Below, one piece after another: positions 1 to 64,000 of a stretch of 64,000 nucleotides of DNA. The DNA comes from Acidobacteriota bacterium (lineage in GTDB: Bacteria; Acidobacteriota; Thermoanaerobaculia; Multivoradales; UBA5704), in NCBI GenBank assembly GCA_046765915.1, contig JBKPTH010000002.1:28552-92551 (forward strand), written 5' to 3'. A program made the position numbers and the translations under genes. Under the pieces are notes generated by a model. It was given only the letters and a program-made list of their open reading frames with translations, did not search any database and was not told where the DNA came from. Positions within the stretch are counted from its first letter, which is position 1. Every line of letters begins with the position of its first letter.

Positions 1-1460
1 CGGACGGCCGGCTGCTGGTGACGACGCAGGGAGGCACCCTGCGCGTCATCCAGAACGACGCGCTGCTGGCGACGCCGGCGCTCACCTTCTCGACGAGCAG
101 CATCTGCACCGATTCCGAGCGCGGCCTGCTCGGGGTGGCCGTCCATCCGTCGTTCGCGGCGAACCATTTCATCTATCTTTTCTATACCTTCAAGACGGGC
201 GGCTCGCCGGCCTGCGTCAACCGCGTCTCCCGCTTCACGCTCCCCGATTCCAACGTCATCGATCCCGCCAGCGAGCTGGTGCTGATCGACAACATGCCGT
301 CGCCGGCCGGCAATCACAACGCCGGCGACGTCCATTTCGGCAACGACGGCTTCCTCTACGTGACGATCGGCGACGGCGGCTGCGACTACGCGGGCGGCGG
401 CTGCGCCGGCGCCAACGACGCGTCGCGCGATCAGCACACGTTGACCGGCAAGCTCCTGCGCATCACCGACACCGGCGGCATCCCCGCAGGCAATCCGTTC
501 CAGGGAGCGGGCACGGCCCGTTGCAACGTCACCGGCACCACCACCCCTGGCAACAAGTGCCAGGAGACCTTCGCCTGGGGATTCCGCAACCCGTTCCGCA
601 TGGCCTTCGATCCCAACACCACCGGCACCAGCCTCCGCGTCAACGACGTGGGGCAGGGGGCCTGGGAGGAGGTCGACGTCATTCAGTCAGGCGCCGACTA
701 TGGCTGGAACTGCCGCGAAGGGGCGCACGTCAACAGCACCACCGGCCCCTGCTCGCCGACGCCGCCGGGGATGGTGGACCCGTTCTTCGAGTACGCGCAC
801 GGCGCCACGATCCCCGGCACCACCAGCCCCGCGAGCTGCAATTGCATCAGCGGCGGCGCTTTCGTGCCCAACGGGCTGTGGCCGGGGTTCGACGGCGCCT
901 ACCTGTTCGGCGACTGCGTCTGCGGCGGCATCTTCCGGCTCACCGGCACGGCCGCGAGCGACTTCGGCATCGGCCTCGGCACGGTGGTGCACCTGGCCTT
1001 CGGTCCGTTCGGCGGCCGGCAGGCGCTCTACTACACGACCTTGGCCGGCGGCGGCCAGGTGCGGCGGATCGTGGGGCCGGACCACCCGTCCGATTACCAC
1101 ACCGTGGCGCCCTGCCGGCTCGCGGACACCCGCATGCCGCCGGGGCCCACGGGCGGGCCGGCGCTCGCCAGCGGCGCGCCGCGCACGTTCGCCTTCGCCG
1201 GGGCCTGCGGCGTGCCGGCCACCGCGTTGGCGGTGGCGCTCAACCTCACCGCCGTCTCGCCCTCCGCCGCCGGCAATTTGACGGTGTTCCCGGCCGGCAC
1301 GTTCCAGCCGGCCACCAGCAACCTCAACTTCACGGCCGGGCAGACGCGCTCCAACAACGCCGTCGTCCAGCTCCAGGCCGGCAGCGTGACGATCTCCTAC
1401 ACCGCGGCGGGGGGGGCCACGGTGCAGGTCGTCGTGGATGTCGTCGGCTACTTCGAATGA
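1..1460 (+). CDS. 5'-partial secreted PQQ-dependent soluble sugar (glucose/sorbosone) dehydrogenase-like beta-propeller protein carrying the recurrent ~120 aa C-terminal domain
   Basis: The reading frame is open from the window edge (DGRLLVTTQGGTLRVI matches the sGDH family), and the NHNAGDVHFGNDGFLYVTIGDGG motif is present. The C-terminal 120 aa has the PCRLADTR...CGVP...NLTAV...SNLNFT...VVDVVGYFE motif shared with 1464-3257 and 26696-27178. Confidence 0.6.
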   Translation, partial: DGRLLVTTQGGTLRVIQNDALLATPALTFSTSSICTDSERGLLGVAVHPSFAANHFIYLFYTFKTGGSPACVNRVSRFTLPDSNVIDPASELVLIDNMPSPAGNHNAGDVHFGNDGFLYVTIGDGGCDYAGGGCAGANDASRDQHTLTGKLLRITDTGGIPAGNPFQGAGTARCNVTGTTTPGNKCQETFAWGFRNPFRMAFDPNTTGTSLRVNDVGQGAWEEVDVIQSGADYGWNCREGAHVNSTTGPCSPTPPGMVDPFFEYAHGATIPGTTSPASCNCISGGAFVPNGLWPGFDGAYLFGDCVCGGIFRLTGTAASDFGIGLGTVVHLAFGPFGGRQALYYTTLAGGGQVRRIVGPDHPSDYHTVAPCRLADTRMPPGPTGGPALASGAPRTFAFAGACGVPATALAVALNLTAVSPSAAGNLTVFPAGTFQPATSNLNFTAGQTRSNNAVVQLQAGSVTISYTAAGGATVQVVVDVVGYFE

Positions 1461-1463
1461 GGT

Positions 1464-3257
1464 CTATTGGAAGTAGCCGTTGACGTCGATGATCACCTGG
1501 CTGGTGCCGAGGGAGGAGTTCAGCACGCCGATCGTCCCCGCGCCGTTGGTCGCCAGCTCGAGCATCGAGTTGCTGGCGCGGGTCGCTCCCGCCGGGAAGC
1601 CGACCGTGATGATGCCCATCGGGGCGGTGTTGCCCGGATAGATGCCGACGGAGCCGGAGGCGCCGCCGGCGATCACGGTGACGTTGGCGGAGACGGCCTT
1701 GGCGGTCGCCGGGATGCCGCAGGCTCCGGTGACGGTGAAGAGGCGGGTCCCGTTGGGAGCCAGGGCCGGGCCGCCGAGCGGGCCGTTGGGGTTGCGGGTA
1801 TCCAGCACGCGGCAAGGAGCCAGCGTATAGAAGTCCGTCGGCGCCGGAGGCGTGGGGGCGACCGGAGCCAGGCAGGCCGGATTGGCGTTGGCCGTCGTCG
1901 TCACGTAGCCGCTCATCCGCGCCGCCTCGCGCCCGGGCTGCACGCCGTAGGGGTGGCCGGTGCCGAAGTCGAGGCTGATGTCGCTGTAGCTGCCGCGCAC
2001 CAGGTGGCAGTAGCTCATGATCGTGCCGCTGCCGGCGCCCGCCGGGCCCGGCAGGGAGGTGGCGCCGGAGTAGCAGCCGCCCTCGCCGGAGTAGCACTGG
2101 TCGATGGGGCTGGCGCTGCCGCCGATGCCGTTGTAGCAGTGGGCGTGGGGCGAGTTGAAGTTGTGGCCGATCTCGTGCGCCACGGCCATGATGTCCCACA
2201 TCACGGTCGGCGCGTTGATGTTGAAGGTGCCGGTGATGCTGGCGGTGAAACCATAGCCGCCGCCCCAGTTAGCGTCCGTCGGCAGGCCCGGACAACTGGC
2301 GCTGGCGCCGAAACCGCCCGAGCACAGCACGCCCAGCCAGGCGATGCCGCCGCCCAGGTTCTTGCCGCTCAGGAAGTGGGCGATGGTCCGTGAGACGCCC
2401 GTCTTGTTGAGGTTCCAGTAGCGGCCGAACTCCATCAGGCCGCACAGGGTGCTGCCGGTCTGCGTCCAGGGATCGCTGGGCGTGGTCCACAGGCTGACGG
2501 ACTGGACGAGGAGCGACGTGCTGATCTCGTTGACGTAGATGGTGGAGGCGTAGCCGATCAGGTTGCCGGCGTAGGTGGTGGCGGTGGCGGCGTTGTTGAA
2601 CTTGGCGTAGTACTCGTAATCGGTCTCGACCGCCACCCGCGCCGTGTGCAGCACGCTGCCCGTCGCGGCCGGGTCGGCTGCCGCCGCCGGCTCGGCGTTG
2701 AGCACCAGGTCCTCCAGGGGATGTTGATTCTGCGGCAGCGCGGTGTTGCCGCAGGCGAAGCCCTCGCCGCGCGCCGCCTTCATCATCACCGGCTCCACCC
2801 GCCGCATCTCCAGCGGCGCGCCCACGGCCTTGGCGGCAACCTCGTCGCCGCCGATCATGTAGGTGTCTTCCCCGCGGGTGACGATCCCCTCCGTCCTGCC
2901 GTCGGGGAGCACGCTGAGGAACACCCGCGAGCCCGGCTCGCCGTCGACGGTGCCGCGGAAGTAGGTGTTGGCCGGTGCCGGCAGCACCTTGGTGGCGCCG
3001 CCCTTGCCGTGAACGGTGATCTTGGCGTCGTCGGCGAACACCTGGAAGCGCTGCAGCACGAACGCCGCGGCCTCTCCCGTGTCCGCCACCTGCACGTTCT
3101 CCAGCCGCAACTCTGCGCCGATCGGCGCCCCGGCGGCCACCTGCGGGAAGTCTCTGCTCTCGATGGACGTGGTGTGCGGCTCTGCCGCGGCGGCCGGCGC
3201 TGCGGCGACCAACAACGCGCAGACGGCCAGGAGCGTTCGGTTCAGGGTCCAGCGCAT
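1464..3257 (-). CDS. secreted metzincin-like zinc metalloprotease with the same recurrent C-terminal domain
   Basis: There is an N-terminal signal peptide (MRWTLNRTLLAVCALLVAAAPAAAA). The zinc motif HEIGHNFNSPH has His at positions 1, 5 and 11. The C-terminus carries PCRVLDTR...CGIP...NVTV...VIIDVNGYFQ. Confidence 0.6.
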   Translation of the reverse strand: MRWTLNRTLLAVCALLVAAAPAAAAEPHTTSIESRDFPQVAAGAPIGAELRLENVQVADTGEAAAFVLQRFQVFADDAKITVHGKGGATKVLPAPANTYFRGTVDGEPGSRVFLSVLPDGRTEGIVTRGEDTYMIGGDEVAAKAVGAPLEMRRVEPVMMKAARGEGFACGNTALPQNQHPLEDLVLNAEPAAAADPAATGSVLHTARVAVETDYEYYAKFNNAATATTYAGNLIGYASTIYVNEISTSLLVQSVSLWTTPSDPWTQTGSTLCGLMEFGRYWNLNKTGVSRTIAHFLSGKNLGGGIAWLGVLCSGGFGASASCPGLPTDANWGGGYGFTASITGTFNINAPTVMWDIMAVAHEIGHNFNSPHAHCYNGIGGSASPIDQCYSGEGGCYSGATSLPGPAGAGSGTIMSYCHLVRGSYSDISLDFGTGHPYGVQPGREAARMSGYVTTTANANPACLAPVAPTPPAPTDFYTLAPCRVLDTRNPNGPLGGPALAPNGTRLFTVTGACGIPATAKAVSANVTVIAGGASGSVGIYPGNTAPMGIITVGFPAGATRASNSMLELATNGAGTIGVLNSSLGTSQVIIDVNGYFQ

Positions 3258-3559
3258 CGGTACCTCTCTCACCAGGGCAGACGCCCGTCGTTGTTCTTCT
3301 TCGAGACGGGAGGATTGTGCGGGACGCAGGCGCCTATGTCAATCCGCGCATGCCTGTGTGTCCCAATTTTTGTCAGCGGGACTGTCACTCCGCGTCCCGT
3401 CGCGTTCTGTGGCCATCCTCGCAAGATGCCTGGAATCAACGTTTTCTCTCCTGGGAACAGCCAACGACGAGAGAGATAAACGCAAACTCCAGGCCCGGTA
3501 AGACGGCCGTCCGCCGGCCCTGAATTTCCCGCCGGGAGCCCGCCGGCGCTCGTGATACT

Positions 3560-5734
3560 GTGCCCGTCTCCATGCGACCCGTGCCTCTCCCGCTGTACGG
3601 AGATCCGGCTCGAGTTCCGCCCGACCGCCCTCCCGGGGCCGTGGACGTCGTCGTACCGGTAGCCGGCGCGCCGGAGGCTTTCTCCCGCTGCCTCGACAGC
3701 CTCCTCGTTCATACCGACCTCGCGCGGGACCGGCTGGTGGTGGTGCTCGACGGGCCGCAGCCGGCGGCGACGGCAGAGCGCGTCGAGCGCCTGCGCCGGG
3801 AGCGGCCCGAAGGAGTCCTCGTCCTGGAAAACCCGCGGCGGCAGGGATTCGTCGCCGCCGTCAACCGCGGGCTGGCGGTTTCCGGCCGCGACGTCATCCT
3901 GCTCAACAGCGATACGCGGGTCACCGCGGGCTGGGTGCGCAAGCTCCAGGCGGCCGCCTATTCGGCGCCGGAGATCGCCACCGTGACGCCGTTCTCCAAC
4001 AGCGCCACCATCTGCTCGCTGCCGCGCTTCCTGGAGGCCAACGCCCTGCCCGCCGGCTGGGACGCCGACGCCTTCGGGCGTCTCGTCGAGGAGCGTTCGC
4101 GGCGGGCCTACCCGCGCCTGCCCACCGGCGTCGGCGTGTGCCTCTACGTCAAGCGCAAGGTCCTCGACGACGTCGGTCCCCTCGACGTCAAGAGCTTCGG
4201 CGAGGGCTACGGCGAGGAGAGCGAGCTCTGCATGCGGGCGCTCAAGGCGGGCTACGCGCATGCGCTGGACGACGCGACCTTCATCTTCCACGAGGGGCAG
4301 CGGAGCTTCGGCCCCAGCCGCCGGAAGAGGACGAAGGCCGCTCACCGGGCGATGCGGCGGCTGCATCCGGAGTATCTCGCCACGGTGGCGAGCTTCCTGC
4401 GCGAGGACCCGATCCGCCCCTTGCGCGAGCGCGTGGTCTCGGCGCTGATCCCCAAGCGGAGCTCACCCGACCTGCGCCGCCCGGTCAGGATCCTGCACCT
4501 GGTGCACGGCTGGCCGCCCTGGAACTCCGCGGGCACCGAGCTCTATGCCGCCTGGCTCGCCCGGCGGCAGGTTTGCCGGCGCGAAGTCACGGTCTACGCG
4601 CGCCTCGCCGACCCGCAGCAGCCCAACGGCGAGGCCGTGGAGCTCCTCGATCGCGGCGTCCGCGTACGGCTGATCGTCAACAATTTCACCCAGCGCGATC
4701 CGCTGGCGCGCAATGCCTTGCGGGACCGGGCGATCGAGGCGGACTTCGCGCGCCTGCTGGCGGAGACGGCGCCGGGGCTCCTCCACGTGCACCACCTGGC
4801 GGGGCACACCGCTTCCCTCGTCGGCGCGGCGGCGCGGCGGGGCATTCCGGTGGTCTTTCAGCTCCAGGACTGGTGGCAGGCCTGCGCCCGTGTCAATCTG
4901 CTGGACGCGTGGGGCCGCCTCTGCAGCGGCCCGGGGATCGGCAAGTGCGCGGCCTGCCGGCCGCTCACCGGCCTGCCGCCGGCCGCGGTGCTCAACCGGG
5001 CGCTCTACGCCTGGCGCGCCTCCCGGATGAAGCGCGCGCTACGCCAGGCGGACGCCTTCGTCATGGGCTCGCGCTGCATCCATGAGAGCTACCTGGAGCT
5101 CGGCTACCTGCGGCCGGAGGACCCGGCTTTCGTGATTCCGTACGGCGTGGATCTGCCGCCGCGGCTGGAACGGCGGCCTCGGCGGCCGGGCGAGCCCCTG
5201 CGCTTCGGAGTGATCGGCTCGCTCCTGCCGCACAAGGGGATTCACGTCGCGGCGGCCGCCTTCGCGGGGATGGATCCGGGCCGGGCGCGGCTGGCGATCT
5301 GGGGCGATCCGTCCGTCGATCCCTCCTATGCGGAAGCGCTGCTCGGATCGGCCGCCGTGGAGCTGCGCGGGCGCTTCGAGGAGCAGCGGAAGCCGGAGGT
5401 CTTCGCCGAGCTCGACGCCTTGATCGTGCCCTCGCTCGGCCTCGAGTCGTTCGGCCTGGTGGCGCGCGAAGCCCTCTACCACGGCGTGCCCGTGCTGGCG
5501 AGCGACCGTGGCGCGCTGCCGGAGCTCTTCGCGGGTCCGGGGGCGTACGGCGCGCTCTTCGATCCGGAGGATCCGGCGTCGCTGCGCGCCTGGATCGAGC
5601 GGTTGATCGCGGAGCCGGAGATCCTGGACCGTTGGACGGCCGCGCTGCCGGCCGTCAAGGGGATGGACGAGCACGCAGAGGAGATCGAGGGGGTCTACGA
5701 GCGGGTGCTGAGCCGGCGGAGGCCCTCGCGATGA
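3560..5734 (+). CDS. bifunctional glycosyltransferase: N-terminal GT2 domain fused to C-terminal GT4 (GT-B) domain
   Basis: The N-terminal Rossmann GT2 signature is present (VVPVAG...VVLDGPQP...LLNSDTRV). The C-terminal GT4 has the E-x7-E motif region (LIVPSLGLESFGLVAREALYHGVPVLASDRGALPELF). Start is GTG 3560 or ATG 3572. Confidence 0.7.
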   Translation: MPVSMRPVPLPLYGDPARVPPDRPPGAVDVVVPVAGAPEAFSRCLDSLLVHTDLARDRLVVVLDGPQPAATAERVERLRRERPEGVLVLENPRRQGFVAAVNRGLAVSGRDVILLNSDTRVTAGWVRKLQAAAYSAPEIATVTPFSNSATICSLPRFLEANALPAGWDADAFGRLVEERSRRAYPRLPTGVGVCLYVKRKVLDDVGPLDVKSFGEGYGEESELCMRALKAGYAHALDDATFIFHEGQRSFGPSRRKRTKAAHRAMRRLHPEYLATVASFLREDPIRPLRERVVSALIPKRSSPDLRRPVRILHLVHGWPPWNSAGTELYAAWLARRQVCRREVTVYARLADPQQPNGEAVELLDRGVRVRLIVNNFTQRDPLARNALRDRAIEADFARLLAETAPGLLHVHHLAGHTASLVGAAARRGIPVVFQLQDWWQACARVNLLDAWGRLCSGPGIGKCAACRPLTGLPPAAVLNRALYAWRASRMKRALRQADAFVMGSRCIHESYLELGYLRPEDPAFVIPYGVDLPPRLERRPRRPGEPLRFGVIGSLLPHKGIHVAAAAFAGMDPGRARLAIWGDPSVDPSYAEALLGSAAVELRGRFEEQRKPEVFAELDALIVPSLGLESFGLVAREALYHGVPVLASDRGALPELFAGPGAYGALFDPEDPASLRAWIERLIAEPEILDRWTAALPAVKGMDEHAEEIEGVYERVLSRRRPSR

Positions 5735-6960
5735 AACGCCTTGCCGTTTCCTGGCGGGTGCTGCGGACGGAGGGGATCCTTGCCTTTCGTGACCGTGCCC
5801 TCGACCGGATGAGCGAGAATCGAAGACGGCGATCGTTCTCCTCCGCGTCATCGGATTGGCGCCCACCTCAGCCCATTCCCGTCCTCAACCTGTCGGCGAC
5901 GCCTCCGGCCCCGCAACTGGGGGGCGTGCAATCGCAGCTCCTGCGCAGGATCGAGGCCGAGCGGCGGCCGGTCGCTCTCCTTTATTCACGACCAGACGGG
6001 TGGCGCCTGGAGATCGCGGCGGCGGGGGAACGGCGATCCCTGCGTTTTCCGGGATCTCCTCCCACCCCCATCGCGCTGGAGGACTCCGCGTTCGAAGATG
6101 CGGTCCGCTCGGCCGCCGAGATCCTGGGCGCCCGGATTCTGCACGTCGAGGGGCTTTACGGTCTGCCGCCGGGCTCGCTGCTGCGGCTTCAACGCGAAGG
6201 CCTGGAGCTGAGCCTCGCGCTCCACGACTTCGCCGTCTTCTGTCCGCGGCCGCACCTGCTGGAGCGTCCGCAGCTTCAGTTCTGCTGGTACTCGCGGGAC
6301 CTCGGCCGCTGCGGGCGCTGCCTGCGCCAGGACTGGCCCGTCGAGGACGTCTTTCAGCAGGCGCGGCGGGAGATCGCAGCCGAGCTCCTGGCCGGCGCCC
6401 CCTCGCTCGTCTTTCCCTCGGAGTTCCTACGGCGCACCTATCAGGATCTCTTTCCGGGGCTTGCGCCGGAGCGCCTGCGCGTCGTCGCGCCGGCGGGAGA
6501 GCCGATCGCGTCCCCGCCAGCCCCTGGTCCGGTTCGGCACGTTGCGCTGGTCGGAGGGGTCCAGGCGCACAAGGGAGCCCTCGTCTTCGAGGAAGTGGTG
6601 AGGCGGATGGCGGGGGAGGGCTTGCGCTGGACCGCCTACGGAGGAGGGGAGGCGGAGCTGCTGGCCAGGCTTCGCCGGCTGCCGCGGGTGCGCATCCGCG
6701 GCTACTACCGGAGCGGTACCCTGCCGCGCCTGCTGCGGCGCGACCACGTCGACGAGGCGCTCCTCCTCTCGATCGTCCCCGAGTCGTACAGCCTGGTCCT
6801 CGACGAATGCGTGAGCGCCGGTGTACCGGTCCTGGCGTTCGATCTGGGCGCCGTGGGGGAACGCCTGCCGCGGCTCGGAGCGGGTCGACTGGTTCCCCTG
6901 GAGGAGGGCGCCGAAGGAATGGTTCGGGCGTTGAAACGCGCTACACTACCGCCCCCGTGA
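5731..6960 (+). CDS. GT4-family (GT-B) glycosyltransferase
   Basis: ATGA overlap with the upstream stop indicates translational coupling. The C-terminal region ALVGGVQAHKG...SIVPESYSLVLDECVSAGVPVLAFDLGA is typical of group-1 glycosyltransferases. Confidence 0.55.
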   Translation: MKRLAVSWRVLRTEGILAFRDRALDRMSENRRRRSFSSASSDWRPPQPIPVLNLSATPPAPQLGGVQSQLLRRIEAERRPVALLYSRPDGWRLEIAAAGERRSLRFPGSPPTPIALEDSAFEDAVRSAAEILGARILHVEGLYGLPPGSLLRLQREGLELSLALHDFAVFCPRPHLLERPQLQFCWYSRDLGRCGRCLRQDWPVEDVFQQARREIAAELLAGAPSLVFPSEFLRRTYQDLFPGLAPERLRVVAPAGEPIASPPAPGPVRHVALVGGVQAHKGALVFEEVVRRMAGEGLRWTAYGGGEAELLARLRRLPRVRIRGYYRSGTLPRLLRRDHVDEALLLSIVPESYSLVLDECVSAGVPVLAFDLGAVGERLPRLGAGRLVPLEEGAEGMVRALKRATLPPP

Positions 6961-7227
6961 GCAGCCCGCCTATCCGCGCATGGCTGGCATGCCGGGTCCG
7001 GGCTTCGCCGCCGGTCCCTGTCTGGTCAAGGACACGATGCAGCTCGCCGCCTTCAGCCACAACCATTTCATGCTCGGGCACGCCGCCATGCTGGTGAACG
7101 AGGGCCTGCCCGGCCGGTCATGAGGTCGTGGGAATCGACGCCTCCCCCGCGGCGGCCGTCGTCCGCGACACCGCCCGGCGTGGCTGGCGCTCTACCGGGA
7201 GCTGGGACTGTTTCCCTAGGCTCTTGC

Positions 7228-8724
7228 TCAGCCGGCAACGCCAGCCTCGGCGACGGCCGGGGCGGCCTCGGCGCGCTCGGCCGGGGCGTCGACGCGCCGG
7301 GCAACGGCGATGATGCCCAGGCCTGGACCGGGGAGGTGGGGATCGAGCCTGCGGATCAGCGGCACCAGCACGTTGAACACCTTGAGCTGCACACGGCTGA
7401 AATAGCGCCGCTTGAGGAGCTTGCCGTTGAGCCACCAGCCCGGGACCGAGAGGTGGTTGAAGTCGCGGAAGCTCTCCACCTCGAAGCCGGTGGCGCGCAG
7501 CTCGCGGGCGAGCTGCGCTTTCGAGTAGCGGCAGCGGTGCCCCAGCACCTCGTCGAGCGTCGAATACAGCTCCTGGCCCTGCGGCACGTAGAGCAGCAGC
7601 CGGCCCCCGGGCTCGAGGGCGCTCGCCATGTTGCGCAGCGCCACCAGGGGATCGCGCACATGCTCCAGCACGTTCAGGCAGACGACCGTGTCGAACCGCC
7701 CGCGCCACGGCTCGAAGCAGCGCGGGTCTTCGAGGTCGATGCGGTCGACCTGCAGATAGGGCTTGCCCAGGGCAAGGTTGCGCAGGTACTGGAGATAGTG
7801 CGGATTGATGTCGCTCGCCACGTAAAGGTCGCGGGGCAGGAGCCAGGCGGTGATGTTGCCGATGCCGGCGCCGATCTCGAGCACCCGCGCGCCGCCGTAG
7901 GGCAGGATGGCTTCGGCCATCCAGCGGTTGAAGCGCTGCGCCCGCTCGAGACTGTGGAGGATGTGGGAACCGTACTCGTCTTCGGTGTAGACATCGTCGA
8001 GGATCCAGTAGCGCAGGACGGCGCGCAGGGCCTTGAAGGCGTCCTTCCAGCCGATCTTCTTGCCCTCGCGATAGGTGCGGCCGAGGTAGCTGATCGGCAC
8101 CTCGAAGACGCGGCACTCGCGCTTGGCGACCTTGGCGGTGATCTCCGGCTCCAGGGCGAAGTCGTTCGAGCGGATCGGGATCGACTTCAGAAGCGGCGCC
8201 CGGAACATTTTGTAGCAGGTCTCCATGTCCGTCAGGTTCAGGTCGGTGAACCAGTTGCTCAAGGTGGTCAGGAGACGGTTGCCGAGCGTGTGGCGGTAGT
8301 AGAGGACGCGGCGGCGCTCGCTGGGCAGGAAGCGCGAGCCGTAGACCACGTCCGCGCCGTCCTCGAGGAACGGCTTGGCGAGCCGGGCGTAGTCGCGCGG
8401 GTCGTACTCCAGGTCGGCGTCCTGGAAGACGATGAGGTCGCCGGTGGCCGCGGCGATGCCGGTGCGGATGGCCGCCCCTTTGCCCTGGTTGCGCTCGTGC
8501 TCGATGTAGCGGATCATCTCGGGGTGCCCGGCGGCCAGCCGGCGTAGGATGTCGCGGGTGCCGTCCTTCGAGCCGTCGTCGACAACGATGACCTCCAAGC
8601 CCTGGATGCCGGGCACCTCGACGGCGAGCACGCGGTGCAGCAGCTCTGCAACGAGAAACCGCTCGTTGTAGACGGGGACGACGACGGAGAGCTTGAGTTC
8701 TTGGCTGTTGGCCTGTCCGAGCAT
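7228..8724 (-). CDS. GT2 polyprenyl-phosphate sugar synthase-like (Dpm1/GtrB-type) fused to C-terminal class I SAM-dependent methyltransferase
   Basis: The N-terminus (LSVVVPVYNE...VIVVDDGSKDGT...VVYGSRF) is Dpm1-like. The C-terminus (VLEIGAGIGNITAWLL...VVCLNVLEHVRDP...EPGGRLLLYVPQ) is a class I methyltransferase fold. Confidence 0.7.
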   Translation of the reverse strand: MLGQANSQELKLSVVVPVYNERFLVAELLHRVLAVEVPGIQGLEVIVVDDGSKDGTRDILRRLAAGHPEMIRYIEHERNQGKGAAIRTGIAAATGDLIVFQDADLEYDPRDYARLAKPFLEDGADVVYGSRFLPSERRRVLYYRHTLGNRLLTTLSNWFTDLNLTDMETCYKMFRAPLLKSIPIRSNDFALEPEITAKVAKRECRVFEVPISYLGRTYREGKKIGWKDAFKALRAVLRYWILDDVYTEDEYGSHILHSLERAQRFNRWMAEAILPYGGARVLEIGAGIGNITAWLLPRDLYVASDINPHYLQYLRNLALGKPYLQVDRIDLEDPRCFEPWRGRFDTVVCLNVLEHVRDPLVALRNMASALEPGGRLLLYVPQGQELYSTLDEVLGHRCRYSKAQLARELRATGFEVESFRDFNHLSVPGWWLNGKLLKRRYFSRVQLKVFNVLVPLIRRLDPHLPGPGLGIIAVARRVDAPAERAEAAPAVAEAGVAG

Positions 8725-8758
8725 GGGATCTCTCGAGCAGCGTACGATAACACGCTGG
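8600..8758. repeat. copy 1 of a ~155 bp imperfect direct repeat (5' coding end plus leader of the GT2-methyltransferase gene)
   Basis: It is ~85% identical to 10195-10348 and includes the ATG, ~35 bp of leader and an inverted repeat CAGCGT-N8-ACGCTG. Confidence 0.8.
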
Positions 8759-8776
8759 CCGCGGAGCTAGGTGGAC

Positions 8777-8830
8777 ATGCCGAGCGGGCAATTGCAGGTC
8801 ATCCTGGACGTCAACGGCTACTTCCAATAA
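8777..8830 (+). pseudogene. relic C-terminal fragment of the recurrent VNGYFQ domain (MPSGQLQVILDVNGYFQ*)
   Basis: The 17-codon ORF ends with the same ...VI.DVNGYFQ-stop tail as 1464-3257. It lies between two minus-strand genes with no upstream body. Confidence 0.4.
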
Positions 8831-10313
8831 CGCGCCGCTCGCCTCCATCGAGCCAGGCCCCTGGATACGTTTTTTCCTTGGGCACCCCCATGAGCTCCAG
8901 GAGCCGCATGGGGGCGAAGCCCCCCTGAAGCTCCAGCACGTACGGCGTGTTGTGCAGCCGCCAGAGGTTGTCGAAGTTCGCATTCAGGATCGGCTCACTA
9001 CCGCCCTGATAGATGAAGGCGCCGACCGCCTGCACCCAAACCGAAAACACACAGGCGGCGACGAACAGCAGCTTCGGCAGCGGGCGCAGCGCCGCCACGA
9101 TGGGCGCAAGCATCCAGATCAAGATCGGCAGCACGTCGGTGAGGAAACGTGGGCCGTAAGAAAACCCGCCGCGCCAATCCGAGCGCGCGTAGAGCAGGAG
9201 TTGGAGCACCACGCCCGTGGCGAGGCACAGGGTGAGCTGGCGCCAACGCGGATCCTCCGAGCTGACACGAAAACGGAGCGGCAGAAACAGCAAGAACGGC
9301 GCGAAGGTGAAAAGGCCTTTGCCGGGACTGAAGAGCAGTCCCACAATTCCTACGGGGATTGGCTGGGAGAAGAACTGGGACCCGGCTAGAATGATGCCGT
9401 AGCCGCCGCTCACATTCCCGAACATCCAAAGGTTATAGGCCAGCGTCAACGCAGCCGGGATCGCAGCGGCGGCGAAAAAGGCGACCGCCCGCCTGCGGGC
9501 CCAGGGGAGAGCATAGGCGGCGAAGCCGACCGCCAACAGAGCATTCGCGGGGCGGTTCGCGGGTAGGAGGCCGGTGGCCAGCCCGGCCGCGATCACGTTG
9601 CCCCATCGCGGCTGCCGGGACATCAGCAAGAGGCTCGCCGTCACGAACAGCTCGGTGGCGCCGTGCTGCCAGAGGGCTTGGCTGCTGCTCATCCAGTGGT
9701 TGGTGCCGAAGGCATAGGCGCCAGTCACGAGCAGGGCCTCCTGCACGGCGACGCGGCGCCTGAGCAGCAGGAACATGAGGCCCACCGTCAGGGCGGCGAC
9801 GGTCGATGCCGCCACCTTTTCCATGATCTCGCCGACCACAGCGAGGCGTTGATCGGACCTTCCGCTCTGGTGCAGGTAGAGGACGGCGGGTAAGTACAGC
9901 GGGGTGACCAGCAGCGGCGTCACCACCGGGTAGGTCGAGGCCGTCCGGCCGTCGCGCGAGGTGAGAATCCAATAGATGATGGAATGGGGATACCCTCCGC
10001 GGGTCGCCTCGAGGACGGAGTCGAGGTGCAGGCTTCCCTCCTCCCAGATCGCGAACGGCAGGAAACGGGCCGGCAGCGAGTCGCCGGTCGCAATGGTGCG
10101 GAAATTGGCGTTGTAGACGAGCAAGGACAGAAAAGCCAGCAGGACCGCCAGATAGAGGTCCCGGCGCCCCGCCGGCGCCAGAGCGAGCGGGCGACCCTGG
10201 ATGCCGGGCACCTCAACGGCGAGCACGCGGCAGCTCTGCGACGAGGAATCGCTCGTTGTAGACGGGGATGACGACAGGAGCTTGAGCTCTCTGCTGTTGA
10301 CCTGATCGAGCAT
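8811..10313 (-). CDS. polytopic GT-C-like membrane protein (putative lipid-linked-sugar-dependent glycosyltransferase); start supplied by a duplicated GT2 leader and 5' segment
   Basis: About 12 predicted TM helices with a large C-terminal soluble region. The only in-frame start codons (ATG 10313, GTG ~10210) lie inside the duplicated segment. Confidence 0.5.
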   Translation of the reverse strand: MLDQVNSRELKLLSSSPSTTSDSSSQSCRVLAVEVPGIQGRPLALAPAGRRDLYLAVLLAFLSLLVYNANFRTIATGDSLPARFLPFAIWEEGSLHLDSVLEATRGGYPHSIIYWILTSRDGRTASTYPVVTPLLVTPLYLPAVLYLHQSGRSDQRLAVVGEIMEKVAASTVAALTVGLMFLLLRRRVAVQEALLVTGAYAFGTNHWMSSSQALWQHGATELFVTASLLLMSRQPRWGNVIAAGLATGLLPANRPANALLAVGFAAYALPWARRRAVAFFAAAAIPAALTLAYNLWMFGNVSGGYGIILAGSQFFSQPIPVGIVGLLFSPGKGLFTFAPFLLFLPLRFRVSSEDPRWRQLTLCLATGVVLQLLLYARSDWRGGFSYGPRFLTDVLPILIWMLAPIVAALRPLPKLLFVAACVFSVWVQAVGAFIYQGGSEPILNANFDNLWRLHNTPYVLELQGGFAPMRLLELMGVPKEKTYPGAWLDGGERRVIGSSR

Positions 10314-10348
10314 CGGACCTCTCGAACAGCGTATGTTAACACGCTGGC
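10195..10348. repeat. copy 2 of the ~155 bp direct repeat (diverged, with small indels)
   Basis: It aligns to 8600-8758. Its translation (MLDQVNSRELKL...RVLAVEVPGIQG) matches MLGQANSQELKL...RVLAVEVPGIQG, with a frameshifted middle part. Confidence 0.8.
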
Positions 10349-10397
10349 TGCTCTGGTGGCGAAGGGCGAACTCGAGCTGATATAAGATAACAACTTC

Positions 10398-12452
10398 ATG
10401 GAACCGCTCGGCCGATCTTCGCCGCCGGTCACCGGCGTGCCCGACGCCCTGCGCATGCCGCACCCAGTATCCGCGGCGGCCACGGCCCGCCGCTTCACCC
10501 TGGCCCTCGCCCTGGTGGTGCTGGCGGTCGAGCTGGTCCTATATTTCCCGACGCTCGGCGCTTCCTGGGCCTACGACGACATGGACTACCTCAACTTGGC
10601 CGGGGACGTGCTGGCGGGTAAGCGACCGTTCTGGAACATGGTGTTCTTCCCCCAGGGCGAGCACCTAGTGATGATCCAACGCCTGGTCGTCTTCGCCAGC
10701 TTGAAGCTTTTCGGCGTCGACGTGCTCGCCTTCCGCCTGCTGAATCTGGCCGCTCATGCCGCAGCGGCGGTCTTCCTCGGTCTCATGGCGAGACGCGCCA
10801 GCGGGTCGGATGCCGCGGGCCTCGCCACCGGCGTCACCTATGTGGGGGCCGCGGGCCTGTCTTCGATGTGGGTCTGGTTCCCGACCGGCGCCGGCCTGAC
10901 CTTCGGGATCGCCTTCCTGACCGGCGCGGCGGCCGCCCTGGCCCATCGCGCGCGGCTCGGTGTCCGCCGCGCCCGCGTCCTGGCGGGATTGGGGGTCGTG
11001 CTCGGCCTCGCCTCGGAGAGCACGCTCTTCCCGCTGGTGGCGCTCCCCGTACTGCTCGACGAGGCCGAGCGGCGGCGTGAGGGGGCGCGGCGGCCGATCG
11101 GCGCCTTTGCGGTCTTCTGCGCCGTGGCGGTCGTGGCCTGCGTCGGCCTGGCTTCTTTCTTCTACCGCGGGAACTACGGGGGCTCGGGCTTTTCCATCAG
11201 CCTCCGCCACGGCATCCCGCGCGCCGTCTTCCTGATGCTGGTCGCCCCGTTCCGCCTGCTCTTCCCTGGCATTTGGACCGGCGCCTCCGATCCCGGCTTG
11301 AAGACGGCCGTTCTCGGCAGCGCCCTGGGCCTCGCGGTGGCGCTGCCGGCCGTCGCCCTCCTCCTCGCGCTCTGGCGGCGCGGCGCTCCCCGGCTCGCCG
11401 CCATTGCGGCGTTCGCCGCGGTCGGTCCTTTGGGTATAGTGGGACTGGTCGGGCTGGGGCGCTGGCGCACCAGCTACTGGGAGATCTTCGACGCCGACCG
11501 CTACTTCTTCACCTTGCTGATCCCCCTGTCGCTGCTCGCGGGAGCGGTGGCGGCCACCGCCTCCGAGCGCCTGCGGTCCTGGCCCTGGCGTCCCCGGATC
11601 GCTCTGTTGCTGCTGCTGTTCCTCGCTTTCGGCACCGAGCTGGCGCTCCACCGGCGGGCGATGCTCAACCGCATCCCGTTCCATGTCTATGACGACCACG
11701 AGAGGCGGCTGGATCAGCTCTCCCGGCTTGCCGACCGGCTCGAGACCGCGGCGCGGACCCTGCCCCCGGCTGCGCCGCCGCTCGAGTTTCCCGACACCGA
11801 CTTCTGGTTTCCCGAGGTGCACAACGGCCGGATCTCGGCGAGGCTCTTCGTCTACGCCATCTCCGACCGTGCCGACGGCCGCCTGCGCCTCGGCGGTCTG
11901 CGCGTCAGCGAGCGGGATTCCCGAATCCTCAATGCGGTCCTGGCAGCCTGGGCGCAGGAGATCGGCGAGCCGGGTCCCTTCTTGTCGATCGTCGACGGCC
12001 GTCTAGTCGACGCTCGTATTGCCCCCTTCGTCGATTTCCGAACCGATGCGCACGACGCGGTGGTGGTGAGCGGCTTCTACCGCTGGGAAGAGGCCAGCCG
12101 CTGGATGAGCAGGCGCGGCGAGCTGCGCCTGTCCCTGAGGTCGCGGCACCTCGCCTTCCTCCTGGCTGTGCCGCGGGAGGCCCTTGCCGGGCCGCAGGAG
12201 ATCGCGGTGACGGTGACGGCCGTCGACGAGGAGAGCGGCGGCTCGGCCGGGCTCGGCACGATCCACGTCCGGCAGGAAGGGATCCAGCGTTATCCGCTCG
12301 ACGCCAAGCCTTTCCTGGGCCGCATGGGGGCCGGCCGCATCGTCCGCCTCGTGCTGGAGAGCGACCGCACGTGGCGGCCGGACGCCACGATTCCGGGCTC
12401 GCTCGACCCCCGGCCTCTTTCCGTCCAGGTCTTTGCCGCGGGCTGCGAGTAG
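10398..12452 (+). CDS. polytopic membrane protein with C-terminal soluble domain, GT-C-like (possible glycosyltransferase)
   Basis: About 11 TM helices. The first loop carries the acidic motif WAYDDMDY, reminiscent of GT-C catalytic loops. It is divergent from the neighbouring membrane-protein gene. Confidence 0.45.
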   Translation: MEPLGRSSPPVTGVPDALRMPHPVSAAATARRFTLALALVVLAVELVLYFPTLGASWAYDDMDYLNLAGDVLAGKRPFWNMVFFPQGEHLVMIQRLVVFASLKLFGVDVLAFRLLNLAAHAAAAVFLGLMARRASGSDAAGLATGVTYVGAAGLSSMWVWFPTGAGLTFGIAFLTGAAAALAHRARLGVRRARVLAGLGVVLGLASESTLFPLVALPVLLDEAERRREGARRPIGAFAVFCAVAVVACVGLASFFYRGNYGGSGFSISLRHGIPRAVFLMLVAPFRLLFPGIWTGASDPGLKTAVLGSALGLAVALPAVALLLALWRRGAPRLAAIAAFAAVGPLGIVGLVGLGRWRTSYWEIFDADRYFFTLLIPLSLLAGAVAATASERLRSWPWRPRIALLLLLFLAFGTELALHRRAMLNRIPFHVYDDHERRLDQLSRLADRLETAARTLPPAAPPLEFPDTDFWFPEVHNGRISARLFVYAISDRADGRLRLGGLRVSERDSRILNAVLAAWAQEIGEPGPFLSIVDGRLVDARIAPFVDFRTDAHDAVVVSGFYRWEEASRWMSRRGELRLSLRSRHLAFLLAVPREALAGPQEIAVTVTAVDEESGGSAGLGTIHVRQEGIQRYPLDAKPFLGRMGAGRIVRLVLESDRTWRPDATIPGSLDPRPLSVQVFAAGCE

Positions 12453-12459
12453 CCGCTTG

Positions 12460-14991
12460 CTACCGCCCTGATTTCCGGAGCTCCCAATCGCTTGCGCTCT
12501 GCACGCTTGGCCCGGCTCCTGGGGTCCGTTTCCTGTCACGCCACAGAGCCGTGCCGATCAGCGCGAGGACGATCAACGCCGCTGCGAGAGACGCCACCAG
12601 TCCTGGCAGCAGACCCGGCGGAAAGTAGCTCAGCTCGACGACCAAGTCCCCGGCCGGCACCCGCACTGCGCGGAAGGCGTAGTTCGCCGCCAGGATCGGT
12701 GCAGGCCGCCCGTTGACGGTCGCCCGCCAGCCGGGGAAGAAAGACTCCGAGCAGTAGACCAGGCCGGGCCGCGGCGCATGGACCCGCAGCGTCACGCGGT
12801 TGCGCGAGAGCTCTTCCACCACGACCGGCGGCTCTCTCCCATCGTTCGGCACCGACGGAAACGCTGGCGGTTGCTCGACCAGGACCTCACGGTCAGCGCG
12901 GACCTCTGCCAGAGCCGGTAGGATCTTCTCGCGCGGCAGCCGGCGGTAGCGCGAAGTGAAGTAGTACCGGGGCGGCGTCGCTCTCTCGAACAGCCGCACG
13001 TAGCCGTCCGCGAAGAACTCTCTGTATCCCCTCTTAGCAGCTTCGACCGCTAGCGCGGAGCGGTCGACTTCGCGGATCGCCAGTAGCCCTACGTTGGCCG
13101 CATCGAGGACACCGTCGGGGGGCAACAGCGAAGCCTCACTGAGGAACAGGTAGGCACCCGGGGCCGCGTAGCTCTTGTACAGCTCGAGCATGCGCGGCGG
13201 GTTGAAAGTCATCATCGAATCGACCTGGAACAGCTCGAAAACCGACGCCGCGTTCGGGTGGAAGGCACCCGCGCCGTAGATGCGCCCCGCGTCCCGCCTT
13301 GCCAGCAGCTTCTGGACGTACGGCACGGGGTGCTTCCAGATGTTCCAGCGATCCTGCCGCGGATAGTAGGTGTTGATCACTCCCTCGACGGCCAGAAGCG
13401 CCACGATCGCGGCGGCGCACAGCCGCCGGCGCTTGACGCTCGGCTCGCGGGCTCCGGCGAGCGTCAGCAGGACCGCCGACGTCACCACGAGCAGGGCCAT
13501 GGCCAGGTACCACCGCGTGAGCCAAGCCGCGGCCTGCGAGTGAGCGAACGTGCCACGAACCAGGGCCACCGTCAGCATACCCAAGAGCACGATTCCCATG
13601 CCCAGGATGACGACCCAGACCCTGGTCCTCGACACCTTGCCACGCAGGAGACGCTCGAGGCCGATCCCCGCCGCGAACCCGAGCAGGATGTTGAGCGGAA
13701 TGCCGAAGTAATGCGCGAAGTGGATGGTCCTCAAGACCGGCAGCCGGGTCAGCGATTGCACGGGCTCGATGCCGGCCAGTTTGAGGACGATGAGCGCCGC
13801 AGCGGTCGCGACCACCACGAAAAACAGCCGGGTGTGCCGGGGCCCGACCCGTCCGGCCAGGCCTGCGATGAGCATGGCGACGACGCCGAGATACGGGAGG
13901 GTGATGCCGAGGCCGCCGATGTCAGGCATCGGCGGGCTCACGAAGACCTTGCCTCCGCCCATGAGAACCGGGGAGAGGAGTTGGGAAAACTGGTACCAAG
14001 GGAGGAAAGTGACCGATGCACCCTGGTAGTGCGCCGTGACCTGAGGGGTTGCTCGCATGACGGCGAAGGCGGGTAGGTAGTAGAAGCCCACCAGCCCCAA
14101 GGAGAGCGCGACGGCCGCCAGATACCGGCCTGCCTGCCGCGCTCTGTCTTCACCCGCCGCGATCAGGACGGTCGCGTACAGCCCTGACAGGCCGAAGGCG
14201 GCGAAGAGCAGCGGCGGAAAACTCGCCAGCGCCATCGCCGCGTAGCCGGCGGCGAGGAGCGCGGCGCGGCACCAGCTCGGCCGATCGAGGAACCACCGGG
14301 TCAGCAGGAGCGCCGGTGGCAGGCAGGCCGCGGTCTGTCCCATGAATGAGCCGACGTTCTGGTTGAGGCCGCCGCAGAAGAGGACTGCCACAGCGGCCGC
14401 AAATGACGCTTCCCGCGACAGGTGATGGCGGCGTAGGAGGAGGTACGAGAAAAAGGCCGCCGACAAAAGGACAGTCAGGAAGTACACGTTCTTGAGCGCC
14501 ACACCGTTGCCCAGCGCCACGAGTACGAGAGAGGGCGGAAAGAAGAACGCGGGGGTGAGATTCGCCATGGCAGGCACGCCCCCTCCCACGTAGGGATCCC
14601 ACCAGGGCAGCTCGCCGCGCCGCAGCCCTCGGCGCAGGAACTCGCCGCCCGGCTCCCATTGCCACCAGGTCGCACCGGCATCGTGGAAGTTTGCATAAGT
14701 CGACAAATTCCTGCTCGTCCAGACCTCGGCGGGCAAGAAGTCGGGTCCCTGGGTCTGCTCGAACATCCGGTAGTCCAGCGGGTTGTAATTGTCGCTGTAG
14801 ACCAGCGAGCGGCCGCCAAACACGACGTTGCAGTATGCCGCCGCAAGGAGCAGCAGGAGCAGGCCGCAGACCGCAGCTGCCTCCCGCAGTGGAATCGCCA
14901 TCCGGGGCTCCCCGGCAGGGGGTTGGACGAGCTTCTCTCCCGCCGGTTGCGCGAGCTCCTCGCCGGCCGCTACGGGACGCTCGTGCGTCAT
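12460..14991 (-). CDS. YfhO-like large polytopic membrane protein (GT-C superfamily-like)
   Basis: An 843 aa protein with many TM helices and a C-terminal extracytoplasmic domain. Its start overlaps the stop of the upstream dehydrogenase gene (ATGA), indicating the same operon. Confidence 0.5.
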   Translation of the reverse strand: MTHERPVAAGEELAQPAGEKLVQPPAGEPRMAIPLREAAAVCGLLLLLLAAAYCNVVFGGRSLVYSDNYNPLDYRMFEQTQGPDFLPAEVWTSRNLSTYANFHDAGATWWQWEPGGEFLRRGLRRGELPWWDPYVGGGVPAMANLTPAFFFPPSLVLVALGNGVALKNVYFLTVLLSAAFFSYLLLRRHHLSREASFAAAVAVLFCGGLNQNVGSFMGQTAACLPPALLLTRWFLDRPSWCRAALLAAGYAAMALASFPPLLFAAFGLSGLYATVLIAAGEDRARQAGRYLAAVALSLGLVGFYYLPAFAVMRATPQVTAHYQGASVTFLPWYQFSQLLSPVLMGGGKVFVSPPMPDIGGLGITLPYLGVVAMLIAGLAGRVGPRHTRLFFVVVATAAALIVLKLAGIEPVQSLTRLPVLRTIHFAHYFGIPLNILLGFAAGIGLERLLRGKVSRTRVWVVILGMGIVLLGMLTVALVRGTFAHSQAAAWLTRWYLAMALLVVTSAVLLTLAGAREPSVKRRRLCAAAIVALLAVEGVINTYYPRQDRWNIWKHPVPYVQKLLARRDAGRIYGAGAFHPNAASVFELFQVDSMMTFNPPRMLELYKSYAAPGAYLFLSEASLLPPDGVLDAANVGLLAIREVDRSALAVEAAKRGYREFFADGYVRLFERATPPRYYFTSRYRRLPREKILPALAEVRADREVLVEQPPAFPSVPNDGREPPVVVEELSRNRVTLRVHAPRPGLVYCSESFFPGWRATVNGRPAPILAANYAFRAVRVPAGDLVVELSYFPPGLLPGLVASLAAALIVLALIGTALWRDRKRTPGAGPSVQSASDWELRKSGR

Positions 14992-16229
14992 AGGACCCCC
15001 GGGGTGAATGCCAGCAGGTTCGGCTGCCGCATGGCGCGCAGGATCTCGTGTTTGCGATAGCGGATCTCGGTGACGATCAGGTCGTGCGGCACCAGGATCG
15101 CCAGCGCATCCGCGCCGCGCGCCACCGCCAGGACCGAGTCGCAGGCCATGCCGGAGACGAGGGGATCGTAGAGCGCGACGTCGAGCCCTCGCGACTGGAG
15201 GATTCCGAACACTTCCATCGCCGGGCTCTCGCGCAGGTCGCGCACGTTCGGCTTGTAGGTGGCTCCGAGGCAGACGACTCTCGGCCTCTCCACGCCGTCG
15301 ACCGCGGCGCAGATCTTGTCCGCCGTGCGCGCCGGCATCGCGTCATTGAGCTGGCGTGCGGCGCACAGCAGCCCGCTGAGGTCGGGGCAGGCGGCGACCA
15401 GGAACCACGGGTCCACCGGGATGCAGTGGCCGCCGACGCCGATGCCGGGCTTCAAGATGTCCACCCGCGGATGGTGGTTGGCGAGCTCGATCGCCTCCCC
15501 CGCGTCGATGCCCAGCCGCTCGCAGAGCACGGCCACCTGGTTCGCAAACGCGACGTTGACGTCGCGATAGGAGTTCTCGATCAGCTTGACGAACTCGGCG
15601 GTCCTCGCGTCGGTGAGCAGCAGCCTGCCCTTGACGAAACTGTTCAGCAGCTCGGCCGCCCGCCGGCTGGAGCGCTGGTCCACGCCGCCCACGATCCGCG
15701 CGTTGAACACCGCCTCGGCCATGATGTTGCCCGGCAGCACCCGCTCCGGGCAGTGGGCGAGCAGCAGGTCCGTCCCGACGCGCAGGCCGCCGCGCTCGAG
15801 GATCGGCCGCACGATGTTCTCGGTCGTAAGCGGCGGAATCGTCGACTCCACCACCACCAGATTGCCGCGGCGCAAGAAGGGCAGAATCGACTCGGTCGCC
15901 GCCACGACCGCTTCCAGATCTGGCGCCTTGGTCGCGTGGTCGACCGGCGTGGGCACGGCGATGACGAACGCATCGGCCTCCACCGGCGTGGTCTGCGCCC
16001 GCAGGTTGGCCTGGACGTCCGGGTCCTCGAAGAAGCTCTCGAAGTCCTCCTTCTCCTCGATCTTGGCGCGGCGCTCGTTGATCTCGCGCACCACCTGATC
16101 GTCGATGTCGACGGCGGTAACCTCGAGCCCCGTCTTGGCGAGGTGGAGACAGAGAGGAAGGCCGACGTAGCCGGCACCGACGACGGCCACCGACCGCAAG
16201 GGGGGCAGGCTCAGTGGCTCAGACACCAT
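14988..16229 (-). CDS. UDP-sugar 6-dehydrogenase (UDP-N-acetyl-D-mannosamine / UDP-glucose dehydrogenase family)
   Basis: The N-terminal Rossmann motif VAVVGAGYVGLP is present. The catalytic region is GGHCIPVDPWFL and the C-terminal UDP-binding domain includes LGATYKPNVRDLRESPA. The six-frame ORF is over-extended; the real start is ATG 16229. Confidence 0.8.
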   Translation of the reverse strand: MVSEPLSLPPLRSVAVVGAGYVGLPLCLHLAKTGLEVTAVDIDDQVVREINERRAKIEEKEDFESFFEDPDVQANLRAQTTPVEADAFVIAVPTPVDHATKAPDLEAVVAATESILPFLRRGNLVVVESTIPPLTTENIVRPILERGGLRVGTDLLLAHCPERVLPGNIMAEAVFNARIVGGVDQRSSRRAAELLNSFVKGRLLLTDARTAEFVKLIENSYRDVNVAFANQVAVLCERLGIDAGEAIELANHHPRVDILKPGIGVGGHCIPVDPWFLVAACPDLSGLLCAARQLNDAMPARTADKICAAVDGVERPRVVCLGATYKPNVRDLRESPAMEVFGILQSRGLDVALYDPLVSGMACDSVLAVARGADALAILVPHDLIVTEIRYRKHEILRAMRQPNLLAFTPGVL

Positions 16230-17139
16230 AGTACTCCCGCTGCCAGGCGATGGTGCGCGCGATGCCCTCCTCGAGGCCCACCGTCTCGCGATGATCGAGC
16301 TCGCGGCGGGCGCGCTCGTTGGAGGATTGCTTGTCGCGCGTGTTGTGCGCCTCGGCCGCCAGATAGCGCACCCAGCGATCGTCTTTGCCGAGCTGGGCCA
16401 GAGCGAGGTCCGAGATCGTCTTGATATCGTGCAGGGTATCGCCCGCGATATTGTAGACCGCCCCCGGCCGGAAGCGCTCGCAGATCGTCGCCAGGGTGCG
16501 CGCCGTGTCGTCGATGTAGGTCGAGGTCCGCCGGTGATCGAGGTAGACCGTGTACGGCAGGTCGTGCAGGGCGCAGTAGACGAACTTGCAGATGACGCTC
16601 CGGTACTCGCTGTAGGGCTCTCCCGGGCCATAGGTGTTGAACAGGCGCACGGTGACGGTCTCGGTGCCGTGCAAGGCGGCGGAGTTGCGCACCTGCAGCT
16701 CATTGACCCACTTGGACACGGCGTAGTCGTTGAGCTGTTGGATCGGATTCTGGTCCGGCACGTCCTCGTGCATTACGCCCGCGTAGTCGCCGTAGATCTC
16801 CGAGCTGGAGAAGACGACCATGCGGAAGCGGCGCTTCTCCTGCAGCCGGATCAGGTTCTTGGTGCCCACGGCGTTGGTGCGCCACAACGACTCGTAAAAG
16901 TCCTCGCCGTTGATGCGTCCGAACTCCGCCGCGGCATGATAGACGAGCTCGAACGGCACTTCGTCGAAGACCCGCTCGAGCTGCCGGTGCTCGCCGACGT
17001 CGCAGCGGTAGTAGAAGCTGCCCCGCACGCCGTGGTGGTGTGCGCGATCGAGAACCCAGACCTCGTGTCCCGCCTGGCGCAGCCGCTCGGACAGCGGCGC
17101 GCCGACGGCGCCCAGACCGCCCGTCACCAGAATCTTCAT
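16219..17139 (-). CDS. NAD-dependent epimerase/dehydratase (SDR family)
   Basis: Begins MKILVTGGLGAVG. The motif YAVSK supplies the catalytic Tyr-x3-Lys. Confidence 0.7.
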   Translation of the reverse strand: MKILVTGGLGAVGAPLSERLRQAGHEVWVLDRAHHHGVRGSFYYRCDVGEHRQLERVFDEVPFELVYHAAAEFGRINGEDFYESLWRTNAVGTKNLIRLQEKRRFRMVVFSSSEIYGDYAGVMHEDVPDQNPIQQLNDYAVSKWVNELQVRNSAALHGTETVTVRLFNTYGPGEPYSEYRSVICKFVYCALHDLPYTVYLDHRRTSTYIDDTARTLATICERFRPGAVYNIAGDTLHDIKTISDLALAQLGKDDRWVRYLAAEAHNTRDKQSSNERARRELDHRETVGLEEGIARTIAWQREYYGV

Positions 17140-17180
17140 GCTCGTCTGCTCTCCTTTTCTATCCAAGCTCGCCGTCCAGC

Positions 17181-18434
17181 TCACCAGTCGAGGATGACCC
17201 ACCTTCCGGTCAGCCGATTGATCAATGCCTTGATCAGGATCTTGCCATAACCGGGCCCTGCCCGCAGAAACGAAAAGTTGCTCTGCCCCGAGGCGCGCTT
17301 AAGGTGGCAGACGTCGACCTCGGCCACGCGGCGGGTGGCGAACCACGCCTTGAACGTGATCTCGGGCGAGATCTCGAAGCCGCCGCTCTCCGGGCCGGAG
17401 CGGTCGAAGATGCCGCGGTCGAAGACGCGAAAGGCGTTGGTGTAATCGGATAGCCGCAGTCCGATCATCAGGCGCGTGGTCAGCCGGAAGCAGAAGCTCC
17501 AGAAGCGGTAGATCCGCGGCACGGTCTGGTAGTTGCGACGGTATCGGTAGCGCGAGCCGATGGCCAGCGCAAACCCCTGATCGCGCACCTTCGCGAACAT
17601 CTCCGGGATGCGGTCGATCTCGTCGGAGCCGTCGCCCATGGTGACCGCCACGATCCGCGCCCGTGCGTGCCGCAGACCATAGCGGATGCCGTTGCCCATG
17701 CCGCGCGGCAGCGGCTTGGTAAAGGCCCGGACGCGTGGCGACCGCCACATCTGGGAAAGCGCCACCGCGTAGGTCGCATCCGGGCTCGCGTCGTCGACCA
17801 GCAGGATCTCGGCGTTGAGCCCGCTGCGGTCGAGCATCGCCAGCAGCCGGTCGCAGACGAGATCCAGATTGCCCTCCTCTTTGTAGGCGGGGACGACGAT
17901 GCTGAGCTCCGGCGGCACCACAGCCAGGGTCCCGGCGAGCCAGCGCGCCACGGTTGCCACGATCCTCTCTCCCGCTCGTGCGTCCTGGCCGGGATGCCCG
18001 GAGGGCAGCAGCGTCGAGCCGTAGCGGGGGTCGTTCAGCGCCGCCGGGAAGAGATCCTCGTGGGCGAGAAAGAAGAGGTCGGGACGCTGCTTGGTGCGAT
18101 CGCTGAGGTTGTGCAGCTCCTCCAGCGTTGCCATCAGGTAGAAGACCGGGAGGCCCAGCAGGTCGGCGGCCACCGCGACCAGCCGGGCCAGCGGCCCGCT
18201 CTCGGCCACGAAGCAGGCCACCGGCCGCTCGGCCTCCAGGCCGGCGACGATCTGCACGAAGTCCGGCAGGGCCACTCCGGCCGCCACCGAGCTTCCGACC
18301 TCGCGCGCCGGCGCCGCCGCCGGCTGCAGCCCGCTCAGACAGAAGTAGACGGGCGCGATGCCCGCGCGCGGGAAGTCGATGGCCGGCAGCCAACGCCGCT
18401 GGGACTCGCTCTCGACCGCCGCCACGAGCCGCAT
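17181..18434 (-). CDS. GT2 polyprenyl-phosphate sugar synthase-like glycosyltransferase with ~170 aa N-terminal domain of unknown function
   Basis: The C-terminal part (LSIVVPAYKEEGNLD...LLVDDASPDAT...AIGSRY) is Dpm1-like. The start is ATG 18434, overlapping the upstream stop by 1 nt. Confidence 0.65.
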   Translation of the reverse strand: MRLVAAVESESQRRWLPAIDFPRAGIAPVYFCLSGLQPAAAPAREVGSSVAAGVALPDFVQIVAGLEAERPVACFVAESGPLARLVAVAADLLGLPVFYLMATLEELHNLSDRTKQRPDLFFLAHEDLFPAALNDPRYGSTLLPSGHPGQDARAGERIVATVARWLAGTLAVVPPELSIVVPAYKEEGNLDLVCDRLLAMLDRSGLNAEILLVDDASPDATYAVALSQMWRSPRVRAFTKPLPRGMGNGIRYGLRHARARIVAVTMGDGSDEIDRIPEMFAKVRDQGFALAIGSRYRYRRNYQTVPRIYRFWSFCFRLTTRLMIGLRLSDYTNAFRVFDRGIFDRSGPESGGFEISPEITFKAWFATRRVAEVDVCHLKRASGQSNFSFLRAGPGYGKILIKALINRLTGRWVILDW

Positions 18435-19402
18435 CAGTCGAGGCTCCGCCACATTTCGGCCAGCCCGCGCCGGAGGTCGAAGCGCGGCCGGTATCCCAGC
18501 TCGCCGCTCGCCCGCGAGATGTCGGCCAGGCTGCGGCGCACCTCGCCGGCCCGCGGCTCGCGATGCACGATCTCCGCGCGCCGGCCGGTGATCTCGATCA
18601 TCGCCTCGGCGAGCTGCCGGATGTTGGTGGACACGCCGGTGCCGATGTTGTAGACGCCCCCGGGCCGGCCGCGGAGGGCCGCGAGCAGGTTTGCCTGGAC
18701 GACGTCGCCGACATGCACGAAATCGCGGACCTGCCCGCCGTCGCCATAGACGATCAGCGGCTGCCCGGCCCGCAACCGATTGAAGAAGATCGAGATGACG
18801 CCCGTGTACTCGCTGTCCTCCATGGGCAGGCCGAAGACATTGAAGTACCGCAAGCTCACCGCCGGCACCCCCCACAACCCGGCCGCCAGGCAGGCGTAGC
18901 GCTCGGCGGTGAGCTTGCTCAAGGCGTAGAAGCTGGCCGGCGACTGAGGGTGCGCCTCGTCGATCGGCAGGCGCTCCGCCTCGCCGAAGGTTGCCGAGGA
19001 ACTCGAATAGACGAGCTTGCGCAACCCCGCCCCCGCGTCCCGGCAAGCGCAGAGCAGCCGGACCGCGCCGAGGACGTTGGTGGTCGCGTCGCGCTCGGTC
19101 TCGTTGAGCGAGCGCACGTTGCCCACCTGCGCCGCCAGGTGGAAGACGTAGTCCGAGGTCGCCACCAGCGCGGGCAGCTCGGCCAGCGTGCAGACGTCGC
19201 CTGCGACCACGGTCAACCGCTCGGCGGCGGGCAGATGCTCGCGCCGGCCCGTCGAGAAGTCGTCGACCACGGTGACCTCGCAGCCCGCCGCGAGCAGGAT
19301 GCGCGTCAGGTTGCTCCCGATGAAGCCTGCCCCGCCGGTGACCAGGCACCGCGCGGCCGGGAAAGCCCGCACTATGTTCTCGAGGTCTCTTGGCTCCAGC
19401 AT
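18434..19402 (-). CDS. NAD-dependent UDP-sugar epimerase/dehydratase (SDR)
   Basis: Contains CLVTGGAGFIGSNL, the catalytic motif YALSK, and LRYFNVFG. Confidence 0.75.
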   Translation of the reverse strand: MLEPRDLENIVRAFPAARCLVTGGAGFIGSNLTRILLAAGCEVTVVDDFSTGRREHLPAAERLTVVAGDVCTLAELPALVATSDYVFHLAAQVGNVRSLNETERDATTNVLGAVRLLCACRDAGAGLRKLVYSSSSATFGEAERLPIDEAHPQSPASFYALSKLTAERYACLAAGLWGVPAVSLRYFNVFGLPMEDSEYTGVISIFFNRLRAGQPLIVYGDGGQVRDFVHVGDVVQANLLAALRGRPGGVYNIGTGVSTNIRQLAEAMIEITGRRAEIVHREPRAGEVRRSLADISRASGELGYRPRFDLRRGLAEMWRSLD

Positions 19403-19431
19403 TCTTTAGGGCTCCGCTGTGGCATGCAATG

Positions 19432-20550
19432 CTATCGCATGGCCCCTGGGGCCCATTCGGCAAGGATGGCGCCGATCCGCTCGGCCGCCCGTCCGTCGCC
19501 ATAGGGATTCACGGCGGTGGCCATGGAGGCGTAGGCTTCGGCGTCGGCGAGCAGCCGGGTCGCCGCGGCGACGATCCGGCCATGGTCGCTCCCCACCAGC
19601 ATCGCCACCCCTGCCTCCACGCCTTCGGGCCGCTCGGTCCTCTCGCGCAGCACCAGCACCGGCTTGCCGAAGGTCGGAGCCTCTTCCTGGATGCCGCCGC
19701 TGTCGGTGAGCACGAGACGCGACGTGCGCAGCCGGCGGACGAGCTCGAGATAATCGAAGGGCTCGTGGAGCTCTACGTTGGGCAGGCACGCCAGGATCTC
19801 GTGCGCCGGCCGCCAGACGTTGGGGTTGCGGTGGACCGGATAGACCCAGCGGATATTCGGAAAGGCGCCGGCGAGTTCCCGCACCGCCGCGAAGATCTCG
19901 CGCAGCGGCGCGCCGAAGCTCTCGCGCCGGTGCACCGTGATCAGCACCTCGTCGCGCACCGGCTCCGCGGGCAGCAGCGACGAAATCCAATACAGGGCGT
20001 CCACCACCGTGTTGCCGGTGACAAAGACCCGGCTGTCGGGAATCCCCTCCGCCGAGAGCACCTGCCCGGCCCGTTGGGTGGGCGCGAAATGGAGGTTCGA
20101 CACCAGGTCGATGATGCGTCGGTTGGCTTCCTCCGGGAAGGGCCGGCCGAGGTCGCCGGTCCGCAGTCCCGCCTCGATATGGCCCACCGGCAGCCGCCGG
20201 TGGAAGGCGGCGAGGGCGCCGACCATGGCGGTCGTGGTGTCCCCCTGGACGAGGAGCAGATCGGGCCTCACCTCTTCCAGGGCCCGATCCAGCTCGGCGA
20301 AGGCCCGCGAAGACAGGTCGTTGAGCTCCTGGTTCGCCCGCATGAGGTTGAGGTCGAGGTCCGGCCGCAGGTCGAAGACCTGGTGCATCTGGTCGAGCAT
20401 CTCCCGGTGCTGAGCGGTGGTGCAGAGGATGGGCGTGAAAGAGGCGGGAGATCGTCGGAGCTCCCGCACCACGGGCGCCATCTTGATGAGCTCGGGCCGG
20501 GTGCCGTAGAGCACCATGATCCGCAACGGCCGGGTAGCGTCGGTAAGCAT
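19432..20550 (-). CDS. wecB: UDP-N-acetylglucosamine 2-epimerase (non-hydrolysing)
   Basis: A full-length match to the WecB/MnaA family: IMVLYGTRPELIKMAPV, HIEAGLRTGD, VFVTGNTVVDAL, and VLTDSGGIQEEAPTFGKPVLVLRERTERPEG. Confidence 0.85.
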   Translation of the reverse strand: MLTDATRPLRIMVLYGTRPELIKMAPVVRELRRSPASFTPILCTTAQHREMLDQMHQVFDLRPDLDLNLMRANQELNDLSSRAFAELDRALEEVRPDLLLVQGDTTTAMVGALAAFHRRLPVGHIEAGLRTGDLGRPFPEEANRRIIDLVSNLHFAPTQRAGQVLSAEGIPDSRVFVTGNTVVDALYWISSLLPAEPVRDEVLITVHRRESFGAPLREIFAAVRELAGAFPNIRWVYPVHRNPNVWRPAHEILACLPNVELHEPFDYLELVRRLRTSRLVLTDSGGIQEEAPTFGKPVLVLRERTERPEGVEAGVAMLVGSDHGRIVAAATRLLADAEAYASMATAVNPYGDGRAAERIGAILAEWAPGAMR

Positions 20551-20640
20551 TCCGTGAATGTCCGGTCATGTCGAGCGGCGCATTGTACATCAGGGCGCGC
20601 GGGGGGCCGCGCCGGCAGCGCTCGCGTTTGGCGGCAGGAG

Positions 20641-21636
20641 TTATCGGGGCTTCTCCGCGATCATCGACAAAGGCAGGCTCCAGTGCCGGTAGACCCAACC
20701 TCCCGCGGCCCGGCTGCGCAGCAGCCGGTAGATCAGCCCGCGGCCCCAGGACCTACCGGCGAGGCGCCGCAGGAGCCCGGGGGCACCGGCCAGGAAGTCC
20801 TTGTCCGGATACAAGAGGCGGTAGCGCACGGTGCGCGGGGCGAGGCGGCGGCAGCGGAAGCCGTGCCGGCGCAGCGCCGCCCGGTACTCCGCGAGGCTGT
20901 AGAAGTTCTCGTTGATCCCCGCCTCCGTCTCGACGTTGTGCGGCTTGTTGCCCGGGATCGACTCCTTCTTGCAGGCCTCCGAGACGAAGACCAGCCGCCC
21001 TCCCGGCCGCAGCACGCGCCACACCTCGGCGAAGAGGCGGTCGATATCCGAGGAGTGGTGGATCGCCGCGCAACTGAACACGGCGTGCGCCCAGCCGTCG
21101 GCGAGCGGCAGCCGGTGGGCGTCCCCCCGCAGCCGCTCGAAGTAGATGCCGTCCATCTCCAGGAAGATATCAGCGGTCTCCAAGCCGAGAAAGCGGGTGG
21201 TGAGCACGTCGACCGCGACGACCTCGGCGGCCCGGCCGAGGGTCTTGAGGAAGCGCGACGACCAGGTGCGGCCCGCGCCCAGGTCCACGACCCGCTGGCC
21301 CGAGAAGTCGACGTGCTCGAAGATCTGGAAAAAATCGGGAGCCACGTGGGGCCAGGGCTCGTGCGGGAAGCAGGGCAGCGCCGTCATCACCGGGACCAAC
21401 CCTTCGTGCAGTGGCCCGGCGAGCTGGATCCACCCCTTCACCTCGCTGGCCAGGGTCGCGTCGTTGGCATCGAGGAAGTCCGGGATCCCCCGGTGGATGG
21501 GGAAGCCGCGGCCGCACGAACCGCAGCTCAGCTCGCCTTCGCGCACCTCCCGGGCGTCCTCCTCGGCCACGGAGAGGGAGAGGCCCCCGCCGCGGCAGAA
21601 GGGACACCGGATGGAGTTGAGGAATTTCCGCTTCAT
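20641..21636 (-). CDS. class I SAM-dependent methyltransferase with N-terminal Trm112-like zinc ribbon
   Basis: CPFC...CGSC forms a zinc ribbon. The methyltransferase motifs VVDLGAGRTW and VLRPGGRLVF follow. The real start is ATG 21636 (MKRKFLNS). Confidence 0.6.
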   Translation of the reverse strand: MKRKFLNSIRCPFCRGGGLSLSVAEEDAREVREGELSCGSCGRGFPIHRGIPDFLDANDATLASEVKGWIQLAGPLHEGLVPVMTALPCFPHEPWPHVAPDFFQIFEHVDFSGQRVVDLGAGRTWSSRFLKTLGRAAEVVAVDVLTTRFLGLETADIFLEMDGIYFERLRGDAHRLPLADGWAHAVFSCAAIHHSSDIDRLFAEVWRVLRPGGRLVFVSEACKKESIPGNKPHNVETEAGINENFYSLAEYRAALRRHGFRCRRLAPRTVRYRLLYPDKDFLAGAPGLLRRLAGRSWGRGLIYRLLRSRAAGGWVYRHWSLPLSMIAEKPR

Positions 21637-21866
21637 GCTCTGCTCCTCTGCAGAATCGCGGCTTTCTATCACGTTGGCGGCCCGCGCTGAAGCACCGCCT
21701 CCACCCCCAGCGCTCACCGCTCCCCTGTAACGGTTGCGCCTGCCCACACGCCTATCCTCTTGACGCCGAGCTGGGTTGGACATATAATTGAAATTGAGGA
21801 ACCTTCCTTCTGATCGGGCACTATCGACATATCTTCTACAATTTAATCTCTCGAAAGGAGAAAGTT

Positions 21867-22793
21867 GTGAACAAGCTATCCCTCCGTATCCTGTTGCTGG
21901 CATTCCTCGTCCTCCTCACCTTGAGCGCCGCCGCTCAGGCGCAGGCGACCCGCACCTGGGTTTCGGGAGTCGGCGACGACGCCAACCCCTGCAGCCGCAC
22001 GGCGCCCTGCAAGACCTTCGCAGGCGCGATCTCGAAGACAGCGACCGGCGGTGAGATCAACGTCCTCGATCCCGGCGGCTTCGGCGGGGTGACGATCACC
22101 AAGTCGATCACCATCTCCAGCGAGGGGTTCGAGGCTGGCGTGCTGGTCTCCGGCACCAACGCCATCATCATCAACGCGACGACGACCAGCGCCGTGGTGC
22201 TGCGCGGCCTCGACATCGAGGGGTTGGGCACGGGCTTGGTCGGCATCAAAGTGCTCGGCGGCCTGGGCTCTCTCCACGTCGAGAAGTGCACCATCAACAA
22301 CTTCCGTGGGACTAACGGCTCGGGCATCGAGGTCTCGCCGACCACGGCGGGCACGATGAAGTTTTTCGTCAAGGACACGATCGTGCGCAATAACGGCCAG
22401 GGCACGGGGGCGGGCGTCCTCCTGAGTCCCGGCGCGGGCGTCACCGTGAATGCGTCGCTCGACAACGTCCGGGTGGAGAACAACCTCATCGGCTTCAGGA
22501 GTCAAGGCGCCGGCACTTCCAACACCGCGGTGAACCACAGCGTCGCCGCAGGCAACACGAACGCCGGCTTCCAGGCCGCCACCGCCACGGCGACGCTGAA
22601 CGTTGAGGATAGCGTTGCCGCCAGCAACGGGACGGGGGTCGCCTGCGCCAACGGTGTCGTCCGTGTCGGCAACACCGTCTTCTCGTCCAACGGGGCCGCC
22701 GTGTCTGCGGTCGGCACGCTTTGCTTCACGTTCGGGAACAACGACTCCGACGTCGACATCTCGCCGCCGTTCACGCCGATCAACCCCTCGTAG
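21867..22793 (+). CDS. secreted right-handed parallel beta-helix repeat protein
   Basis: There is a signal peptide. Short Gly/Asn/Thr/Val-rich repeats (NN..G....GV) are typical of pectate-lyase-fold beta-helices. Confidence 0.55.
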   Translation: MNKLSLRILLLAFLVLLTLSAAAQAQATRTWVSGVGDDANPCSRTAPCKTFAGAISKTATGGEINVLDPGGFGGVTITKSITISSEGFEAGVLVSGTNAIIINATTTSAVVLRGLDIEGLGTGLVGIKVLGGLGSLHVEKCTINNFRGTNGSGIEVSPTTAGTMKFFVKDTIVRNNGQGTGAGVLLSPGAGVTVNASLDNVRVENNLIGFRSQGAGTSNTAVNHSVAAGNTNAGFQAATATATLNVEDSVAASNGTGVACANGVVRVGNTVFSSNGAAVSAVGTLCFTFGNNDSDVDISPPFTPINPS

Positions 22794-22933
22794 CGTCCTT
22801 CGCGGGCTTCCCCTCCCGGTTGGCCCGAAGCCAATCCGGGAGGGGACTCGCCGAAGATGTTCCAGCGGTAGAGGTAAGGGCGGGCCCGGCGCGCGCTCGA
22901 CGCGAGGCGGCGCACCCGGTAAGATGCGAAACG

Positions 22934-24283
22934 GTGCACGAAGCTCGATCGAAGAACGAAACTGCGCTTCGCTTCTGGGAGGAGCGCTACGCGAAGGACC
23001 CCGAGCTGGGTTCGGGCGCGGGATCGAAGGGCGTGTGGCGACTGCGCAAGCTGGATGCGATCGAGCGCGCGCTCAAGCGTCACCCGATCCGTCGAGTGGT
23101 CGACCTCGGATGCGGCGACCTGCAGGTGCTGCGCGAGCTACCGGCGCTCGCCGAGCTCGATTACGTCGGCGTCGACTTCGCGGCGGAGGTCGTGGCCAGG
23201 AACCGCGTCGCGTTTCCGCATCTTCGTTTCGTGCACGCCGATCTCGCGAATCTCGACACGCTGGACCTCGCGCCGGCCGACTTGGTGCTCTGCCTCGACG
23301 TCCTCTTTCACATTCCCGACGACGAGACGTATCGCGGCGTCTGCCGCTATCTCTTCAATTCGGGTGCGCGCGCCGTGATCCTGACCGGCACGGTCGGGCA
23401 TCGGGAATCGAACGGAGTCAACCTCTGGTACCGCGACTTTTGGGAGGAGGCGCGGCACGCCGGAGTTGGACATGTGGGATTCAGCGAGCGGACGTTCCGC
23501 CTGCCGTTCGAACGCCTGTTCAGCTTCGATCTCGTCGAGCCGGGAAGAGACCAGCCGACCGAGATCATCTACGCCTGCACGCCTGATCGGAGCCGACAGC
23601 TACGCGCATCGATCGCGACGCTGCTTCGATCGGGATCGTCGTTCGATCGGATCGTCGTCTTCTGGATCGGCGAAGAGCCCTGCCCACGCTTCGCCGATTC
23701 CCGCGTCACGATTCTCCCGAGCCGCCGGCTCTTCGGCGACTATGTGTTCGGCAACAAGAGCTATCTTTGCACGCGTCGCGCGGAGCGCGTGGTCTTCCTC
23801 GACACGGACACGTTCGTCCTGCGGCCGATCGAGCTGTCGTGGAACGAGCACGACGCCGAGTTCCTTGCTCGCGTTGGCAGCGCTTACAGAGACGAGCGCT
23901 GGAATCCAGCCGCGTGGCGGCAGGGTCTGGCTTCGGTCGGCGTCAAAGACGAAGTGCCGATGTACAACTGCGGGCTGGTCGTATTCCAGAATGGTGCCCA
24001 TCGGCGCTTGACCACCGATTGGGAGGCGCAGATATGGCGGTACCTTCGCGGCGAGCTGCCCCCACCCTGTCCGGACACGCGCATGCCGGAGCAGTGGGCG
24101 TTGGCGCAAGCCCTGGCGAAGCACGCCATTGGGCAGTCTCGCCTCGGCGCGCGCGAACATACCTTCGGGTGGTGCGAAGACCCGACGGAAGAAACGATCG
24201 TGCTGCACACGGGCGCCGACCGCTACGATCACTACTACGGCACGCTCGAGGCGGATCTGTCGGTGGCGAACCTTGACGCTTGA
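22934..24283 (+). CDS. fusion: N-terminal class I SAM methyltransferase and C-terminal nucleotide-diphospho-sugar transferase (GT8-like) domain
   Basis: The methyltransferase motifs VVDLGCGD and LVLCLDVLFHIPD are present. The C-terminal DxD motif FLDTDTFV plus NCGLVVF is GT-A/GT8-like. The GTG start is uncertain. Confidence 0.5.
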   Translation: MHEARSKNETALRFWEERYAKDPELGSGAGSKGVWRLRKLDAIERALKRHPIRRVVDLGCGDLQVLRELPALAELDYVGVDFAAEVVARNRVAFPHLRFVHADLANLDTLDLAPADLVLCLDVLFHIPDDETYRGVCRYLFNSGARAVILTGTVGHRESNGVNLWYRDFWEEARHAGVGHVGFSERTFRLPFERLFSFDLVEPGRDQPTEIIYACTPDRSRQLRASIATLLRSGSSFDRIVVFWIGEEPCPRFADSRVTILPSRRLFGDYVFGNKSYLCTRRAERVVFLDTDTFVLRPIELSWNEHDAEFLARVGSAYRDERWNPAAWRQGLASVGVKDEVPMYNCGLVVFQNGAHRRLTTDWEAQIWRYLRGELPPPCPDTRMPEQWALAQALAKHAIGQSRLGAREHTFGWCEDPTEETIVLHTGADRYDHYYGTLEADLSVANLDA

Positions 24284-24710
24284 GCTTCGCCCCCGCCTCC
24301 TCCGGCGCACGCTCGCCTTGGCTGGACGCGGACTCAAGATCGTCGGCCGCTCGGTGATGTCCACTGCCCTGGCTGAGACGGTGTGCGCGATCGTCGGAGC
24401 TCCTCGTGTCACCTTCGTAGACCTCGCCGACCATGTTGGAAACCGCGACGGCGAGATCCTGCCGGAGCTCGCCGTCTGTGACGGCAGGCTACTGTCGAGC
24501 TTCGCGCCTCCGGACTTCGAGCTTCTCTTGCGACGGGCAACCTTGTCATGGGATCGCTAGACCCTCGGCGCCGACCCGGCGCATGACGTGCGCGGGAGCA
24601 GCCAGAATGCCGAGGTTGAAGTACGGCGGGCAGTAGCGTAAGGCCGCGTCGTCGAACATGCAGCCCACCCCGTGTGCCGCAAGGCGCTCTTCGGTTCGAC
24701 GATTCAACCT

Positions 24711-26576
24711 TTACCTGAAGCCGAGGAATGCCCCCTTCAGCGTACGCTTGAGGCCGATGACCCATTGACGCATGCGCCAGCTCCGGGTACCCGCCATGAC
24801 GTCGACGCGTTCCCGCCAGGATGCCAGCTCCTGATAAAGCCGATCACGTTCAGCGTCTAGACGGGTTCGATCCAGGAGCAACCGGTCGCGCTCGGCGGCC
24901 AGTGACTCCCGCTCGCAAACGGCCGCGGCGAGGCGGCTGGCGGCAAGGTCCCGCTCGTTGGCAAGCGCCTTCAGCTCCTTTCGGAGACTCTCGCTCTCGC
25001 GCCTGGAGGACTGAACCATAATCAGGAGCTGCGGCAGGCGCTGCAAGTAGAGGTCCCGATACTTCTCAACGATGTAGCCTTGCAGAGGCCTTCCGACCTC
25101 GGGGCTCGCCAGGCCCCAATGCATCGATCCGGGACGTACCCTGTACTCGAAGGCGGCCCCGGGCAGGTAATGGAAAAGCCAGCCGCGCTCTGCCACCGAG
25201 ATCCAGAGCTCCCAGTCCTCCCAACCCTGAGAGGGCATGGCGCCGTCGAAGCCGCCACAATCGGACCACGTCTGCTTGCGAATCACGGTGCAGGCGTCGA
25301 TGAAGTTGCCTGTGAGGAGCGTGTCGAGGTCGAACTCCGGGACCTGGACCGCTCCCGAGCGCAGACCGAGCTCACGGCGGTCGCCGTAGACCACCCCCAC
25401 GCGCGGATCCTCATCGAGGACGCGCATCGCCGCCTCTGGGAACCCGGGAAGGAGCCGGTTATCGGAGTCGAGCGGAAGGATGTAGGAGCCGGTCGCCAGC
25501 TCGATTCCCCGGTTGCGCGCTGCGGCGAGCCCCTGGTTTTCCTGGTGCACAACGAAGTAGCCGGCGGCCTCGAGCGCGGCGAGCACCTCCAGGGTCCGCG
25601 GTTGCCGCGAGCCGTCATCGACCACGATCAGTTCATAGAACTCGGGGATGCTGCGCTCGGCGCTGGCCACCGCCTCGACCAGGAGCTCGCCGTGATCGAA
25701 GCAGGGAATGACGACGGAGAGGCGGACCGGCGCCGCGCCGGGGGAGGGGAGCGCCCGGTGATCCTCGGTATGAGGGATCTCCCAGAGCCCGGTGGATGGC
25801 AGGTCGGCCTCCGCGTCGAGCTCGCTCAGCAGCCGCACGGCTTCCGGGGAGGTCGCCGCCACCAGCCCGATGAGGGGATCGGCGCCACCCAGGCTCCGTA
25901 GCCGGCTGCCATCGACGATCTCGCGCAGCCGCTCCTCCGGCAGGTCGAGGCGGAAGCGTTCCGCGAGGAGAGCCCGGAAACTCTCGGGGTGGTGCTGCAG
26001 GGCGTTGACGCCGACCAGAAGCGAGCGCTCCCGGTGGCGCCGATGGAAGTCCAGGAGGTGGCGGTTGTAGAAGGCCCAGATCCGGTATGCGTACTCGGGG
26101 TTGCGGAGGAAGACCTCGGCGCCCAGCCGCTGCATCGAATCGGCGACGTCCCAAGGGTAACGGTAGACACAGAGATAGCGGGCATCCGGCAGGTTCTCGT
26201 CCCAGAAATCCAGCGCCAGCGTCGTGCGCGGGTCTTTCCACCCCCACGGCCGGCCGGTGCCGCGGCGGCTCTCGACCAGGGACCGCGCCTCCTCCCGATA
26301 GAGCGAGAACCGCTGCCGGTCCAGCCGTTCGTTCTCGGTCCACCCCCAGTCGCGGTGGCCGCCGTCGTCCGCGGGCGTGCAGTCCGTGAGCATCCGCTGC
26401 TGGAGGGAGAGGAAGCCGACGTCCTCGAAATAGCCCAGCGGGTTGGCCCGGTCCGCCTCCAGCAGCCGGTCGCCCATGTCCACGCCGGCCGCGGCGGCCA
26501 GGGAGGCGAGCAGCGAGGTGCCGGAGCGGTGCATTCCAGCCACCACCAACGGCCGAGGGATCGCCTGGCGGGACAT
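24711..26576 (-). CDS. fusion: N-terminal sulfotransferase domain, central GT2 domain and C-terminal coiled coil
   Basis: The 5'-PSB-like P-loop is VVAGMHRSGTSLLASL. The GT2 region is VVIPCFDHG...LIVVDDGS...LPLDSDN. The C-terminus has heptad repeats. Confidence 0.65.
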   Translation of the reverse strand: MSRQAIPRPLVVAGMHRSGTSLLASLAAAAGVDMGDRLLEADRANPLGYFEDVGFLSLQQRMLTDCTPADDGGHRDWGWTENERLDRQRFSLYREEARSLVESRRGTGRPWGWKDPRTTLALDFWDENLPDARYLCVYRYPWDVADSMQRLGAEVFLRNPEYAYRIWAFYNRHLLDFHRRHRERSLLVGVNALQHHPESFRALLAERFRLDLPEERLREIVDGSRLRSLGGADPLIGLVAATSPEAVRLLSELDAEADLPSTGLWEIPHTEDHRALPSPGAAPVRLSVVIPCFDHGELLVEAVASAERSIPEFYELIVVDDGSRQPRTLEVLAALEAAGYFVVHQENQGLAAARNRGIELATGSYILPLDSDNRLLPGFPEAAMRVLDEDPRVGVVYGDRRELGLRSGAVQVPEFDLDTLLTGNFIDACTVIRKQTWSDCGGFDGAMPSQGWEDWELWISVAERGWLFHYLPGAAFEYRVRPGSMHWGLASPEVGRPLQGYIVEKYRDLYLQRLPQLLIMVQSSRRESESLRKELKALANERDLAASRLAAAVCERESLAAERDRLLLDRTRLDAERDRLYQELASWRERVDVMAGTRSWRMRQWVIGLKRTLKGAFLGFR

Positions 26577-26695
26577 CGGGCCAGAAGACTAAGGCCAAAC
26601 CGGCAGGGTCGCAACAGCGGAGGGAAGGGATGAATCCAGCGGCCGATTTGTGTTATCCTGTGGTATCCTTATTGGACAGGAGGAGGACCTACACC

Positions 26696-27178
26696 GTGAA
26701 AAGAATCTATGCCTTTAGCGCAGTCGTGCTGACCCTCGCCGCCGTTGCGACGGCATTACCGGATGTCGCCTCGGCCGACGGTCCTTTTCGGTTCTTCGCC
26801 ATCACTCCTTGCCGGATCTTCGATTCGCGGGCTGATGGGGACGGCATCACGCCCTTGGCCAACGGCTTGCACTCGATCCGGGTCCAGGGCATCTGCGGCG
26901 TCCCTGTGGGCGCCAAGGCCGCGGCCCTCAACGTGACGGTTGTCACGCCGACCAAGCCCGGGCACATCACCATCTGGCCGGTCGGCGTATCAGAGCCCAC
27001 GGTGTCGACCCTGAACTTCCTGGCCAACGAGTCGGCGCTGGCGAACGGCGCTATCGTGCCGCTGGGTCCGGACAGCGGGGGCGCGGACGACGTGAGCTTC
27101 CGCTATTCGATGAACCCGGCTCCCGGCACCGGACACATCATCTTCGACGTGACGGGCTACTTCGCCACGGTGCCGTGA
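26696..27178 (+). CDS. small secreted protein consisting of signal peptide plus stand-alone copy of the recurrent domain
   Basis: GTG start preceded by the AGGAGGAGG ribosome-binding site. The signal peptide is followed by PCRIFDSR...CGVP...NVTVV...STLNF...IFDVTGYF. Confidence 0.55.
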   Translation: MKRIYAFSAVVLTLAAVATALPDVASADGPFRFFAITPCRIFDSRADGDGITPLANGLHSIRVQGICGVPVGAKAAALNVTVVTPTKPGHITIWPVGVSEPTVSTLNFLANESALANGAIVPLGPDSGGADDVSFRYSMNPAPGTGHIIFDVTGYFATVP

Positions 27179-27202
27179 CGCGGAGCGCCGGCGCGAGCGG
27201 AA

Positions 27203-27234
27203 AAAGGCGGCCTTCGGGCCGCCTTTTCGTGTTG
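27203..27234 (+). terminator. rho-independent terminator
   Basis: AAAAAGGCGGCC-TTCG-GGCCGCCTTTTCGTGTT is a GC stem followed by a U-run. Confidence 0.55.
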
Positions 27235-27268
27235 TATTCCCTGAATCGAGGAGCGTAGCTTCGCTTCC

Positions 27269-29299
27269 ATGGAGCTCCGGATCCGGCCCCAGATCCTCCT
27301 CCTGTTCCTCCTTGCCGCGAGCCTTCTGCCTCGCCTGCCGTTGCTGGTCAATGCGGAGGCGGCGTTCACCTCGGACGAGGCCGTCAACGCTCTGGCCGTC
27401 CAGCACCTCCTGGCGGGCCGGGAGCTTTCAGCCTTCAGTTGGGACGCTACCTACTACGGGATGGTCGAAGGTCTCCTGGCGGTCCCTTTCGTTGCGATCC
27501 TGGGCCCGACCGCGCTGGCCTTCAAGCTTGCGGCCGTCCTCGGCTTCCTGGCGCTCGTCGTGGCCGTGTTCTGCCTCGGCCGTGCTCTCTATGGTGAGAC
27601 GGAAGGGCTGGTGGCGGCAGGTCTCCTCGTCATCTTCTCCCCGCAGCTCCTGCGCTGGAGCACGCTGGCCGCCAGCGGTTTCTGCCTGATCGTCGCTTGG
27701 GGGACGCTGACGCTGCTCTGCCTGTACTACACGCTGCGAGAGCCGTCCCGCCGGCGTTTCGCGGCGCTCGGTTTCCTCGCTGGCTTCGGCCTCTACATCT
27801 TCGAGATGTACGTCCCTTATCTCGTGCTCCTCCTCCTAGCGGGGGGATTCACTTTTGTGGCGGCTGTCAGGAATCCGTCCATCTTTCGGCGATGGCTCAG
27901 CAGCGCGGCGGTCACGGCAGCGGGGTTCGCCTTAGGCGCAGCTCCCAAGCTCGCGCTAATCCTGTCGGGCGGGCGGGGAGCGAAGCGACCGGAATACACC
28001 CTGGCCGGGGGCGAGCAGATCCTCTCCAACCTCCGCCTGCTGGTGCGCGCCTGCATCCCCGCCCTGTTCGGCGTGAATCTCCATCCCAGATCGCCGCTCG
28101 AGCCCGAGAACGGGCCCGGGCTGGGGCCGCTCGCCTCCGGGCTCGGCGCCCTGCTCCTCCTCGGGTATGCCGCGGCCTGGGCGTGGGCGCTCGTTCGCTT
28201 CCTGCGGTCCCCGGCGCGAGATGCCGCGCGGAGATGGACTGAGGGGCTGCTCGTCGCGCTCGTCCCGCTCGTGACCCTGCTCTTCGTGCTCAGCCCCAAC
28301 CCCCAGGACGCGGGCTCCAACCGCTATCTCCTGCCCTGGCTGAGCGCGCTGCCGCTGGTGGGAGCCGCCTTGGTGGGGTGGGGACGCCGGAATCTTCCCA
28401 CCGCCCTTGCGGCGGGCCTCCTCGCGGTAGCTCTGCCTGCACTTCAGTCAGCCCTGTGGCTCGTCGACCGCGGCTTTCTCACTCCCTCGCTGGAGGTAGC
28501 GGAGAAACGGGAGCCGCTCCGCGGGGTTCTCCCAGTGCTCGCGGGCCGCGGGCTGATCGGAGGCTACGCCCGTTACTGGGACGCCTACAAGGCCACCTTC
28601 CTTGCCGGCGAGAAGCTCGTTTTCGTTCCCTACATGGGCTGGGACCGCTATCCACCCTACTCGCGGCGGCTGGGCGAGACGGAGCGGGTCGCCTGGATCT
28701 TCCCCGGGGAGCTTGTGGAGCTTATGCCCGCCGGGCGTGCGGAGGTGAACCTGCTGGAGGGGTGGCTGCAGAATCAGCTCGCCAGCTCAGGGCGTCCCTA
28801 TCGGGTACTCCACGCAGCCGGGTATCGCATCTATACGGGTTCAGACGGGCGGCGCCTCCTGCCGCCGCCGCTGCCTCTACAGCCGGTAGTGCTCGCCCGT
28901 CCGCGGACCGAGTTCCTATCCGCCGCCGTGCCGGCACGGGTTGCGGCCGGCTCGGAGATCGCCGTTCCGGTGAAGGTGCTCAACCGGAGCGATGCATTCT
29001 GGTCGGCGTCCGGCCTTCCCTTGCAGGCGGGCGCTCTGCGAGTCTCGGCCTCGTATCGATGGCTGGCGCCGGACGGCCGCGCTCTCGTGGCTGAGGGTGA
29101 GCGCTCGCTTCTGCCGGGAGACGTTCCGCCTGGCGGCATGCTCGATATGCTCGTCCGGGTGCCGGTCCCCGTCGCTACGGGTCCCCATCTCCTCCGCCTC
29201 ACCTTCGTTCAGGAGGGGGTGGCCTGGTTCGACCAAGTCTCTGGAGGCTTCTCCGACCAACCCGTCGAGATTTTCGCTATCCTCAAGGGGAGCCTTTGA
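27269..29299 (+). CDS. GT-C fold membrane glycosyltransferase (ArnT/PMT family-like)
   Basis: About 12 TM helices. The first periplasmic loop has an acidic DE motif (FTSDEAVN). A large C-terminal periplasmic domain follows. Confidence 0.55.
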   Translation: MELRIRPQILLLFLLAASLLPRLPLLVNAEAAFTSDEAVNALAVQHLLAGRELSAFSWDATYYGMVEGLLAVPFVAILGPTALAFKLAAVLGFLALVVAVFCLGRALYGETEGLVAAGLLVIFSPQLLRWSTLAASGFCLIVAWGTLTLLCLYYTLREPSRRRFAALGFLAGFGLYIFEMYVPYLVLLLLAGGFTFVAAVRNPSIFRRWLSSAAVTAAGFALGAAPKLALILSGGRGAKRPEYTLAGGEQILSNLRLLVRACIPALFGVNLHPRSPLEPENGPGLGPLASGLGALLLLGYAAAWAWALVRFLRSPARDAARRWTEGLLVALVPLVTLLFVLSPNPQDAGSNRYLLPWLSALPLVGAALVGWGRRNLPTALAAGLLAVALPALQSALWLVDRGFLTPSLEVAEKREPLRGVLPVLAGRGLIGGYARYWDAYKATFLAGEKLVFVPYMGWDRYPPYSRRLGETERVAWIFPGELVELMPAGRAEVNLLEGWLQNQLASSGRPYRVLHAAGYRIYTGSDGRRLLPPPLPLQPVVLARPRTEFLSAAVPARVAAGSEIAVPVKVLNRSDAFWSASGLPLQAGALRVSASYRWLAPDGRALVAEGERSLLPGDVPPGGMLDMLVRVPVPVATGPHLLRLTFVQEGVAWFDQVSGGFSDQPVEIFAILKGSL

Positions 29300-29470
29300 A
29301 GGCATCGCAGGCCGGTACTTGCAGCGAGTTCCCGGTTGCGTTTCTGAGTTCGCGTAAGTAGAGTCAGATCGTTATATGACCTCAAGTCAGGCTTCTTGGT
29401 GAGTTTGACGCTAGGACGGGTGGTGCGCCGTCGATTCTGACGGCGTCTCAGACGGAGAGACCCCGCGGAT

Positions 29471-29773
29471 ATGGAAAGACCCGAGGAGAGGCTGGAAGAG
29501 GCCCAGGTGAGTGGCCGCTCCGCAGCCGAGACGTTCGACCGCAAGCTGCGCGAACGCGAGCTCGCCGAGCGGGAGGCCCGCTTGACCCGCATGGCCTGGG
29601 GAGCCGAGGACGAGCCGCTCGCCCCATGGTCGAACGGACGCGAGCCCAACGACGAGGTCTGGCGCCTGCAACAAGACGTCGAGCGGCTGGCCGCTTTCCA
29701 TCGCGCGGTGCTCCAATCCAAGGGGTGGCGGGTGCTGCAAGCCTTGCGCCGTCCCTTTGGACGGAACTGGTGA
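29471..29773 (+). CDS. small coiled-coil protein
   Basis: GC3 is high. The stop is 2 nt before the next start. The C-terminus has the motif WRVLQALRRP. Confidence 0.35.
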   Translation: MERPEERLEEAQVSGRSAAETFDRKLRERELAEREARLTRMAWGAEDEPLAPWSNGREPNDEVWRLQQDVERLAAFHRAVLQSKGWRVLQALRRPFGRNW

Positions 29774-29775
29774 TG

Positions 29776-30069
29776 GCGAGCGAAGAGCAGTCGGAGATCG
29801 CCCGTCTGCAGGCCCAGGTGGCGGCTCTGGAGGCGGTGCTCGCTCGTCGCTCCCGGGAGCTGCGGCTGATCCAGAAATACATATGCCGGCGCGATCTCAT
29901 CCTCGTCTCGCGGTTGCTGTCGGGTTTTCCTCCTCTCCCGTTCGGCGCTTACGAGCCGGCCTTCTGGCAGGAGACGACCGCGCTCACCGGAGCTCATGTC
30001 GAGGAGACGCTGATCGACCTCTGGCGCTCGCTCGCGCCACTCCCCGAAAACCTCGATGAGCCGGCGTAA
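29776..30069 (+). CDS. small coiled-coil protein
   Basis: Heptad-like repeats (EIARLQAQVAALEAVL). Its stop overlaps the start of the downstream glycosyltransferase. Confidence 0.35.
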   Translation, partial: ASEEQSEIARLQAQVAALEAVLARRSRELRLIQKYICRRDLILVSRLLSGFPPLPFGAYEPAFWQETTALTGAHVEETLIDLWRSLAPLPENLDEPA

Positions 30070-31906
30070 AACCACGCTGATCATCCTGGCGTGGAATCGC
30101 TGGGACCTGACCGAGCACTGCCTCGAGACCTTGAGCAAGACCGATCTCGATGGCGCTGAGGTCCTGGTCGTCGACAACGGCTCTACGGACGAGACCCCGA
30201 AGCGCCTGGCCGTGCTCGACTGGGTGCGCGTGCTCACCCTCCCCAGGAATCTCGGCTTCGTCCGCGGCAACAACGCCGGCATCGAGGCGGCCGATCCCGG
30301 ATCGGACATCGTACTGCTCAACAACGACATGGAGCTCACGCAGCACGACTGGCTCCAGCGCCTGCAAGAGTGCGCCCACTCCGCGCCCGACGTCGGCGTC
30401 GTCGGCTGCCGTCTGGTGCTGCCCGACGGCTGTCTGCTTCATGCCGGCACCTATATCCTGCCCGATACCGTCTGGGGCCAGCAGATCGGCTCCCTCGAGA
30501 GGGACATCGGCCAATACCCGGGTGTACGCGAGGTCGAGGGGATCGTCTTCGCCTGCGCCTATATCCGGCGCGAAGTCCTCGACGCCATCGGCGGTCTGGC
30601 TCTCGACTTCGAGTCCTACTTCGAGGACACCGACTATTGCCTGCGCGCGCGGCAGGCCGGCTGGAAGACGGTCGTCTGCGGCGACGTGACCCTGGTCCAC
30701 AACGAGCACGGCTCGACGCAGAAGGACCCCCAGGCGTGGAAGAAGCTTTTCCAGACGAGCCGCAAGACCTTTCAACGCAAGTGGAATGCGGTGCTCAAGG
30801 GACGCTACCGGCGCCAGCTCTTCTGGCAGTCGATCATGAACTTCCCGACCGGCTATGCCATGAGCTGCCGTGAGATGCTGCATGCCTTGGAGGAGGAGGG
30901 GGTCAAGACCGCCTACCGCTACGTCTACGGTCCGGGGACGGTTTTTCCCGTCGCCGAGCCCGATTCGAGCGGCGACTATTGCCTGAACGTCATCCGCTCG
31001 CGTCCGGTGCCCTTCAGGCCGCCGGTGGCCGTGGTCTATGGGCAGGGTGATGTCTTCGAGCGCAACCGGGGAAAGTACAAGATCGGTTACACCATGCTCG
31101 AGGTTGACGGTTTTCCTGCGGAGTGGGTGCGCCAAGCCAACCGCATGGACGAGGTCTGGGTGCCCAGCGAGTTCAACCGGCAGGGGTTCCTGCGCTCGGG
31201 GCTCAAACGCCCGGTCCACGTCGTGCCCCTGGGCGTCGATATCAACTACTTCCACCCGGCCATGAAGGCCGAGCCCAACCCGATGGGCGACTTCATCTTT
31301 CTGTCCTTGTTCGAGTGGGGGGAGCGCAAGGAGCCCTGGCTGCTGCTCAAGGCCTTCAACGACGTGTTCTCGGCGCGCGAGCCGGTGCGCTTGCTTTGCA
31401 AGATCATGAACCGGGATCCGAGCGTGCGCATCAAGGAGGAGATCCAACGCCTGCGGCTCAAGCCCTCGGGCGGCAGGATCTCTTACCTTTTCAACCTGGA
31501 GTTCCCCCACTATGAGCTCGCCTCGCTCTACCGCTCGGCAGACTGCCTCGTTGCGGCCAGCCGCGGCGAGGGCTGGAACATGCCGCTTATCGAGGCCATG
31601 GCATGCGGCCTGCCGGCGATCGCCACGGACTGGGGCGCCCAGACCGATTTCTTCCACGCCGGGGTCGGTTATCCACTGCGCAGCCGCTGGACGGTGCCGG
31701 CAATCGCCAAGTGCCCCTATTATGCCGGTTTTTCCTGGGCCGATCCGGATCCCGACCATCTTCGCCATCTGTTGCGCGAAGTCTATGAGAATCGCGACGA
31801 GGCGGGGCGGCGCGGCCAGGCGGCGGCGGCCGAGGTGGCATCCCGCTGGACTTGGCAGAACACCGCGCGCAAAATCATGGCGCGGTTGGAAGCGATCGGG
31901 GGGTAA
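30056..31906 (+). CDS. bifunctional GT2 (rhamnosyltransferase-like) and GT4 glycosyltransferase
   Basis: The N-terminal GT2 has LIILAWNR...VVDNGSTD...EDTDYCLRARQAG. The C-terminal GT4 region is EGWNMPLIEAMACGLPAIATDWG. Confidence 0.7.
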   Translation: MSRRKTTLIILAWNRWDLTEHCLETLSKTDLDGAEVLVVDNGSTDETPKRLAVLDWVRVLTLPRNLGFVRGNNAGIEAADPGSDIVLLNNDMELTQHDWLQRLQECAHSAPDVGVVGCRLVLPDGCLLHAGTYILPDTVWGQQIGSLERDIGQYPGVREVEGIVFACAYIRREVLDAIGGLALDFESYFEDTDYCLRARQAGWKTVVCGDVTLVHNEHGSTQKDPQAWKKLFQTSRKTFQRKWNAVLKGRYRRQLFWQSIMNFPTGYAMSCREMLHALEEEGVKTAYRYVYGPGTVFPVAEPDSSGDYCLNVIRSRPVPFRPPVAVVYGQGDVFERNRGKYKIGYTMLEVDGFPAEWVRQANRMDEVWVPSEFNRQGFLRSGLKRPVHVVPLGVDINYFHPAMKAEPNPMGDFIFLSLFEWGERKEPWLLLKAFNDVFSAREPVRLLCKIMNRDPSVRIKEEIQRLRLKPSGGRISYLFNLEFPHYELASLYRSADCLVAASRGEGWNMPLIEAMACGLPAIATDWGAQTDFFHAGVGYPLRSRWTVPAIAKCPYYAGFSWADPDPDHLRHLLREVYENRDEAGRRGQAAAAEVASRWTWQNTARKIMARLEAIGG

Positions 31907-31921
31907 GGTTCGTAAACGGCT

Positions 31922-32863
31922 GTGAAATCCGCGACTTCCCTGGGCCTGCGGATCCTGACGGGCGTTCTCCTGCTCGCGGTGCTCCTGGTGGCGAACCCCG
32001 CCCCGCTCCTCACCGCCCTTCGCGGTGGGGACTTAGCCCGCTTAGCAGCCGCCGTAGTGCCATTTGTCGCCGTGCTCCTTCTGGATGCTCTACGATTTGC
32101 GCTGCTCTTCGAGCCCTACCACCTGCGATACCGAACAGCGGTGCGCGTCTCCCTGGCGAGTATGTTCGTCGGAAGCTTTACGCCAGGCTCCCTGGGAGGG
32201 GAAGCTTACAGGGTCTACTTCCTGCACCGCCGCGCACCGGGGCTGGTCCGTCCGATCGCGCTCACGGTGCTGCTCCGGCTAACCGGAATCGGTGCCAGCC
32301 TCTCACTCGCTGGACTCTATTTCGCCGTCTATCCCGGGCGGATTGCAAGGGGGAAAGATCTTCTACAGATCCGCTGGAGCGAGACCGCGCAGTCCGCTGT
32401 GGGATGGATTGGGCTCTTGCTCGCGGCCGGTTTGGGTGTCGTGATGGCGAGCCCCGGTGGGCGTGCCCTCTGCCGGCGCGCCGGAGTAGCCCTGGCCGAG
32501 GCAAGCAAAGGTGCGCGCCGCCCGCTACAGCTCGTCGGCCTGGCGCTGGCCAGTCTGCTGGTCGCTGCTGGGAGAATCGCATATCTCTTTCTTCTGGCGC
32601 GGGCCTTTTCACCGCACCTCTTCCTCCCAGACCTGGCACCGGTAGCAGCGGCGACGGCCGTTGCCGGAGCTCTCCCGATCACGATCGGCGGCCTGGGCAC
32701 ACAGGAGGGAGCGCTCGCGGCCGGACTCGTCCTCATCGGCCTGCCGTATCCCGAAGCGGTGGCAATCTCCCTCCTTAACCGAGGATTCCTGTGGAGTGCT
32801 GCGGCGGCCGGCTGGCTGTCCATGGGCAGCTCCTGGCGCGAAGGGATGCGGCCGGCCACCTGA
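31922..32863 (+). CDS. flippase-like membrane protein (lysylphosphatidylglycerol-synthase TM-region / UPF0104 family)
   Basis: About 8 TM helices. The TIGGLGTQEGALAAGL motif is typical of this family, which is often found next to polyprenyl-P-sugar GT2s. Confidence 0.5.
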   Translation: MKSATSLGLRILTGVLLLAVLLVANPAPLLTALRGGDLARLAAAVVPFVAVLLLDALRFALLFEPYHLRYRTAVRVSLASMFVGSFTPGSLGGEAYRVYFLHRRAPGLVRPIALTVLLRLTGIGASLSLAGLYFAVYPGRIARGKDLLQIRWSETAQSAVGWIGLLLAAGLGVVMASPGGRALCRRAGVALAEASKGARRPLQLVGLALASLLVAAGRIAYLFLLARAFSPHLFLPDLAPVAAATAVAGALPITIGGLGTQEGALAAGLVLIGLPYPEAVAISLLNRGFLWSAAAAGWLSMGSSWREGMRPAT

Positions 32864-32922
32864 GCGTCGGAAAACAAGTTGCGGCGAAGCCATGAGTCCA
32901 CTATGCTGCGCAAAGACTTCCG

Positions 32923-34716
32923 ATGGATACCCAAGCCCTCGATGATGCCGAGGCGGTCTCCGCTGACTATGGCGTAGAGACAACTGCGGCGAACCAGCAC
33001 GCCGAAACGCTGCTATCACGGCGGCGGTTCCGGGATCCAGGCCTCGCAGGGTTGGCGCTGTTGCCCCTCGTCTTGCTCGCGCTCGATTCGAACTGGATCT
33101 ACAGCGGCCCCCACCGTGACGCCTGGATCTACTTCGGCTACTTCCAGAACGCCATTTTCTATCTGAGGCATTTCCAGGACCTCTACTACTCATCTCGCCT
33201 CGCGGTCATACTTCCCGGATTCGTGGTCTATCACTTGCTCCCGCCGGTGGTCGCTAACTTTGTGCTCCATCTCGCCCTCTACTGGGCCGCCGTCCTGTCC
33301 TTCTACTACGTCACGAAAGAGCTTTTCGGGGCCCGGGTGGCGTTGCTCGCCGGGCTCGCCTTGGGCTGCCATCCGTACTTCCTCCAGGCGATCGGGTGGA
33401 ATCACCCCGACGCGTTCGGAATCACCTACTTCCTGTTGGCGCTACTCTTCCTGACCCAGGCCAGCATTTCTCCTGCATGGCGATTCCTGCTTCTGGCCGC
33501 GGGGGCCATGGCAACGGCCATCCTCTCGTCCAACCTCTTCTATGGGATTTACTTGCCTCTGCTGGCAGGACACTTCCTAGTGCTCAACCGGCAGCGCGGG
33601 CGTATCCCTCTGCTCCCGGCTGTAGCTTGTGTGGCGTCAGGAGCAGTCGGCATGCTCCTCCTTTTCGGGTCGCTGACCTGGATGCTCGGCGGCGAGTTCT
33701 TTTATTTTCGTTCGTCCCTGAAATTCGTCTCGGGCTCCATAGGAACCCCGAATATCTTTCGCGATCCCACCTACTCATGGCTGCTGTTGGCGGTCTGGCT
33801 CGTGTTTCCGGCGGTGGTTCTCTTCGGCGCAGCCATCCTTCTGGGGCGGTCACGGACCCGCGCCTCCTTGCGCCAGGACCGCCTGCTGCTATGGTCGCAG
33901 ATCCAGTTCCTCATTCTGCTCGCGGCCATGCTCTTCTTTCAGGTCTTCGGCGATACCGCGGTGCTGGAGCACTTCTACTATGCGAGCCTGTTGATCCCTT
34001 CCGCCTTCCTGGCCTTTGCAGGCCAGCTCCGGCAGTTGATGGACGGCCTTCCCGACCGACTGTTCACCGGGCTGGCAGCGGTCGTGGCATTGCTCCAGAT
34101 CGTGCCCCTGTGCGTGCCGATAGTCCATTCCCTCACGAAGGACGGGATGCCTTTCAAAGCCCCAGTCCCTCTGGCCCTCTTCGCCGGGCTCGGCGTCGCG
34201 GTCGCCATGTGGCGGAAGACGACCGGGATGCGGGCGATCCTGAATCTCTTCCTGTGCCTTGCGCTCTCGCAATTCCTGGTGCGGCAGGGGGGCACGATCT
34301 TCGAGCAATTCGAGCACCACGACGGCGACGGACGCGGCCTCTTTCGGCAGCTCAGCCACGCCGTGACGGCGATCGAGAGATTCGATCCTTCTCAGAATGC
34401 GCGCCTCTGGTATGACCTCGATGAGCACGATGGGAGGATCTACGATGCCGTGGCTTCCGCATTTCTGCTCTGCCCACGGATGATCGGGCTCGACTTTCCA
34501 GACATTCAAGCCGGCAGGATGTGCGACGGCGTCCAGCTCGGACCAGGCGTCCCGATCGCCATTCTCTCGGCGGACCCGGCCGCGTTCAAGAAAGCCGCTA
34601 CGGCGCTCCACAGCATCGGTCTCTCCGCCCAGTTTCTCGGGTGGGAAGAGATCGACGGTCCTTCGCGCGGATTCGCCCTCACGTACCTGCGGACCGAAAA
34701 AGGGCCTTCACCGTGA
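32923..34716 (+). CDS. large polytopic membrane protein of unknown function (possible GT-C-like glycosyltransferase or polymerase)
   Basis: About 13 TM helices with a C-terminal soluble domain. No recognisable motif. Confidence 0.45.
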   Translation: MDTQALDDAEAVSADYGVETTAANQHAETLLSRRRFRDPGLAGLALLPLVLLALDSNWIYSGPHRDAWIYFGYFQNAIFYLRHFQDLYYSSRLAVILPGFVVYHLLPPVVANFVLHLALYWAAVLSFYYVTKELFGARVALLAGLALGCHPYFLQAIGWNHPDAFGITYFLLALLFLTQASISPAWRFLLLAAGAMATAILSSNLFYGIYLPLLAGHFLVLNRQRGRIPLLPAVACVASGAVGMLLLFGSLTWMLGGEFFYFRSSLKFVSGSIGTPNIFRDPTYSWLLLAVWLVFPAVVLFGAAILLGRSRTRASLRQDRLLLWSQIQFLILLAAMLFFQVFGDTAVLEHFYYASLLIPSAFLAFAGQLRQLMDGLPDRLFTGLAAVVALLQIVPLCVPIVHSLTKDGMPFKAPVPLALFAGLGVAVAMWRKTTGMRAILNLFLCLALSQFLVRQGGTIFEQFEHHDGDGRGLFRQLSHAVTAIERFDPSQNARLWYDLDEHDGRIYDAVASAFLLCPRMIGLDFPDIQAGRMCDGVQLGPGVPIAILSADPAAFKKAATALHSIGLSAQFLGWEEIDGPSRGFALTYLRTEKGPSP

Positions 34717-34736
34717 CCGTGCGGTCCACGCGCGCC

Positions 34737-35891
34737 ATGGCCCGTCCTATGGTCGGGCTGGCGGAGGCCCCGATCCCGTTCAACCGCCCGGAACTCGCCG
34801 GTCGCGAGCTCGACTACGTGCGCGATGCTGTGGACCGGGGGCAACTGTCGGGAGACGGCTGCTACACCCGTCAGTGCCAGGAGCTCCTCTCCGAAATCCT
34901 GGGAGGGGCCCGCGTCTTGCTGACGACCTCGTGCACTCACGCCTTGGAGATGGCGGCGCTGCTGCTCGACATTGGTCCCGGGGACGATTTCATCGCCCCG
35001 TCCTTCACGTTCGTCTCTACCGTCAACGCTTTCGTCCTGCGCGGCGCCCGCCCGGTCTTCGCCGACATCCGGCCGGACACGCTTAACCTCGACGAGGAGC
35101 AGCTTTCTTCCGTCATCACGCCGCGGACCCGGGCGATCCTCCCGGTCCACTACGCCGGGATGGGCTGCGAGATGGACCGGATCCTCGAGGCGGCACACGC
35201 AGCGGGGGCCGCTGTGGTGGAAGACAACGCCCATGGGCTCTTCGGCGCCTGGCGCGGCCGCCCGCTGGGGACCTTCGGCGCCCTGAGCACGCTCAGCTTC
35301 CATGAGACCAAGAACGTCTTCTGCGGGGAAGGGGGCGCCCTGGTGATCAACGACCGCGCCCTCACCGCTCGGGCCGAGATCCTGCGCGAGAAGGGCACCG
35401 ACCGGAGCCGCTTCTTCCGCGGCGAGGTCGACCGCTACACCTGGGTCGATATGGGATCGAGCTACGTCCCCTCCGATCTCCTGGCCGCGTTTCTTCTGGC
35501 ACAGCTCGAAGCGCGGGAAACAATCCAGGCGAGGCGCTGCCGGATCTGGCAACGCTACCGAGAGGAGCTCGCTGACTGGGCTCTGGCGCATGGCACCCGC
35601 TTGCCGGTGGTCCCTAATGAATGCGGGCCGCCTTGGCATCTCTTCTATCTCCTACTCCCGTCGCTGGAGGAGCGCCAGGCGCTGATCGCTCATCTCAAGA
35701 GCCGCGGCATCCAGGCGGTTTTCCACTACCTCCCTCTCCACCTCTCCGAAATGGGGCGTCGGTTCGGAGGACGGCCAGGCGACTGCCCCGTGACGGAGAG
35801 CGTCAGCGATCGGCTCCTCCGCCTGCCCTTCTTTTCAGGGTTGACCGATTCCGAACAGACGCGGGTCATCGAGGCGATCCGCGCCTTCTAA
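34737..35891 (+). CDS. DegT/DnrJ/EryC1/StrS-family PLP-dependent sugar aminotransferase (WecE/ArnB-like)
   Basis: Contains DFIAPSFTFVSTVNA, VEDNAHG, and the lysine motif LSFHETKNVFCGEGG. Confidence 0.8.
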   Translation: MARPMVGLAEAPIPFNRPELAGRELDYVRDAVDRGQLSGDGCYTRQCQELLSEILGGARVLLTTSCTHALEMAALLLDIGPGDDFIAPSFTFVSTVNAFVLRGARPVFADIRPDTLNLDEEQLSSVITPRTRAILPVHYAGMGCEMDRILEAAHAAGAAVVEDNAHGLFGAWRGRPLGTFGALSTLSFHETKNVFCGEGGALVINDRALTARAEILREKGTDRSRFFRGEVDRYTWVDMGSSYVPSDLLAAFLLAQLEARETIQARRCRIWQRYREELADWALAHGTRLPVVPNECGPPWHLFYLLLPSLEERQALIAHLKSRGIQAVFHYLPLHLSEMGRRFGGRPGDCPVTESVSDRLLRLPFFSGLTDSEQTRVIEAIRAF

Positions 35892-35892
35892 G

Positions 35893-36510
35893 TCAGCCCT
35901 TCCGCGCCCGCAGGATAAAGTGACTGTAGGGGATAGGTAGCAGGTCCGTGACCAGCCTCTCCTCGATATCGGCGAAACGCGCTGCCACCAGTCTCCGGTA
36001 ACCCTCGGGAGTCCGCACGCGGCGGCCCCGGTCCCGGGAGATGAGAAAACGGGCGATCCACGACTGGTTGGAATGGAAGACTGGGTCTGAGGTGACGAAG
36101 CAGCCCCCCTCCCTCAGATGACCGTGGGCGTCGCGGATCAGGCGGTCAGCATCGGCATCGCTCAGGTGGTGAAGGACCCCCTTGGCCACCACGAGATCAA
36201 AGTCCCCTTCGAGCGGTGGCTCCTCTCCGACCCGGGCGCAGAAAAACCTGCCGCGGCTGCCGTAGCGCCGCTCGGCCTCGGCAACGTACCGGGGGTTCAG
36301 GTCGTAGCCGGTGTACTCCACGTCCGGCAGATCGTCGAGCAGCGAACCCGAACCGCAGCCGATGTCGAGGATCCTGGCGCCGGGAAACGGGAGTAGAAAA
36401 TTCCTCGCGAAGCGTTGCCGGGCTGCCCGAGCCCCGAGCGCCCGCTGAAACCCCTCGTACACGCCCGCCCACTCCAGGAGCCGGTAAATTCCGCTCGAGA
36501 GCTGCTCCAT
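35893..36510 (-). CDS. class I SAM-dependent methyltransferase
   Basis: Contains ILDIGCGSGS and VVAKGVLHHL. It shares an ATGA overlap with the upstream gene. Confidence 0.6.
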   Translation of the reverse strand: MEQLSSGIYRLLEWAGVYEGFQRALGARAARQRFARNFLLPFPGARILDIGCGSGSLLDDLPDVEYTGYDLNPRYVAEAERRYGSRGRFFCARVGEEPPLEGDFDLVVAKGVLHHLSDADADRLIRDAHGHLREGGCFVTSDPVFHSNQSWIARFLISRDRGRRVRTPEGYRRLVAARFADIEERLVTDLLPIPYSHFILRARKG

Positions 36511-37448
36511 CAGCGGGGCTCCTCGGCCTCGGGGAACCCCCCCCGGCGGCGGATGAGGTAGGTAGGCCGGTTTTCGCTGCTCTCGATGATCCGGAGGAGG
36601 TACTCGCCGACTACGCCCAGGCTGACGAGGAGTAGGCCACCAATCAGCATCAGGGCCGCGAAGAGGGAGGCCCAGCCCTGGACGCTGACTCCGTGGACGA
36701 TCCTCCTGTAGACCACCAGGGCCGCCAGGAGGAAGCTGATCGCGGCGAAGGAAATCCCCGCCACGCCCACCAGGCGCAGCACCAGCGAGGAGTTGTTGAT
36801 GAGGAGGTTGCTGAACACGCGGAACAGCTTCCGCAAGGTGTAGCCGCTCCGCCCTCCTTGCCGGGCACCATGGCCCACCGGTACACCGACCACGTCCTTG
36901 CTCACATGGAACATCAACGCTGGGAGAAAGGGATGTGGAGTTCGAATCGAAAGGACCCCGTCCACGACCGTGCGGCCGAGCAAGCGGAACGAGCTGAGCT
37001 GGATGCCTCGGGGCTTGCCGATGAGGATCTGGTCGAAGAAGCCCTTTATGCGGCTGGCGGTCCGCCGGAAGAAGCTGTGCCGTTTGCGTTCGAACTGTCC
37101 GATCGCGATGTCGTGGCTCGCGTGCGCCAGCAGCTTCGGGATGTCTTGCGGGTCGTGCTGCAGGTCGTCGTCCAGAGTGACGACCACCTCGCCTTGAGCC
37201 TCGCGCAAGCCGCACAGCGTGGCCGCCTGCTGACCGAAGTTGCGCGTCAATTGCACCGCTCTCACCTCTTTCCGCTCTCGCGCCAGCCGCTCGAGGGTCA
37301 GCCAGGTCCCGGGATCGGGTGAGCGGTCGTCGACGAAGACGATCTCGTAGGCATCCTCCGTTCGGTCCCGGAACACGGCATCGATGCGGTCAGCCAATTC
37401 CTCCAGGACCGGGCTGTCGTAGACGGGGATTACGATGGAGACGCGCAT
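36510..37448 (-). CDS. GtrB/ArnC-like polyprenyl-phosphate sugar transferase (GT2 with C-terminal TM helices)
   Basis: Begins MRVSIVIPVYD. Contains IVFVDDRSPD, VTLDDDLQHDPQDI and two C-terminal TM helices. Confidence 0.75.
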   Translation of the reverse strand: MRVSIVIPVYDSPVLEELADRIDAVFRDRTEDAYEIVFVDDRSPDPGTWLTLERLARERKEVRAVQLTRNFGQQAATLCGLREAQGEVVVTLDDDLQHDPQDIPKLLAHASHDIAIGQFERKRHSFFRRTASRIKGFFDQILIGKPRGIQLSSFRLLGRTVVDGVLSIRTPHPFLPALMFHVSKDVVGVPVGHGARQGGRSGYTLRKLFRVFSNLLINNSSLVLRLVGVAGISFAAISFLLAALVVYRRIVHGVSVQGWASLFAALMLIGGLLLVSLGVVGEYLLRIIESSENRPTYLIRRRGGFPEAEEPR

Positions 37449-38152
37449 GCCCTCGCTGTGCTTAGAAGGTAGCTCCGAGCCCCATGCGGCCCTTCGTTGA
37501 GCAGCAGGTCCAGGATACTCACCTCGTGAATGAATGGTGGGGAGAAGAGCTGGTGGTACTCCGGGTAGCTGGAGTAATCCATCCAGCGTACGGCGATTCC
37601 CTTTTCGGCGAAACGGCTCTCGTCCAAGTAGACCCGGGCCGCCGGTCCCGAGAGGTACTCTCCGGCTCCTGCCTGCTCGCACAGACCGACGAGCCGCTCC
37701 GTACGATCGCCGCGCAATTCATACTCCGTCGAACGGGTGATGCGGGTCTCGACTCTGAGGAGGTCGCAAATCGCCCGCAAGAACAGCTCGTTGACACAGC
37801 TCAGGAGCCGCTCGCCAGCGGCACGCTCGTACAACCCGGCCAGCCGCGGTGCGATGTCGGCGAACCAGGGTGCACGGGCGTAATGAGTCTGGATCGAAGT
37901 CCAATGCCTGGCCGTCCACCGTGGATCGCCGATCTCGACCTCTCGAATCGGTTGTCCGAAGCGGCCCTTCAGGAGCACCGGAATGGTAATCCAGGCCGTT
38001 CCTTCGCGCGTCTTAATGCGGTTACGGTTCCGCCAGCCGTTCTTGCTGTACTGGACGTCGTCGTAGAGAATGAACTCATCTACGGATCCGATAATGTCGA
38101 AGTACCCCTTCCAGGGAACATAGGACGACTGGATAATGGCGACGCGTTTCAT
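37430..38152 (-). CDS. WbqC-like family protein
   Basis: The N-terminus MKRVAIIQSSYVPWKGYFDII is characteristic of WbqC-like proteins in O-antigen clusters. Confidence 0.55.
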   Translation of the reverse strand: MKRVAIIQSSYVPWKGYFDIIGSVDEFILYDDVQYSKNGWRNRNRIKTREGTAWITIPVLLKGRFGQPIREVEIGDPRWTARHWTSIQTHYARAPWFADIAPRLAGLYERAAGERLLSCVNELFLRAICDLLRVETRITRSTEYELRGDRTERLVGLCEQAGAGEYLSGPAARVYLDESRFAEKGIAVRWMDYSSYPEYHQLFSPPFIHEVSILDLLLNEGPHGARSYLLSTARACASPS

Positions 38153-38204
38153 CCGGCTGGTTCACGGATTCTAGCGCAATCTGCTACCGTCTCGGGCACG
38201 CCTC

Positions 38205-39335
38205 ATGGATGGCTTTACCCTTTTCCTCACTGGCATGCAGCGCTCAGGCACGACACTACTCGAAAGGCTGGTCGGCCTCCATCCCCATGCCTCGATCCTC
38301 GCGCAGCCGTTCCCCCTGATCTTCGTGGAGGCGAAGAGGGATTTTCTGCTTGGGTTCGGCCGGAGCCGCGTCCGCTATCCCCTGGGCCATCTCTTCCTCG
38401 AGGACGAATATCGGCAGGAGGACTTCGATCGATACCTGGCGAAGCTGCAGATCAACGGCGTGCGACTGCGGCAGATCTTCGACGAGATGCGGGACTTCTC
38501 CGGCCAGTATACTCGCTTTGACCGCTCCGCTGTGGAGCGGGCGATCCCGGTACTCCCTGCCGCCGCTGGCTTCGCCGAGCTCCTCGCAGCCCTCTACCGC
38601 AGCCTCTCCCCTGAGCCGGAAGCCCCGATCGTGGGCGGCAAAGAGACGATCTGCGAGGAGTTCCTGCCCCACTTCCTGGACCGCGGTTGGCGGTGCGTGC
38701 TCATCCTCCGCGATCCGCGTGACGTGGTGGCCTCGCTCAACCATGGCCGGGGTCCCGAGTACGGTGGCCCGCTAAAAACGACGCTCTTCAACGTCCGCAA
38801 CTGGCGCAAGAGCGTCGCCTACGCCCTCCACCTTGACGGCCACCCGGGGTTTCTCTGGCTGCGCTATGAAGATCTTGTCGCCGATCCCCGAACGACCCTA
38901 CACCGGATCGCCCACAATTTAGGGCTTGCCGATTTCGTGCCGGGTGAGATCCGCGATGTCGCAGGCCGCTTCTGGACAGGCAACTCCTCCCACGGTGAGC
39001 GCCTGGGCGTGAGCGACGCATCGGTCGGTGCCTACCAGCAGATCCTTCCGGAGGCGGTTGTCCAGTTCGTCGAGGCCGCCTGTCTGCCGGAGTTGCGGTT
39101 CCTCGGTTATCCCACGAGCCTGGACGCGGAAGAGGCGCCCGGCGTCCTCCACGGTTTCGAGGAGCCCTACGAGATCACGCGCGAGGGCATCGAGAACGAC
39201 CTCGCCGGCGATGCCAACGCTGCTCTGGAATCACGACGCCTCGAGCTACTCGGCGAGGCTCCGGCCGCCGCGACCCAACCCTGGTTCCTGTTTGAGCGCG
39301 CCCATGCCAGGCTGCGGGAGGCCCTTTTGGGATGA
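38205..39335 (+). CDS. sulfotransferase
   Basis: The 5'-PSB motif is TGMQRSGTTLL and the 3'-PB region is LILRDPRDVVAS. Confidence 0.65.
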   Translation: MDGFTLFLTGMQRSGTTLLERLVGLHPHASILAQPFPLIFVEAKRDFLLGFGRSRVRYPLGHLFLEDEYRQEDFDRYLAKLQINGVRLRQIFDEMRDFSGQYTRFDRSAVERAIPVLPAAAGFAELLAALYRSLSPEPEAPIVGGKETICEEFLPHFLDRGWRCVLILRDPRDVVASLNHGRGPEYGGPLKTTLFNVRNWRKSVAYALHLDGHPGFLWLRYEDLVADPRTTLHRIAHNLGLADFVPGEIRDVAGRFWTGNSSHGERLGVSDASVGAYQQILPEAVVQFVEAACLPELRFLGYPTSLDAEEAPGVLHGFEEPYEITREGIENDLAGDANAALESRRLELLGEAPAAATQPWFLFERAHARLREALLG

Positions 39336-40312
39336 TTGTCTTCGCGGCCCGGGCCTGCTCGATCCTGCACGACCTCTTGCGCTCATGCGGGGAAGAGCGC
39401 CCCTTCCTGATGCCGGCCAACATCTGCCCTATCGTTCCGGTGACCTTTCTGGAGACGCGGCGCTCCTTCGTACTGGTCGACATCGCCGAATCTACGTTGG
39501 AGATAGATCCCGAAGCCTGCCTCGACCGCCTTCGACAGGAGCCGGGGAGGTTCGGCGGGATCCTGTTCGTCCGCCCTTACGGTAGCGAGCGGGATGTGGA
39601 TACCTTCTTTCGCCGGCTCAAGGAACTGCAGCCGGACCTGCTCCTTATTGATGACAAGTGCCTCTGCCGGCCGGACTGCGAAGGCGCGAGGATCTCACCT
39701 TGGGCGGATGTGACCTTGTTCAGCACGGGCCGGGTAAAGTACGTCGACCTGGGATACGGCGGCTTCGCGCACATGCGGGAGAGCGTCCCGTATCGCCGTA
39801 GCGATGGGCCGACATATCGCGAGACCGCGCTGGAAGAGGTGACCCGCCGTTACGAGAGGGCTGTGGCCGAGAGGTCACCCTTCGAAGGGACTTGCGAAGG
39901 ATGGCTCGATCTCCGGGTGCCGAAGGTCTCCTGGAGAGATCACAGCCAGCGCACGGCCGCGGCGTTGCGCCGGGCCGATCAGCACAAGCGTCGCCTCAAT
40001 GCCCTCTACGCGGATGAGCTGCCACGGGAGATTCAGTTAGCGCCCGAGTTCCAGGCTTGGCGGTTCAACATCCGGGTGCCTGCACCAGAGAGGCTCATCA
40101 AGCGCCTCTTCGCGAAAGGGCTCTACGCCAGCCGCCATTACCCCGGCCTGGGAGGAATCTTCTCTAAAGGTCAGTTTCCCCAGGCGGAGAGGTTCCACCA
40201 GGAGATTGTCAATCTGTTCAATGACAGGTACTTCAACGAGGAGCAGGGGGAGCAGGCTGTCAACCTCGTGCGCGAGCACCTCGCAGAATTGGAAACGGCA
40301 GGTCTGCTATGA
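39332..40312 (+). CDS. divergent DegT-like PLP-fold protein (function uncertain)
   Basis: The order of motifs resembles DegT: ICPIVPVTF, a DDK segment, FSTGRVKYVDLGYGG, and a C-terminal GLYASRHYP. It is translationally coupled on both sides. Confidence 0.35.
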   Translation: MIVFAARACSILHDLLRSCGEERPFLMPANICPIVPVTFLETRRSFVLVDIAESTLEIDPEACLDRLRQEPGRFGGILFVRPYGSERDVDTFFRRLKELQPDLLLIDDKCLCRPDCEGARISPWADVTLFSTGRVKYVDLGYGGFAHMRESVPYRRSDGPTYRETALEEVTRRYERAVAERSPFEGTCEGWLDLRVPKVSWRDHSQRTAAALRRADQHKRRLNALYADELPREIQLAPEFQAWRFNIRVPAPERLIKRLFAKGLYASRHYPGLGGIFSKGQFPQAERFHQEIVNLFNDRYFNEEQGEQAVNLVREHLAELETAGLL

Positions 40313-41229
40313 AGCTGGCGTCACTACCGAGCAGGCGGGTGGAGGCAGCCGACTTGATGGATTGCATCGAATCGTGTCCAGTTTGTCTGTACCGGGGCGA
40401 GCGGCGCCCTGTGCTTCCCCTCCAAGATGCGCCGAGGGTCGACTTTCTCGAATGTCCGGTCTGCCAGGCGTGCTCCGCGTCTCATATGCCCAGCGAAGAG
40501 CTCCTGTCTCGGTTCTACAGCTCGTTTTACGACGGCAAGGAGGAGCACGTGACGTTCGATGGCCCCGAACGCTTTGCCGCACACCTGGTCAAGTACCTGC
40601 GGGTCGCGGCGTCGGTGGAACGCTTTCGCATCCTCGATTTCGGAGGCGGTGACGGCCGTCTGGCGGCAGCGGTTGGCTCCCGACTGCTGAGCAATGGGCC
40701 TTGTCACCATGCCGAGGTCACAGTCGTCGATCCCCACGTAGGTGAGGTGGTCGCTGCGACAGGCATTGCAATACGCCGAGCCGGCGGGCTCGACGAAGAG
40801 CTGGGCGAGTTCGACCTGGTGCTTGCCTCGGGAGTGCTGGAGCATATGCCTCTTTTTCACGACGTGATGAAGCGTCTCGCCGATGCCATAGCTCCCGGAG
40901 GCCACTTCTACGCCAGGACGCCCTGGAACGTTCCCCTGGCCAAGATCCTACCAAGGGCGGACTTGTCCTTTCCGGCGCATGTGCATGATTTCGGTGCACC
41001 TTTCTGGAACCAGGTCGTCCAAACGCTGCAGCTCCCACTCCGCCGCAGACGCTCGCGGCCCTCGATTCGTCAGGTGGGGTTCAGGGAAGCGCCATTACGG
41101 GCTCTGCTGGTGGCCGGGCTCAAGCTGCCCGGCCACATCGAGAGCAGCATCTCGCCAGCAAATCGGCGGAACCGCTTCTACCGGTTTGTTGGTGGCTGGG
41201 AGGTACTCCTGCAACGGCCAGCGAGCTGA
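40309..41229 (+). CDS. class I SAM-dependent methyltransferase with N-terminal CxxC zinc ribbon
   Basis: CPVC...CPVC forms the zinc ribbon. The methyltransferase motifs ILDFGGGDG and LVLASGVLEHMP follow. Confidence 0.55.
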   Translation: MKLASLPSRRVEAADLMDCIESCPVCLYRGERRPVLPLQDAPRVDFLECPVCQACSASHMPSEELLSRFYSSFYDGKEEHVTFDGPERFAAHLVKYLRVAASVERFRILDFGGGDGRLAAAVGSRLLSNGPCHHAEVTVVDPHVGEVVAATGIAIRRAGGLDEELGEFDLVLASGVLEHMPLFHDVMKRLADAIAPGGHFYARTPWNVPLAKILPRADLSFPAHVHDFGAPFWNQVVQTLQLPLRRRRSRPSIRQVGFREAPLRALLVAGLKLPGHIESSISPANRRNRFYRFVGGWEVLLQRPAS

Positions 41230-41291
41230 ATGCTCCAGCATCTGGGTGAACGTGGAGACCCGGCGCGCACCGGGTCTCCACTCAGATCCGG

Positions 41292-43058
41292 TTACTGCTT
41301 CTCCGCCTTCTCCAGGAGGAGCTGCTTGATCTCGCGTAGCTCTTTCTGCAACTCGGCGATCTGCGCGTCCTTCTCCTGCACTACCTGGTAGAGCCCCTGC
41401 ACCGCCAACATGGTAATGCCTTGGACATCCATCGGGACGATGTACTTTCCATCCGTTCCCAGGCCGAAGGCGCTCTGGAAGTCCTCGACGGTCGGGCCGA
41501 CGTGGCGCATCTTGCGCTCGTCGTCCTTGTAGCTCCACTCCTGGACCGGCAGCTCGGCGAACTTTTGCAGCACGGCGCTCGAATCCACCGGCTGGAAGTT
41601 CTCCTTGAACGTGCGCGAGGAGTTGTTGGTGAACACGCCGTTCACGGTCAGGCCGTTGTTGGCCGTCACCAACCCGCTGGTTCCGTTGATCGTCATGCGG
41701 CTGGCGTTGTTGGTGCCAAAGGTGATGTCGTCGGCTTCTGAACCCGTCCCGATGAGGAGTCCATTGCCGCCAGCGGCGAGGATTTCTTGGCGGTTGCCGA
41801 GCGTTATGCCGTACCGTGTGGCCGTCCTGCCGCTCCCGTGCGAGATTAACTGCGCCAGGCCGCCGGCGTTATTCTTGGCGCGAAAGCCAGCGAGTGCGGA
41901 GGTGCCCGCGCTGGTGTTCTCGACCTGGATAAAGGTGTTCGCATCGACGCTATCGAAGACGTGCAGCTTCTCGTCCGGGGCAGCTATGTTGATGCCCACG
42001 TCGCCATCCGAGCTGATGTCGAGGCTGCTCGTCGGCGCGCCGGGGCGGATGCGGAAGGACAGCTTGGAGCCGCCGGTGACGTCGCGGACGAAGAAGTTGG
42101 CCTCGTTGGCGCCGATGTCCCAGGTCTGGGCGGTGAAGCCGCCGGAGTTGTTCTGCTCGAGGCGGATGGCCGGCGTGTTGGACGTGTTGATGTGGAGGTC
42201 GAGCACCGGGGTGGACGTGCGCAGGCCGATGCGGCCGGTGCTGTCGGCGAAGATCGAGTTGGTCGCGGCGCCGGCGGTGATGGTGAAGGGCACCTTGCTG
42301 CCGGTGATGTCCTCGATGGAGAACTTGCTCGAGCCGCCGCTCGCCGAGTCGTTGGCGGTGAGCTGCCAGTCGTTGGCCGGGAAACCCGCGGACGAGCTGG
42401 TGTCGTCGAACTTGATGCGGGTGTTGTTCTCCTTCAACCGGATGGTGTCGAAGCCGAAGCTCTCGTTGTTGACGCAGTCGAGGCCGACGCACGCGCTGCC
42501 CTGGACGATGAGGTCGTCCGGGATGACCTGGTCCGCCGCGGTGGAGGGCGTCAGCGCCTTCGAGGCGGCCGAGCCCTTGCCGCGCCTCGGCTCATTGGCT
42601 TCCTGCACCAGCGTGCCGTGGTCGATGCTGAAAGCGCCGGACTGCACCATCGGCGTGCGCGGCAGCTTGCCGGCCTCCTGCAGCTTGGCGATGGCGGCGT
42701 CGTCGCCGTTCTGCCGCGCCGCGGCGAGGGCCCGCCGGGTCGCCCGGTCGAGCACCGGCGCGGCGACGAGCTCGTAGCGGTAGGCGCCGTCGGGAAGCGG
42801 CTTGCCGTCGTCGCCGACGGCCTCGAAGACGATGGCGGCGCCGGCGGCGAACTCACGGCGTACGATCAGACCCTCGGGGCCGGACACGGTCAAGGTCATC
42901 TTCTGGAACTCGACCGACGGCTGGAACTGGATCCCGAGCGGGCTGACGCTCGCGGCGGCCAGAGCGGCCGGAGCGGCGGTCGCCGGCGCCGCCAGCAGGG
43001 CCGCGGCGAGGGCCAGGACCGCGATCGCCCCCCAACTGGATTGCGTGCTCCTCATCAT
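41292..43058 (-). CDS. secreted beta-helix/tail-fibre-like protein with C-terminal peptidase-S74 intramolecular chaperone domain
   Basis: A strong GGAGG ribosome-binding site and a signal peptide. The Gly/Ser/Thr/Asn-rich beta repeats are followed by a C-terminal SSRTFKENFQPV...YKDDERKMRHVGPTVEDF...MLAVQGLYQVVQEK-coiled coil matching the endosialidase chaperone domain. Confidence 0.65.
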   Translation of the reverse strand: MMRSTQSSWGAIAVLALAAALLAAPATAAPAALAAASVSPLGIQFQPSVEFQKMTLTVSGPEGLIVRREFAAGAAIVFEAVGDDGKPLPDGAYRYELVAAPVLDRATRRALAAARQNGDDAAIAKLQEAGKLPRTPMVQSGAFSIDHGTLVQEANEPRRGKGSAASKALTPSTAADQVIPDDLIVQGSACVGLDCVNNESFGFDTIRLKENNTRIKFDDTSSSAGFPANDWQLTANDSASGGSSKFSIEDITGSKVPFTITAGAATNSIFADSTGRIGLRTSTPVLDLHINTSNTPAIRLEQNNSGGFTAQTWDIGANEANFFVRDVTGGSKLSFRIRPGAPTSSLDISSDGDVGINIAAPDEKLHVFDSVDANTFIQVENTSAGTSALAGFRAKNNAGGLAQLISHGSGRTATRYGITLGNRQEILAAGGNGLLIGTGSEADDITFGTNNASRMTINGTSGLVTANNGLTVNGVFTNNSSRTFKENFQPVDSSAVLQKFAELPVQEWSYKDDERKMRHVGPTVEDFQSAFGLGTDGKYIVPMDVQGITMLAVQGLYQVVQEKDAQIAELQKELREIKQLLLEKAEKQ

Positions 43059-43396
43059 TTCCTTCCTCCTTCCATGCATACGGCTGGTGTCAAGGGACCG
43101 GACCCACGCGGTCCGGACCCGGAGAGTCCGTCTCAGGCTGGAGCCCACAAGGTGAAGAACCAGGACTCCAAGATAGTGCGAAAAAAGGAAGAAAGAGAGA
43201 CACCCCGTTCGCCCTCCGGCCGGCCTGGTACCACAGGCGCGTCGAACCGAGATCCGTTACAGGGCAGCGATGAACGCGGCTGGAGGTCGTGCGAGCCCTG
43301 GTGTCAATATAAACGAAATCCACGCGCTTGTCGATTAGCCCTCACTGTTGAATCGAGTGTGCTGTGCAAACGATAAAAGTGATCAATTCAAAGCCC

Positions 43397-45379
43397 TCAA
43401 GGAACCGGCCGCGCGAGGAGCGAGAAGATTTCTCCGTACACCGGATGAAGGTCGGCGGCGATCCCCAGCTCCAGGCGCTCGATGGCGGCCGTCACCCTAC
43501 TCTCGCCATTCTCCTCCGGCAGGGGCCAATGCAGGGTCAGCCGGTTCAGCCCGGGGCGCAGGCCGCCGCGCTCCACCCGCAGCCACGCCCGGGACCAGCG
43601 CTCCTCGGCTGCCGCCCCGCCCACTGCGGCGCCGTTGACGGTCACGCCGATCCGTCCCCGGCGGCTCCCTCCGGCGAGGGGGGAAGGGAGGCGGGCCGTC
43701 AGCTCCAGCTCGACGTCGCACTGGGCGTCGCAGATCAGACAGAAAGAGGACTCCGGCCAGGGGCAGCGGAGAAAAGCCCGCTCGGGAAGGTCGGCGAAGC
43801 GCATGGCGTCGGGATAGAACCTCTCCAGCGGTTCCCAGAGATACGGCGGCTGGGTGAGATCGGTGCCTTCGCCGCGGATCGCGAGGTGGCGGAGCAGGAG
43901 AGCGGCGGTCTGCTGCCGCGCCGGCCGGCCCCGCCGCTCCAGGACCTCGCAGAGGGCCTCGATCAGGTCGGCGTCTAGATGGTCCCAGCGCCACCCGTGC
44001 TGCAGCAGGAGGCGATAGGGCGAGCCGAGGTTGCGCTGCTGGGCCGCCGTCAGCACCGCCGGACAGGGGGCGCAGCGGGCGGCGATCAGATCGAGCATGG
44101 CCCCCTCGATCCCTGGCGAGACATCGAGGGCCGCTTCGCACCAATGCTCCAGCAGCGGGCGCTTGGAGCCCACCGGCAGCAGACGATGGGCGGTGTGGAC
44201 GGCGGCGCCCAGGCGGGCGGTGGCCTCCGCCTCAGGCGAGATCTCCGTGGGAAGAAGGAGCCGATGCCAATCGATCTTCTCCTCGAGCATCCCCGAGAGA
44301 TCCAGCACCTCGGAGGCCACGGCCGCCATGGCGACCTGGATACCTTCGAGGGTGAGATGACAGTAGTCGAGGAAGAGGCGGCGGTCCGGAAGGGGCGAGC
44401 CGGTATGCGCCGCGAAAACCTGCCGCAGGTCGACGCGGGAGAAGCCATGCCGGCGGCCGGCGCCCTCGAGGATGTCCCGCGCGATCGTGGTGGCCTGGGG
44501 AGCGCTCAGGAAGGCGAGGGTGGGGTAGGCGGCGGCGTCGATCTCGGCGAGAGCGGCGCGCCTCGCCTCGTCGTGATTTCCCAGCCCCATCCACGCCCGG
44601 GCGGCCAGACGCCAGGAGGAGGAGCAGGCGCCGCCGTCCAGGTCCCGCATCGCCTGAGCGGCGGCGAGCGCTCCTTTGAAGTCCTGTCGCGCGAGCCGTT
44701 CCCGGGCTTCCTCGTAGAGGCCATGCCAGCGGGCGATGCCATCGCCCGGCAGCCAGACCGGCGGCTGGCGGGTCTCCCAGTCGGCGAGGTTGACCTCGGG
44801 GAGGACGAGGACGACCGGGATGCGGACGGTCCGCGCGATCATGGCGATGAAATCCAGGACCGCCTCCGCCTTCTGCCGCAGCTCCTGCCCGGCGAGCCGC
44901 ACCGGCCCCGCCATCCCTTCCTTCCGCAGCGCGTGGGCGTAGCGCCGGCGGGCCGCGGCCGAGGGAGCGTAGGGAGAGATCTCCGGCGTCTCCAGCAGGT
45001 TCCAGTTGTTGCCGGTGAACAGCACCAGCACGTCCGGATCGATCTGCAGGGAGGTCCGCACCGTCGCGGCGAGGGAGGCGAGGGTCTCGTTGGTGCGCGC
45101 GAGGTCGATCACCTCGAAATGGGCCTCGCCGCCCGCGGCCTGGAGCTGCGCCTCGAGGACCCGCGCCGGCGTCAGGTGGGGCGCATAGAGGTAGCCGGCC
45201 GCCACGGACTCGCCGAAGAAGGCCACCCGCAGCGGCAGCTCTGATTTTTTCGGGCGCAGCACCCTCGCCGCCGCGTAGTGGTCCCCCAGCGGCAGGGGAT
45301 CGGGACGGACGAAGGCGAGCTCGCCGTCGATCTCCCGCGGCTGCCAGATGCTGATCGGCTCGGGCGGCCGCGTCTTCAT
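43397..45379 (-). CDS. SGNH/GDSL-fold hydrolase-like protein with large C-terminal domain
   Basis: Block I is FFGESVAAGY, block III is FTGNNW and block V is DYCHL. It shares an ATGA overlap with the carbamoyltransferase. The 1395 aa track ORF merges two genes. Confidence 0.5.
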   Translation of the reverse strand: MKTRPPEPISIWQPREIDGELAFVRPDPLPLGDHYAAARVLRPKKSELPLRVAFFGESVAAGYLYAPHLTPARVLEAQLQAAGGEAHFEVIDLARTNETLASLAATVRTSLQIDPDVLVLFTGNNWNLLETPEISPYAPSAAARRRYAHALRKEGMAGPVRLAGQELRQKAEAVLDFIAMIARTVRIPVVLVLPEVNLADWETRQPPVWLPGDGIARWHGLYEEARERLARQDFKGALAAAQAMRDLDGGACSSSWRLAARAWMGLGNHDEARRAALAEIDAAAYPTLAFLSAPQATTIARDILEGAGRRHGFSRVDLRQVFAAHTGSPLPDRRLFLDYCHLTLEGIQVAMAAVASEVLDLSGMLEEKIDWHRLLLPTEISPEAEATARLGAAVHTAHRLLPVGSKRPLLEHWCEAALDVSPGIEGAMLDLIAARCAPCPAVLTAAQQRNLGSPYRLLLQHGWRWDHLDADLIEALCEVLERRGRPARQQTAALLLRHLAIRGEGTDLTQPPYLWEPLERFYPDAMRFADLPERAFLRCPWPESSFCLICDAQCDVELELTARLPSPLAGGSRRGRIGVTVNGAAVGGAAAEERWSRAWLRVERGGLRPGLNRLTLHWPLPEENGESRVTAAIERLELGIAADLHPVYGEIFSLLARPVP

Positions 45380-47148
45380 ACGAAGGTGTAGAGATCCTCG
45401 CTGATCGCGGATCTCTCGGTTGCGAAGCCGCTGCGCGCCGGTTCCCGCCAGGCCGGCAGCAGCTCGGCCCAGTTGCCGGGCAGACTCTCGCGATCGATCA
45501 GGAAGTCCTCCAGGACCAGGGCGTCGATGCCCGACACCCCCATGCAGAAGAGAGCATCCACCGGCGAGCGGACGATCGGCTCGCCGCGCACGTTGAACGA
45601 GGTGTTCACCAGCAGGGGACAGCCGGTCCGCCGGTGGAAGGCCTCGAGCAGGGCGGCGAAGCGGGGAGCGGTCTCCGGCTCGACGGTCTGCGGGCGCGCC
45701 GAGCCGTCCACGTGAGTGACCGCGGGCAGGCCGAGCGGCGAGATCACCCGGCAGGTCGCGAGCATGAAGGGCGAGGCCTGGCCGAGATCGAAGTGCTCCC
45801 CGGCGTGGGCGGCCAGGACGCTCGGCGCGAAGGGACGGAACGCCTCCCGCTTCTTGACCAGCCGGTTGAGGCGGTCGCGCATGCCCGGTTCGCGCGCGTC
45901 GGCGAGCAGGCTGCGGGCGCCCAGGGCCCGCGGGCCGAGCTCCATGGCGCCGTGGAACCAGCCGACGACCTGGCCGGCCGCCAGTCGCCCGGCTACGGTT
46001 TCCAGCAGGGCGTCCTCGCGTCCTCGGAAATCCTCGCCCGGCAGGCCCGTGGCCGCGAGCAGATCCGCGATCTCCTCTGCCGTCCAGCTCGGCCCGAGAA
46101 AGACGTGGCGGAGAGGTGCGGTCCCGGGGTGCCGCCCCGTCATCTGGACATGGGCGAGCGCGGCGGCGCCCAGGCAGCCTCCTGAGTCGCCGGCCGCCGG
46201 CTGCACGAACAGGCGCTCGAACGGACCTTCGCGCCGGATGCGGCCGTTGGCCACCACGTTCAAGGCGACGCCTCCCGCCATGCAGAGATCGGGCAGGCCG
46301 GTCCGCGCGTGGAGGTAACGGACCTTCTCGAGCAGGATCTCTTCCAGCACCACCTGGAGGCTGCGCGCCACGTCCTGATGAAACGGGGTGATCTCCTCCT
46401 CCCGGCGTCGCGGCGGCTGGCCGAAGAGACGGGGCAGGGCGTCCGAGTACATGCGCGAGCCGCGGATGAAATCGAAATAGTCCAGATCGAGCCGGAACTG
46501 CCCGTCCGCCGCGGCGGAGACGAGCTGGCGCATCTCGCCGACGTAGCGCGGCTCGCCATAGGGAGCGAGCCCCATCACCTTGTACTCGCCGTCGTTGACC
46601 GCGAAGCCGAGATAGGCGGTGAGGGTGGAGTAGAGGAGGCCGAGCGAATGCGGGAACTCCACCTCCTCGAACGGCTCGATCGCCGTCCCGGCCGCCCGGC
46701 CGTAGGTGGTGGTGGCCCACTCGCCGACGCCGTCCACGGTGAGGACGGCGGCGGCGGGAAAACCGGAGAAGAAGAAGGCGCTGGCGGCGTGGGAGAGGTG
46801 ATGATCGAAGGTGAGGAGCGGCCCCTCGTAGCCCAGGTCTTCGCGGATGGCGCGCTCCGGGCGGCCGGGATCGCGCCAGGCGGAATCGCCCGCCGCGGCC
46901 GCCGGCACGCCCGCCCGGAGCTGGCGGGCCAGCTTCTTCGCCGGCGACTCGTAAAAGGCCACGCAGTCGACGTCGGCGATGCCGAGGCCGCCCCGGCGCA
47001 GACACCAGCGGAAGGCGGCGACGGGCAGCCGCGGATCGTGCTTGACCCGCGAGAACCTCTCCTCCTCCGCCGCGGCCACCAGGCGGCCGTCGCGCATCAG
47101 GCAGCAGGCGGATTCGTGGAAGAAGGCGGAGATGCCGATGACGTTCAC
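45376..47148 (-). CDS. NodU/CmcH-family carbamoyltransferase
   Basis: The N-terminus NVIGISAFFHESACCLMRDGRLVAAAEEERFSRVKHD matches this family. The start is GTG 47148, because the upstream ATG extension has AT-rich atypical codons. Confidence 0.8.
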   Translation of the reverse strand: MNVIGISAFFHESACCLMRDGRLVAAAEEERFSRVKHDPRLPVAAFRWCLRRGGLGIADVDCVAFYESPAKKLARQLRAGVPAAAAGDSAWRDPGRPERAIREDLGYEGPLLTFDHHLSHAASAFFFSGFPAAAVLTVDGVGEWATTTYGRAAGTAIEPFEEVEFPHSLGLLYSTLTAYLGFAVNDGEYKVMGLAPYGEPRYVGEMRQLVSAAADGQFRLDLDYFDFIRGSRMYSDALPRLFGQPPRRREEEITPFHQDVARSLQVVLEEILLEKVRYLHARTGLPDLCMAGGVALNVVANGRIRREGPFERLFVQPAAGDSGGCLGAAALAHVQMTGRHPGTAPLRHVFLGPSWTAEEIADLLAATGLPGEDFRGREDALLETVAGRLAAGQVVGWFHGAMELGPRALGARSLLADAREPGMRDRLNRLVKKREAFRPFAPSVLAAHAGEHFDLGQASPFMLATCRVISPLGLPAVTHVDGSARPQTVEPETAPRFAALLEAFHRRTGCPLLVNTSFNVRGEPIVRSPVDALFCMGVSGIDALVLEDFLIDRESLPGNWAELLPAWREPARSGFATERSAISEDLYTFV

Positions 47149-47336
47149 AGGGATCCATTCTAGAAGCGGTTTGCGACCTGTTGCAGGCTCTGCTATCTTT
47201 ATGGGTCCTGAGACAGGGAGGCGTCCGTCTTTGTCGCGCCGCGGCCAGAGACTCAACCGCCCTCGAACACGGTGACGCCGGCGGCAGTGGGTCGGCTTTT
47301 GGAAACACGGCCTCGCGAGGCCAGGAGCGACAGAGA

Positions 47337-47825
47337 ATGGGCAAGAAGCTTTTCGTCGGCAACCTCAACTTCAAGACCAACGACGACGACCTGAAAGAGC
47401 TGTTCGGCCAGGCCGGCACGGTCGATTCGGCCACGGTGATGATGGACCGCGCCACCGGCCGCTCCCGCGGCTTCGGCTTCGTCGAGATGGGCACGGAAGA
47501 AGAGGCCCAGAAGGCGATCCAGCAGTTCAACGGCCACGAGTTCCAGGGCCGCAACCTGAACGTCAACGAGGCCCGCGAGCGCACGCCCGGCGGTCCGCGC
47601 GGCGGCGGCTATGGCGGCGGCTACAGTGGCGGCCGCGGCGGCTACGGCGGCGGCGACCGCGGCGGCTATGGCGGCGACTTCAACGCCGGTCCCAACTTCG
47701 GCGGCGGCGACGACTTCGGCGGCGGCAGTCCCGGCTTCGGCGGCGGCTTCAACCGCGGCAACTACAAGCCCCGCAAGGAAGGCGGCAGCCGGCGGGGCCT
47801 GCGGGCCAAGAAGCGCAGCCTGTAG
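47337..47825 (+). CDS. RRM-domain RNA-binding protein with glycine-rich (GGY/RGG) tail
   Basis: RNP2 is LFVGNL and RNP1 is RGFGFVEM. A C-terminal GGYGGG low-complexity region follows. Confidence 0.8.
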   Translation: MGKKLFVGNLNFKTNDDDLKELFGQAGTVDSATVMMDRATGRSRGFGFVEMGTEEEAQKAIQQFNGHEFQGRNLNVNEARERTPGGPRGGGYGGGYSGGRGGYGGGDRGGYGGDFNAGPNFGGGDDFGGGSPGFGGGFNRGNYKPRKEGGSRRGLRAKKRSL

Positions 47826-47831
47826 TCCAAC

Positions 47832-48971
47832 TCAATAGAGATCGAAGACGAGGATCCGCGCCTCGAGCGGCCCGTTCATCACGGGGATGCGCCGGCGCGG
47901 GCGCAGGCCGATGTGCTTGCCGCGGTCCTCGCCGCCGGCGAGCACGACCGCTTTCCACCCCTTGAAACGCCGCTTGAGAAGATCCCCCAGCTCCCGCCAG
48001 CGCTCGGCCGCGGTGCCCAGGCGCTCGCCATGCGGCGGATTGACCACCACGAGGCCGGGATCCGCCGGCGGCTGGAAGGTTGCGGCGTCGCCGCGCGAGA
48101 GGGTGGCGCGGTCGAGGAGGTTGGCGCGCTCCAGATTCGCCCGTGCCGCCGCCAGGGCCTCTCCCGAGATGTCGTTGCCGAAGAGGCGTACCGCCGGGTC
48201 GTGGGCCGGCAGGGGCTCCTGGAGGAGCGCGGTGAACGCCGCGGGATCGTAGCCGGGCAGGCGCTCGAAGGCCCAGTGTCGGCGTAGCCGGCCCGGCGGC
48301 CAGCCGAGGGCGAACCAGGCCGCTTCGACGAGCAGCGTGGCGGAGCCGCACATGGGGTCCGCCACGGGGCCGCGGCCGTCCCAGCCGGAAGCGAGGACGC
48401 AGGCGGCGGCGAGCTGCTCGCGCACCGGCGCGCCGGTGCTGACGGCCCGGTAGCCGCGGCGGTCGAGCGGCTCACCGGAGGTGTCGAGCAGCAGGGTCGC
48501 CTGGTCGCCGTGGAGGCGCAGGCGCAGGTGGAGGTCCGGATCCTTCCGGTCCACGTCGGAGCGCCGGCCCCAGCGGTCCCGCTGGCCGTCCACCAGGCCG
48601 TCCTTGAGGGAGAGGGCGGCCCAGCGCGTGTCCCGCACCTCGGAGCCCGCCGAGGTGGCGTGGATGGCGAAGCTGCGGTCCGGGTGGAGCAGAGAGGGAA
48701 GATCGAGACCGTCAGGCGGACCGGGCCTTCCCGCGACCGCCTCGCGGGCGCCGGCGGCGAGAGCGGGCCCGTCCTTCGCCGTCCAGGAGGCCAGCTCGAC
48801 GAGCACGCGGTTGGCCGTGCGCAGCCGCCAGTTGGCCCGCCAGCAATCCCGCCAGTCGCCGCTGAACGAAACGGCGCCCCGCTGGCGCTGGACGTCGCGC
48901 GCTCCCAGGCCGCGCAGCTCCCCCTCCAGGATCTCCTCCAGCCCGAGGGCACAGGTGGCGGCGAGGCGCAT
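47832..48971 (-). CDS. THUMP-domain class I SAM-dependent RNA (guanine-N2) methyltransferase, RlmL-like
   Basis: The NPPHGERLG motif (N-P-P-[YFH]) is present, and N-terminal THUMP-like region. Confidence 0.65.
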   Translation of the reverse strand: MRLAATCALGLEEILEGELRGLGARDVQRQRGAVSFSGDWRDCWRANWRLRTANRVLVELASWTAKDGPALAAGAREAVAGRPGPPDGLDLPSLLHPDRSFAIHATSAGSEVRDTRWAALSLKDGLVDGQRDRWGRRSDVDRKDPDLHLRLRLHGDQATLLLDTSGEPLDRRGYRAVSTGAPVREQLAAACVLASGWDGRGPVADPMCGSATLLVEAAWFALGWPPGRLRRHWAFERLPGYDPAAFTALLQEPLPAHDPAVRLFGNDISGEALAAARANLERANLLDRATLSRGDAATFQPPADPGLVVVNPPHGERLGTAAERWRELGDLLKRRFKGWKAVVLAGGEDRGKHIGLRPRRRIPVMNGPLEARILVFDLY

Positions 48972-49030
48972 TCCCCGAGTGTATATCGCGTGTAGGGGGC
49001 GCCCCGTTGCCGCTGCCGGCGCCCCTCACC

Positions 49031-49225
49031 TCCCCTACCCCTCTCCCCTGGGGTCTGTGAATTTATCGGCGGTCTGCCCTCCGAAGCCCTCACTCCCCTA
49101 ACCCCTCTCTCCCGGGGGGAGAGAGGGGAACAAAGCCAAGAAAAGAAACCCTTTATCGTAGTTTCTCCCTCCTCTCCCTCTGGGAGAGGAGGGCCGGGGA
49201 GGTGAGGGCTTCGGAGGGCAGATCG
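49031..49225. repeat. MITE/REP-like palindromic intergenic element, copy A
   Basis: Nested inverted repeats run from GCCCCTCACCTCCCC to GGGGAGGTGAGGGC, with an inner CCCTCTCTCCCGGGGGAGAGAGGGG. It is related to 52169-52352. Confidence 0.6.
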
Positions 49226-49242
49226 CTGAAAAATCCCTGGCC

Positions 49243-50064
49243 TTACCCTGCCTTGTCCTGCCGGCCCTTGGCCTCGCCGCTCTCCTCGACGGGACGGGGA
49301 ACGGAGACCCCGTGCAGGCGGGAGTCTCCCAGCCGCCGGTAGAGGGCGTTGGCCCGCTCCAGCGTCTCGGCGGCTTTCCGGTACTCTCCGAGGTCGCACA
49401 GCAGGTTGACCAGCGCGCCGAGGAGGCTGGCTTCCTCCAGCAGGTCGCCGGTGCCCATCTCGAGATTGATGCGGGCCTGGCTGATGGCCAGCCGGGCGCC
49501 GGCCAGATCGCCGGCGAGCCGGCGGGCGTCGCCGAGGGCGACGAGGGCGGCGGTCTTGAAGTCCGCCACGCGCGCGGCGCCATAGGCGGGGCCGTCCAGA
49601 CGCTCGGCGACGGCCAGAGCCAGCACGGCCAGGCTCACGGCGGCCACGGGATCGTCCGCCGCGGCGTCACGGCTCTTCTCCAGGAGGAGGTCGTACAGTC
49701 CCCAATGGTGCAGGCGCCCGTCGTTGAGCACCATCACCAGCCGGCGCGCCGGCGGATGGCTCACCAGGGAGGACCACTGCATGCCCGCGAGCTGCCGCTC
49801 CCTCTTCGCCTGCTCCTGGGCTTCCGTCAGGCGTCGCTCGGTGTCGAGAAATGCCTTGTCGTAGCGTGCGGCGTCGCCGTCCGCCGCGGCCCCGGGGCGG
49901 AGCTTGTGCCTGTGGTCCGGCGGGAACGGCCGTCTCGGCGAGCCCGCGAGCATGCGGCGGACGGCTTCGCGAGCCTCCTGGCGGGAAAGCTCCGAGCCGA
50001 GGAGATCCTTCTTCGCCCCTGGCGGGGTCCTCTCATCCACGATCTGACTCCCTTCAAAAAGCAA
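49243..50064 (-). CDS. hypothetical protein with C-terminal TPR-like helical repeats
   Basis: ORF with high GC3. No assignable family. Confidence 0.35.
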   Translation of the reverse strand: MLFEGSQIVDERTPPGAKKDLLGSELSRQEAREAVRRMLAGSPRRPFPPDHRHKLRPGAAADGDAARYDKAFLDTERRLTEAQEQAKRERQLAGMQWSSLVSHPPARRLVMVLNDGRLHHWGLYDLLLEKSRDAAADDPVAAVSLAVLALAVAERLDGPAYGAARVADFKTAALVALGDARRLAGDLAGARLAISQARINLEMGTGDLLEEASLLGALVNLLCDLGEYRKAAETLERANALYRRLGDSRLHGVSVPRPVEESGEAKGRQDKAG

Positions 50065-50138
50065 GTAAGAGAATCGCTCTCAAAGAATAAGTTGCTTCGA
50101 GGCGGCGAAAGGGGACAAAAAACCGAACACGAGTTCCT

Positions 50139-50173
50139 AATCGCGTTCGGAGGTTCCAAGTTCGCGATTTTTT
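50139..50173 (+). promoter_or_regulatory. hairpin plus T-run in cysA leader (possible attenuator/regulatory structure)
   Basis: The sequence AATCGCG...CGCGATT is followed by TTTTTT, about 50 nt upstream of the cysA ATG. Confidence 0.25.
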
Positions 50174-50223
50174 GTCACCGGTCTGCGACTGACGGCGTTA
50201 CCCGCGGCCCCTATGCTCCGGGC

Positions 50224-52104
50224 ATGTCGATCGTCCTGACGGATCTGACCAAGCGCTACGGCGGCCATCCGGTGGTCAACGCCGTGTCCCTGGAGGTGGG
50301 CGACGGCGAGCTGTTCGTGCTGCTGGGGTCCTCGGGGAGCGGCAAGAGCACGCTGCTGCGGATGATCGCCGGTCTATCCGAGGTCGACGCCGGCCGCGTG
50401 CTGCTCCATGGACGCGACGTCACCGATCTGCCGCCGGCCCGGCGCGGGGTCGGGTTCGTCTTCCAGAGCTACGCCCTGTTCCGCGGCATGCCGGTGAAGG
50501 AGAACGTGGAGTTCGCGCTGACGGTGCGCGGCGTTCCGGCGGCCCAGCGGCGGCAACGGCGCGACGAGCTGCTGGAGCTGGTGGGGCTCGCCGGGCTGGG
50601 CGGCCGCATGCCGCGCCAGCTCTCCGGCGGCCAGCAGCAACGGGTCGCGCTGGCCCGGGCGCTCGCCCATCAACCGGAGGTGCTGCTGCTCGACGAGCCG
50701 TTCGGCGCGCTGGACGCCAAGGTGCGCGCCGAGTTGCGGCGGACGATCCGGGAGATCCAGCGCGAGCTGCGCATCACCACCCTGTTCGTCACCCATGACC
50801 AGGAGGAGGCCTTCGAGCTGGCGGACCGCCTGGCGGTGCTCAGCTTCGGGCGCCTGCTGGAGGCGGGACCGCCGGAAGAGCTGTATCTGCGCCCCGAGAC
50901 GGAGTTCGTCGCCACCTTCCTCGGCACCGCCAACCTCATGGTGGGGGAAGCCACGGTGGAAGGGGTGCGGCTGGGGCCGGTGCAGATCCCGTTGTCGACG
51001 CGCGCCGAGCCGCCGGGGGGCGGACGGCGGGTGCAGGTCCTCTTCCGTCCGGAGGACGTCACCCTGCGCGACTCGGCGGCGGACGTCTCCTCGCCCCTGC
51101 TCGGCCAGGCGGTAGTGGAGGAACGCTCCTTCATCGGCTCCTTCGAGCGTCTCCGCCTCCGCCTGCCGCCGCTGCCCGGCGTGCGCACCATCGCTCCGCC
51201 CGTGCCGTTCGGCAGCGACGAGGTCTGGATCGAGGCCACCCGTCCGCAGGACCAGGCGCGCCGCTTCCCGCTGCGGCCGGGCGACTCGACGTGGGTCGGG
51301 GTGCAGCGGGTCCACGCGCTGGTCCATCCCGGACTGAGGTTCCTGCTGCTCGCCGACGGCACGCCGCGTTCGCGCGCCGCGCTGGCGCTCGGCGGCGAGC
51401 TGGCCCGCCGCTCGCAGGCCCGGGTGGCCGTGCTGTCGCCCGGCGCGGCAGGCCAGGCGGGGGAAGCCGCCCTGCAGGAGGCGAAGGAGCTGCTCGGCAG
51501 CGGCATCGCCGCCGTCGAGGCGCGGCTGAGCTGGGGCTCGCCGGCCGAGGCGGTGAGGGACGAGGTCTCCCGCCAGCCCTCCGACCTGGTGATCCTGAGC
51601 CTGCCTCCCCGCGAGGGCGGCGAGCTGGCGGAGGAGGTGCTGGCGGCCGGCCATCATCACCTGCTGCTCGTGCCTGCGGAGGCCCCCGGGCAGGTGCCGG
51701 AGCGGCTGCTCATCTGCGTCGCCGTGGGCGAGCCGGGCAAGGAGGACGTCTCGTTCACCGGCCGGCTCGCCCGCCATCTGGGCGCGGCGGCGACCATCCT
51801 CACCGTCCTGCCGCCGGCCGCGGGCCCGCGGGAAGAGGCCCTGGCCGAGCGTTTCCTCTCCGGCAGCGCCCGCACGTTGAACCGCATGGGCGTCCCCGTG
51901 GCGACGAGCATCCGCCGCGGCGCCGTGCGCGAGCAGATCCTCGCCCAGCTCGCCGAGGGCGGCCACGATCTCCTCGTGCTGGGCGCGCCGCTGCCGGGCA
52001 GAGACCGGCGGATCGAGATCGGCGGCGGCGTCGTCGGGCGGTTGCTGGCGGAGGTGGCGCCGCGGCCGGTGCTCATCGTGCGCTCGCCGGAGGCCGTGTC
52101 GTGA
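50224..52104 (+). CDS. cysA: sulfate/thiosulfate ABC transporter ATP-binding protein fused to two C-terminal universal-stress-protein-like domains
   Basis: Walker A is GSSGSGKST, the signature motif is [15 protein letters not shown], and a TOBE domain is present. The ~300 aa C-terminal extension has two USP-like blocks ending ...VLSPG and ...PVLIVRSP. Confidence 0.75.
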
Positions 52105-52168
52105 GCCCTCACTCTCAGGACCTATTCGCGTTAACCTTACGTCGAGCGTTATCGCCGAGCAGGCGTCG

Positions 52169-52352
52169 CCGCCGCCTCAGGCCCCTCACTCCCCCTTCCC
52201 CCTCTCTCCCACCGCACACCCTGCCCCCGGGAGAGAGGGGGGTAGAAAAAGCAAAAACCAATTTTTTCTTTTGCAGTCTCCCTCCTCTCCCCGGGAGGGT
52301 GGGCGTGAGGTGGGAGAGGAGGGCCGGGGAGGTGAGGGGCCCGGAGCGGCGG
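52169..52352. repeat. MITE/REP-like palindromic intergenic element, copy B
   Basis: Runs from GGCCCCTCACTCCCCC to GGGGAGGTGAGGGGCC. It shares the CTCCCTCCTCTCCC...GGGAGAGGAGGGCCGGGGAGGTGAGGG core with copy A. Confidence 0.6.
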
Positions 52353-52431
52353 ATCGGCCCCTATGATCGGCAGACTCTCGGCGTCAGGTTAACGCGCGTA
52401 GATCGCCTGCTGAAGAAAGGAGATCGACATC

Positions 52432-53436
52432 ATGAGAATACGCTTCGTTCTGCCGCTGCTCTCCCTGCTCCTGGCGCTCGCCGCGGGTCCCGCGGCCGCC
52501 CAGGTCAAGCTGCTCAACGTCTCCTACGATCCGACGCGCGAGCTCTACCAGGACTTCAACGCCGCCTTCGCCAAGGCCTGGAAGGCGAAGACCGGCAAGG
52601 ACGTCACCGTCCAGCAGTCGCACGGCGGCTCGGGCAAACAGGCCCGCTCGGTCGTCGAAGGGCTGGAGGCGGACGTCGTCACCCTCGCCCTCGCCTATGA
52701 CGTCGACGCCATCGCCAAATCCGGACTGATCGCCAGGAACTGGCAGTCCCGCCTGCCCAACAACGCCGCCCCCTACACCTCGACGATCGTCTTCCTGGTG
52801 CGCAAGGGGAACCCGAAGAAGATCCACGACTGGAACGATCTGACGCGGCCGGGCGTGTCGGTGATCACGCCCAATCCCAAGACCTCGGGCGGCGCCCGCT
52901 GGAACTACCTCGCGGCGTGGGGCTTCGCCCTGCGCAAGCTCGGCAACGATCCGGCGAAGGCGAAGGACTTCGTGGGCCGGCTATACAAGAACGTGCCGAT
53001 CCTCGACACCGGCGCGCGCGGCGCCACGGTCACCTTCGCCGAGCGGGGCATCGGCGACGTCCTCATCGCCTGGGAGAACGAGGCGTTGCTGGCCGCCAGG
53101 CAGCTCGGCAAGGGAGAGCTCCAGATCGTCGCTCCCTCGCTCAGCATCCTGGCCGAGCCGCCGGTGGCGGTGGTGGACAAGGTGGCCGCCAGGCACCAGA
53201 CCACCGCGGTGGCGACCGCCTATCTCCAGTATCTCTACACGCCGCAGGGACAGGAGATCGCGGCGCGGCATTACTACCGGCCGCGCAACCAGGCGGTGGC
53301 CGCCAGGTACGCCGCGCAGTTCCCGAAGATCCAGCTCTTCACCGTCGGCCAGGTCTTCGGCGGCTGGGCCAAGGCGCAGAAGACCCACTTCGACGATGGC
53401 GGCGTCTTCGACCAGATCTACGGCGCGGGGCGGTAG
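52432..53436 (+). CDS. sbp: sulfate ABC transporter substrate-binding protein
   Basis: Has a signal peptide and is full-length Sbp/CysP-like ([13 protein letters not shown]...[11 protein letters not shown]...[15 protein letters not shown]). Confidence 0.85.
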
Positions 53437-54309
53437 ATGATTGAAGAAAGGCGGAAAAAACCGGGCAGGCGCTTCCGCGGCGGCAGCGTCCTCCCCGGCT
53501 TCGGTCTCTCCCTGGGCTTCACGCTGCTCTACCTCGGTCTGCTGATCCTCATCCCGCTGTCGACGGTCTTCCTGAAGACGGCGACGATGACGTGGAGCGA
53601 TTTCTGGCAGACCGTCAGCGGCGCGCGGGCGCTCGCCGCCTATCGCCTCAGCCTCGGCGCCGCCTTCGCCGCGGCGTCGATCAACGCCGTCTTCGGCCTG
53701 CTCGTCGCCTGGGTGCTCGAGCGCTACAGCTTCCCCGGCCGGCGGCTCGTCGACGCCTTGGTCGACCTCCCCTTCGCCCTGCCCACGGCGGTCGCCGGCA
53801 TCGCGCTCGCCACGCTGTACGCCAAGAACGGCTGGATCGGCCGCTGGCTCGAGCCGCTGGGGGTGGAGGTGGCCTACACGCGCCTCGGCGTGGTGGTGGC
53901 CCTCACCTTCATCGGCCTGCCGTTCGTCGTGCGCACCGTGCAGCCGGTGCTCGCCGATCTCGATCCGGAGGTGGAGGAGGCCGCCGCCAGCCTCGGCGCC
54001 GGCCGCTGGCAGACCTTCCGGCGGGTGCTCCTGCCGGAGCTGCTGCCGGCCGCCCTCACCGGTTTCGTGCTCGCCTTCGCCCGCGCGCTCGGCGAATACG
54101 GCTCGGTGATCTTCATCGCCGGCAACATGCCGATGAAATCGGAGATCGTACCGCTGCTGATCATGATCAAGCTCGAGCAGTTCGACTACGCGGGCGCCAC
54201 GGCGATCGCCCTCGTCTTCCTGCTCGTCTCGTTCAGCCTGCTGCTGCTGATCAACCTGCTCGCCTGGCGGCGGGGCCGGCGGCTGCGAACCGCCGAGGGT
54301 GGAGAATGA
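53437..54309 (+). CDS. cysT: sulfate ABC transporter permease CysT
   Basis: About 6 TM helices. The ABC permease EAA-like region is LGAGRWQTFRRVLLPE. Confidence 0.85.
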   Translation: MIEERRKKPGRRFRGGSVLPGFGLSLGFTLLYLGLLILIPLSTVFLKTATMTWSDFWQTVSGARALAAYRLSLGAAFAAASINAVFGLLVAWVLERYSFPGRRLVDALVDLPFALPTAVAGIALATLYAKNGWIGRWLEPLGVEVAYTRLGVVVALTFIGLPFVVRTVQPVLADLDPEVEEAAASLGAGRWQTFRRVLLPELLPAALTGFVLAFARALGEYGSVIFIAGNMPMKSEIVPLLIMIKLEQFDYAGATAIALVFLLVSFSLLLLINLLAWRRGRRLRTAEGGE

Positions 54310-54323
54310 AATGAGAGGATCCG

Positions 54324-55157
54324 ATGCGTGAGCGGACGCAAGGGCGGGGAGCCCTCGCCGAGCCGCGCCTCGTGCGCTGGCTCCTCCTTGGGACGGCCCT
54401 GCTGTTCCTGGGCTTCTTTCTTTTCGTCCCTCTGGCGCTGGTCTTCGCCAAGGCGCTGGAGGACGGTTTCGCGACGTATCTGGCGGCGATCCGCGAGCCG
54501 GCGGCGCTGGCGGCCGTGCGCCTGACGCTGACCGCGGCGGCCATCGCGGTGCCGGTGAACCTCCTCTTCGGCCTGGCCGCCGCCTGGGCGATCACCAAGT
54601 TCCGCTTCCCCGGCAAGAACCTGTTGATCACTTTGATCGACCTGCCGTTCAGCGTCTCGCCGGTGATCGCGGGCATGATTTTCGTCCTCCTCTTCGGCGC
54701 CCATGGCTATCTCGGTCCCTGGCTGCAGGCGCACGACGTCAAGATCATCTTCGCCGTGCCCGGCATCGTGCTGGCGACGATGTTCGTCACCTCGCCGATG
54801 GTGGCGCGGGAGCTGATCCCGCTCATGCAGTCGCAGGGCAACGATCAGGAGGAGGCCGCGCTCACCCTCGGCGCCTCGGGATTGCAAACGTTTTTGCGCG
54901 TCAGCCTGCCGAAGATCCGCTGGGGCCTGCTCTACGGCGTGGTGCTCTGCAACGCGCGGGCGATGGGAGAGTTCGGCGCCGTCTCCGTGGTTTCCGGCCA
55001 CATCCGCGGCCTCACCAACACCATGCCTCTCCACATCGAGATCCTCTACAACGAATACCAGTTCTCGGCCGCCTTCGCCGTGGCCTCGCTGCTGGCGCTG
55101 CTCGCCCTGGCGACGCTGGCGATCAAGAGCCTGATCGAGTGGCGGACGAGCCGGTAG
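54324..55157 (+). CDS. cysW: sulfate ABC transporter permease CysW
   Basis: Paralogous to cysT. The EAA region is LGASGLQTFLRVSLPK. Confidence 0.85.
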   Translation: MRERTQGRGALAEPRLVRWLLLGTALLFLGFFLFVPLALVFAKALEDGFATYLAAIREPAALAAVRLTLTAAAIAVPVNLLFGLAAAWAITKFRFPGKNLLITLIDLPFSVSPVIAGMIFVLLFGAHGYLGPWLQAHDVKIIFAVPGIVLATMFVTSPMVARELIPLMQSQGNDQEEAALTLGASGLQTFLRVSLPKIRWGLLYGVVLCNARAMGEFGAVSVVSGHIRGLTNTMPLHIEILYNEYQFSAAFAVASLLALLALATLAIKSLIEWRTSR

Positions 55158-55215
55158 GTGGTGGCCCAGCAGTTGGTCCGAGGACTGCGAGGGGACGTGC
55201 CCTTCGAGACCTCAC

Positions 55216-55250
55216 CCCCCGGCCCCCTCTCCATCGGAGATGGAGAGGGG
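55216..55250. repeat. short palindromic hairpin related to the REP-like elements (possible terminator after cysW)
   Basis: CCCCCTCTCCATC-GGA-GATGGAGAGGGGG forms a 13 bp stem. Confidence 0.4.
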
Positions 55251-55322
55251 GAGAAAAGGGCAGGACCGTCCGAGATCCACAGGCAAACTGAACCCTGACC
55301 GGATGTTAAGCTGCGAGGCGGA

Positions 55323-56659
55323 ATGCCCACGCTGCTGCTCTTCGCGCTCCTCTTGGCGTCTCTCGCCATTCTCGCGGGCTTCCTGATCAGGCGGCGGTTG
55401 AGGCGGCGCATCCAGGCCCTCACCGAGGCGGCGGAGCGCATCGGCCGCGGCGACCTCCGGACGCCGGCGCCGCGTGCGCCGGAAGCCGAGCTCGGCACGC
55501 TCGCCGCCGCCATGGACGACATGCGGCGGCGCCTGCTCCAGCTCACCTCCGAGCTGCGCCGCCGCCAGGCCGAGGGCGAGGCGATCCTCACCGGCATCGT
55601 CGAAGGGGTGTTCAGCGTCGATCGCGACCGCCGCATCCGCTATCTCAACCCCGCCGCGGCGGCGATGCTCGGCGTGCGGCCGGAGGAGGCGCTCGGCCGC
55701 TTCTGCGGCGACGTGCTGAACCCGCAGGGCCGCGAGGGCGTGCGGCCGTGCGAGGAGAGCTGCCCCATCGTGCACGCCCGCTTCCGCGGCGGCGCCGCCG
55801 CCACCGAGCACCTGCTGCGGCCGGACGGCACGCGGCGCGCTGTGGTGATCACCAGCGCGCCGCCGGCCGAGGAGCAGCAGGTGCAGTTGCTGCGCGACGA
55901 GACCGACGTCGAAGCCGCGCGCCGGCAGCGCGACGCCGTGCTCGCCAACATCTCCCACGAGTTCCGCACGCCGCTCTCGGCCCAGCTCGCCTCGCTCGAG
56001 CTGCTGCGCGACCGGCTGCTGCAATCTCCCGAGGGGCTCGATCCCGAGACGCGCGATCTCGTCCTCTCGCTGGAGCGCGGCAGCCTGCGCCTGACGCATC
56101 TCATCGACAACCTGCTGGAGAGCGTGCGCATCGAATCAGGGCAGGACTCGATCCGCGGCCGCCCGGTGGCCCTCGACGAGGTGATCGAGGAGGCCGTCGA
56201 GATGACCGCCCCGCTGCTCGCCCAGCGCGCCCAGTCCATCGAGGTCGAGCTGCCGTATCCGCTGCCAGCGGTCCATGGCGACGCGCCCCGCCTCACCCAG
56301 GTGTTCGTCAATCTGCTTGCCAACGCCAACAAGTTCGCGCCCGCGGGCTCCGCCGTGCGCGTCGGCGGCGCGGTGGAGGAGGAGCGGATCGTGCTATGGG
56401 TGGAGGACGACGGGCCGGGGATTCCGGCGGCGGCCGGGGCCGCGGGCGGGCGGTCCCTCTTCGACCGCTTCGTGCGCCTCGCCGGCGAAGGGGAGGAGCC
56501 GGAGTCGGGAGGCATGGGACTGGGCCTGTTCATCGTGCGCTCCATCGTCGAGCGGCACGGCGGCACGGTCGAGGCGGAGGCAGGGAGCGGTGGCCGCGGC
56601 ACGCGCCTGCGGATCCTCCTGCCGCGGGCCGCTCACGGCGCCGGCGAGGAGACCGCGGC

Positions 56660-56663
<4 letters not shown>
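55323..56663 (+). CDS. sensor histidine kinase (TM, HAMP, PAS-like, HisKA, HATPase_c)
   Basis: The H-box is ISHEFRTPL, the N-box is VNLLANANKFA, and the G-boxes are DDGPGIP and GGMGLGL. Confidence 0.8.
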
Positions 56664-57355
<692 letters not shown>

Positions 57356-57426
57356 GAACCGCTGTGCAGGCTCGGCTCCGGAAACCCACTGGAGGCACCG
57401 ATGGGGTTCAGCTTGGCAATGATCCT

Positions 57427-57456
57427 TGACAAATGGAGTCCATCAATGGCATATTA
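57427..57456 (+). promoter_or_regulatory. putative sigma70-like promoter with embedded palindrome ATGGA-N-TCCAT
   Basis: TTGACA is followed by a 17-18 nt spacer and then CATATT, upstream of ORF 57636. Confidence 0.25.
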
Positions 57457-57635
57457 GGCGCATTCAGCAACGGAGCGCATCATCGGCTCCCATAGAGCAA
57501 CCCAGCGGCGCGGGAATCACTGGATCGGGAACCAGCGAGGCCGCCGGGCGAGATTGAAGCCGGAGTTGGCCCGGCGCCAATCGAGGCGCCGTGGTTGAAC
57601 CGGAGCCCAAGCGGCTCCAAAAAAGGAGAAGGACC

Positions 57636-58052
57636 ATGCCGAAGCGAAAGAACAAGGAGAAGTTGAAGTCCCGCCTGGGGTACCTCCAGCGCCTCAACGC
57701 CCCGCTGACCGCCAACAGCGCCGACCTGGTGCATCTGGAGGCCACGCGCGCGCGGTTCGCGGAGTTTCTGGCGCAGGCCGAGGAAGCGGCTAACCGCCAG
57801 GGCGTCCACACCGCCGCCAAGCAGGAGGCGAGCCTGCAGCTCCGCACGGCTCTCGCCGAGTGCGAGCGGCTGGCGAACATCCTGCGCCTGGGGGTCAAGC
57901 AGCACTACGGCATCCGCTCGGAGAAGCTCGCCGAGTTCGGTCTGCAGCCGTTCCGTGGCCGCAAGACCCCGGATGCCGAGGAGCCGCAGCCTTCCGTTCC
58001 CACGCCGCCGGAGCCGCAAACGCCGCCGCCGGTCAACCCCAAACAGTCCTGA
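57636..58052 (+). CDS. hypothetical protein (basic N-terminus, Pro-rich C-terminus)
   Basis: Strong AAGGAG ribosome-binding site 7 nt upstream of the ATG. GC3 is high. Confidence 0.45.
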   Translation: MPKRKNKEKLKSRLGYLQRLNAPLTANSADLVHLEATRARFAEFLAQAEEAANRQGVHTAAKQEASLQLRTALAECERLANILRLGVKQHYGIRSEKLAEFGLQPFRGRKTPDAEEPQPSVPTPPEPQTPPPVNPKQS

Positions 58053-58149
58053 AGTCCTCGGGAGGCGTGGACCTTCACGCCTCCCTCCCTTTGTCTCCCC
58101 CTCTTCGAAGACCCGATCCGCGGACGCTCCGCCTGGGCCCGTGGACCTC

Positions 58150-58750
58150 TTGACCGACTCTCGGCACCCTGAGAAAAAGTCCGCTTACTCGATGAGCGAG
58201 CAAGCTTATTTTTCCCAAAAGAAGCTCGCTCCTTGAAAGAGTCCCGGGACTTTGCCGGAAATAAGCTCACTCGGCGACTGAGCAAGCTCATCCAATGAAA
58301 GAGCGAGCTTGTTTTTCCGTAGCGGAGCTTGCTCTTTGAAAGAGTCCCGCCAACTTTGCAAAGATCCGCGGACTCGGTGACTGAGCGAGCTCACTCACTG
58401 ACTGAGCGAGCTTGTTTTTCCGCAGCGGAGCTTACCCGATGAAAGAGTCCCGGGACTTTGCCGGAAATAAGCGGCCTCATTGACCGAACGAGCTCGTCCG
58501 GAGAAAGAGCGGGCTTCTTTTCGCGTAGCGGAGCTTCCTCGCTGACTGAGTCCCGGGACTTTGGCAGAAATAAGCGGACTCACTGACTGAGCAAGCTCGC
58601 TCGCTGACTGAGTGAGCTTATTTTCCCGAAAACGGGCCCACTCACCGACAAAGTCCCGGGACTTTGCCAAAAATAAGCCGGCTCATTGACTGAGGAAGCT
58701 CACTCGCTGACTGAGCGAGCTTATCTTTGCAAAGAGGAGCGGGCTCGCCG
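58150..58750. repeat. tandem array of about 5.5 copies of a ~103 bp repeat, each with an 18 bp perfect palindrome CAAAGTCCCGGGACTTTG and a long imperfect hairpin
   Basis: Unit starts are at about 58240, 58344, 58442, 58548 and 58651. Conserved blocks are AGTCCCGGGACTTTGCCGGAAATAAGC and GAGCGAGCTTGTTTTTCC. No ORF is present. Confidence 0.8.
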
Positions 58751-58969
58751 AGGAGCTCCCGGGCCGTCGCGCCCGCACCGAGCCGACAGCTCCCCCCGCG
58801 CGGGGACGGGAAGGCATCCTTCGGGGAGAGTCCTCGCAGGCGCCGTCCTTCCCCGGCCGGCGAGCCGGCGAGGGCTCAAAGAAGAAAGTTGTCAGATGAG
58901 TCGGCGTTTTTCCGTCTTATATAGGTGGCGGACGGAATCGCCCGTCCGGTCCATCGAGAGGGCTGCGCT

Positions 58970-59962
58970 ATGCCTGAGCCGACCCATGCCGTTTCTTCCA
59001 CGAGGGAGCCCAAGCTGCTCGACCGGGTTCGCGCCTCGGCGCGAGTCCGTCACCTGAGCCTCCGCACCGAGAGGACCTACGTCCAGTGGATCCGCCGCTA
59101 CATCCTTTTTCACGGCAAGCGCCATCCCGCGGAGATGGGGGAGGCGGAGATCAACACCTTCCTGACGCACCTGGCCGTCGAGGGAAAGGTCAGCGCCTCG
59201 ACGCAGACTCAGGCCCTGTGCGCGATCCTGTTCCTCTACCGCGCTGTCCTGGGCCGGGAGGTGGGCGAGTTCGAGGGGCTCGTACGGGCCAGACGCAGGC
59301 GCAAGCTGCCGGTGGTGCTGACGGCGGAGGAGGTCAAGCGGATCCTGGTCAACGTCGAAGGAGTCGAGCGGCTCTTCCTTTCTCTCCTCTACGGCACCGG
59401 ACTGCGGCTGACGGAGGCCCTCCGGTTGAGGATCAAGGACGTGGACCTGGTCTACGACCAGATCACCGTACGCGACGGCAAGGGAGGGAAGGATCGCGTG
59501 ACCATGCTGCCGGTCTCCTTGAAGGCCGAGCTGATGGAGCACCTCAAGGGTGTCAAGCGGCTGTACGAGGAGGATCTGCGCGCCGGGTACGGCCGCGTCC
59601 ATCTTCCCCATGCCTTGGCGAGGAAATACCCGCGGGCGGCGGGTGAATGGGGCTGGCAATACGTCTTCCCGGCGCCGCAGATCTCGCGCGACCCGCGTTC
59701 AGGAGAGCACCGGCGCCACCACCTGCACGAGAGGCCGCTCCAACGAGCCTTCCATGATGCGGCACGGAAGGCCGCCGTCACGAAGGCGGCGACCTGCCAT
59801 ACCCTGCGGCACTCCTTCGCCACCCACTTGCTGATGAACGGCTACGACATCCGGACGGTGCAGGAGCTCCTGGGGCACAGCAGCGTGAAGACGACGATGA
59901 TCTACACCCACGTCCTCAACCGCGGCGGCCGGGGCGTGCGGAGCCCGATCGACGTGCTATAG
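58970..59962 (+). CDS. intI: integron integrase
   Basis: Colinear with IntI1, including the IntI-specific patch [21 protein letters not shown]...[14 protein letters not shown]. Box I is [16 protein letters not shown], box II is [12 protein letters not shown]...[22 protein letters not shown], and the C-terminus is GVRSPIDVL. Confidence 0.85.
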
Positions 59963-60354
59963 CCGGGTTTGCGCCGGCGTCTTATACGACCGGTTTCAGC
60001 CGCATAAGCAGCTCGGCTGCCGAGCCAAGGTATCCCCGCAACCGGTTGAAAGGATGGAAGATAGGCGAGGCTTGCCGAGTTGGCGAGAGGAGTGCTTCTT
60101 GCCTCTGAGCCAGCCGGATATCGTTCCCTTGGACGGCATATGGCCTTCGGATAAGGCTCACGCATGCGACGGTCTGCGGCCCCAACCTCAGCCGTTTCAA
60201 CAGGATCGCCCACAGCAAGCCTCCGTGCAGGAAAGCTGCCGATGTCCTCGGCGGCCCGAGAGGCTTATGCGACTGAATCTCCTCAGTTTGACCTGGCGCC
60301 GAAGGCGCTGTAGAATACTATGACGCATAGAATGAATGACATAGACCGCTTTCT

Positions 60355-60419
60355 CGAATTCGAGAACCCCCGTGACGCGAAGCACGCCACGAGGGGCGCA
60401 TAAGCTCAGTGCGAGGTTA
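60355..60419 (+). mobile_element. putative attI / first recombination site ending in canonical GTTAGGC core
   Basis: GTTAGGC is followed by GGCAGGGAGAAG. The same TAGGCGGCAGGAGA junction recurs after attC0 at 60692. Confidence 0.3.
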
Positions 60420-60440
60420 GGCGGCAGGGAGAAGTTGACG

Positions 60441-60647
60441 ATGGCGAAGGCAACAACCTGTCTTCTGAATGGTCGACGCGTTGAGATCGCTGAAGCCCTG
60501 CGTCTCAGGCAGGCCGAACGGATGGCGCCACCGTTTCGATGTATCGAGTGTTGCAAGCAAGTCCGGGCACATAAGAGGGGAACGACTGGCCAAGCAGCGC
60601 ATTTCGAACATCAGGAGCGAAACCCTTCTTGCTCCCTGAGCGGGTAG
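60441..60647 (+). CDS. cassette ORF: small Cys/His zinc-ribbon-like protein
   Basis: Ribosome-binding site GGGAGAAG. The metal-ligand pattern is FRCIECC...HFEH. The 3' end overlaps attC0. Confidence 0.4.
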   Translation: MAKATTCLLNGRRVEIAEALRLRQAERMAPPFRCIECCKQVRAHKRGTTGQAAHFEHQERNPSCSLSG

Positions 60648-60692
60648 CGGTCGGCAAGCATGTGTCGCAGCGCCGCACGCCACTGGTTGGCC
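60616..60692 (+). mobile_element. attC-like site 0 (77 bp)
   Basis: It aligns with attC1 and attC2: AGCGAAACCC...GAGCGG...GTTGGCC. Confidence 0.45.
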
Positions 60693-60716
60693 TGAGCTAG
60701 GCGGCAGGAGATATCG

Positions 60717-61100
60717 ATGAAGCAAGTAGTGCTGTCGATCCTAGTAGCTGTTCTGCTGGGCAACTGCCAGACAGCAGCCAGGCAAGAAGCCGATAGGCAA
60801 GCTTATTGCCTCAACGAGCTCGCGTGGTCGAGTGACCTTAGTAGACCGAAAATTATCGAATCCGAACCACCGTCGGGTTATCACTACGACGGCGGCGTCC
60901 TGCGAGCCTGTCTCGCTGTCCAGATTGACGAAGCTGGCAATGTCACAGGAGTGGAGGTGATCCGTACAGACTCTTCAGATTTCGGCTCAGCCTGTGCATC
61001 TGCGTTGAGGCGCTGGCACTTCGAGCCCGCAAGGAGGGGCTCAACACCGGTCGCTGTCACGTATCGCATATTTATGGTGAGTAGTATGACATATTTATAG
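60717..61100 (+). CDS. cassette ORF: secreted protein with TonB C-terminal-like domain
   Basis: Signal peptide. The C-terminus has the TonB_C-like pattern ACLAVQIDEAGNVTGVEVIRTDSSDFGSACASALRRWHFEPA. Confidence 0.5.
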   Translation: MKQVVLSILVAVLLGNCQTAARQEADRQAYCLNELAWSSDLSRPKIIESEPPSGYHYDGGVLRACLAVQIDEAGNVTGVEVIRTDSSDFGSACASALRRWHFEPARRGSTPVAVTYRIFMVSSMTYL

Positions 61101-61446
61101 GAGTATGGTGCAGTGGTTCGCCGCCTAACCCTCGCTTGGAGCGGACCGGCGGGCGACCGATCCAGCACGCAGGAGCGGCTGTGGCCGCCGGTCGCTCAAG
61201 CGTTGAACGTTCGCCGGCTGGCATGTCGAGGTTACCGCTTCAGGATTCATTGGCGGGGGAATTGAGCAGTGGCTGGTCAAACGGTTGATTCTCTAGAGCA
61301 CGGTGGTATCAGGTTTTCAGCAGACCTCCTTGCTGAGCTAGATCGTGGTCGTCCGGATGGGTTGGATCATTGATGCTCCGTTGTATGAGAAGGCTAGGTA
61401 AGGCAGGCCCTTATGAAGTGGTGAGGTATTGGTCTTGGAGAACGCC

Positions 61447-61521
61447 GGCGAACCCCGCCGATCGAGCGGACGGAAACCGCAAACTGCGCGGTTCCCGCCG
61501 CTCATCGGCATCCCGTTGGCC
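61447..61521 (+). mobile_element. attC site 1 (75 bp)
   Basis: R'' is GGCGAAC and R' is GTTGGCC. The central region GAGCGGACGGAAACCGCAAACTGCGCGGTTCCCGCC is an imperfect palindrome. Confidence 0.6.
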
Positions 61522-61722
61522 GGCCAAAAGTTGAGAAACGCCATTCCGTGAGCTCGATGTGCTGATGCGAGTAGGCTCAGCCGCGCGGAGAAGCTCGCCA
61601 AGTGGGTAGCACCTGTCTGCCCGGGCACGAGTGTTATCTCTGCCGTTCTCTTCTGATATACTGTTATACCCAGGGCACGCCGGATGCGCCGTCGTGCCCG
61701 AAGCTAATCTCAGGAGGACGAT

Positions 61723-62151
61723 ATGAAGAAGACAGCGGCAAGTCTTGGATTGTTCTTTCTGCTCATGGCGCATGTCGCACTGGCTGCGGACGACGGTCAG
61801 ACACAGCCGAAGGTGAACACTACTTTTACCAACTCCACAACGGCAACGGACCTAATCGCTACGACGAATGGCTCCGGTAATGTAAAGGGCGTGACGTGTA
61901 AACTGACCCAGGACGGATCAGGGTTCTTTCCAACAGCGCTCGTGAAGTTTTATGTGAACGGCGGCTCCGCACAATCCGTCACGCTCACTAGCGACTACAT
62001 GCTGCCATCCGGCACCGGACCTTTCGCAGATGGTTATACCGGCTGGGTCCCTTTCAATGTTCGCTTCACGAACAGCATTCGCATTACGATTCAAAAGGCC
62101 ACGTCGAGTGGTCTACAGATAGACTGCGCAGTAAGCTGGGGACTCGACTGA
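61723..62151 (+). CDS. cassette ORF: small secreted hypothetical protein
   Basis: Ribosome-binding site AGGAGGA. Signal peptide is MKKTAASLGLFFLLMAHVALA. GC content is ~50%. Confidence 0.5.
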   Translation: MKKTAASLGLFFLLMAHVALAADDGQTQPKVNTTFTNSTTATDLIATTNGSGNVKGVTCKLTQDGSGFFPTALVKFYVNGGSAQSVTLTSDYMLPSGTGPFADGYTGWVPFNVRFTNSIRITIQKATSSGLQIDCAVSWGLD

Positions 62152-62426
62152 CGTCGCGGCGCAACGCGTTACAGGTGATGTTATGGAAAGCGTTTCACGG
62201 CGGCCCGTAACGAGGCGCAGGATAGGTACCGATGGGCGGGCGCAGGTGCCGATAAGTGCCCCCAAATAGGCTCCGAATTAAAGGTGTCGACCGAGTGGAG
62301 AGGGGCACCAAACTGGCACTTGCATTTAGCGGAGGACTCTAGCCATAGTGTGGCTCTTGGGGTAGAATTGGAGCAGCCACTGCAGAGGAGAAGCTGCATA
62401 CCAATATCGCAATGTACTGGTTGTAC

Positions 62427-62503
62427 GGCCAACCCGAAGCGGTCGAGCGGACGGAAACCGCAAACAGCGCGGTTTCCGCGCGCTCACCGCTAAAGCGTTG
62501 GCC
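62427..62503 (+). mobile_element. attC site 2 (77 bp)
   Basis: R'' is GGCCAAC and R' is GTTGGCC, a perfect inverted pair. The centre is almost identical to attC1. Confidence 0.65.
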
Positions 62504-62537
62504 GACTAGATAGATGAGCTAAGGAGCATAATTTTTT

Positions 62538-63971
62538 GTGACAGCACCACCCGAAGAACCCAAGGGCGGAGAGTTGCGGAAAGGCCCTCTCGAAAGTCTA
62601 AAGGCGCTCGATCTAGTTGCACCCAAGGACCATAAAATCTGGGCCTTCGCGTTCCTTTTGCGGCTCAGTGAAGTGACCGGGATCCGGCAAGTAAAGGCGC
62701 TTTTTAAGTTCATGTTCGTTGAACTGGCGCCTTCGATTCCGGTCTCGCTAAGACGCAGCATCACGGGTGCGGCAGGTCTTCAGTCTGCGATCCTGGGTGC
62801 CGTGATCACGCTGATCTTCTGCCTTCTTGTGCCCATAGGTTGGACTATTGCAATCGGACGCTTCTCCAGCGACAAACCTGGAAATTTGTTTTTGCTGCAG
62901 GACGCCACTAACCTTGTTCTCTACTCGATTGTGTGTCCACTCTACGTAGGCCTGGGGTGTTGGTTGGCAGTCGCAGTCATAAAAGGTTGGGCAGACATTA
63001 AGGAATTCGCATCGACGCTTGGTTCCAAAGTGGAAAAGCCTTCGCGAGCAACGCTTATCAAAAACCTGCTTCTGGTTATTTTAATCCTCTCGATGGGATT
63101 CTTCTCCACCGCAGCCTATATCAACGATATCATGAAGCCAGACAACGTGCCTCAGCGCTACTGGTTTATGGATCTCAGCCGCTCGGGTGAACACATTCTG
63201 GGTGCTTTGGGTGTCTACTATTTTTTGTTGACTTTTGTTCTGCTCATCGTGACGCTTATATCAATCACTTTGTTCATGTCAATCTTTGTTTCGGTTATGG
63301 CAGTTGGGGACGCGTTGGAATCCAGAACACAACCCACTGAAGCCGAGCTGCCGGTTCTCGAGGCCAAGTTATCCACATTTACCGAAGCCTATATTCTTGC
63401 CAAAACACTGACCTTCGTATACATGGTCAATTTCTATCTGTGGCAGAAATCCCCCCTTGGCGCTACTCAGAATATATATGTCGCCGTCATCTTCTTGACC
63501 CTCTTCGGAGTCTTGTTTGTTTCGCTGCCTCGCTACTTCGTTGAGTTGCAATGGTACCGATTTCTGGTGCGCTCAAAACAAGTGCGTATTGATGAGGATG
63601 TATACGAGGATATTCGCCCGTACCGGATCAGAACACTTGCCTCTATTATGGATGACCTCCTGATTGGAGGCTTCGTGATCACAGTACTGACGGGTCTGCT
63701 TTCAGGGGTTCTCTCGAGCTCAGGGCCATACGCGCGTGTCTTTCGCGATTCGCGTGTGCAGAGCACATACACTGTCGCAGTTGACCTTTGTTACTATGAA
63801 CCGCCTGCGCAGCTTGCCTCAGAACTTGGGGTAGCTAATGATCGTGAGGTTATCGCTCGGGCCTATTCAATGCGCTCAACAGAGAGTGCACACCGTGAAG
63901 CGGCGTACATAGGCTGTTTGAAAGGGCTATCCGGGCTTGGCTCTGGCCAGAAAAAGCAATTTGGACATTGA
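62538..63971 (+). CDS. cassette ORF: polytopic membrane protein of unknown function
   Basis: GTG start 11 nt after AAGGAG. About 10 TM helices. Codon usage is low-GC. Confidence 0.5.
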   Translation: MTAPPEEPKGGELRKGPLESLKALDLVAPKDHKIWAFAFLLRLSEVTGIRQVKALFKFMFVELAPSIPVSLRRSITGAAGLQSAILGAVITLIFCLLVPIGWTIAIGRFSSDKPGNLFLLQDATNLVLYSIVCPLYVGLGCWLAVAVIKGWADIKEFASTLGSKVEKPSRATLIKNLLLVILILSMGFFSTAAYINDIMKPDNVPQRYWFMDLSRSGEHILGALGVYYFLLTFVLLIVTLISITLFMSIFVSVMAVGDALESRTQPTEAELPVLEAKLSTFTEAYILAKTLTFVYMVNFYLWQKSPLGATQNIYVAVIFLTLFGVLFVSLPRYFVELQWYRFLVRSKQVRIDEDVYEDIRPYRIRTLASIMDDLLIGGFVITVLTGLLSGVLSSSGPYARVFRDSRVQSTYTVAVDLCYYEPPAQLASELGVANDREVIARAYSMRSTESAHREAAYIGCLKGLSGLGSGQKKQFGH

Positions 63972-64000
63972 GCTGAGTTGGAGACCGAAGTAAACCGTGA

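Follow-up and report, generated by a model that had tools for sequence, protein, structure and literature searches.

Acidobacteriota, Chloroflexota and Actinomycetota abound in soil, and little is understood of their biology or of the means by which they keep secreted enzymes on the surface of the cell. Here, a question of this kind is raised by a single stretch of acidobacterial DNA, 64,000 nucleotides (64 kb) long and called the window below. Within it, what appears to be one and the same domain of about 120 amino acids ends a sugar dehydrogenase, ends a protease, and stands alone in a third secreted protein. What is this domain, how widely is it used, and what might it do for proteins as different as these?

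One domain on three proteins, and a scar

A preliminary description of the window proposed that these three regions are a single homologous module carried by unrelated secreted proteins, and that a relic of the module also survives. Pairwise BLASTP comparison finds the similarity among the three copies to be significant, with 44% identity between copies 1 and 2 (E 3e-34), 35% between copies 1 and 3 (E 3e-20), and 32% between copies 2 and 3 (E 5e-18). When an HMM built from the three copies was run over all six frames of the 64 kb, it found the three copies at E 1e-57 to 1e-61 and the relic at E 0.0019, and gave no further match below E 0.1. Both the homology and the positions (Table 1) therefore stand. 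So does the observation that two Cys and an N-x-T motif are found in all three copies.

The carriers also prove to be what they were first taken for, a PQQ sugar dehydrogenase, a metzincin-like protease and a stand-alone secreted protein; the first two match Pfam models, and the third has no other domain. The frame of carrier 1 is open from nucleotide 3, so the 5' end of its gene must lie outside the window. Its orthologue in a close relative (locus L001), where the DNA is 77% identical, reaches further 5'. Copy 1 comprises residues ~360-480 of the ORF 18..1460 (+), and copy 2 the final 123 residues of the ORF 1464..3272 (-). Carrier 2 has a signal peptide, and a Pro/Thr linker ahead of its domain. 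The genes of the two carriers are convergent, with stop codons just 3 nt apart. The third protein (160 amino acids) is nearly identical to a metagenome protein, P0001.

Table 1. Features of the window that bear on the domain (nucleotide positions within the window).
Feature	Position	Strand	Evidence and remarks
Carrier 1, glucose/sorbosone (PQQ-type) dehydrogenase beta-propeller	3..1460	+	PF07995 GSDH, E 1.2e-34
Domain copy 1	1092..1457	+	HMM envelope; C-terminal end of carrier 1, stop 1458-1460
Carrier 2, secreted reprolysin-like (M12B) zinc metalloprotease	1464..3272	-	PF13688, E 2.2e-20; HEIGHNFNSPH motif
Domain copy 2	1467..1835	-	HMM envelope; C-terminal end of carrier 2, stop 1464-1466
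Relic, the last 11-12 codons and stop of a lost carrier gene	8777..8830	+	Reads MPSGQLQVILDVNGYFQ, then stop
Stand-alone secreted protein, 160 aa, signal peptide and copy 3	26696..27178	+	Most likely start GTG 26696, with GGAGGAGG ahead of it
Domain copy 3	26789..27166	+	HMM envelope; inside ORF 26630..27178
GC-rich 11-bp hairpin, terminator-like	27202..27227	+	Just 3' of the copy 3 gene
PMT_2-like GT-C membrane glycosyltransferase	27269..29299	+	PF13231, E 3.4e-5; downstream neighbour of copy 3

The relic is short, but its origin can be traced. Over nucleotides 8795-8829, 32 of 35 positions match the 3' end of copy 2, including an exact run of 23 nt. Outside the domain copies and the relic, the pattern D[VI]xGYF is absent from all six frames. 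The relic shares 20 nt with the stop region of a convergent GT-C-like gene (8811..10463).

A syntenic locus (L048) displays what has been lost. Its GT2/methyltransferase gene shares 80% DNA identity with positions 7301-8692 of the window, and between this gene and the GT-C homologue, at the position of the relic, it carries two intact domain genes. One is a stand-alone gene like that of copy 3. The other is an FG-GAP-rich carrier (repeated GDLDGDG-type motifs, judged by eye) that ends in VIVDVNGYFQ and a stop, and that is convergent with, and overlaps, the GT-C gene. Thus, the window has lost about 3.6 kb, and only the tail overlapping the GT-C gene was kept; on the comparison with L048, the relic is the deletion scar of a lost carrier gene. 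A direct repeat of 160 nt (8600-8762 and 10195-10351, 85% identical with indels) flanks the relic and the GT-C gene, which reveals local rearrangement. The close relative L001 has another domain relic, of 40 codons, at a different intergenic spot.

Family, fold and conserved residues

The module had originally been left without a named family, and database searches agree. Scanned against Pfam-A (2025 copy) and NCBIfam 20.0, the domain block of the three window proteins has no match at E<=1. The same collections hold no model for the domain block of ten multi-copy relatives, and for seven actinobacterial triplet proteins give only chance-level matches to that block, under the curated cut-offs. 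A sequence-profile search of the PDB returns solely sub-threshold, repeat-driven matches to the designed WD40 proteins Ika8 and Ika4, in which no stretch is significant alone; these were rejected as spurious. No specific description of the domain was found in the literature.

For a census of the family, HMMER was run over the entire set of 1.84 billion representatives, clustered at 50% identity. It gives 34,004 proteins at E<=1e-3, 23,674 at E<=1e-10, and 9,530 at E<=1e-30. Judged by sequence, then, the domain is a genuine and very large family that lacks a curated name. With about 34,000 protein clusters sharing one unnamed domain, the gap in annotation is a real one. The domain is carried by proteases, dehydrogenases, esterases, adhesin-like repeats, cell-wall hydrolases and RHS toxins, and naming and characterising it would improve the annotation of tens of thousands of proteins now called "hypothetical."

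Matches in genomes come mostly from Thermoanaerobaculia and other Acidobacteriota (Holophagales, Vicinamibacteria, Bryobacterales), and also from Chloroflexia and Actinomycetes. Forms with three tandem copies, here called triplets, are found in Acidimicrobiia, Streptomyces, Phycicoccus and Candidatus Dormibacteria, and on plasmids of cultured Streptomyces, Arthrobacter, Paenarthrobacter and Curtobacterium. In RefSeq the plasmid proteins are entered as hypothetical or under the names of other domains (PKD, LamG, RHS, cutinase). The domain has no tblastn match in phage genomes, so the idea of a phage-borne receptor-binding domain finds no support.

The AlphaFold2 model of copy 1, made with 89 sequences, is all-beta with eight strands (pLDDT 97.7, pTM 0.90). 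The domain is thus predicted to be an eight-strand, jelly-roll-like beta-sandwich of about 120 residues; together with the signal peptides of the carriers, the model upholds the view of an extracytoplasmic beta domain that had been advanced from the sequence. Residue conservation, computed over 1100 distinct instances of the domain, is 100% at G118; 99% at R8, D11, T/S12 and D115; 98% at R13; 97% at F/Y120; 96% at P6 and Y/W119; 95% at N50; 92% at P41 and N78; and 91% at T52. The set R8, D11, R13, N50, N78, D115, G118 and Y119 accordingly lies between 92% and 100%, and the invariant Arg, Asp, Asn and aromatic residues are kept at all three positions of the triplets.

The two Cys behave differently. 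Both are present in 643 of the 1100 instances, neither is present in 454, and one alone is found in 3. Such joint presence or absence, in 1097 of 1100 instances, argues for an intradomain disulfide, the inference first made from the copies in the window. It further indicates that the disulfide is used in some lineages, that of the window included, and is absent from others.

Searched against the PDB with Foldseek, the model of the single domain gives weak matches, the best at E 2.6e-3 and none at E<=1e-3. The nearest folds are trimer-forming tips (Bd2133, C1q, BclA, pGP3), and on the model the fold neighbours of the domain would be trimeric adhesin tips and carbohydrate-binding modules. Jelly-roll folds, of course, recur across unrelated functions. 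Neither the jelly-roll CBM6/35/36/22 nor the TNF/C1q-like heads (C1q, BclA, the N-terminal domain of Bc2L-C) match the domain in sequence, and its motifs, P-x-R-x-x-D-[TS]-R, N-x-T, N-F and D-V-x-G-Y-F, belong to this family alone. The C-terminal beta-sandwich tip of the Bd2133 MAT fibre of Bdellovibrio bacteriovorus (8OK3/8OND; PMC10769870) is moderately like the domain in structure. At 11% identity, and with no match at the level of sequence, homology between the two is putative. The Bd2133 tip rides on a long beta-helical fibre, whereas the cargo of the domain consists of enzymes, propellers and Ig-like arrays.

Cargo, copy number and the case for a unit of three

In 80 genome loci, 152 ORF segments bear the domain, and 143 of them have a single copy. 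That copy ends 0-5 residues before the stop codon in most of the ~140 acidobacterial ORFs, and 119 of 120 metagenome matches likewise have it at the extreme C-terminus. Carriers are often clustered, with up to six in 12 kb, and small stand-alone copies frequently lie directly downstream of a large carrier. The cargo is diverse: 59 carriers bear 68 different Pfam families, among them FG-GAP, TIG, PKD, reprolysin, SBBP, Calx-beta, GH44, esterases and S9 peptidases. In a minority of carriers the domain comes right behind the signal peptide, before DUF1800, He_PIG or Kelch domains. One carrier (locus L076) has the domain at its N-terminus and, at its C-terminus, an S74 intramolecular chaperone, a hallmark of trimeric fibres. 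Thus, the domain is seen at the C-terminus, at the N-terminus, internally, alone, and in tandem triplets.

Outside the Acidobacteriota, in Actinomycetota and Chloroflexota, it occurs in tandem sets of 3, 6 or 9. In a ranking by summed score, which favours multi-copy proteins, says little about two-copy proteins and leaves many single-copy proteins uncovered, 128 of the 151 best-scoring multi-copy proteins have three copies, 13 have six (arranged 3+3) and one has nine; seven have five copies, at least four of these with a domain-sized gap, and one has four. Because the ranking favours multi-copy proteins, the informative point here is the scarcity of four- and five-copy proteins relative to those with six. 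Linkers between tandem copies have a median length of 9 residues. For a Streptomyces roseus protein that consists of a signal peptide and a triplet, the model (pLDDT 94.8, pTM 0.90) is confident in the linkers as well, and predicts one rigid body, linkers included. Foldseek finds no solved chain in the PDB with a like arrangement (TM <= 0.23, even against the single-chain adiponectin trimer and the STIV triple jelly roll).

The cargo of actinobacterial triplets is in part cell-wall-related (CHAP, CAP/YkwD, Rv2525c-like and S8), and includes Fn3 domains. One triplet stands at the N-terminus of an RHS toxin, in a slot where an anchor to the cell wall or to carbohydrate is usual (PMC3482391).

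Chains with exactly three copies are common, and a unit of three must therefore itself do something. Since such a triplet is intramolecular, simple oligomerisation of the cargo is no explanation for it. The terminal position, the invariant residues, the cell-wall and toxin cargo, and the fold neighbours, taken together, argue for a binding or anchoring unit that has a common ligand in the cell envelope, probably a glycan. A trimeric or pseudo-trimeric surface-binding or anchoring unit is thus the best reading, held here tentatively and at somewhat less than an even chance. Its working form would be three domains packed together. In Actinomycetota and Chloroflexota, a single chain would provide all three as a tandem triplet. 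In Acidobacteriota, we infer, a C-terminal single copy would join two others, contributed by identical chains or by stand-alone copies. So assembled, the module would keep diverse secreted enzymes and adhesin-like proteins on an envelope ligand, most likely a surface glycan. It is not obvious that one tag trimerising 68 kinds of cargo would be compatible with them all. Cultured Streptomyces and Arthrobacter, which are open to genetic work, carry the domain, so the hypothesis is directly testable.

The logic of such a unit would parallel that of trimeric fibre tips and that of SLH and CWB2 triplets. SLH and CWB2 are terminal modules on many secreted proteins, typically present as three tandem copies that form one pseudo-trimeric unit binding a cell-wall polymer (PMC6081394, PMC8559796). 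Like these modules of Gram-positive surface proteins, the domain is a promiscuous terminal module and often a tandem triplet. SLH proteins with a single copy probably assemble as trimers. The folds are different, that of SLH being helical and that of CWB2 alpha/beta, and no sequence relation exists; the likeness is one of logic only, not of membership. If the anchor idea is true, the domain would be a third structural solution to surface tethering, a beta-sandwich triplet beside SLH and CWB2. With a common fold class, a distinctive set of motifs and the logic of a unit of three, it would be kin in kind to appended surface-binding and anchoring modules.

A more ambitious version, which we consider rather unlikely as a whole, makes of this a hitherto unrecognised surface-display system, built on a three-fold unit, that spans several phyla. 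Dozens of secreted enzymes per acidobacterial genome would be tethered via their C-terminal copies, gathered in trimers on a specific envelope glycan. Mixed trimers would be possible with the abundant stand-alone copies so often encoded directly downstream of carriers. Copy 3, with its conserved place beside a PMT_2-like GT-C, would then be the dedicated adaptor for the glycan made by the island described below, or the first acceptor of that glycan.

Could the domain instead look outward? As a lectin or carbohydrate-binding module, it would bind external polymers or the surfaces of foreign cells rather than the envelope of its own producer, and so carry enzymes and toxins to where they act. 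GH44, esterases, cutinase and LamG proteins are among its cargo, RHS toxins require adhesion to a target, and the Bd2133 tip, nearest to the domain in structure, is a candidate adhesin for prey recognition (PMC10769870). However, the cargo consists mostly of proteins that are not carbohydrate-active enzymes, unlike that of jelly-roll CBMs, and the domain has no sequence match to the CBM families in Pfam. Further, the invariant polar residues are alike across phyla and at all three triplet positions, which suggests one common ligand rather than diversified specificities. An outward-looking role is possible, but unlikely.

The position of most single copies invites another reading, in which the domain is a C-terminal secretion or sorting signal. 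A dedicated outer-membrane machinery would recognise the folded sandwich at the C-terminus and export the cargo, and it might also cut off the tag and fix the cargo to a surface glycan. Like the CTD of the T9SS, the domain is a folded beta-sandwich that sits right at the C-terminal end of many secreted proteins, unrelated to one another, in a single genome; the cargo is very diverse, and the paralogues, many in each genome, are often clustered. Bd2133, similar in structure, does not tolerate a C-terminal tag (PMC10769870). Against this, the domain is larger than a T9SS CTD (~120 residues, eight strands), and neither the T9SS CTD models TIGR04183, TIGR04131 and Por_Secre_tail nor other models of sorting signals in NCBIfam and Pfam match it. 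No conserved neighbouring machinery was seen. The domain occurs in phyla that are not known to have a T9SS. It is also found at the N-terminus (in DUF1800, He_PIG, Kelch, S74 and RHS proteins), alone, and as triplets in Actinomycetota, a phylum that is not known to have an outer membrane. A sorting signal is for these reasons improbable. Of the roles offered at the outset for the module as a sorting or anchoring tag, anchoring is left as the most plausible; a strict C-terminal sorting tag does not agree with copies that are N-terminal, internal, alone or in triplets.

Finally, the domain might be a trimerisation device pure and simple that binds no ligand itself. The copy numbers, which go by threes, the rigid model of the triplet, and the trimer-forming tips among the nearest folds would all fit. 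This is nevertheless quite improbable, as a tandem triplet within one chain, the dominant multi-copy architecture, would oligomerise nothing, and a binding site accounts better for the invariant polar residues of surface type (R, D, R, N, N, D).

Copy 3 and the glycan island

Between ~3.5 and 47 kb, the window is a glycan-biosynthesis island. Its genes encode GT2, GT4 and GT2+GT1 fusion proteins, GT-C proteins of the PMT_2 and YfhO types, a UDP-sugar dehydrogenase, epimerases, an aminotransferase, sulfotransferases and a carbamoyltransferase. From this setting, the preliminary description drew a tie between the module and glycosyltransferase islands. As a general rule, this does not hold: homologues of island-type glycan genes are found in just 9 of 80 other carrier loci. 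Genome context is thus no general pointer to a glycan ligand, and what link there is with glycan synthesis belongs specifically to copy 3 and the island of the window.

For copy 3 itself, the association is consistent. Its orthologues are many, of about 156-178 amino acids, and in eight loci besides the window (L002, L003, L084-L088 and L026), representing at least five distinct islands, the orthologue is always followed by a PMT_2-like or unassigned GT-C-like membrane protein of 535-687 amino acids. In several loci, two ORFs of ~95-100 amino acids and a GT2+GT1 fusion of 614 amino acids come after the GT-C gene, matching the order in the window. Copy 3 is, then, a separate and conserved stand-alone orthologue group that adjoins a PMT_2-like GT-C, which makes a tie of copy 3 to glycan synthesis possible. 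An equivalent of the hairpin that lies between the two genes (Table 1) follows copy 3 in 6 related loci, and suggests separate or attenuated transcription.

The least probable reading, to which we give very little credence, is that the domain, or at least copy 3, is a protein substrate of the GT-C enzymes of the island; the constant neighbour, the inclusion of protein O-mannosyltransferases in PMT_2 and the N-x-T in all copies speak for it, and against it stand the conserved hairpin parting copy 3 from the GT-C gene, the absence of glycosyltransferases near most carriers, the lack of any STT3/PglB-type enzyme among the island proteins scanned, and the character of the N-x-T itself. That motif is kept family-wide, Cys-less actinobacterial copies included, and lies inside the predicted strand 46-54 of the AlphaFold2 model. 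Position -2 holds S (36%), V (28%), A (21%) or T (6%) in the 1100 instances, and never D/E. It therefore does not match the PglB-type sequon, D/E-x-N-x-S/T in a flexible exposed segment, and the early suggestion that it marks a glycosylation acceptor was abandoned. Conserved in this way and sited in a strand, the N-x-T looks structural, and the best interpretation is that it serves the structure or forms part of a ligand site.

With the glycan island of the window go three domain copies and the relic, and the related island in L002 has four domain genes in 16.5 kb.

Lost carrier genes and a duplicated flank

The window holds one relic of the secreted beta-sandwich domain, the tail of a lost carrier gene. 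A second relic, longer than the first and ending in ...GQVHVILDVFGYFQ*, lies on L001, the most closely related contig, in the intergenic region upstream of its orthologue of the PQQ-dehydrogenase. This, in turn, indicates that carrier genes (those whose proteins bear the domain) have been lost repeatedly in these islands.

Around the window relic, the DNA carries a direct repeat whose two copies flank both that relic and the GT-C gene 8811..10463. What was duplicated is the 5' end of a GT2/methyltransferase gene (7228..8724), together with the region upstream of it; the second copy, which lies 5' of the GT-C gene, survives as a pseudogenised fragment. The call of this ORF (8811..10463) probably sets the GT-C N-terminus too far upstream, making it too long.

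Features in the window and at related loci
Feature	Location	Strand	Remarks
Second domain relic	L001 1084-1203	+	40 codons; HMM positions 83-122, E 1e-6
Direct repeat, ~160 nt	window 8600-8762 and 10195-10351		85% identity; indels of 1 nt and 5 nt
Conserved GC-rich hairpin	window 27202-27227	+	directly 3' of stand-alone domain gene (copy 3)
Candidate small ORFs	window 29411..29740	-	equivalent place, 29411-29773
	window 29471..29773	+	equivalent place, 29411-29773
Small-ORF pairs	L002 11386-11960; L084 10501-11096; L086 8671-9269; L088 10426-11019		related loci
Stand-alone gene plus carrier	L026 4402-6874; L078 4363-6839; L037 2986-6882; L015 5386-6859		examples
618 aa protein, C-terminal Peptidase_S74	window 41295-43148	-	PF13884, E 2.4e-10
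RHS-repeat polymorphic toxin	L090 6794-11293		WP_243542105.1; Paenarthrobacter ureafaciens plasmid pB

Arrangement and expression of domain genes

Small stand-alone domain proteins (~150-180 aa) are often encoded directly downstream of a large carrier gene, or overlap its end, as in loci of the L033 type. This arrangement hints at co-expression of the two proteins, and possibly at mixed assemblies of them.

The convergent carrier genes 1 and 2 have stop codons just 3 nt apart (window 1458-1466). Thus, any transcription terminator that either gene has must fall within the domain-coding sequence of the other. The hairpin that follows copy 3 may serve as a terminator or attenuator in the stretch separating the stand-alone domain gene from the GT-C gene. 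It has equivalents in L001, L002, L003, L084, L086 and L088; five of these six related loci have the sequence AAGGCGGCC-loop-GGCCGCCTT, and L088 has a different GC-rich stem.

In related loci, two neighbouring small ORFs are also conserved; they follow the GT-C gene and precede a gene for a 614 aa GT2+GT1 fusion. These ORFs encode ~93-102 aa each and have no Pfam match on record.

Toxin and fibre-like proteins

A triplet of the domain stands near the N-terminus of the RHS toxin (L090 locus 7001-8140), which is encoded on a conjugative plasmid.

The window's 618 aa protein lacks the studied domain and ends in Peptidase_S74, an intramolecular chaperone domain that marks trimeric fibres of the phage-tailspike or endosialidase-like kind. 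Encoded, as it is, within a bacterial glycan island, this protein recalls the MAT fibres of Bdellovibrio.

Follow-up and report, generated by a model that had tools for sequence, protein, structure and literature searches.

A probable recombination scar supplying the start region of a GT-C-like membrane protein gene in a Thermoanaerobaculia surface-glycan cluster

In the window (the whole 64,000-nucleotide stretch of Acidobacteriota DNA that was analysed), a gene for a predicted GT-C-fold membrane protein begins with a leader and 40 codons that derive from a bifunctional glycosyltransferase/methyltransferase (GT2-MT) gene, an intact copy of which lies directly downstream. The arrangement is probably best explained as a recombination scar in a surface-glycan cluster of a Thermoanaerobaculia metagenome-assembled genome (MAG), the leftover GT2-MT stub having been re-used for expression of the GT-C gene. 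To judge from its conserved sequence features, the scar probably supplies this gene with promoter, ribosome site and ATG. The features are collected in Table 1.

Table 1. Features of the GT2-MT/GT-C locus (window coordinates)
Feature	Position	Strand	Basis or remark
Intact bifunctional GT2 glycosyltransferase / class I methyltransferase gene, 498 aa, copy A at 5′ end	7228..8724	minus	Pfam
Repeat copy A: 38-nt leader and codons 1-42 of GT2-MT	8600..8762	minus	BLASTN, repeat search
Spacer, 86 nt, GT-C stop to GT2-MT start	8725..8810	minus	only last 38 nt in repeat
SD-like GAGAGA, copy A	8729-8734	minus	
Extended -10-like box TGTTATCGT of copy A, within inverted repeat	8744..8752	minus	ortholog alignment
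Chimeric ORF, 500 aa: 40 GT2-derived codons in frame with GT-C-fold (modelled) membrane glycosyltransferase-like protein	8811..10313	minus	translation, family alignment, AF2
Repeat copy B: leader and 40 codons of GT2 origin	10195..10351	minus	BLASTN, translation
Alternative in-frame starts inside copy B (GTG, GTG)	10224-10226, 10209-10211	minus	in-frame start survey
ATG, likeliest start of chimeric GT-C ORF	10311..10313	minus	in-frame start survey
SD-like GAGAGG, copy B	10318-10323	minus	
Extended -10-like box TGTTAACAT of copy B, within inverted repeat	10333..10341	minus	ortholog alignment
Divergent gene, 684 aa, no Pfam hit	10398..12452	plus	ORF list, Pfam

The repeat and the two genes

BLASTN of positions 8500-8800 against 10150-10400 returns a single alignment (8600-8762 with 10195-10351) of 85.3% identity over 163 columns, with 18 mismatches, two gap openings and an E value of 4e-51. 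The preliminary description, which had reported a recurrence of about 155 bp at about 85% identity, was accurate in its coordinates and percentages; the upstream limit of the repeat lies 3-4 nt beyond the one it had given, and past this limit no homology was found. Copies A and B are the only two in the window, and a repeat search divides them into three gapless blocks of 97, 90 and 84% identity. Relative to copy A, copy B has two deletions, one of 1 nt at 10278|10277 and one of 5 nt at 10231|10230. These deletions account for the small indels already noticed, which shift the frame over 16 codons and then restore it with RVLAVEVPGIQG retained. Copy B passes into GT-C sequence at about 10194-10196.

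The usable in-frame starts of the chimeric ORF are ATG 10313, GTG 10226 and GTG 10211, and all three lie within copy B. The next, TTG 10124, falls within the first transmembrane segment (TM1), which begins near residue 50, and GTG 10463 falls within the divergent gene. ATG 10313 is also picked by the NCBI and Logan gene callers (P0001, 500 aa). Since every usable start is inside copy B, the claim that the repeat gives the GT-C ORF its only start, and with it a leader, holds. An AT-rich patch is present in the 84-nt region that the divergent gene shares with copy B.

The AF2 model of the chimeric protein has a pLDDT of 90.8 and a pTM of 0.89, with low confidence at residues 1-49. Its best 27 Foldseek matches in the PDB are all GT-C enzymes (ArnT, ALG12, STT3, AftA/B, PMT and PimE), among them ArnT 5ezm at E 4.8e-05 and ALG12 with a TM score of 0.51, and the modelled product thus has a GT-C fold with a multi-spanning core. 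No Pfam, NCBIfam or PDB sequence match places it in a curated family; PF13231 is borne by only one distant homolog. The family itself is unannotated and comprises about 600 or more proteins, mostly from Thermoanaerobaculia. In the family alignment G77-D78 is nearly invariant within the segment YNANFRTIATGDSLPARF directly after TM1, and homologs begin 5-75 aa before TM1 with unrelated N-terminal sequences. GT-C enzymes of the ArnT kind are expected to have an acidic catalytic residue in the first periplasmic loop following TM1, and D78 may correspond to the catalytic Asp of ArnT. A GT2-like N-terminus occurs in none of 115 members, among which the N-terminal tail of the window's protein is the third longest. 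A triple-fusion GT2-MT-GT-C ancestor was also considered and rejected, the longer homologs (550-870 aa) carrying neither a GT2 nor an MT domain.

In the downstream gene, PF00535 at residues 13-180 (E 4e-38) identifies a GT2 catalytic domain, followed by Methyltransf_23 at 277-418. The best NCBIfam matches are the polyprenyl-phosphate sugar synthases AglJ, PgfS, ArnC and PpgS. All score under the curated cut-offs (AglJ 88 bits against 325, ArnC 70 against 529), which denotes similarity at the family level only, and no NCBIfam match to a characterised synthase reaches the equivalog level. GT2-MT is a probable polyprenyl-phosphate-sugar synthase, and the GT-C protein would probably use donors of this kind. 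The spacer between the two genes has no terminator-like site. Carrying the same promoter/RBS module, the probable synthase and the probable donor user would share expression signals. GT2-MT is 80-84% identical to many Thermoanaerobaculia proteins; the nearest database proteins stand at about 80% identity for GT2-MT and 78% for the GT-C protein, and neither has relatives within 90% (single-member clusters).

Origin and fate of the stub

Over codons 10-42 copies A and B differ by five synonymous changes and one conservative nonsynonymous change (V/I), giving a pS of 0.20 and a pN of 0.015, and at the V/I site it is copy B that bears the residue of most orthologs. Divergence at unconstrained sites is about 0.16-0.22 (6/38 in the leader, 6/27 in codons 1-9). 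The probability that at least five of six random changes in codons 10-42 are synonymous is 0.006; this test is based on 6-7 substitutions, and p becomes about 0.03-0.06 if only copy A was constrained. Because the copies differ almost only synonymously in conserved codons, copy B appears to be what remains, as a stub, of a diverged GT2-MT allele or paralog that was once functional, and not a local duplicate gone to decay.

An illegitimate join would have linked codon 42 of this diverged GT2-MT gene to the 5′ end of the GT-C gene, deleting the start of the latter together with whatever lay upstream (a methyltransferase gene in relatives). The stub retains an extended -10 box, a short leader with the SD-like GAGAGG, the ATG and 40 codons. 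Its promoter would now transcribe the GT-C gene, with translation from ATG 10313 and, less likely, from GTG 10226 or 10211. The predicted product combines an ordinary GT-C body with a GT2-derived cytoplasmic tail that is disordered and unusually long. Intact GT2-MT follows 86 nt downstream with its own copy of the promoter/RBS module and no intervening terminator. A 21-nt GC-rich similarity located 17-38 nt past the joint is marginal (p about 0.016).

The gene upstream of GT2-MT varies among relatives, which marks this border as recombinationally active. In a related MAG (locus L021) the order is divergent gene, GT2 5′ stub, foreign DNA and full GT2-MT, a second instance of a diverged partial anchor-gene copy beside a non-homologous insert. 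The stub there is analogous and more decayed. Its ORF tail was tentatively compared with an epimerase C-terminus, a match that was weak (E 0.016 over 28 aa) and absent from another search. Two other comparisons led nowhere. At the loci of the closest GT-C homologs (L001 and L002) the upstream methyltransferase shares no more than 31-36% identity with the MT domain in the window, the divergent neighbours being unrelated, and the membrane proteins of 500-528 aa directly 5′ of GT2-MT at three further loci (L003-L005) are not homologs of the GT-C protein.

The repeat could instead be a simple intragenomic duplication, either by copying of about 160 bp in front of the GT-C gene or by insertion of that gene accompanied by duplication of a 160-bp target, after which copy B would have drifted neutrally to 85% identity. 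Such an origin would account for the sharp repeat boundaries and for the fact that the copies are each other's closest relatives, sharing derived leader features absent from orthologs, with a synonymous divergence (about 0.2) well under the 0.5-0.57 that separates them from the nearest orthologs. It is nevertheless unlikely. Assuming a divergence of 0.16-0.22, neutral decay predicts about 5-8 nonsynonymous differences at the 65 such sites of codons 10-42, where one is seen (Poisson p about 0.004-0.03), and that one is the ortholog-typical residue in copy B. The decayed L021 stub displays what neutral decay looks like, with 17 nonsynonymous and 11 synonymous differences. Of the initial interpretation, "regulatory-region capture by duplication", the capture of start and leader therefore stands, no usable start existing outside copy B and the conserved TG-n-TA-nnn-T being kept, whereas duplication as the route gives way to the illegitimate join, which better fits five synonymous changes and one conservative replacement. 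The captured start is the same outcome under either reading.

A different possibility is that the join left a dead scar, with the promoter and start of the GT-C gene removed, the gene silent or becoming a pseudogene, and its ORF still open for no other reason than the recency of the event and the high GC content of the DNA. The two frameshifting indels of the stub may be decay, and indels summing to 6 would restore the frame by chance in one of three cases if neutral. The analogous L021 stub is joined to a useless gene fragment, and ORFs lengthen by chance in high-GC DNA, as the many overlapping ORFs in the window illustrate. Set against this, the join is in frame, the paired indels regain the frame and the SD-like motif of copy B is improved from GAGAGA to GAGAGG. 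About 455 codons of the GT-C body are intact, including all family-invariant residues, its dN/dS against the closest homolog (L001) is 0.15, and lineage-specific amino-acid changes are not in excess (21 unique changes against 33 in P0002, with no rate acceleration). The GT-C body accordingly looks functional from its pattern of constraint, and a dead scar appears quite unlikely.

The leaders, the palindrome and the assembly

The sole conserved block upstream of 13 orthologous GT2-MT genes is TG-n-TA-nnn-T, and both copies in the window keep its invariant positions. In the alignment of 15 sequences (A4), T43, G44, T46, A47 and T51 are invariant or nearly so, the flanks are not conserved and the block sits 19-40 nt 5′ of the start codons. 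A TG one base before TAnnnT, conserved among orthologs at a set distance from the gene, is what defines an extended -10 element. A simple consensus scan found no full sigma-70 promoter, and a recognisable -35 is absent at the -10 box; the promoter assignment comes from comparative conservation among orthologs, not from that scan. The most conserved positions of extended -10 (TGn) sigma-70 promoters are matched exactly, the differences being the missing -35 and the failure of the consensus scan to detect the box. We know of no test of an extended -10 promoter in the phylum Acidobacteriota.

The preliminary description had noted that both leaders retain the inverted repeat CAGCGT-N8-ACGCTG. This is correct: the arms are perfect in both copies, and the window has two exact occurrences of the motif, at 8738-8757 and 10327-10346, against an expectation of 0.03. 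Its proposed role as a functional RNA hairpin or repressor operator, which would place both genes under one regulator, did not survive comparison with the orthologs and is very unlikely, since the "hairpin loop" is, on comparative grounds, the conserved extended -10 promoter box. Points in favour of such a role are that the 6-bp arms are perfect in both copies while 6 of the 26 remaining leader positions differ, that the repeat is centred on the -10 box (a typical operator site), and that in three orthologs (L061, L012 and L011) this box is enclosed by another inverted repeat, GGTGC-TATCAT-GCACC. The excess of conservation in the stem, 0 changes in 12 against 6 in 26 elsewhere in the leader, reaches only p = 0.083 (hypergeometric), however, and a hairpin with the -10 box as its loop would not be fully transcribed from that promoter. 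The arms are missing in 10 of 13 orthologs and offset by 1 nt elsewhere, folding energies are no better than those of shuffled sequences (z -0.05 and -1.5), and neither leader matches Rfam or a known RNA family. The suggested search, run on the window and 86 related loci, brought up no further exact copy, and the window has no more near-matches than chance would give. Neither conserved or co-varying arms, nor regulon copies, nor excess stability was thus found, and the palindrome around the -10 box is lineage-specific and at most an operator overlapping the promoter.

The leaders were also compared with the JUMPStart/ops elements of polysaccharide operons, which are conserved leaders of roughly 39 nt preceding glycan-synthesis genes; the resemblance is confined to size and location. 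The defining ops octamer GGCGGTAG occurs eight times in the window and in neither 8725-8810 nor 10314-10397, and this identity was rejected.

The source is a MAG and GT2-MT is highly conserved across co-occurring Thermoanaerobaculia, so that a chimeric contig could in principle merge two strains through a common GT2 5′ region, an explanation that can be set aside as extremely improbable because an independent Logan assembly (L087, run SRR20019834) agrees with the window at 100% identity over 5.1 kb (13313-8210), across both copies and the junction, exact runs between the copies reach at most about 20 nt, too short for k-mer mis-joins, and no shared sequence lies where the stub meets the GT-C gene.

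Related systems and meaning

A close parallel to the recombination scar is found in the scars of homology-facilitated illegitimate recombination (HFIR), known for example from Vibrio cholerae, whose T6SS clusters carry arrays of orphan immunity genes, and from the orphan 3′ ends at Rhs loci (PMC5361080, which cites de Vries & Wackernagel 2002, Prudhomme et al. 2002 and Meier & Wackernagel 2003). Here too foreign or variable DNA meets a conserved anchor gene at a point lacking homology, the new, non-homologous cassette is flanked by an incomplete, diverged copy of that gene, and the variable cluster border is reshuffled among relatives. The leftover differs, being a 5′ stub with promoter, RBS and start that is apparently re-used, where the described scars leave orphan 3′ ends or immunity genes. 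An HFIR-type join and a deletion between tandem paralogs would be indistinguishable in their product.

In their arrangement the two genes resemble the three-component Gtr-type and ArnC-ArnT-type systems of periplasmic glycosylation, with a GT2 whose best matches are polyprenyl-phosphate sugar synthases adjacent to, and co-directional with, an ArnT-like GT-C gene. Unlike in those systems, the GT2 is fused to a methyltransferase domain and its NCBIfam scores lie far under the equivalog cut-offs; neither Pfam nor NCBIfam has a model for the GT-C family, and a biochemical link between the two proteins is presumed. The locus also resembles chimeric genes formed by partial duplication or fusion, in which one gene lends its 5′ regulatory region and first codons to the coding body of another. 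Chimeras that capture a promoter or start codon are usually described in eukaryotes or laboratory selections. By comparison, this is a natural bacterial case with the donor gene intact next door and with the donated peptide frame-shifted into a Ser-rich disordered segment.

A more far-reaching reading makes the GT2-MT promoter with its first 40 codons a recurrent recombination anchor in Thermoanaerobaculia glycan clusters, to which incoming genes would be joined and so acquire an "expression stub" at once; the window would be one example and L021 a decayed one. The two compensating deletions might then have been selected, changing a GT2 beta1-alpha1 fragment capable of folding (KLSVVVPVYNERFLVAELL) into a disordered, Ser-rich tail suiting a membrane protein. 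If this were true, the direct repeats would make the GT-C cassette excisable by homologous recombination, leaving a single intact GT2-MT. This extension is doubtful. The case itself is a clear but fairly ordinary recombination scar and represents no new kind of system.

As a recombination scar the locus offers a natural example of how a bacterial gene that has lost its 5′ end may, on the evidence of its sequence, be rescued by the stub of a neighbouring gene, and it illustrates how glycan clusters rebuild their variable borders with a conserved gene as anchor. Through the modelled structure of this member, the GT-C fold can now be assigned to a family of at least about 600 proteins that had no annotation. 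To our knowledge almost no promoters have been mapped in Acidobacteriota. Promoter searches there can make use of the hint given by the extended -10 consensus (TGCTATCAT-like) that precedes this widespread Thermoanaerobaculia gene.

The repeat and the fused GT-C gene

The gene for a GT2 glycosyltransferase/methyltransferase (GT2-MT) and the upstream membrane protein gene share a repeat at their 5′ ends. Its two copies, A (8600-8762) and B (10195-10351), align once by BLASTN, with 85.3% identity over 163 columns (18 mismatches, 2 gaps, E 4e-51), and there is no third copy in the 64-kb window. Relative to copy A, copy B has a 1-nt deletion behind codon 12 and a 5-nt deletion behind codon 28. Sixteen codons are consequently frameshifted (LSSSPSTTSDSSSQSC); with RVLAVEVPGIQG the GT2 frame is regained, and it stays open all the way through the membrane protein junction. 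A repeat of the GT2 leader and 5′ codons of about 85% identity, with indels that shift and then restore the frame, is what the preliminary description had accurately reported. Since a Logan assembly of run SRR20019834 matches window 13313-8210 at 100% identity, the repeat structure did not arise as an artefact in the deposited Thermoanaerobaculia (Acidobacteriota) MAG from which the window comes.

The 500-aa product of the fused ORF has no Pfam or NCBIfam match; its family, which lacks annotation, has at least 625 members in the databases. In an AlphaFold model built with 86 homologs (pLDDT 90.8) residues 1-49 are of low confidence and TM1 begins at about residue 50. The best 27 Foldseek PDB matches are all GT-C glycosyltransferases (ArnT, ALG12, STT3, AftA/B, PMT, PimE), making the earlier label GT-C-like right at the level of the fold. 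The dN/dS is 0.15 against the closest homolog (P0002, encoded at L001; 78% identity) and all family-invariant residues are kept in the GT-C body. With 21 window-specific against 33 P0002-specific amino-acid changes, the rate is not accelerated. Judged by its sequence, the GT-C body looks functional.

In-frame starts of the GT-C ORF are GTG 10463, ATG 10313, GTG 10226, GTG 10211 and TTG 10124. The first falls within the divergent 684-aa gene, which starts at 10398 on the plus strand, and the last within TM1; the other three all lie in copy B. Both gene callers pick ATG 10313, which an SD-like GAGAGG precedes by 5 nt. Since the body looks functional and usable starts occur only in copy B, which was said to supply the sole available start, the translation initiator would be located in this GT2-derived 5′ segment (the stub). 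GT-C homologs begin 5-75 residues ahead of TM1 with unrelated, basic tails. Across 115 members of the family, the YNxN motif that closes TM1 lies at positions 2-83 (median about 27); at position 66 the window protein has the third longest N-tail of the set, and none of the other members checked has a GT2-like N-terminus. P0002 (L001:6001-6009) likewise starts MLD (ATGCTCGAC, against the GT2-derived ATGCTCGAT of the window protein); the likeness ends after these 8 nt and is therefore probably a coincidence.

Features of the window and of related loci
Feature	Position or loci	Strand	Details
GT2-MT gene	7228-8724	minus	498 aa; PF00535 at residues 13-180; class I methyltransferase domains at 277-418
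GT-C ORF	8811-10313	minus	500 aa; upstream of GT2-MT
Box TGTTATCGT	copy A, 8752-8744	minus	upstream alignment
Box TGTTAACAT	copy B, 10341-10333	minus	upstream alignment
Box GTGCTATCAT	L061, L012, L011, L085, L013, L010		upstream alignment
Box TGCTAACAT	L016		upstream alignment
Box TGCTAAGAT	L015		upstream alignment
Box TGCTACGAT	L008, L009		upstream alignment
Box TGGTATCCT	L003, L005		upstream alignment
Unrelated membrane protein upstream of GT2-MT	L003-L005		
Divergent methyltransferase + GT-C pair upstream of GT2-MT	L006/L007		
Tandem GT2 or GT2-MT paralog upstream of GT2-MT ortholog	L045:6001-6672; L015:1055-2288; L016:5178-6438		
Methyltransferase gene preceding GT-C	L001:5355-5975; L002:2177-2953; L006:7090-7836		
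Second GT2-MT 5′ stub, independent	L021:5956-6330		CAWAET010000007.1, Thermoanaerobaculia MAG MFD03551.bin.2.56

A candidate promoter box in the leader

When the 100 nt upstream of GT2-MT codon 11 are aligned for 13 Thermoanaerobaculia orthologs and the two window copies, the sole conserved block is TG-n-TA-nnn-T, in which TG, TA and the last T are invariant or nearly so. These are the positions that define the extended -10 sigma-70 promoter. The box lies 19-40 nt upstream of the start codons and is followed after 7-9 nt by TTYGAGRG. The 38-nt repeated leader thus reads as a compact module of putative promoter box, short leader and ATG, which strengthens the interpretation as regulatory capture; capture of start and leader is what we infer here. 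The leader GTGCTATCAT(GCACCGCC)TTTGAGGAG, conserved about 35-45 nt upstream of GT2-MT starts in L061, L012, L011, L085, L013 and L010, is probably an extended -10 promoter with the beginning of the transcript. A similar box precedes the methyltransferase/GT-C operons of L001 (GCTATACT) and L002 (TGTATACT).

The preliminary description had taken the inverted repeat CAGCGT-N8-ACGCTG for a functional hairpin or operator. It is present in both leaders and, within the window, confined to them (0.03 expected). Its arms are missing in 10 of 13 orthologs, and in 3 of 13 another inverted repeat is seen at a 1-nt offset. No exact copy occurs among 86 loci, and near-matches in the window are no more frequent than chance. 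Folding energies of the leaders are ordinary (z -0.05 and -1.5), the stem has 0/12 changes against 6/26 in the rest of the leader (p = 0.083), and the leaders have neither an Rfam match nor an ops octamer. The supposed hairpin loop is instead a candidate extended -10 box, and both A/B differences in it sit at non-invariant hexamer positions. An operator overlapping the -10 box is possible, but the palindrome arms lend it no support. The octamer GGCGGTAG, known as ops in the JUMPStart leaders of enterobacteria, is present at 8 places in the window where 2.1 are expected (6946, 8292, 8998, 12460, 12942, 20817, 51108, 53429), 0/8 within either repeat leader; the excess is probably a codon-usage effect.

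Origin of the junction

Copies A and B differ at 6 of 38 leader positions and 6 of 27 positions in the variable codons 1-9. The conserved codons 10-42 hold five synonymous changes and one V/I change, where the ortholog-typical residue is in copy B (pS 0.20, pN 0.015; probability of at least 5 of 6 random changes being synonymous, 0.006). This bias indicates that most of the divergence accrued in working GT2-MT genes and that truncation, fusion and indels came late. The simplest histories, read from the sequences, would be homology-facilitated illegitimate recombination (HFIR), a process described in PMC5361080 and in the works cited there, or deletion between two co-resident paralogs. With HFIR, one crossover would fall inside GT2-MT, beyond codon 42, and codon 42 itself would be tied to the GT-C gene at its 5′ end by an illegitimate joint.

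Plain duplication of 160 bp is a less likely origin of copy B. The copies are each other's closest relatives, as it would have them (dS about 0.2, against 0.5-0.57 to the nearest orthologs), and derived leader features are common to both, but neutral decay of B after a local duplication predicts about 5-8 nonsynonymous differences in codons 10-42 where one is observed (Poisson p about 0.004-0.03; about 0.03-0.06 with constraint on copy A alone). Of the earlier proposal of capture by duplication, the second copy stands, while the event was probably recombination between diverged copies.

A GC-rich similarity of 21-22 nt joins 10157-10177 (CGCCGGCGGGGCGCCGGGACC), in the GT-C 5′ end just beyond the junction, and 8523-8544 (CGCCGGCTGGCCGCCGGGCACC), at GT2 codons ~61-68 (p about 0.016 against random window segments); it is possibly a microhomology tied to the joint, or chance. 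GC3 also steps at the repeat, from 0.91-0.94 for genes in 18-8724, GT2-MT included, to 0.81-0.88 in 8811-16703 (GT-C, 684-aa, YfhO-like and UDP-glucose dehydrogenase-like genes), which may reflect blocks of different origin or merely membrane-protein composition.

The border in relatives and the proposed function

The upstream neighbour of GT2-MT varies among relatives, which supports a recombinationally active border; the genes downstream in L006 agree with the window. Tandem paralogs (49% and 26-29% aa identity to the window GT2-MT) show that co-resident paralogs do occur there. At three of four loci (L001, L002, L006/L007) a small separate class I methyltransferase gene stands directly ahead of the GT-C family gene; at the fourth locus, L061, the ORF in that position gives no Pfam match. 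The window GT-C gene has no methyltransferase partner and the GT2 stub stands instead. In L006 (7876-7945) and the same region of L007 the 15-nt unit CACCGACATCGGCTG is repeated in tandem about four times between the divergent methyltransferase/GT-C operon and GT2-MT, with no window counterpart.

The layout of the window recurs in L021: divergent gene, about 50 GT2 codons, about 150 nt of foreign DNA, spacer and full GT2-MT (from 6327). Its stub is clearly decayed: over 108 nt it matches the full copy at 80.6% identity, the differences are 17 nonsynonymous against 11 synonymous, and PVYNE has become PVCNE. The 86-aa stub ORF joins about 50 GT2 codons (ELSVIVPVCNEHQLVGELL...) to a tail (..DLLGYTPSMDLAGGLQR) weakly like an NAD-epimerase C-terminus, and a GLQR(TVD) motif recurs just downstream. 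A self-search of 80 loci, kept of about 590 or more, gave no other stub at GT2-MT loci.

In NCBIfam the GT2 domain scores best with the polyprenyl-phosphate sugar synthases AglJ, PgfS, ArnC and PpgS, in every case far under the equivalog cut-off. Pairing of a GT2 donor synthase with a GT-C user is established in Gtr-type and ArnC/ArnT systems, and by analogy GT2-MT and the adjoining GT-C protein plausibly form such a pair. At its C-terminus the window GT2-MT is extended by about 20 aa rich in Ala and Glu (498 aa against 477-480 aa in orthologs; region 6961-7290). No gene is called in the 268 nt that follow GT2-MT, a stretch in which L006 and L007 carry a 207-aa ORF.

The stub holds the conserved -10 box, the SD-like motif, the ATG and every candidate start, the fusion is in frame, and no terminator-like site lies between the GT-C and GT2-MT genes. 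Transcripts would begin downstream of each -10 box, the GT-C protein would be produced with a disordered 40-50-residue tail of GT2 origin, and both genes would be under common regulation. It is speculative that selection favoured the two deletions (sum 6) because they destroy the hydrophobic beta1-alpha1 fragment. Equally a speculation is loss of the GT-C cassette via the direct repeats, which would be inefficient since the longest exact A/B match is only about 20 nt. The best explanation, held with moderate confidence, is a recombination scar whose stub would supply the promoter, ribosome site and start of the GT-C gene. The closest known phenomena include HFIR scars at variable loci, chimeric genes inheriting a promoter and N-terminus, extended -10 promoters for the leader and, for GT2-MT with GT-C, ArnC/ArnT- or Gtr-type gene pairs. 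The locus represents no new kind of system; it adds an example of known processes from a phylum that has been little studied.

Follow-up and report, generated by a model that had tools for sequence, protein, structure and literature searches.

The region between approximately 3.5 and 40.3 kb of the window (the whole stretch of 64,000 nucleotides analysed here, to which all positions refer) spans about 37 kb and contains genes for glycosyltransferases, nucleotide-sugar enzymes and polytopic membrane proteins (Table 1). The host is a bacterium of the Thermoanaerobaculia (Acidobacteriota), described as soil-type and known from metagenomes only. The locus itself shows which genes are present, the families and folds to which they can be assigned, how they are coupled in operons and where synteny is conserved. 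All nine open reading frames named in a first-pass annotation lie where it placed them and have a coding signature with high GC3, and one other gene start, that of the aminotransferase, is moved from 34521 to 34713. That annotation did not mention the methyltransferase fused to the first GT2, the 206-aa methyltransferase gene, or the WecE-type identity of the aminotransferase. Polytopic open reading frames between 1 and 47 kb are limited to five large membrane proteins (here GT-C A to E), each with 9-14 hydropathy peaks, and a UPF0104 protein. Synteny and operon structure divide the region into four modules; because the genes show translational coupling and other genomes carry the modules too, the arrangement is not a matter of chance. 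The GT2+GT4 enzyme at the left edge, which has a 63-68% identical orthologue near the GT2-methyltransferase gene in locus L005, probably makes the backbone glycan.

Table 1. Features of the glycosyltransferase-rich region, with the evidence for each assignment.
Feature	Coordinates	Strand	Evidence
GT2+GT4 bifunctional glycosyltransferase, cytoplasmic, left edge	3560..5734	+	Pfam Glycos_transf_2 and Glycos_transf_1
Fusion of DPM1-like polyprenyl-phosphate sugar synthase (aa 10-240) and class-I SAM methyltransferase (aa 277-418)	7228..8724	-	Pfam
Direct-repeat copy 1: native 5'UTR and first ~42 codons of GT2-methyltransferase gene	8600..8762	-	
GT-C family A, ~11 transmembrane helices, no Pfam family	8811..10313	-	Homologue profile, AlphaFold, Foldseek
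Direct-repeat copy 2: diverged duplicate, now start of GT-C A gene	10190..10351	-	84-90% identity, indels -1 and -5
GT-C family B, ~12 transmembrane helices, C-terminal periplasmic beta-sandwich	10398..12452	+	AlphaFold, Foldseek, homologue profile
GT-C C, YfhO-like, last operon gene	12460..14991	-	Pfam YfhO 50.9 bits (cut-off 28.5)
Nucleotide-sugar dehydrogenase resembling UDP-ManNAc dehydrogenase	14988..16229	-	TIGR03026 362 bits (cut-off 190)
SDR-family NDP-sugar epimerase or dehydratase	16219..17202	-	Pfam Epimerase; under every NCBIfam equivalog cut-off
DPM1-like GT2 (aa 178-410), extra N-terminal ~175-aa domain	17181..18434	-	Pfam (GT2 domain aa 178-345)
SDR epimerase resembling GalE or TviC	18434..19402	-	
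UDP-GlcNAc 2-epimerase (WecB), operon gene 1	19432..20550	-	TIGR00236 429 bits (cut-off 210)
SAM methyltransferase with Trm112-like zinc-ribbon domain	20641..21903	-	
Secreted ~300-aa beta-helix protein	21867..22793	+	Signal peptide
SAM methyltransferase, 520 aa	22721..24283	+	
Sulfotransferase-GT2 fusion, GT2 not Dpm1-like	24711..26576	-	Pfam; NCBIfam EpsD and MftF types
Small secreted protein, stand-alone copy of recurrent C-terminal domain	26630..27178	+	tblastn
GT-C D, PMT_2-like, C-terminal periplasmic Ig-like domain	27269..29299	+	PMT_2 24.5 bits, just below cut-off 26.1
Two small conserved ORFs (~91 aa each), upstream of GT2+GT4 gene	29498..30042	+	Orthologues 41-61% identical in L002, L009
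GT2+GT4 bifunctional glycosyltransferase, cytoplasmic	30056..31906	+	Pfam
UPF0104 / LPG_synthase_TM flippase-like protein	31922..32863	+	Pfam LPG_synthase_TM 93.5 bits (cut-off 33.4)
GT-C E, PMT_2-like	32923..34716	+	PMT_2 33.2 bits (cut-off 26.1)
WecE-type dTDP-4-keto-6-deoxyhexose 4-aminotransferase	34713..35891	+	NF008687 543 bits (cut-off 375)
SAM methyltransferase, 206 aa	35896..36513	-	NCBIfam methyltransferase matches
ArnC/GtrB-type polyprenyl-phosphate glycosyltransferase, C-terminal transmembrane hairpin	36510..37448	-	NCBIfam ArnC 163 bits
WbqC-family protein	37430..38152	-	Pfam 247 bits; orthologues 80-85% identical
Sulfotransferase	38205..39335	+	Orthologue 69% identical in L008
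Conserved 326-aa protein, last cassette gene	39332..40312	+	Orthologues 58-75% identical
Peptidase_S74 intramolecular-chaperone-domain protein, conserved cassette neighbour	41292..43256	-	Same position in L008-L010

Three of the genes encode GT2 enzymes that had been proposed to be Dpm1/GtrB-like, and this proposal holds. Their best PDB matches are exclusively polyprenyl-phosphate glycosyltransferases, all three have DPM1-type motifs, and the family matches support their assignment as predicted polyprenyl-phosphate sugar synthases of the Dpm1/ArnC/GtrB class; none reaches an NCBIfam equivalog cut-off. The fusion at 7228-8724 matches PF00535 at 131 bits, contains the motifs DAD and F..PEI...EVPIS..R..G, and is closest to AglJ, PgfS, ArnC and PpgS in NCBIfam and to DPMS (5mlz, 3.9e-18) and then ArnC in the PDB. 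It has orthologues at 80% identity and at least 590 relatives spread across phyla. The GT2 at 17181-18434 matches ArnC, dolichyl-P-hexose transferase and PpgS in NCBIfam, and DPMS (9e-11) and ArnC in the PDB; its N-terminal 177 residues are coding (GC3 0.84-0.98), and a search for homologues of this segment gave no match. Neither of these two proteins has a transmembrane helix or other membrane anchor. The third (36510-37448) aligns with positions 7-310 of the 316 in the ArnC profile and full-length with PgfS, hairpin included, and has PDB matches to ArnC (9hwj, 3e-41) and GtrB (1e-30), a DDD-LQHDP motif, and orthologues that are 83-84% identical.

Module 1 comprises the GT2-methyltransferase gene and GT-C A, and GT-C B probably belongs to it. 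Of 69 loci from several phyla that carry the GT2-methyltransferase fusion, 44 have a large polytopic neighbour within 400 bp of it, and four of ten such neighbours sampled match the PMT, PMT_2 or TMTC families. Searches of Pfam, NCBIfam and PDB sequences with GT-C A and B gave no match, which, together with the lack of any other Wzx, Wzy or WaaL in the region, could favour a role of the large membrane proteins in transport, Wzy-type polymerisation or O-antigen ligation. The first-pass annotation had named structure prediction as the test of this point. The AlphaFold model of GT-C A (pLDDT 88.6, low for residues 1-40) has GT-C enzymes as all of its top 19 Foldseek matches, namely ArnT (4.9e-4), ALG12, AftB, AftA, ALG9, PimE, STT3 and PglB, and that of GT-C B (pLDDT 90.6) matches EmbB (5.7e-6), ArnT (1.3e-4), STT3, PglB and Pmt. 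Transporters (MFS, ABC) and complex I appear at probability <0.2 and TM-score <0.2, Wzy, WaaL and SEDS structures are absent from both match lists, and GT-C C, D and E match GT-C Pfam families. The predicted fold of A and B is thus GT-C, and we regard the transporter, polymerase or ligase identity as largely refuted and very improbable.

Acidic residues following the first transmembrane helix are invariant or nearly so in the A, B and D families. Among 625 homologues of GT-C A, D78 and D98 are nearly invariant and a GDSxPARF loop is conserved after TM1. The 70 homologues of GT-C B are all from Thermoanaerobaculia or Acidobacteriota, with an invariant YDDxDY loop after TM1 and invariant D60, D61, E88 and H89; hhalign relates the B and D families (94.9% probability, E 4e-8), aligning YDD of B with SDE of D. 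In locus L007, GT-C B adjoins a 234-aa Dpm1-like GT2. The GT-C A gene begins with ~40 codons that were duplicated from the 5' end of the GT2-methyltransferase gene and have since diverged. The C-terminal beta-sandwich of GT-C B has Foldseek matches to carbohydrate-binding modules and suggests a polysaccharide acceptor for module 1. GT-C enzymes that bind their acceptor glycan through such modules have been described (PMC11127046).

Module 2 is a six-gene operon with start/stop overlaps between genes, encoding WecB, an epimerase, a GT2, a second epimerase, a UDP-ManNAc-dehydrogenase-like enzyme and the YfhO-like GT-C C. The dehydrogenase scores 340 bits with the WecC-type model, below its cut-off of 459. 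GT-C C had been called YfhO-like and Pfam agrees, with the match confined to the C-terminal 80 residues; besides its 13 transmembrane helices, the protein has a large domain in the periplasm and a terminal helix, with a weak match to PgfM2, and its homologues at other loci also match YfhO. The sugar supplied by module 2 is probably a 2-acetamido sugar or the corresponding uronic acid. The beta-helix protein encoded at 21867-22793, which may process glycans as an enzyme or else be a candidate acceptor, has a syntenic orthologue in L002 (57% identical, called Beta_helix) and 44% identical paralogues within module 3 at L008 and L010.

Module 4 is a conserved block around GT-C D and a small secreted partner; the sulfotransferase-GT2 fusion (74% identical to its syntenic orthologue in L002), the secreted protein, GT-C D and the GT2+GT4 enzyme (77% identical in L009) are kept together in L002 and L009. 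The PMT-like nature suggested for GT-C D is borne out by its relatives, in that 15 of 30 homologues match PMT_2 (best 7.7e-12) and the family profile matches AglB (3waj, 1e-3), its own PMT_2 score being below the cut-off; the SDE motif follows TM1 and D36 is nearly invariant. The two small ORFs between GT-C D and the GT2+GT4 gene have no family match. Together, predicted structure for A and B and YfhO/PMT_2 family evidence for C, D and E support the view that all five membrane proteins behave as GT-C enzymes.

The small secreted protein has no match in Pfam, NCBIfam or the PDB, and tblastn shows that ORFs 18-1460 and 1464-3272 each end in a copy of its domain. Proteins bearing this domain had been proposed as the glycan acceptors, and the support for that proposal is circumstantial: the stand-alone copy lies directly upstream of GT-C D, the pairing is kept in L002 and L009, and the protein is 71-77% identical there even where GT-C D falls to 29%. 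These proteins flank or sit within the cluster both here and in L002. Such data could fit a general PMT/Pgf/TMTC-type protein O-glycosylation system whose main acceptors are secreted proteins, with the C-terminal-domain proteins, the ~300-aa beta-helix proteins or the S74-domain protein as substrates. The weak PgfS and PgfM2 matches are in keeping with this, as are the neighbours of the GT2-methyltransferase gene in other phyla, which include PMT, TMTC-like (TPR) and STT3/AglB_core-like GT-Cs, families that glycosylate proteins. However, the domain reads equally well as a glycan-binding anchor and is found near the GT2-methyltransferase gene in close relatives only, the carbohydrate-binding-module-like domain of GT-C B resembles those of polysaccharide-acting GT-Cs (PMC11127046), and the region has many polymer-type GT2+GT4 fusions, sulfotransferases and methyltransferases. 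Secreted proteins as the main acceptors thus seem to us rather doubtful, and a surface polysaccharide or LPS is the most likely acceptor.

Module 3 is a portable Arn-like cassette composed of the UPF0104 protein, GT-C E, the WecE-type aminotransferase, a methyltransferase, the ArnC-like GT2, the WbqC protein and a sulfotransferase, kept at 61-85% identity in L008-L010 (GT-C E 61-62%; the 206-aa methyltransferase 74-80% in L008 and L009). The 326-aa product of its last gene has no family match. The WbqC family occurs in amino-sugar clusters. In one genome the cassette stands alone, 2 Mb away from the GT-C B/D cluster, and this autonomy raises the question as to whether it is a resistance pathway independent of the other modules that adds an amino sugar to lipid A or the LPS core and changes surface charge. 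Its aminotransferase, lipid-sugar synthase, flippase-like protein and PMT_2/ArnT-superfamily GT-C do mirror ArnB/C/EF/T, and the GT2 aligns with ArnC full-length. Yet the aminotransferase is WecE-type, scoring just 216 bits against 631 for the ArnB-type model, there is no ArnA- or ArnD-type enzyme, GT-C E matches no ArnT model, and the conserved sulfotransferase, S74-domain and beta-helix neighbours point to a surface glycan or fibre more than to lipid A. We consider such a resistance role unlikely; the cassette probably delivers a modified 4-amino-4,6-dideoxyhexose.

The flippase-like character suggested for the UPF0104 protein is upheld, as profile matches (TIGR00374 at 63 bits, cut-off 43.2, as well as Pfam) make it a clear predicted member of the MprF flippase-domain family. 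It is the only candidate flippase in the region for three donor synthases, and could flip a glycolipid instead. Experimental work links UPF0104 proteins to phospholipid and glycolipid flipping rather than that of polyprenyl-phosphate sugars (PMC12713373; bioRxiv 10.1101/2022.03.11.483950), and the gene here starts 15 nt downstream of a GT2+GT4 gene; the GT4 part of that gene's product has a weak match to GlcNAc-PG synthase (E 2e-13). This adjacent enzyme could then supply the substrate, a membrane lipid with a sugar attached (GlcN-phosphatidylglycerol or glycosyl-diacylglycerol type), and an unlinked protein would flip the lipid-linked sugar donors. There is no deacetylase present, though. In L008-L010 the GT-C E orthologue comes next after the UPF0104 gene in every case, and in L008 and L010 the UPF0104 gene retains its GT-C, aminotransferase and ArnC-like partners without the upstream GT2+GT4 gene. 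Archaeal UPF0104 proteins, predicted flippases, are fused to or adjoin Dol-P-sugar synthases (GT2) and PMT/STT3-like genes (PMC5898192). On balance glycolipid flipping seems improbable.

We infer the enzyme activities, donor sugars, pairing of flippase with modules and acceptor as follows. Cytoplasmic enzymes (WecB, the UDP-ManNAc-dehydrogenase-like enzyme, SDR epimerases, the WecE-type aminotransferase, two GT2+GT4 fusions, the sulfotransferase-GT2 fusion, methyltransferases and sulfotransferases) would make unusual nucleotide sugars and probably the backbone glycan. At the membrane's inner face, each of the three Dpm1/ArnC-type GT2s would charge polyprenyl phosphate with one sugar. The resulting lipid-linked sugars would be flipped, with the UPF0104 protein as sole encoded candidate for this step, and the five GT-C enzymes, each with an aspartate in its first periplasmic loop, would move the sugars to periplasmic acceptors. 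The window contains no priming phosphoglycosyltransferase, Wzx/Wzy, ABC exporter or ligase, and so does not reveal the acceptor pathway. The order of synthesis, flipping and periplasmic transfer had been predicted in the first-pass annotation, and the GT2 class, predicted GT-C folds and families, UPF0104 membership, operon coupling and synteny are all consistent with it. The idea that it is present in several parallel copies needs rewording: there are several functional modules of lipid-sugar synthase and GT-C, supported by operon coupling and conserved synteny, but they belong to unrelated families and are not paralogues.

We thus consider it probable that this region is a composite cell-envelope glycan island devoted to periplasmic glycosylation. 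It would follow the same logic as known three-component periplasmic glycosylation (PMC11127046) with a variant make-up; the strategy itself is already known, and is built in this organism partly from unannotated enzyme families.

All three GT2 enzymes of the glycosylation island match PF00535 in Pfam (131, 82 and 93 bits), and their best PDB matches are solely to DPMS (5mlz), ArnC and GtrB, with alignments running to residue ~220-300. The best NCBIfam matches are lipid-phosphate sugar synthases (AglJ, PgfS, ArnC, PpgS and a haloarchaeal dolichyl-P-hexose transferase). The metal-site motif is DAD in the GT2-methyltransferase fusion and DDD in the ArnC-like GT2; in the third enzyme, GT2b, the second Asp alone is kept. 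The ArnC-like GT2 aligns end to end with PDB ArnC (3e-41), including the C-terminal transmembrane hairpin, and has 2-3 C-terminal hydrophobic peaks. The fusion and GT2b have no transmembrane helix, and hence no C-terminal hairpin; they resemble anchor-less DPM1-type enzymes and have in common the DPM1-type region 'F..PEI...EVP....R..G.S'. Assignment of all three as putative Dpm1/GtrB/ArnC-type polyprenyl-phosphate GT2s is supported at the class level; as none reaches an NCBIfam equivalog cut-off (163 vs 529 for ArnC, 130 vs 500 for PgfS, 88 vs 325 for AglJ), particular substrates are not. The first-pass annotation had described three Dpm1/GtrB-like GT2s, and the class stands on the PDB, NCBIfam and motif evidence; the methyltransferase fused to the first of them had gone unmentioned. 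That the fusion is an ordinary polymer-building GT2 was rejected, since its best relatives and the DPM1-type motifs speak against it. The N-terminal ~175-177 aa of GT2b are clearly coding (GC3 0.84-0.98), and no homologue of the 177-aa segment turned up in the libraries or in the fetched loci; a match to the WecB C-terminus was below threshold (E 0.058) and was rejected as evidence.

Because the G+C content of the window is ~68%, the raw ORF list is crowded with spurious frames; genes were called from third-position GC bias. Neither Rfam nor tRNA scanning revealed an RNA gene in the window. Proteins identical to those of the window are encoded in the Logan assembly of SRR20019834 and in an NCBI contig, and the nearest named relatives are metagenome-assembled genomes of the Thermoanaerobaculia (Acidobacteriota).

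Coordinates of the genes and other features discussed; positions are those of the window unless another locus is named
Feature	Coordinates	Strand	Remarks
Copies of the recurrent ~125-aa domain	1020-1460; 1470-1832	+; -	C-termini of a glucose/sorbosone dehydrogenase-like protein and a reprolysin-like metalloprotease
Intergenic region	5734-7228		~1.5 kb separating GT2+GT4 gene from fusion
172-codon frame	6427-6945	-	GC3 0.82, no family match
GT2-methyltransferase fusion	7228-8724	-	Methyltransferase at aa 277-418
Direct repeat	8600-8762; 10190-10351	-	~170 bp, 84-90% identity
A	8811-10313	-	Candidate GT-C
B	10398-12452	+	Candidate GT-C
WecB-to-C operon	20550 to 12460	-	Six genes
C	12460-14991	-	Candidate GT-C, YfhO-like
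GT2b	17181-18434	-	Putative lipid-phosphate sugar synthase
GT2b N-terminal part	17910-18434	-
Secreted beta-helix protein	21867-22793	+	~300 aa
Small secreted protein	26630-27178	+	Stand-alone copy of the recurrent domain
D	27269-29299	+	Candidate GT-C
UPF0104 protein	31922-32863	+	Flippase candidate
E	32923-34716	+	Candidate GT-C
ArnC-like GT2	36510-37448	-	Putative lipid-phosphate sugar synthase
Peptidase_S74 protein	41292-43256	-	Intramolecular-chaperone domain
Carbamoyltransferase region	43397-47256	-	Carbamoyltransferase and next gene
Carbamoyltransferase	45376-47256	-	NodU/CmcH type
RNA-binding protein	47142-47825		RRM domain; Gly/Tyr/Arg-rich tail from short GGC-rich repeats (47590-47763)
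ABC importer	52414-55157		Binding protein and two permeases, sulfate or molybdate type
Probable mobile element edge	58183-64000		G+C falls from ~0.70 to 0.52
Tandem repeats	58183-58800		Five to six copies, 103-nt unit
Tyrosine integrase	58925-59962
FG-GAP protein C-terminus	13674-14051 (locus L002)		Copy of the recurrent domain
GT-C garden	L048-L062 and L068, e.g. L059 1308-16319		Acidobacteriota; conserved cluster around a small GT2 and the fusion

The five GT-C candidates, A-E, each have 9-14 hydropathy peaks, and their Arg-rich N-termini are consistent with a cytoplasmic location of the N-terminus. A and B lack any sequence match in Pfam, NCBIfam or PDB, the PDB profile search being null even at E<=10. 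A has at least 625 homologues, three of 46 of which match a curated GT-C family, as neither A nor B does; B has ~70, confined to Thermoanaerobaculia and Acidobacteriota. AlphaFold models, built from the homologue alignments and used for helix maps, have pLDDT values of 88.6 (A) and 90.6 (B). The top 19 Foldseek matches of A are all GT-C: ranks 1-17 are occupied by ArnT (4.9e-4), ALG12 (TM-score 0.49 query-normalised, 0.51 target-normalised), AftB, AftA, ALG9, PimE, STT3, DPY19, AglB, ALG3 and PglB, and ranks 18-19 by the GT-C-like PIG-U and PimE again, with transporters ranking below at probability <0.2. The top 10 matches of B are also all GT-C, led by EmbB (5.7e-6), ArnT (1.3e-4), STT3, PglB, AglB, Pmt1/2 and Pmt4, and its C-terminal beta-sandwich matches carbohydrate-binding modules. 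We are confident in predicting a GT-C fold for A and B from these models and, because GT-C enzymes alone head both lists, the structural comparison did not refute the earlier proposal that the membrane proteins are GT-C enzymes and not transporters or polymerases.

For the other three candidates the assignments come from family matches. E scores above the PMT_2 cut-off (33.2 vs 26.1) and D just under it (24.5), with PMT_2 matches at E<=1e-3 in 15 of 30 diverse D homologues; the D-family profile reaches AglB. C is YfhO-like in length (843 aa), topology and architecture, and its YfhO score (50.9 vs a cut-off of 28.5) derives from the last ~80 residues only (PF09586 profile positions 753-834 of 835), with no full-length match. 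Single-sequence PDB searches with C, D and E gave nothing meaningful. As judged by hhalign of their family profiles (94.9% probability), B and D are related, the invariant YDD of B being aligned on the SDE of D; profile comparisons of A with B, A with E, and B with the single D sequence gave no signal, and that of E with the D family was weak (12%). An Asp in the first extracytoplasmic loop after TM1 is the hallmark position for GT-C catalysis. Shortly after TM1, D78 of A and D36 of D are near-invariant and D60 and D61 of B invariant, giving these three families a conserved acidic residue in this loop; acidic sites at this position in C (SD, 66-67) and E (RD, 65-66) are seen in single sequences only.

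The gene for a flippase-like UPF0104 protein noted previously is unambiguously assigned, from its profile matches, to the LPG_synthase_TM/UPF0104 family, which includes the MprF flippase domain: PF03706 scores 93.5 bits (cut-off 33.4) over profile positions 4-295 of 302 and TIGR00374 scores 63 (cut-off 43.2), and 7-8 transmembrane helices are predicted. Apart from the five GT-C candidates, no other polytopic protein is encoded at 1-47 kb. Among the island ORFs of <300 aa none has at least two transmembrane helices and a coding signature, as expected of a GtrA/ArnEF/SMR-type small flippase, and the scan for polytopic ORFs found no Wzx, Wzy, WaaL or ABC permease in the island. A self-contained Wzx/Wzy or ABC-dependent locus was rejected, since such genes are absent; as the window shows neither a priming transferase nor a polymerase, exporter or ligase, the acceptor pathway must be encoded elsewhere. 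Characterised bacterial UPF0104 members flip phospholipids or GlcN-PG (PMC12713373). Archaeal homologues lie beside AglD-like GT2 and PMT/STT3-like genes and are predicted to be flippases (Makarova et al. 2015, PMC5898192); the same family triad stands side by side here, but the island version is bacterial, with an unfused GT2 and dedicated amino-sugar enzymes.

The synthases and GT-C genes are organised in modules. WecB, an epimerase, GT2b, an epimerase/dehydratase, a UDP-ManNAc-dehydrogenase-like enzyme and C follow one another with overlaps or gaps of <=29 nt, and constitute one operon in which a lipid-sugar synthase and a GT-C are joined to enzymes of sugar-nucleotide synthesis. In the Arn-like cassette one strand encodes UPF0104, E and an aminotransferase, and the opposite strand the ArnC-like GT2, WbqC and a 206-aa methyltransferase that the first-pass annotation had overlooked; the cassette ends with a sulfotransferase and a gene without assignment, with the S74-domain protein at its edge. 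It is kept gene for gene in three other genomes (61-85% identity), the E orthologue always following the UPF0104 gene, and in one genome, of 8.4 Mb, a distance of 2 Mb separates it from the B/D cluster, making it an autonomous unit. Because its aminotransferase passes the WecE equivalog (543 vs 375) and not ArnB (216 vs 631), the cassette sugar would appear to be a dTDP-4-amino-4,6-dideoxyhexose. A sulfotransferase-GT2, the small secreted protein, D, a pair of small ORFs and GT2+GT4 make up the D block, which is kept in two homologous loci, L002 and L009, where a 235-aa Dpm1-like GT2 that is not in the window comes after D; at a third locus, L007, a 234-aa Dpm1-like GT2 follows B. Our literature search, incomplete in coverage, yielded nothing useful on WbqC or Thermoanaerobaculia glycosyltransferases. 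The S74-domain protein adjoins the cassette in three other genomes too, and secreted beta-helix proteins recur within these clusters; both are possible surface fibres or glycan-processing enzymes.

The class-I S-adenosylmethionine methyltransferase domain of the fusion has an intact GxGxG motif. In the species-representative genomes scanned, the fusion has at least 590 confirmed matches, with full-length relatives (41-80% identity) in Acidobacteriota, Verrucomicrobiota, Planctomycetota, Myxococcota, Bacteroidota and Chloroflexota; those 80% identical lie near A homologues, and in the cultured Chthoniobacter flavus Ellin428 (Verrucomicrobiota) the fusion adjoins a PMT_2 gene. A polytopic ORF (>=400 aa with >=7 transmembrane helices) is located within 400 bp in 44 of the 69 loci with usable flanks and within 5 kb in 53. 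Ten such neighbours were sampled: two are PMT_2, four have no family, and there is one each of PMT, a TMTC-like protein with TPR repeats, a Wzx-like protein and an unrelated permease. Common to twelve acidobacterial loci is a larger 'GT-C garden' of YfhO-like, A-like (hhalign 97%), STT3/AglB_core-like, PMT-like and further polytopic proteins with a small GT2 and the fusion. One 685-aa garden protein matches the STT3 N-terminus (47 bits) and AglB_core, has no WWDYG motif, and may be a bacterial oligosaccharyltransferase-like enzyme; profile comparison of B with the STT3-like protein of garden locus L059 gave no signal. This linkage of the fusion to GT-C genes is the strongest indirect evidence that the anchor-less GT2s may supply GT-C enzymes. 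We found no description of GT2-methyltransferase fusions or of these clusters in the literature searched, the coverage of which was incomplete.

The GtrA/GtrB/Gtr* O-antigen modification systems and their relatives (Kelly et al. 2024, PMC11127046) use the same order of GT2, flippase and periplasmic GT-C as we propose here, and the ArnC-like GT2 shares the GtrB architecture of a GT-A domain and transmembrane hairpin (GtrB 5ekp, 1e-30). However, the island has UPF0104 in place of a GtrA, SMR or MATE flippase, three synthases and five GT-Cs in place of one of each, two synthases without a membrane anchor (one of them fused to a methyltransferase), and GT-Cs of other families, two of them unannotated. 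In common with the Arn system for lipid A aminoarabinose (ArnB/ArnC/ArnA/ArnD/ArnEF/ArnT), the Arn-like cassette has a sugar aminotransferase, an ArnC-like synthase and an ArnT-superfamily (PMT_2) GT-C. It differs in having a WecE-type aminotransferase, for dTDP-4-keto-6-deoxyhexose, in having UPF0104 and not ArnE/F as the flippase-like protein, in its additional methyltransferase, WbqC and sulfotransferase genes, and in scoring under the Arn equivalog cut-offs throughout; E has no ArnT match, and no formyltransferase/decarboxylase or deformylase is present among the ORFs scanned.

The CsbB/GtcA/YfhO system, which glycosylates teichoic acids, and the streptococcal Pgf system (PMC5836110, PMC7389260) likewise pair a GtrB/Dpm1-like GT2 with a YfhO-type GT-C in the same operon. 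The architecture of C is that of YfhO, but the family match is restricted to its C-terminal end, and GtcA is absent. Acidobacteriota are generally regarded as diderm, Gram-negative bacteria, and no teichoic acids are expected in the island's host; the additional WecB, dehydrogenase and epimerases of the operon indicate a different sugar. Mycobacterial arabinan and mannan assembly (Ppm1/DPPR synthase, followed by Emb, Aft, PimE and MptA-type GT-Cs) similarly uses many GT-Cs and polyprenyl-P-monosaccharide donors for extracytoplasmic glycan building and branching, and the A model is closest to AftB, AftA and PimE and the B model to EmbB; however, sequence-level homology is lacking, the island's host is of another phylum with another envelope, and periplasmic building of a whole polymer is unsupported in the island. 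The GT136 founder and Emb proteins, like B, carry a domain resembling a carbohydrate-binding module. In its mode of operation the island is thus like Gtr, Arn and CsbB/YfhO, and its multiplicity of GT-Cs is like that of mycobacterial arabinan assembly; it is an orthologue of none of these, every equivalog test having failed.

The best-supported interpretation is that the known three-component logic (PMC11127046, PMC5836110) operates here in at least three chemically distinct branches: the GT2s would synthesise polyprenyl-P-sugars in the cytoplasm, the fused or adjacent methyltransferases would modify the sugar ahead of transfer, the donors would be flipped across the membrane, presumably by UPF0104, and the GT-Cs would transfer the sugars in the periplasm. 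We favour a surface polysaccharide or LPS as the probable acceptor, because B has a domain resembling a carbohydrate-binding module and because polymer-type GT2+GT4 fusions, sulfotransferases, methyltransferases and a nearby carbamoyltransferase are present. Secreted proteins are an alternative that we keep alive, given that the pairing of D with the stand-alone recurrent-domain protein is conserved and that protein-glycosylating GT-C families adjoin the fusion elsewhere. The recurrent domain contains two Cys, matches nothing in Pfam, NCBIfam or PDB, and could serve as a target for glycosylation or as an anchor that binds glycan. With either acceptor, a more ambitious and rather improbable joint reading is that the fusion makes a methylated polyprenyl-P-sugar, a previously undescribed class of lipid-linked donor, feeding gardens of 5-8 GT-Cs (two unannotated families among them) which, mostly on the extracytoplasmic side, would build or branch a glycan of the cell surface or else glycosylate secreted proteins, with UPF0104 proteins as polyprenyl-P-sugar flippases; this would resemble mycobacterial arabinan assembly, but in Acidobacteriota.

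Several further features of the window are noted. The direct repeat is a duplication, ahead of the A gene, of the fusion gene's 5'UTR and initial ~42 codons; its indels of -1 and -5 together restore the frame, so the annotated start and first ~40 residues of A stem from a GT2 fragment. A and the fusion gene are convergent and not tandem in relatives, which suggests a recent rearrangement in the window. The intergenic region preceding the fusion contains no convincing gene, Rfam match or tRNA. The carbamoyltransferase is followed on the same strand by a gene whose ~647-aa product matches neither Pfam nor NCBIfam and carries an SGNH-like 'FFGES' motif near its N-terminus, and this region may O-carbamoylate the island's glycan. 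The ABC importer lies ~12 kb from the sulfotransferase genes; it may provide the sulfate that sulfated glycans require, or the two may be neighbours by chance. The tandem repeats, tyrosine integrase and drop in G+C probably mark the boundary of a mobile element that has integrated here.

Enterobacteria, Firmicutes and mycobacteria are well-studied cases of periplasmic glycosylation that draws on lipid-monophosphate sugars; in Acidobacteriota, a dominant phylum in soil, the process is to our knowledge essentially uncharted. Two GT-C families without Pfam or CAZy-type annotation, those of A and B, gain predicted folds and candidate catalytic residues. The widespread DPM1-like synthase-methyltransferase fusion, tightly linked to GT-C genes, offers the specific hypothesis that the sugar is modified while lipid-bound, for which the cultured C. 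flavus provides an experimental handle. A portable bacterial cassette with UPF0104 in the flippase position bears on the question of whether this family flips polyprenyl-linked sugars.
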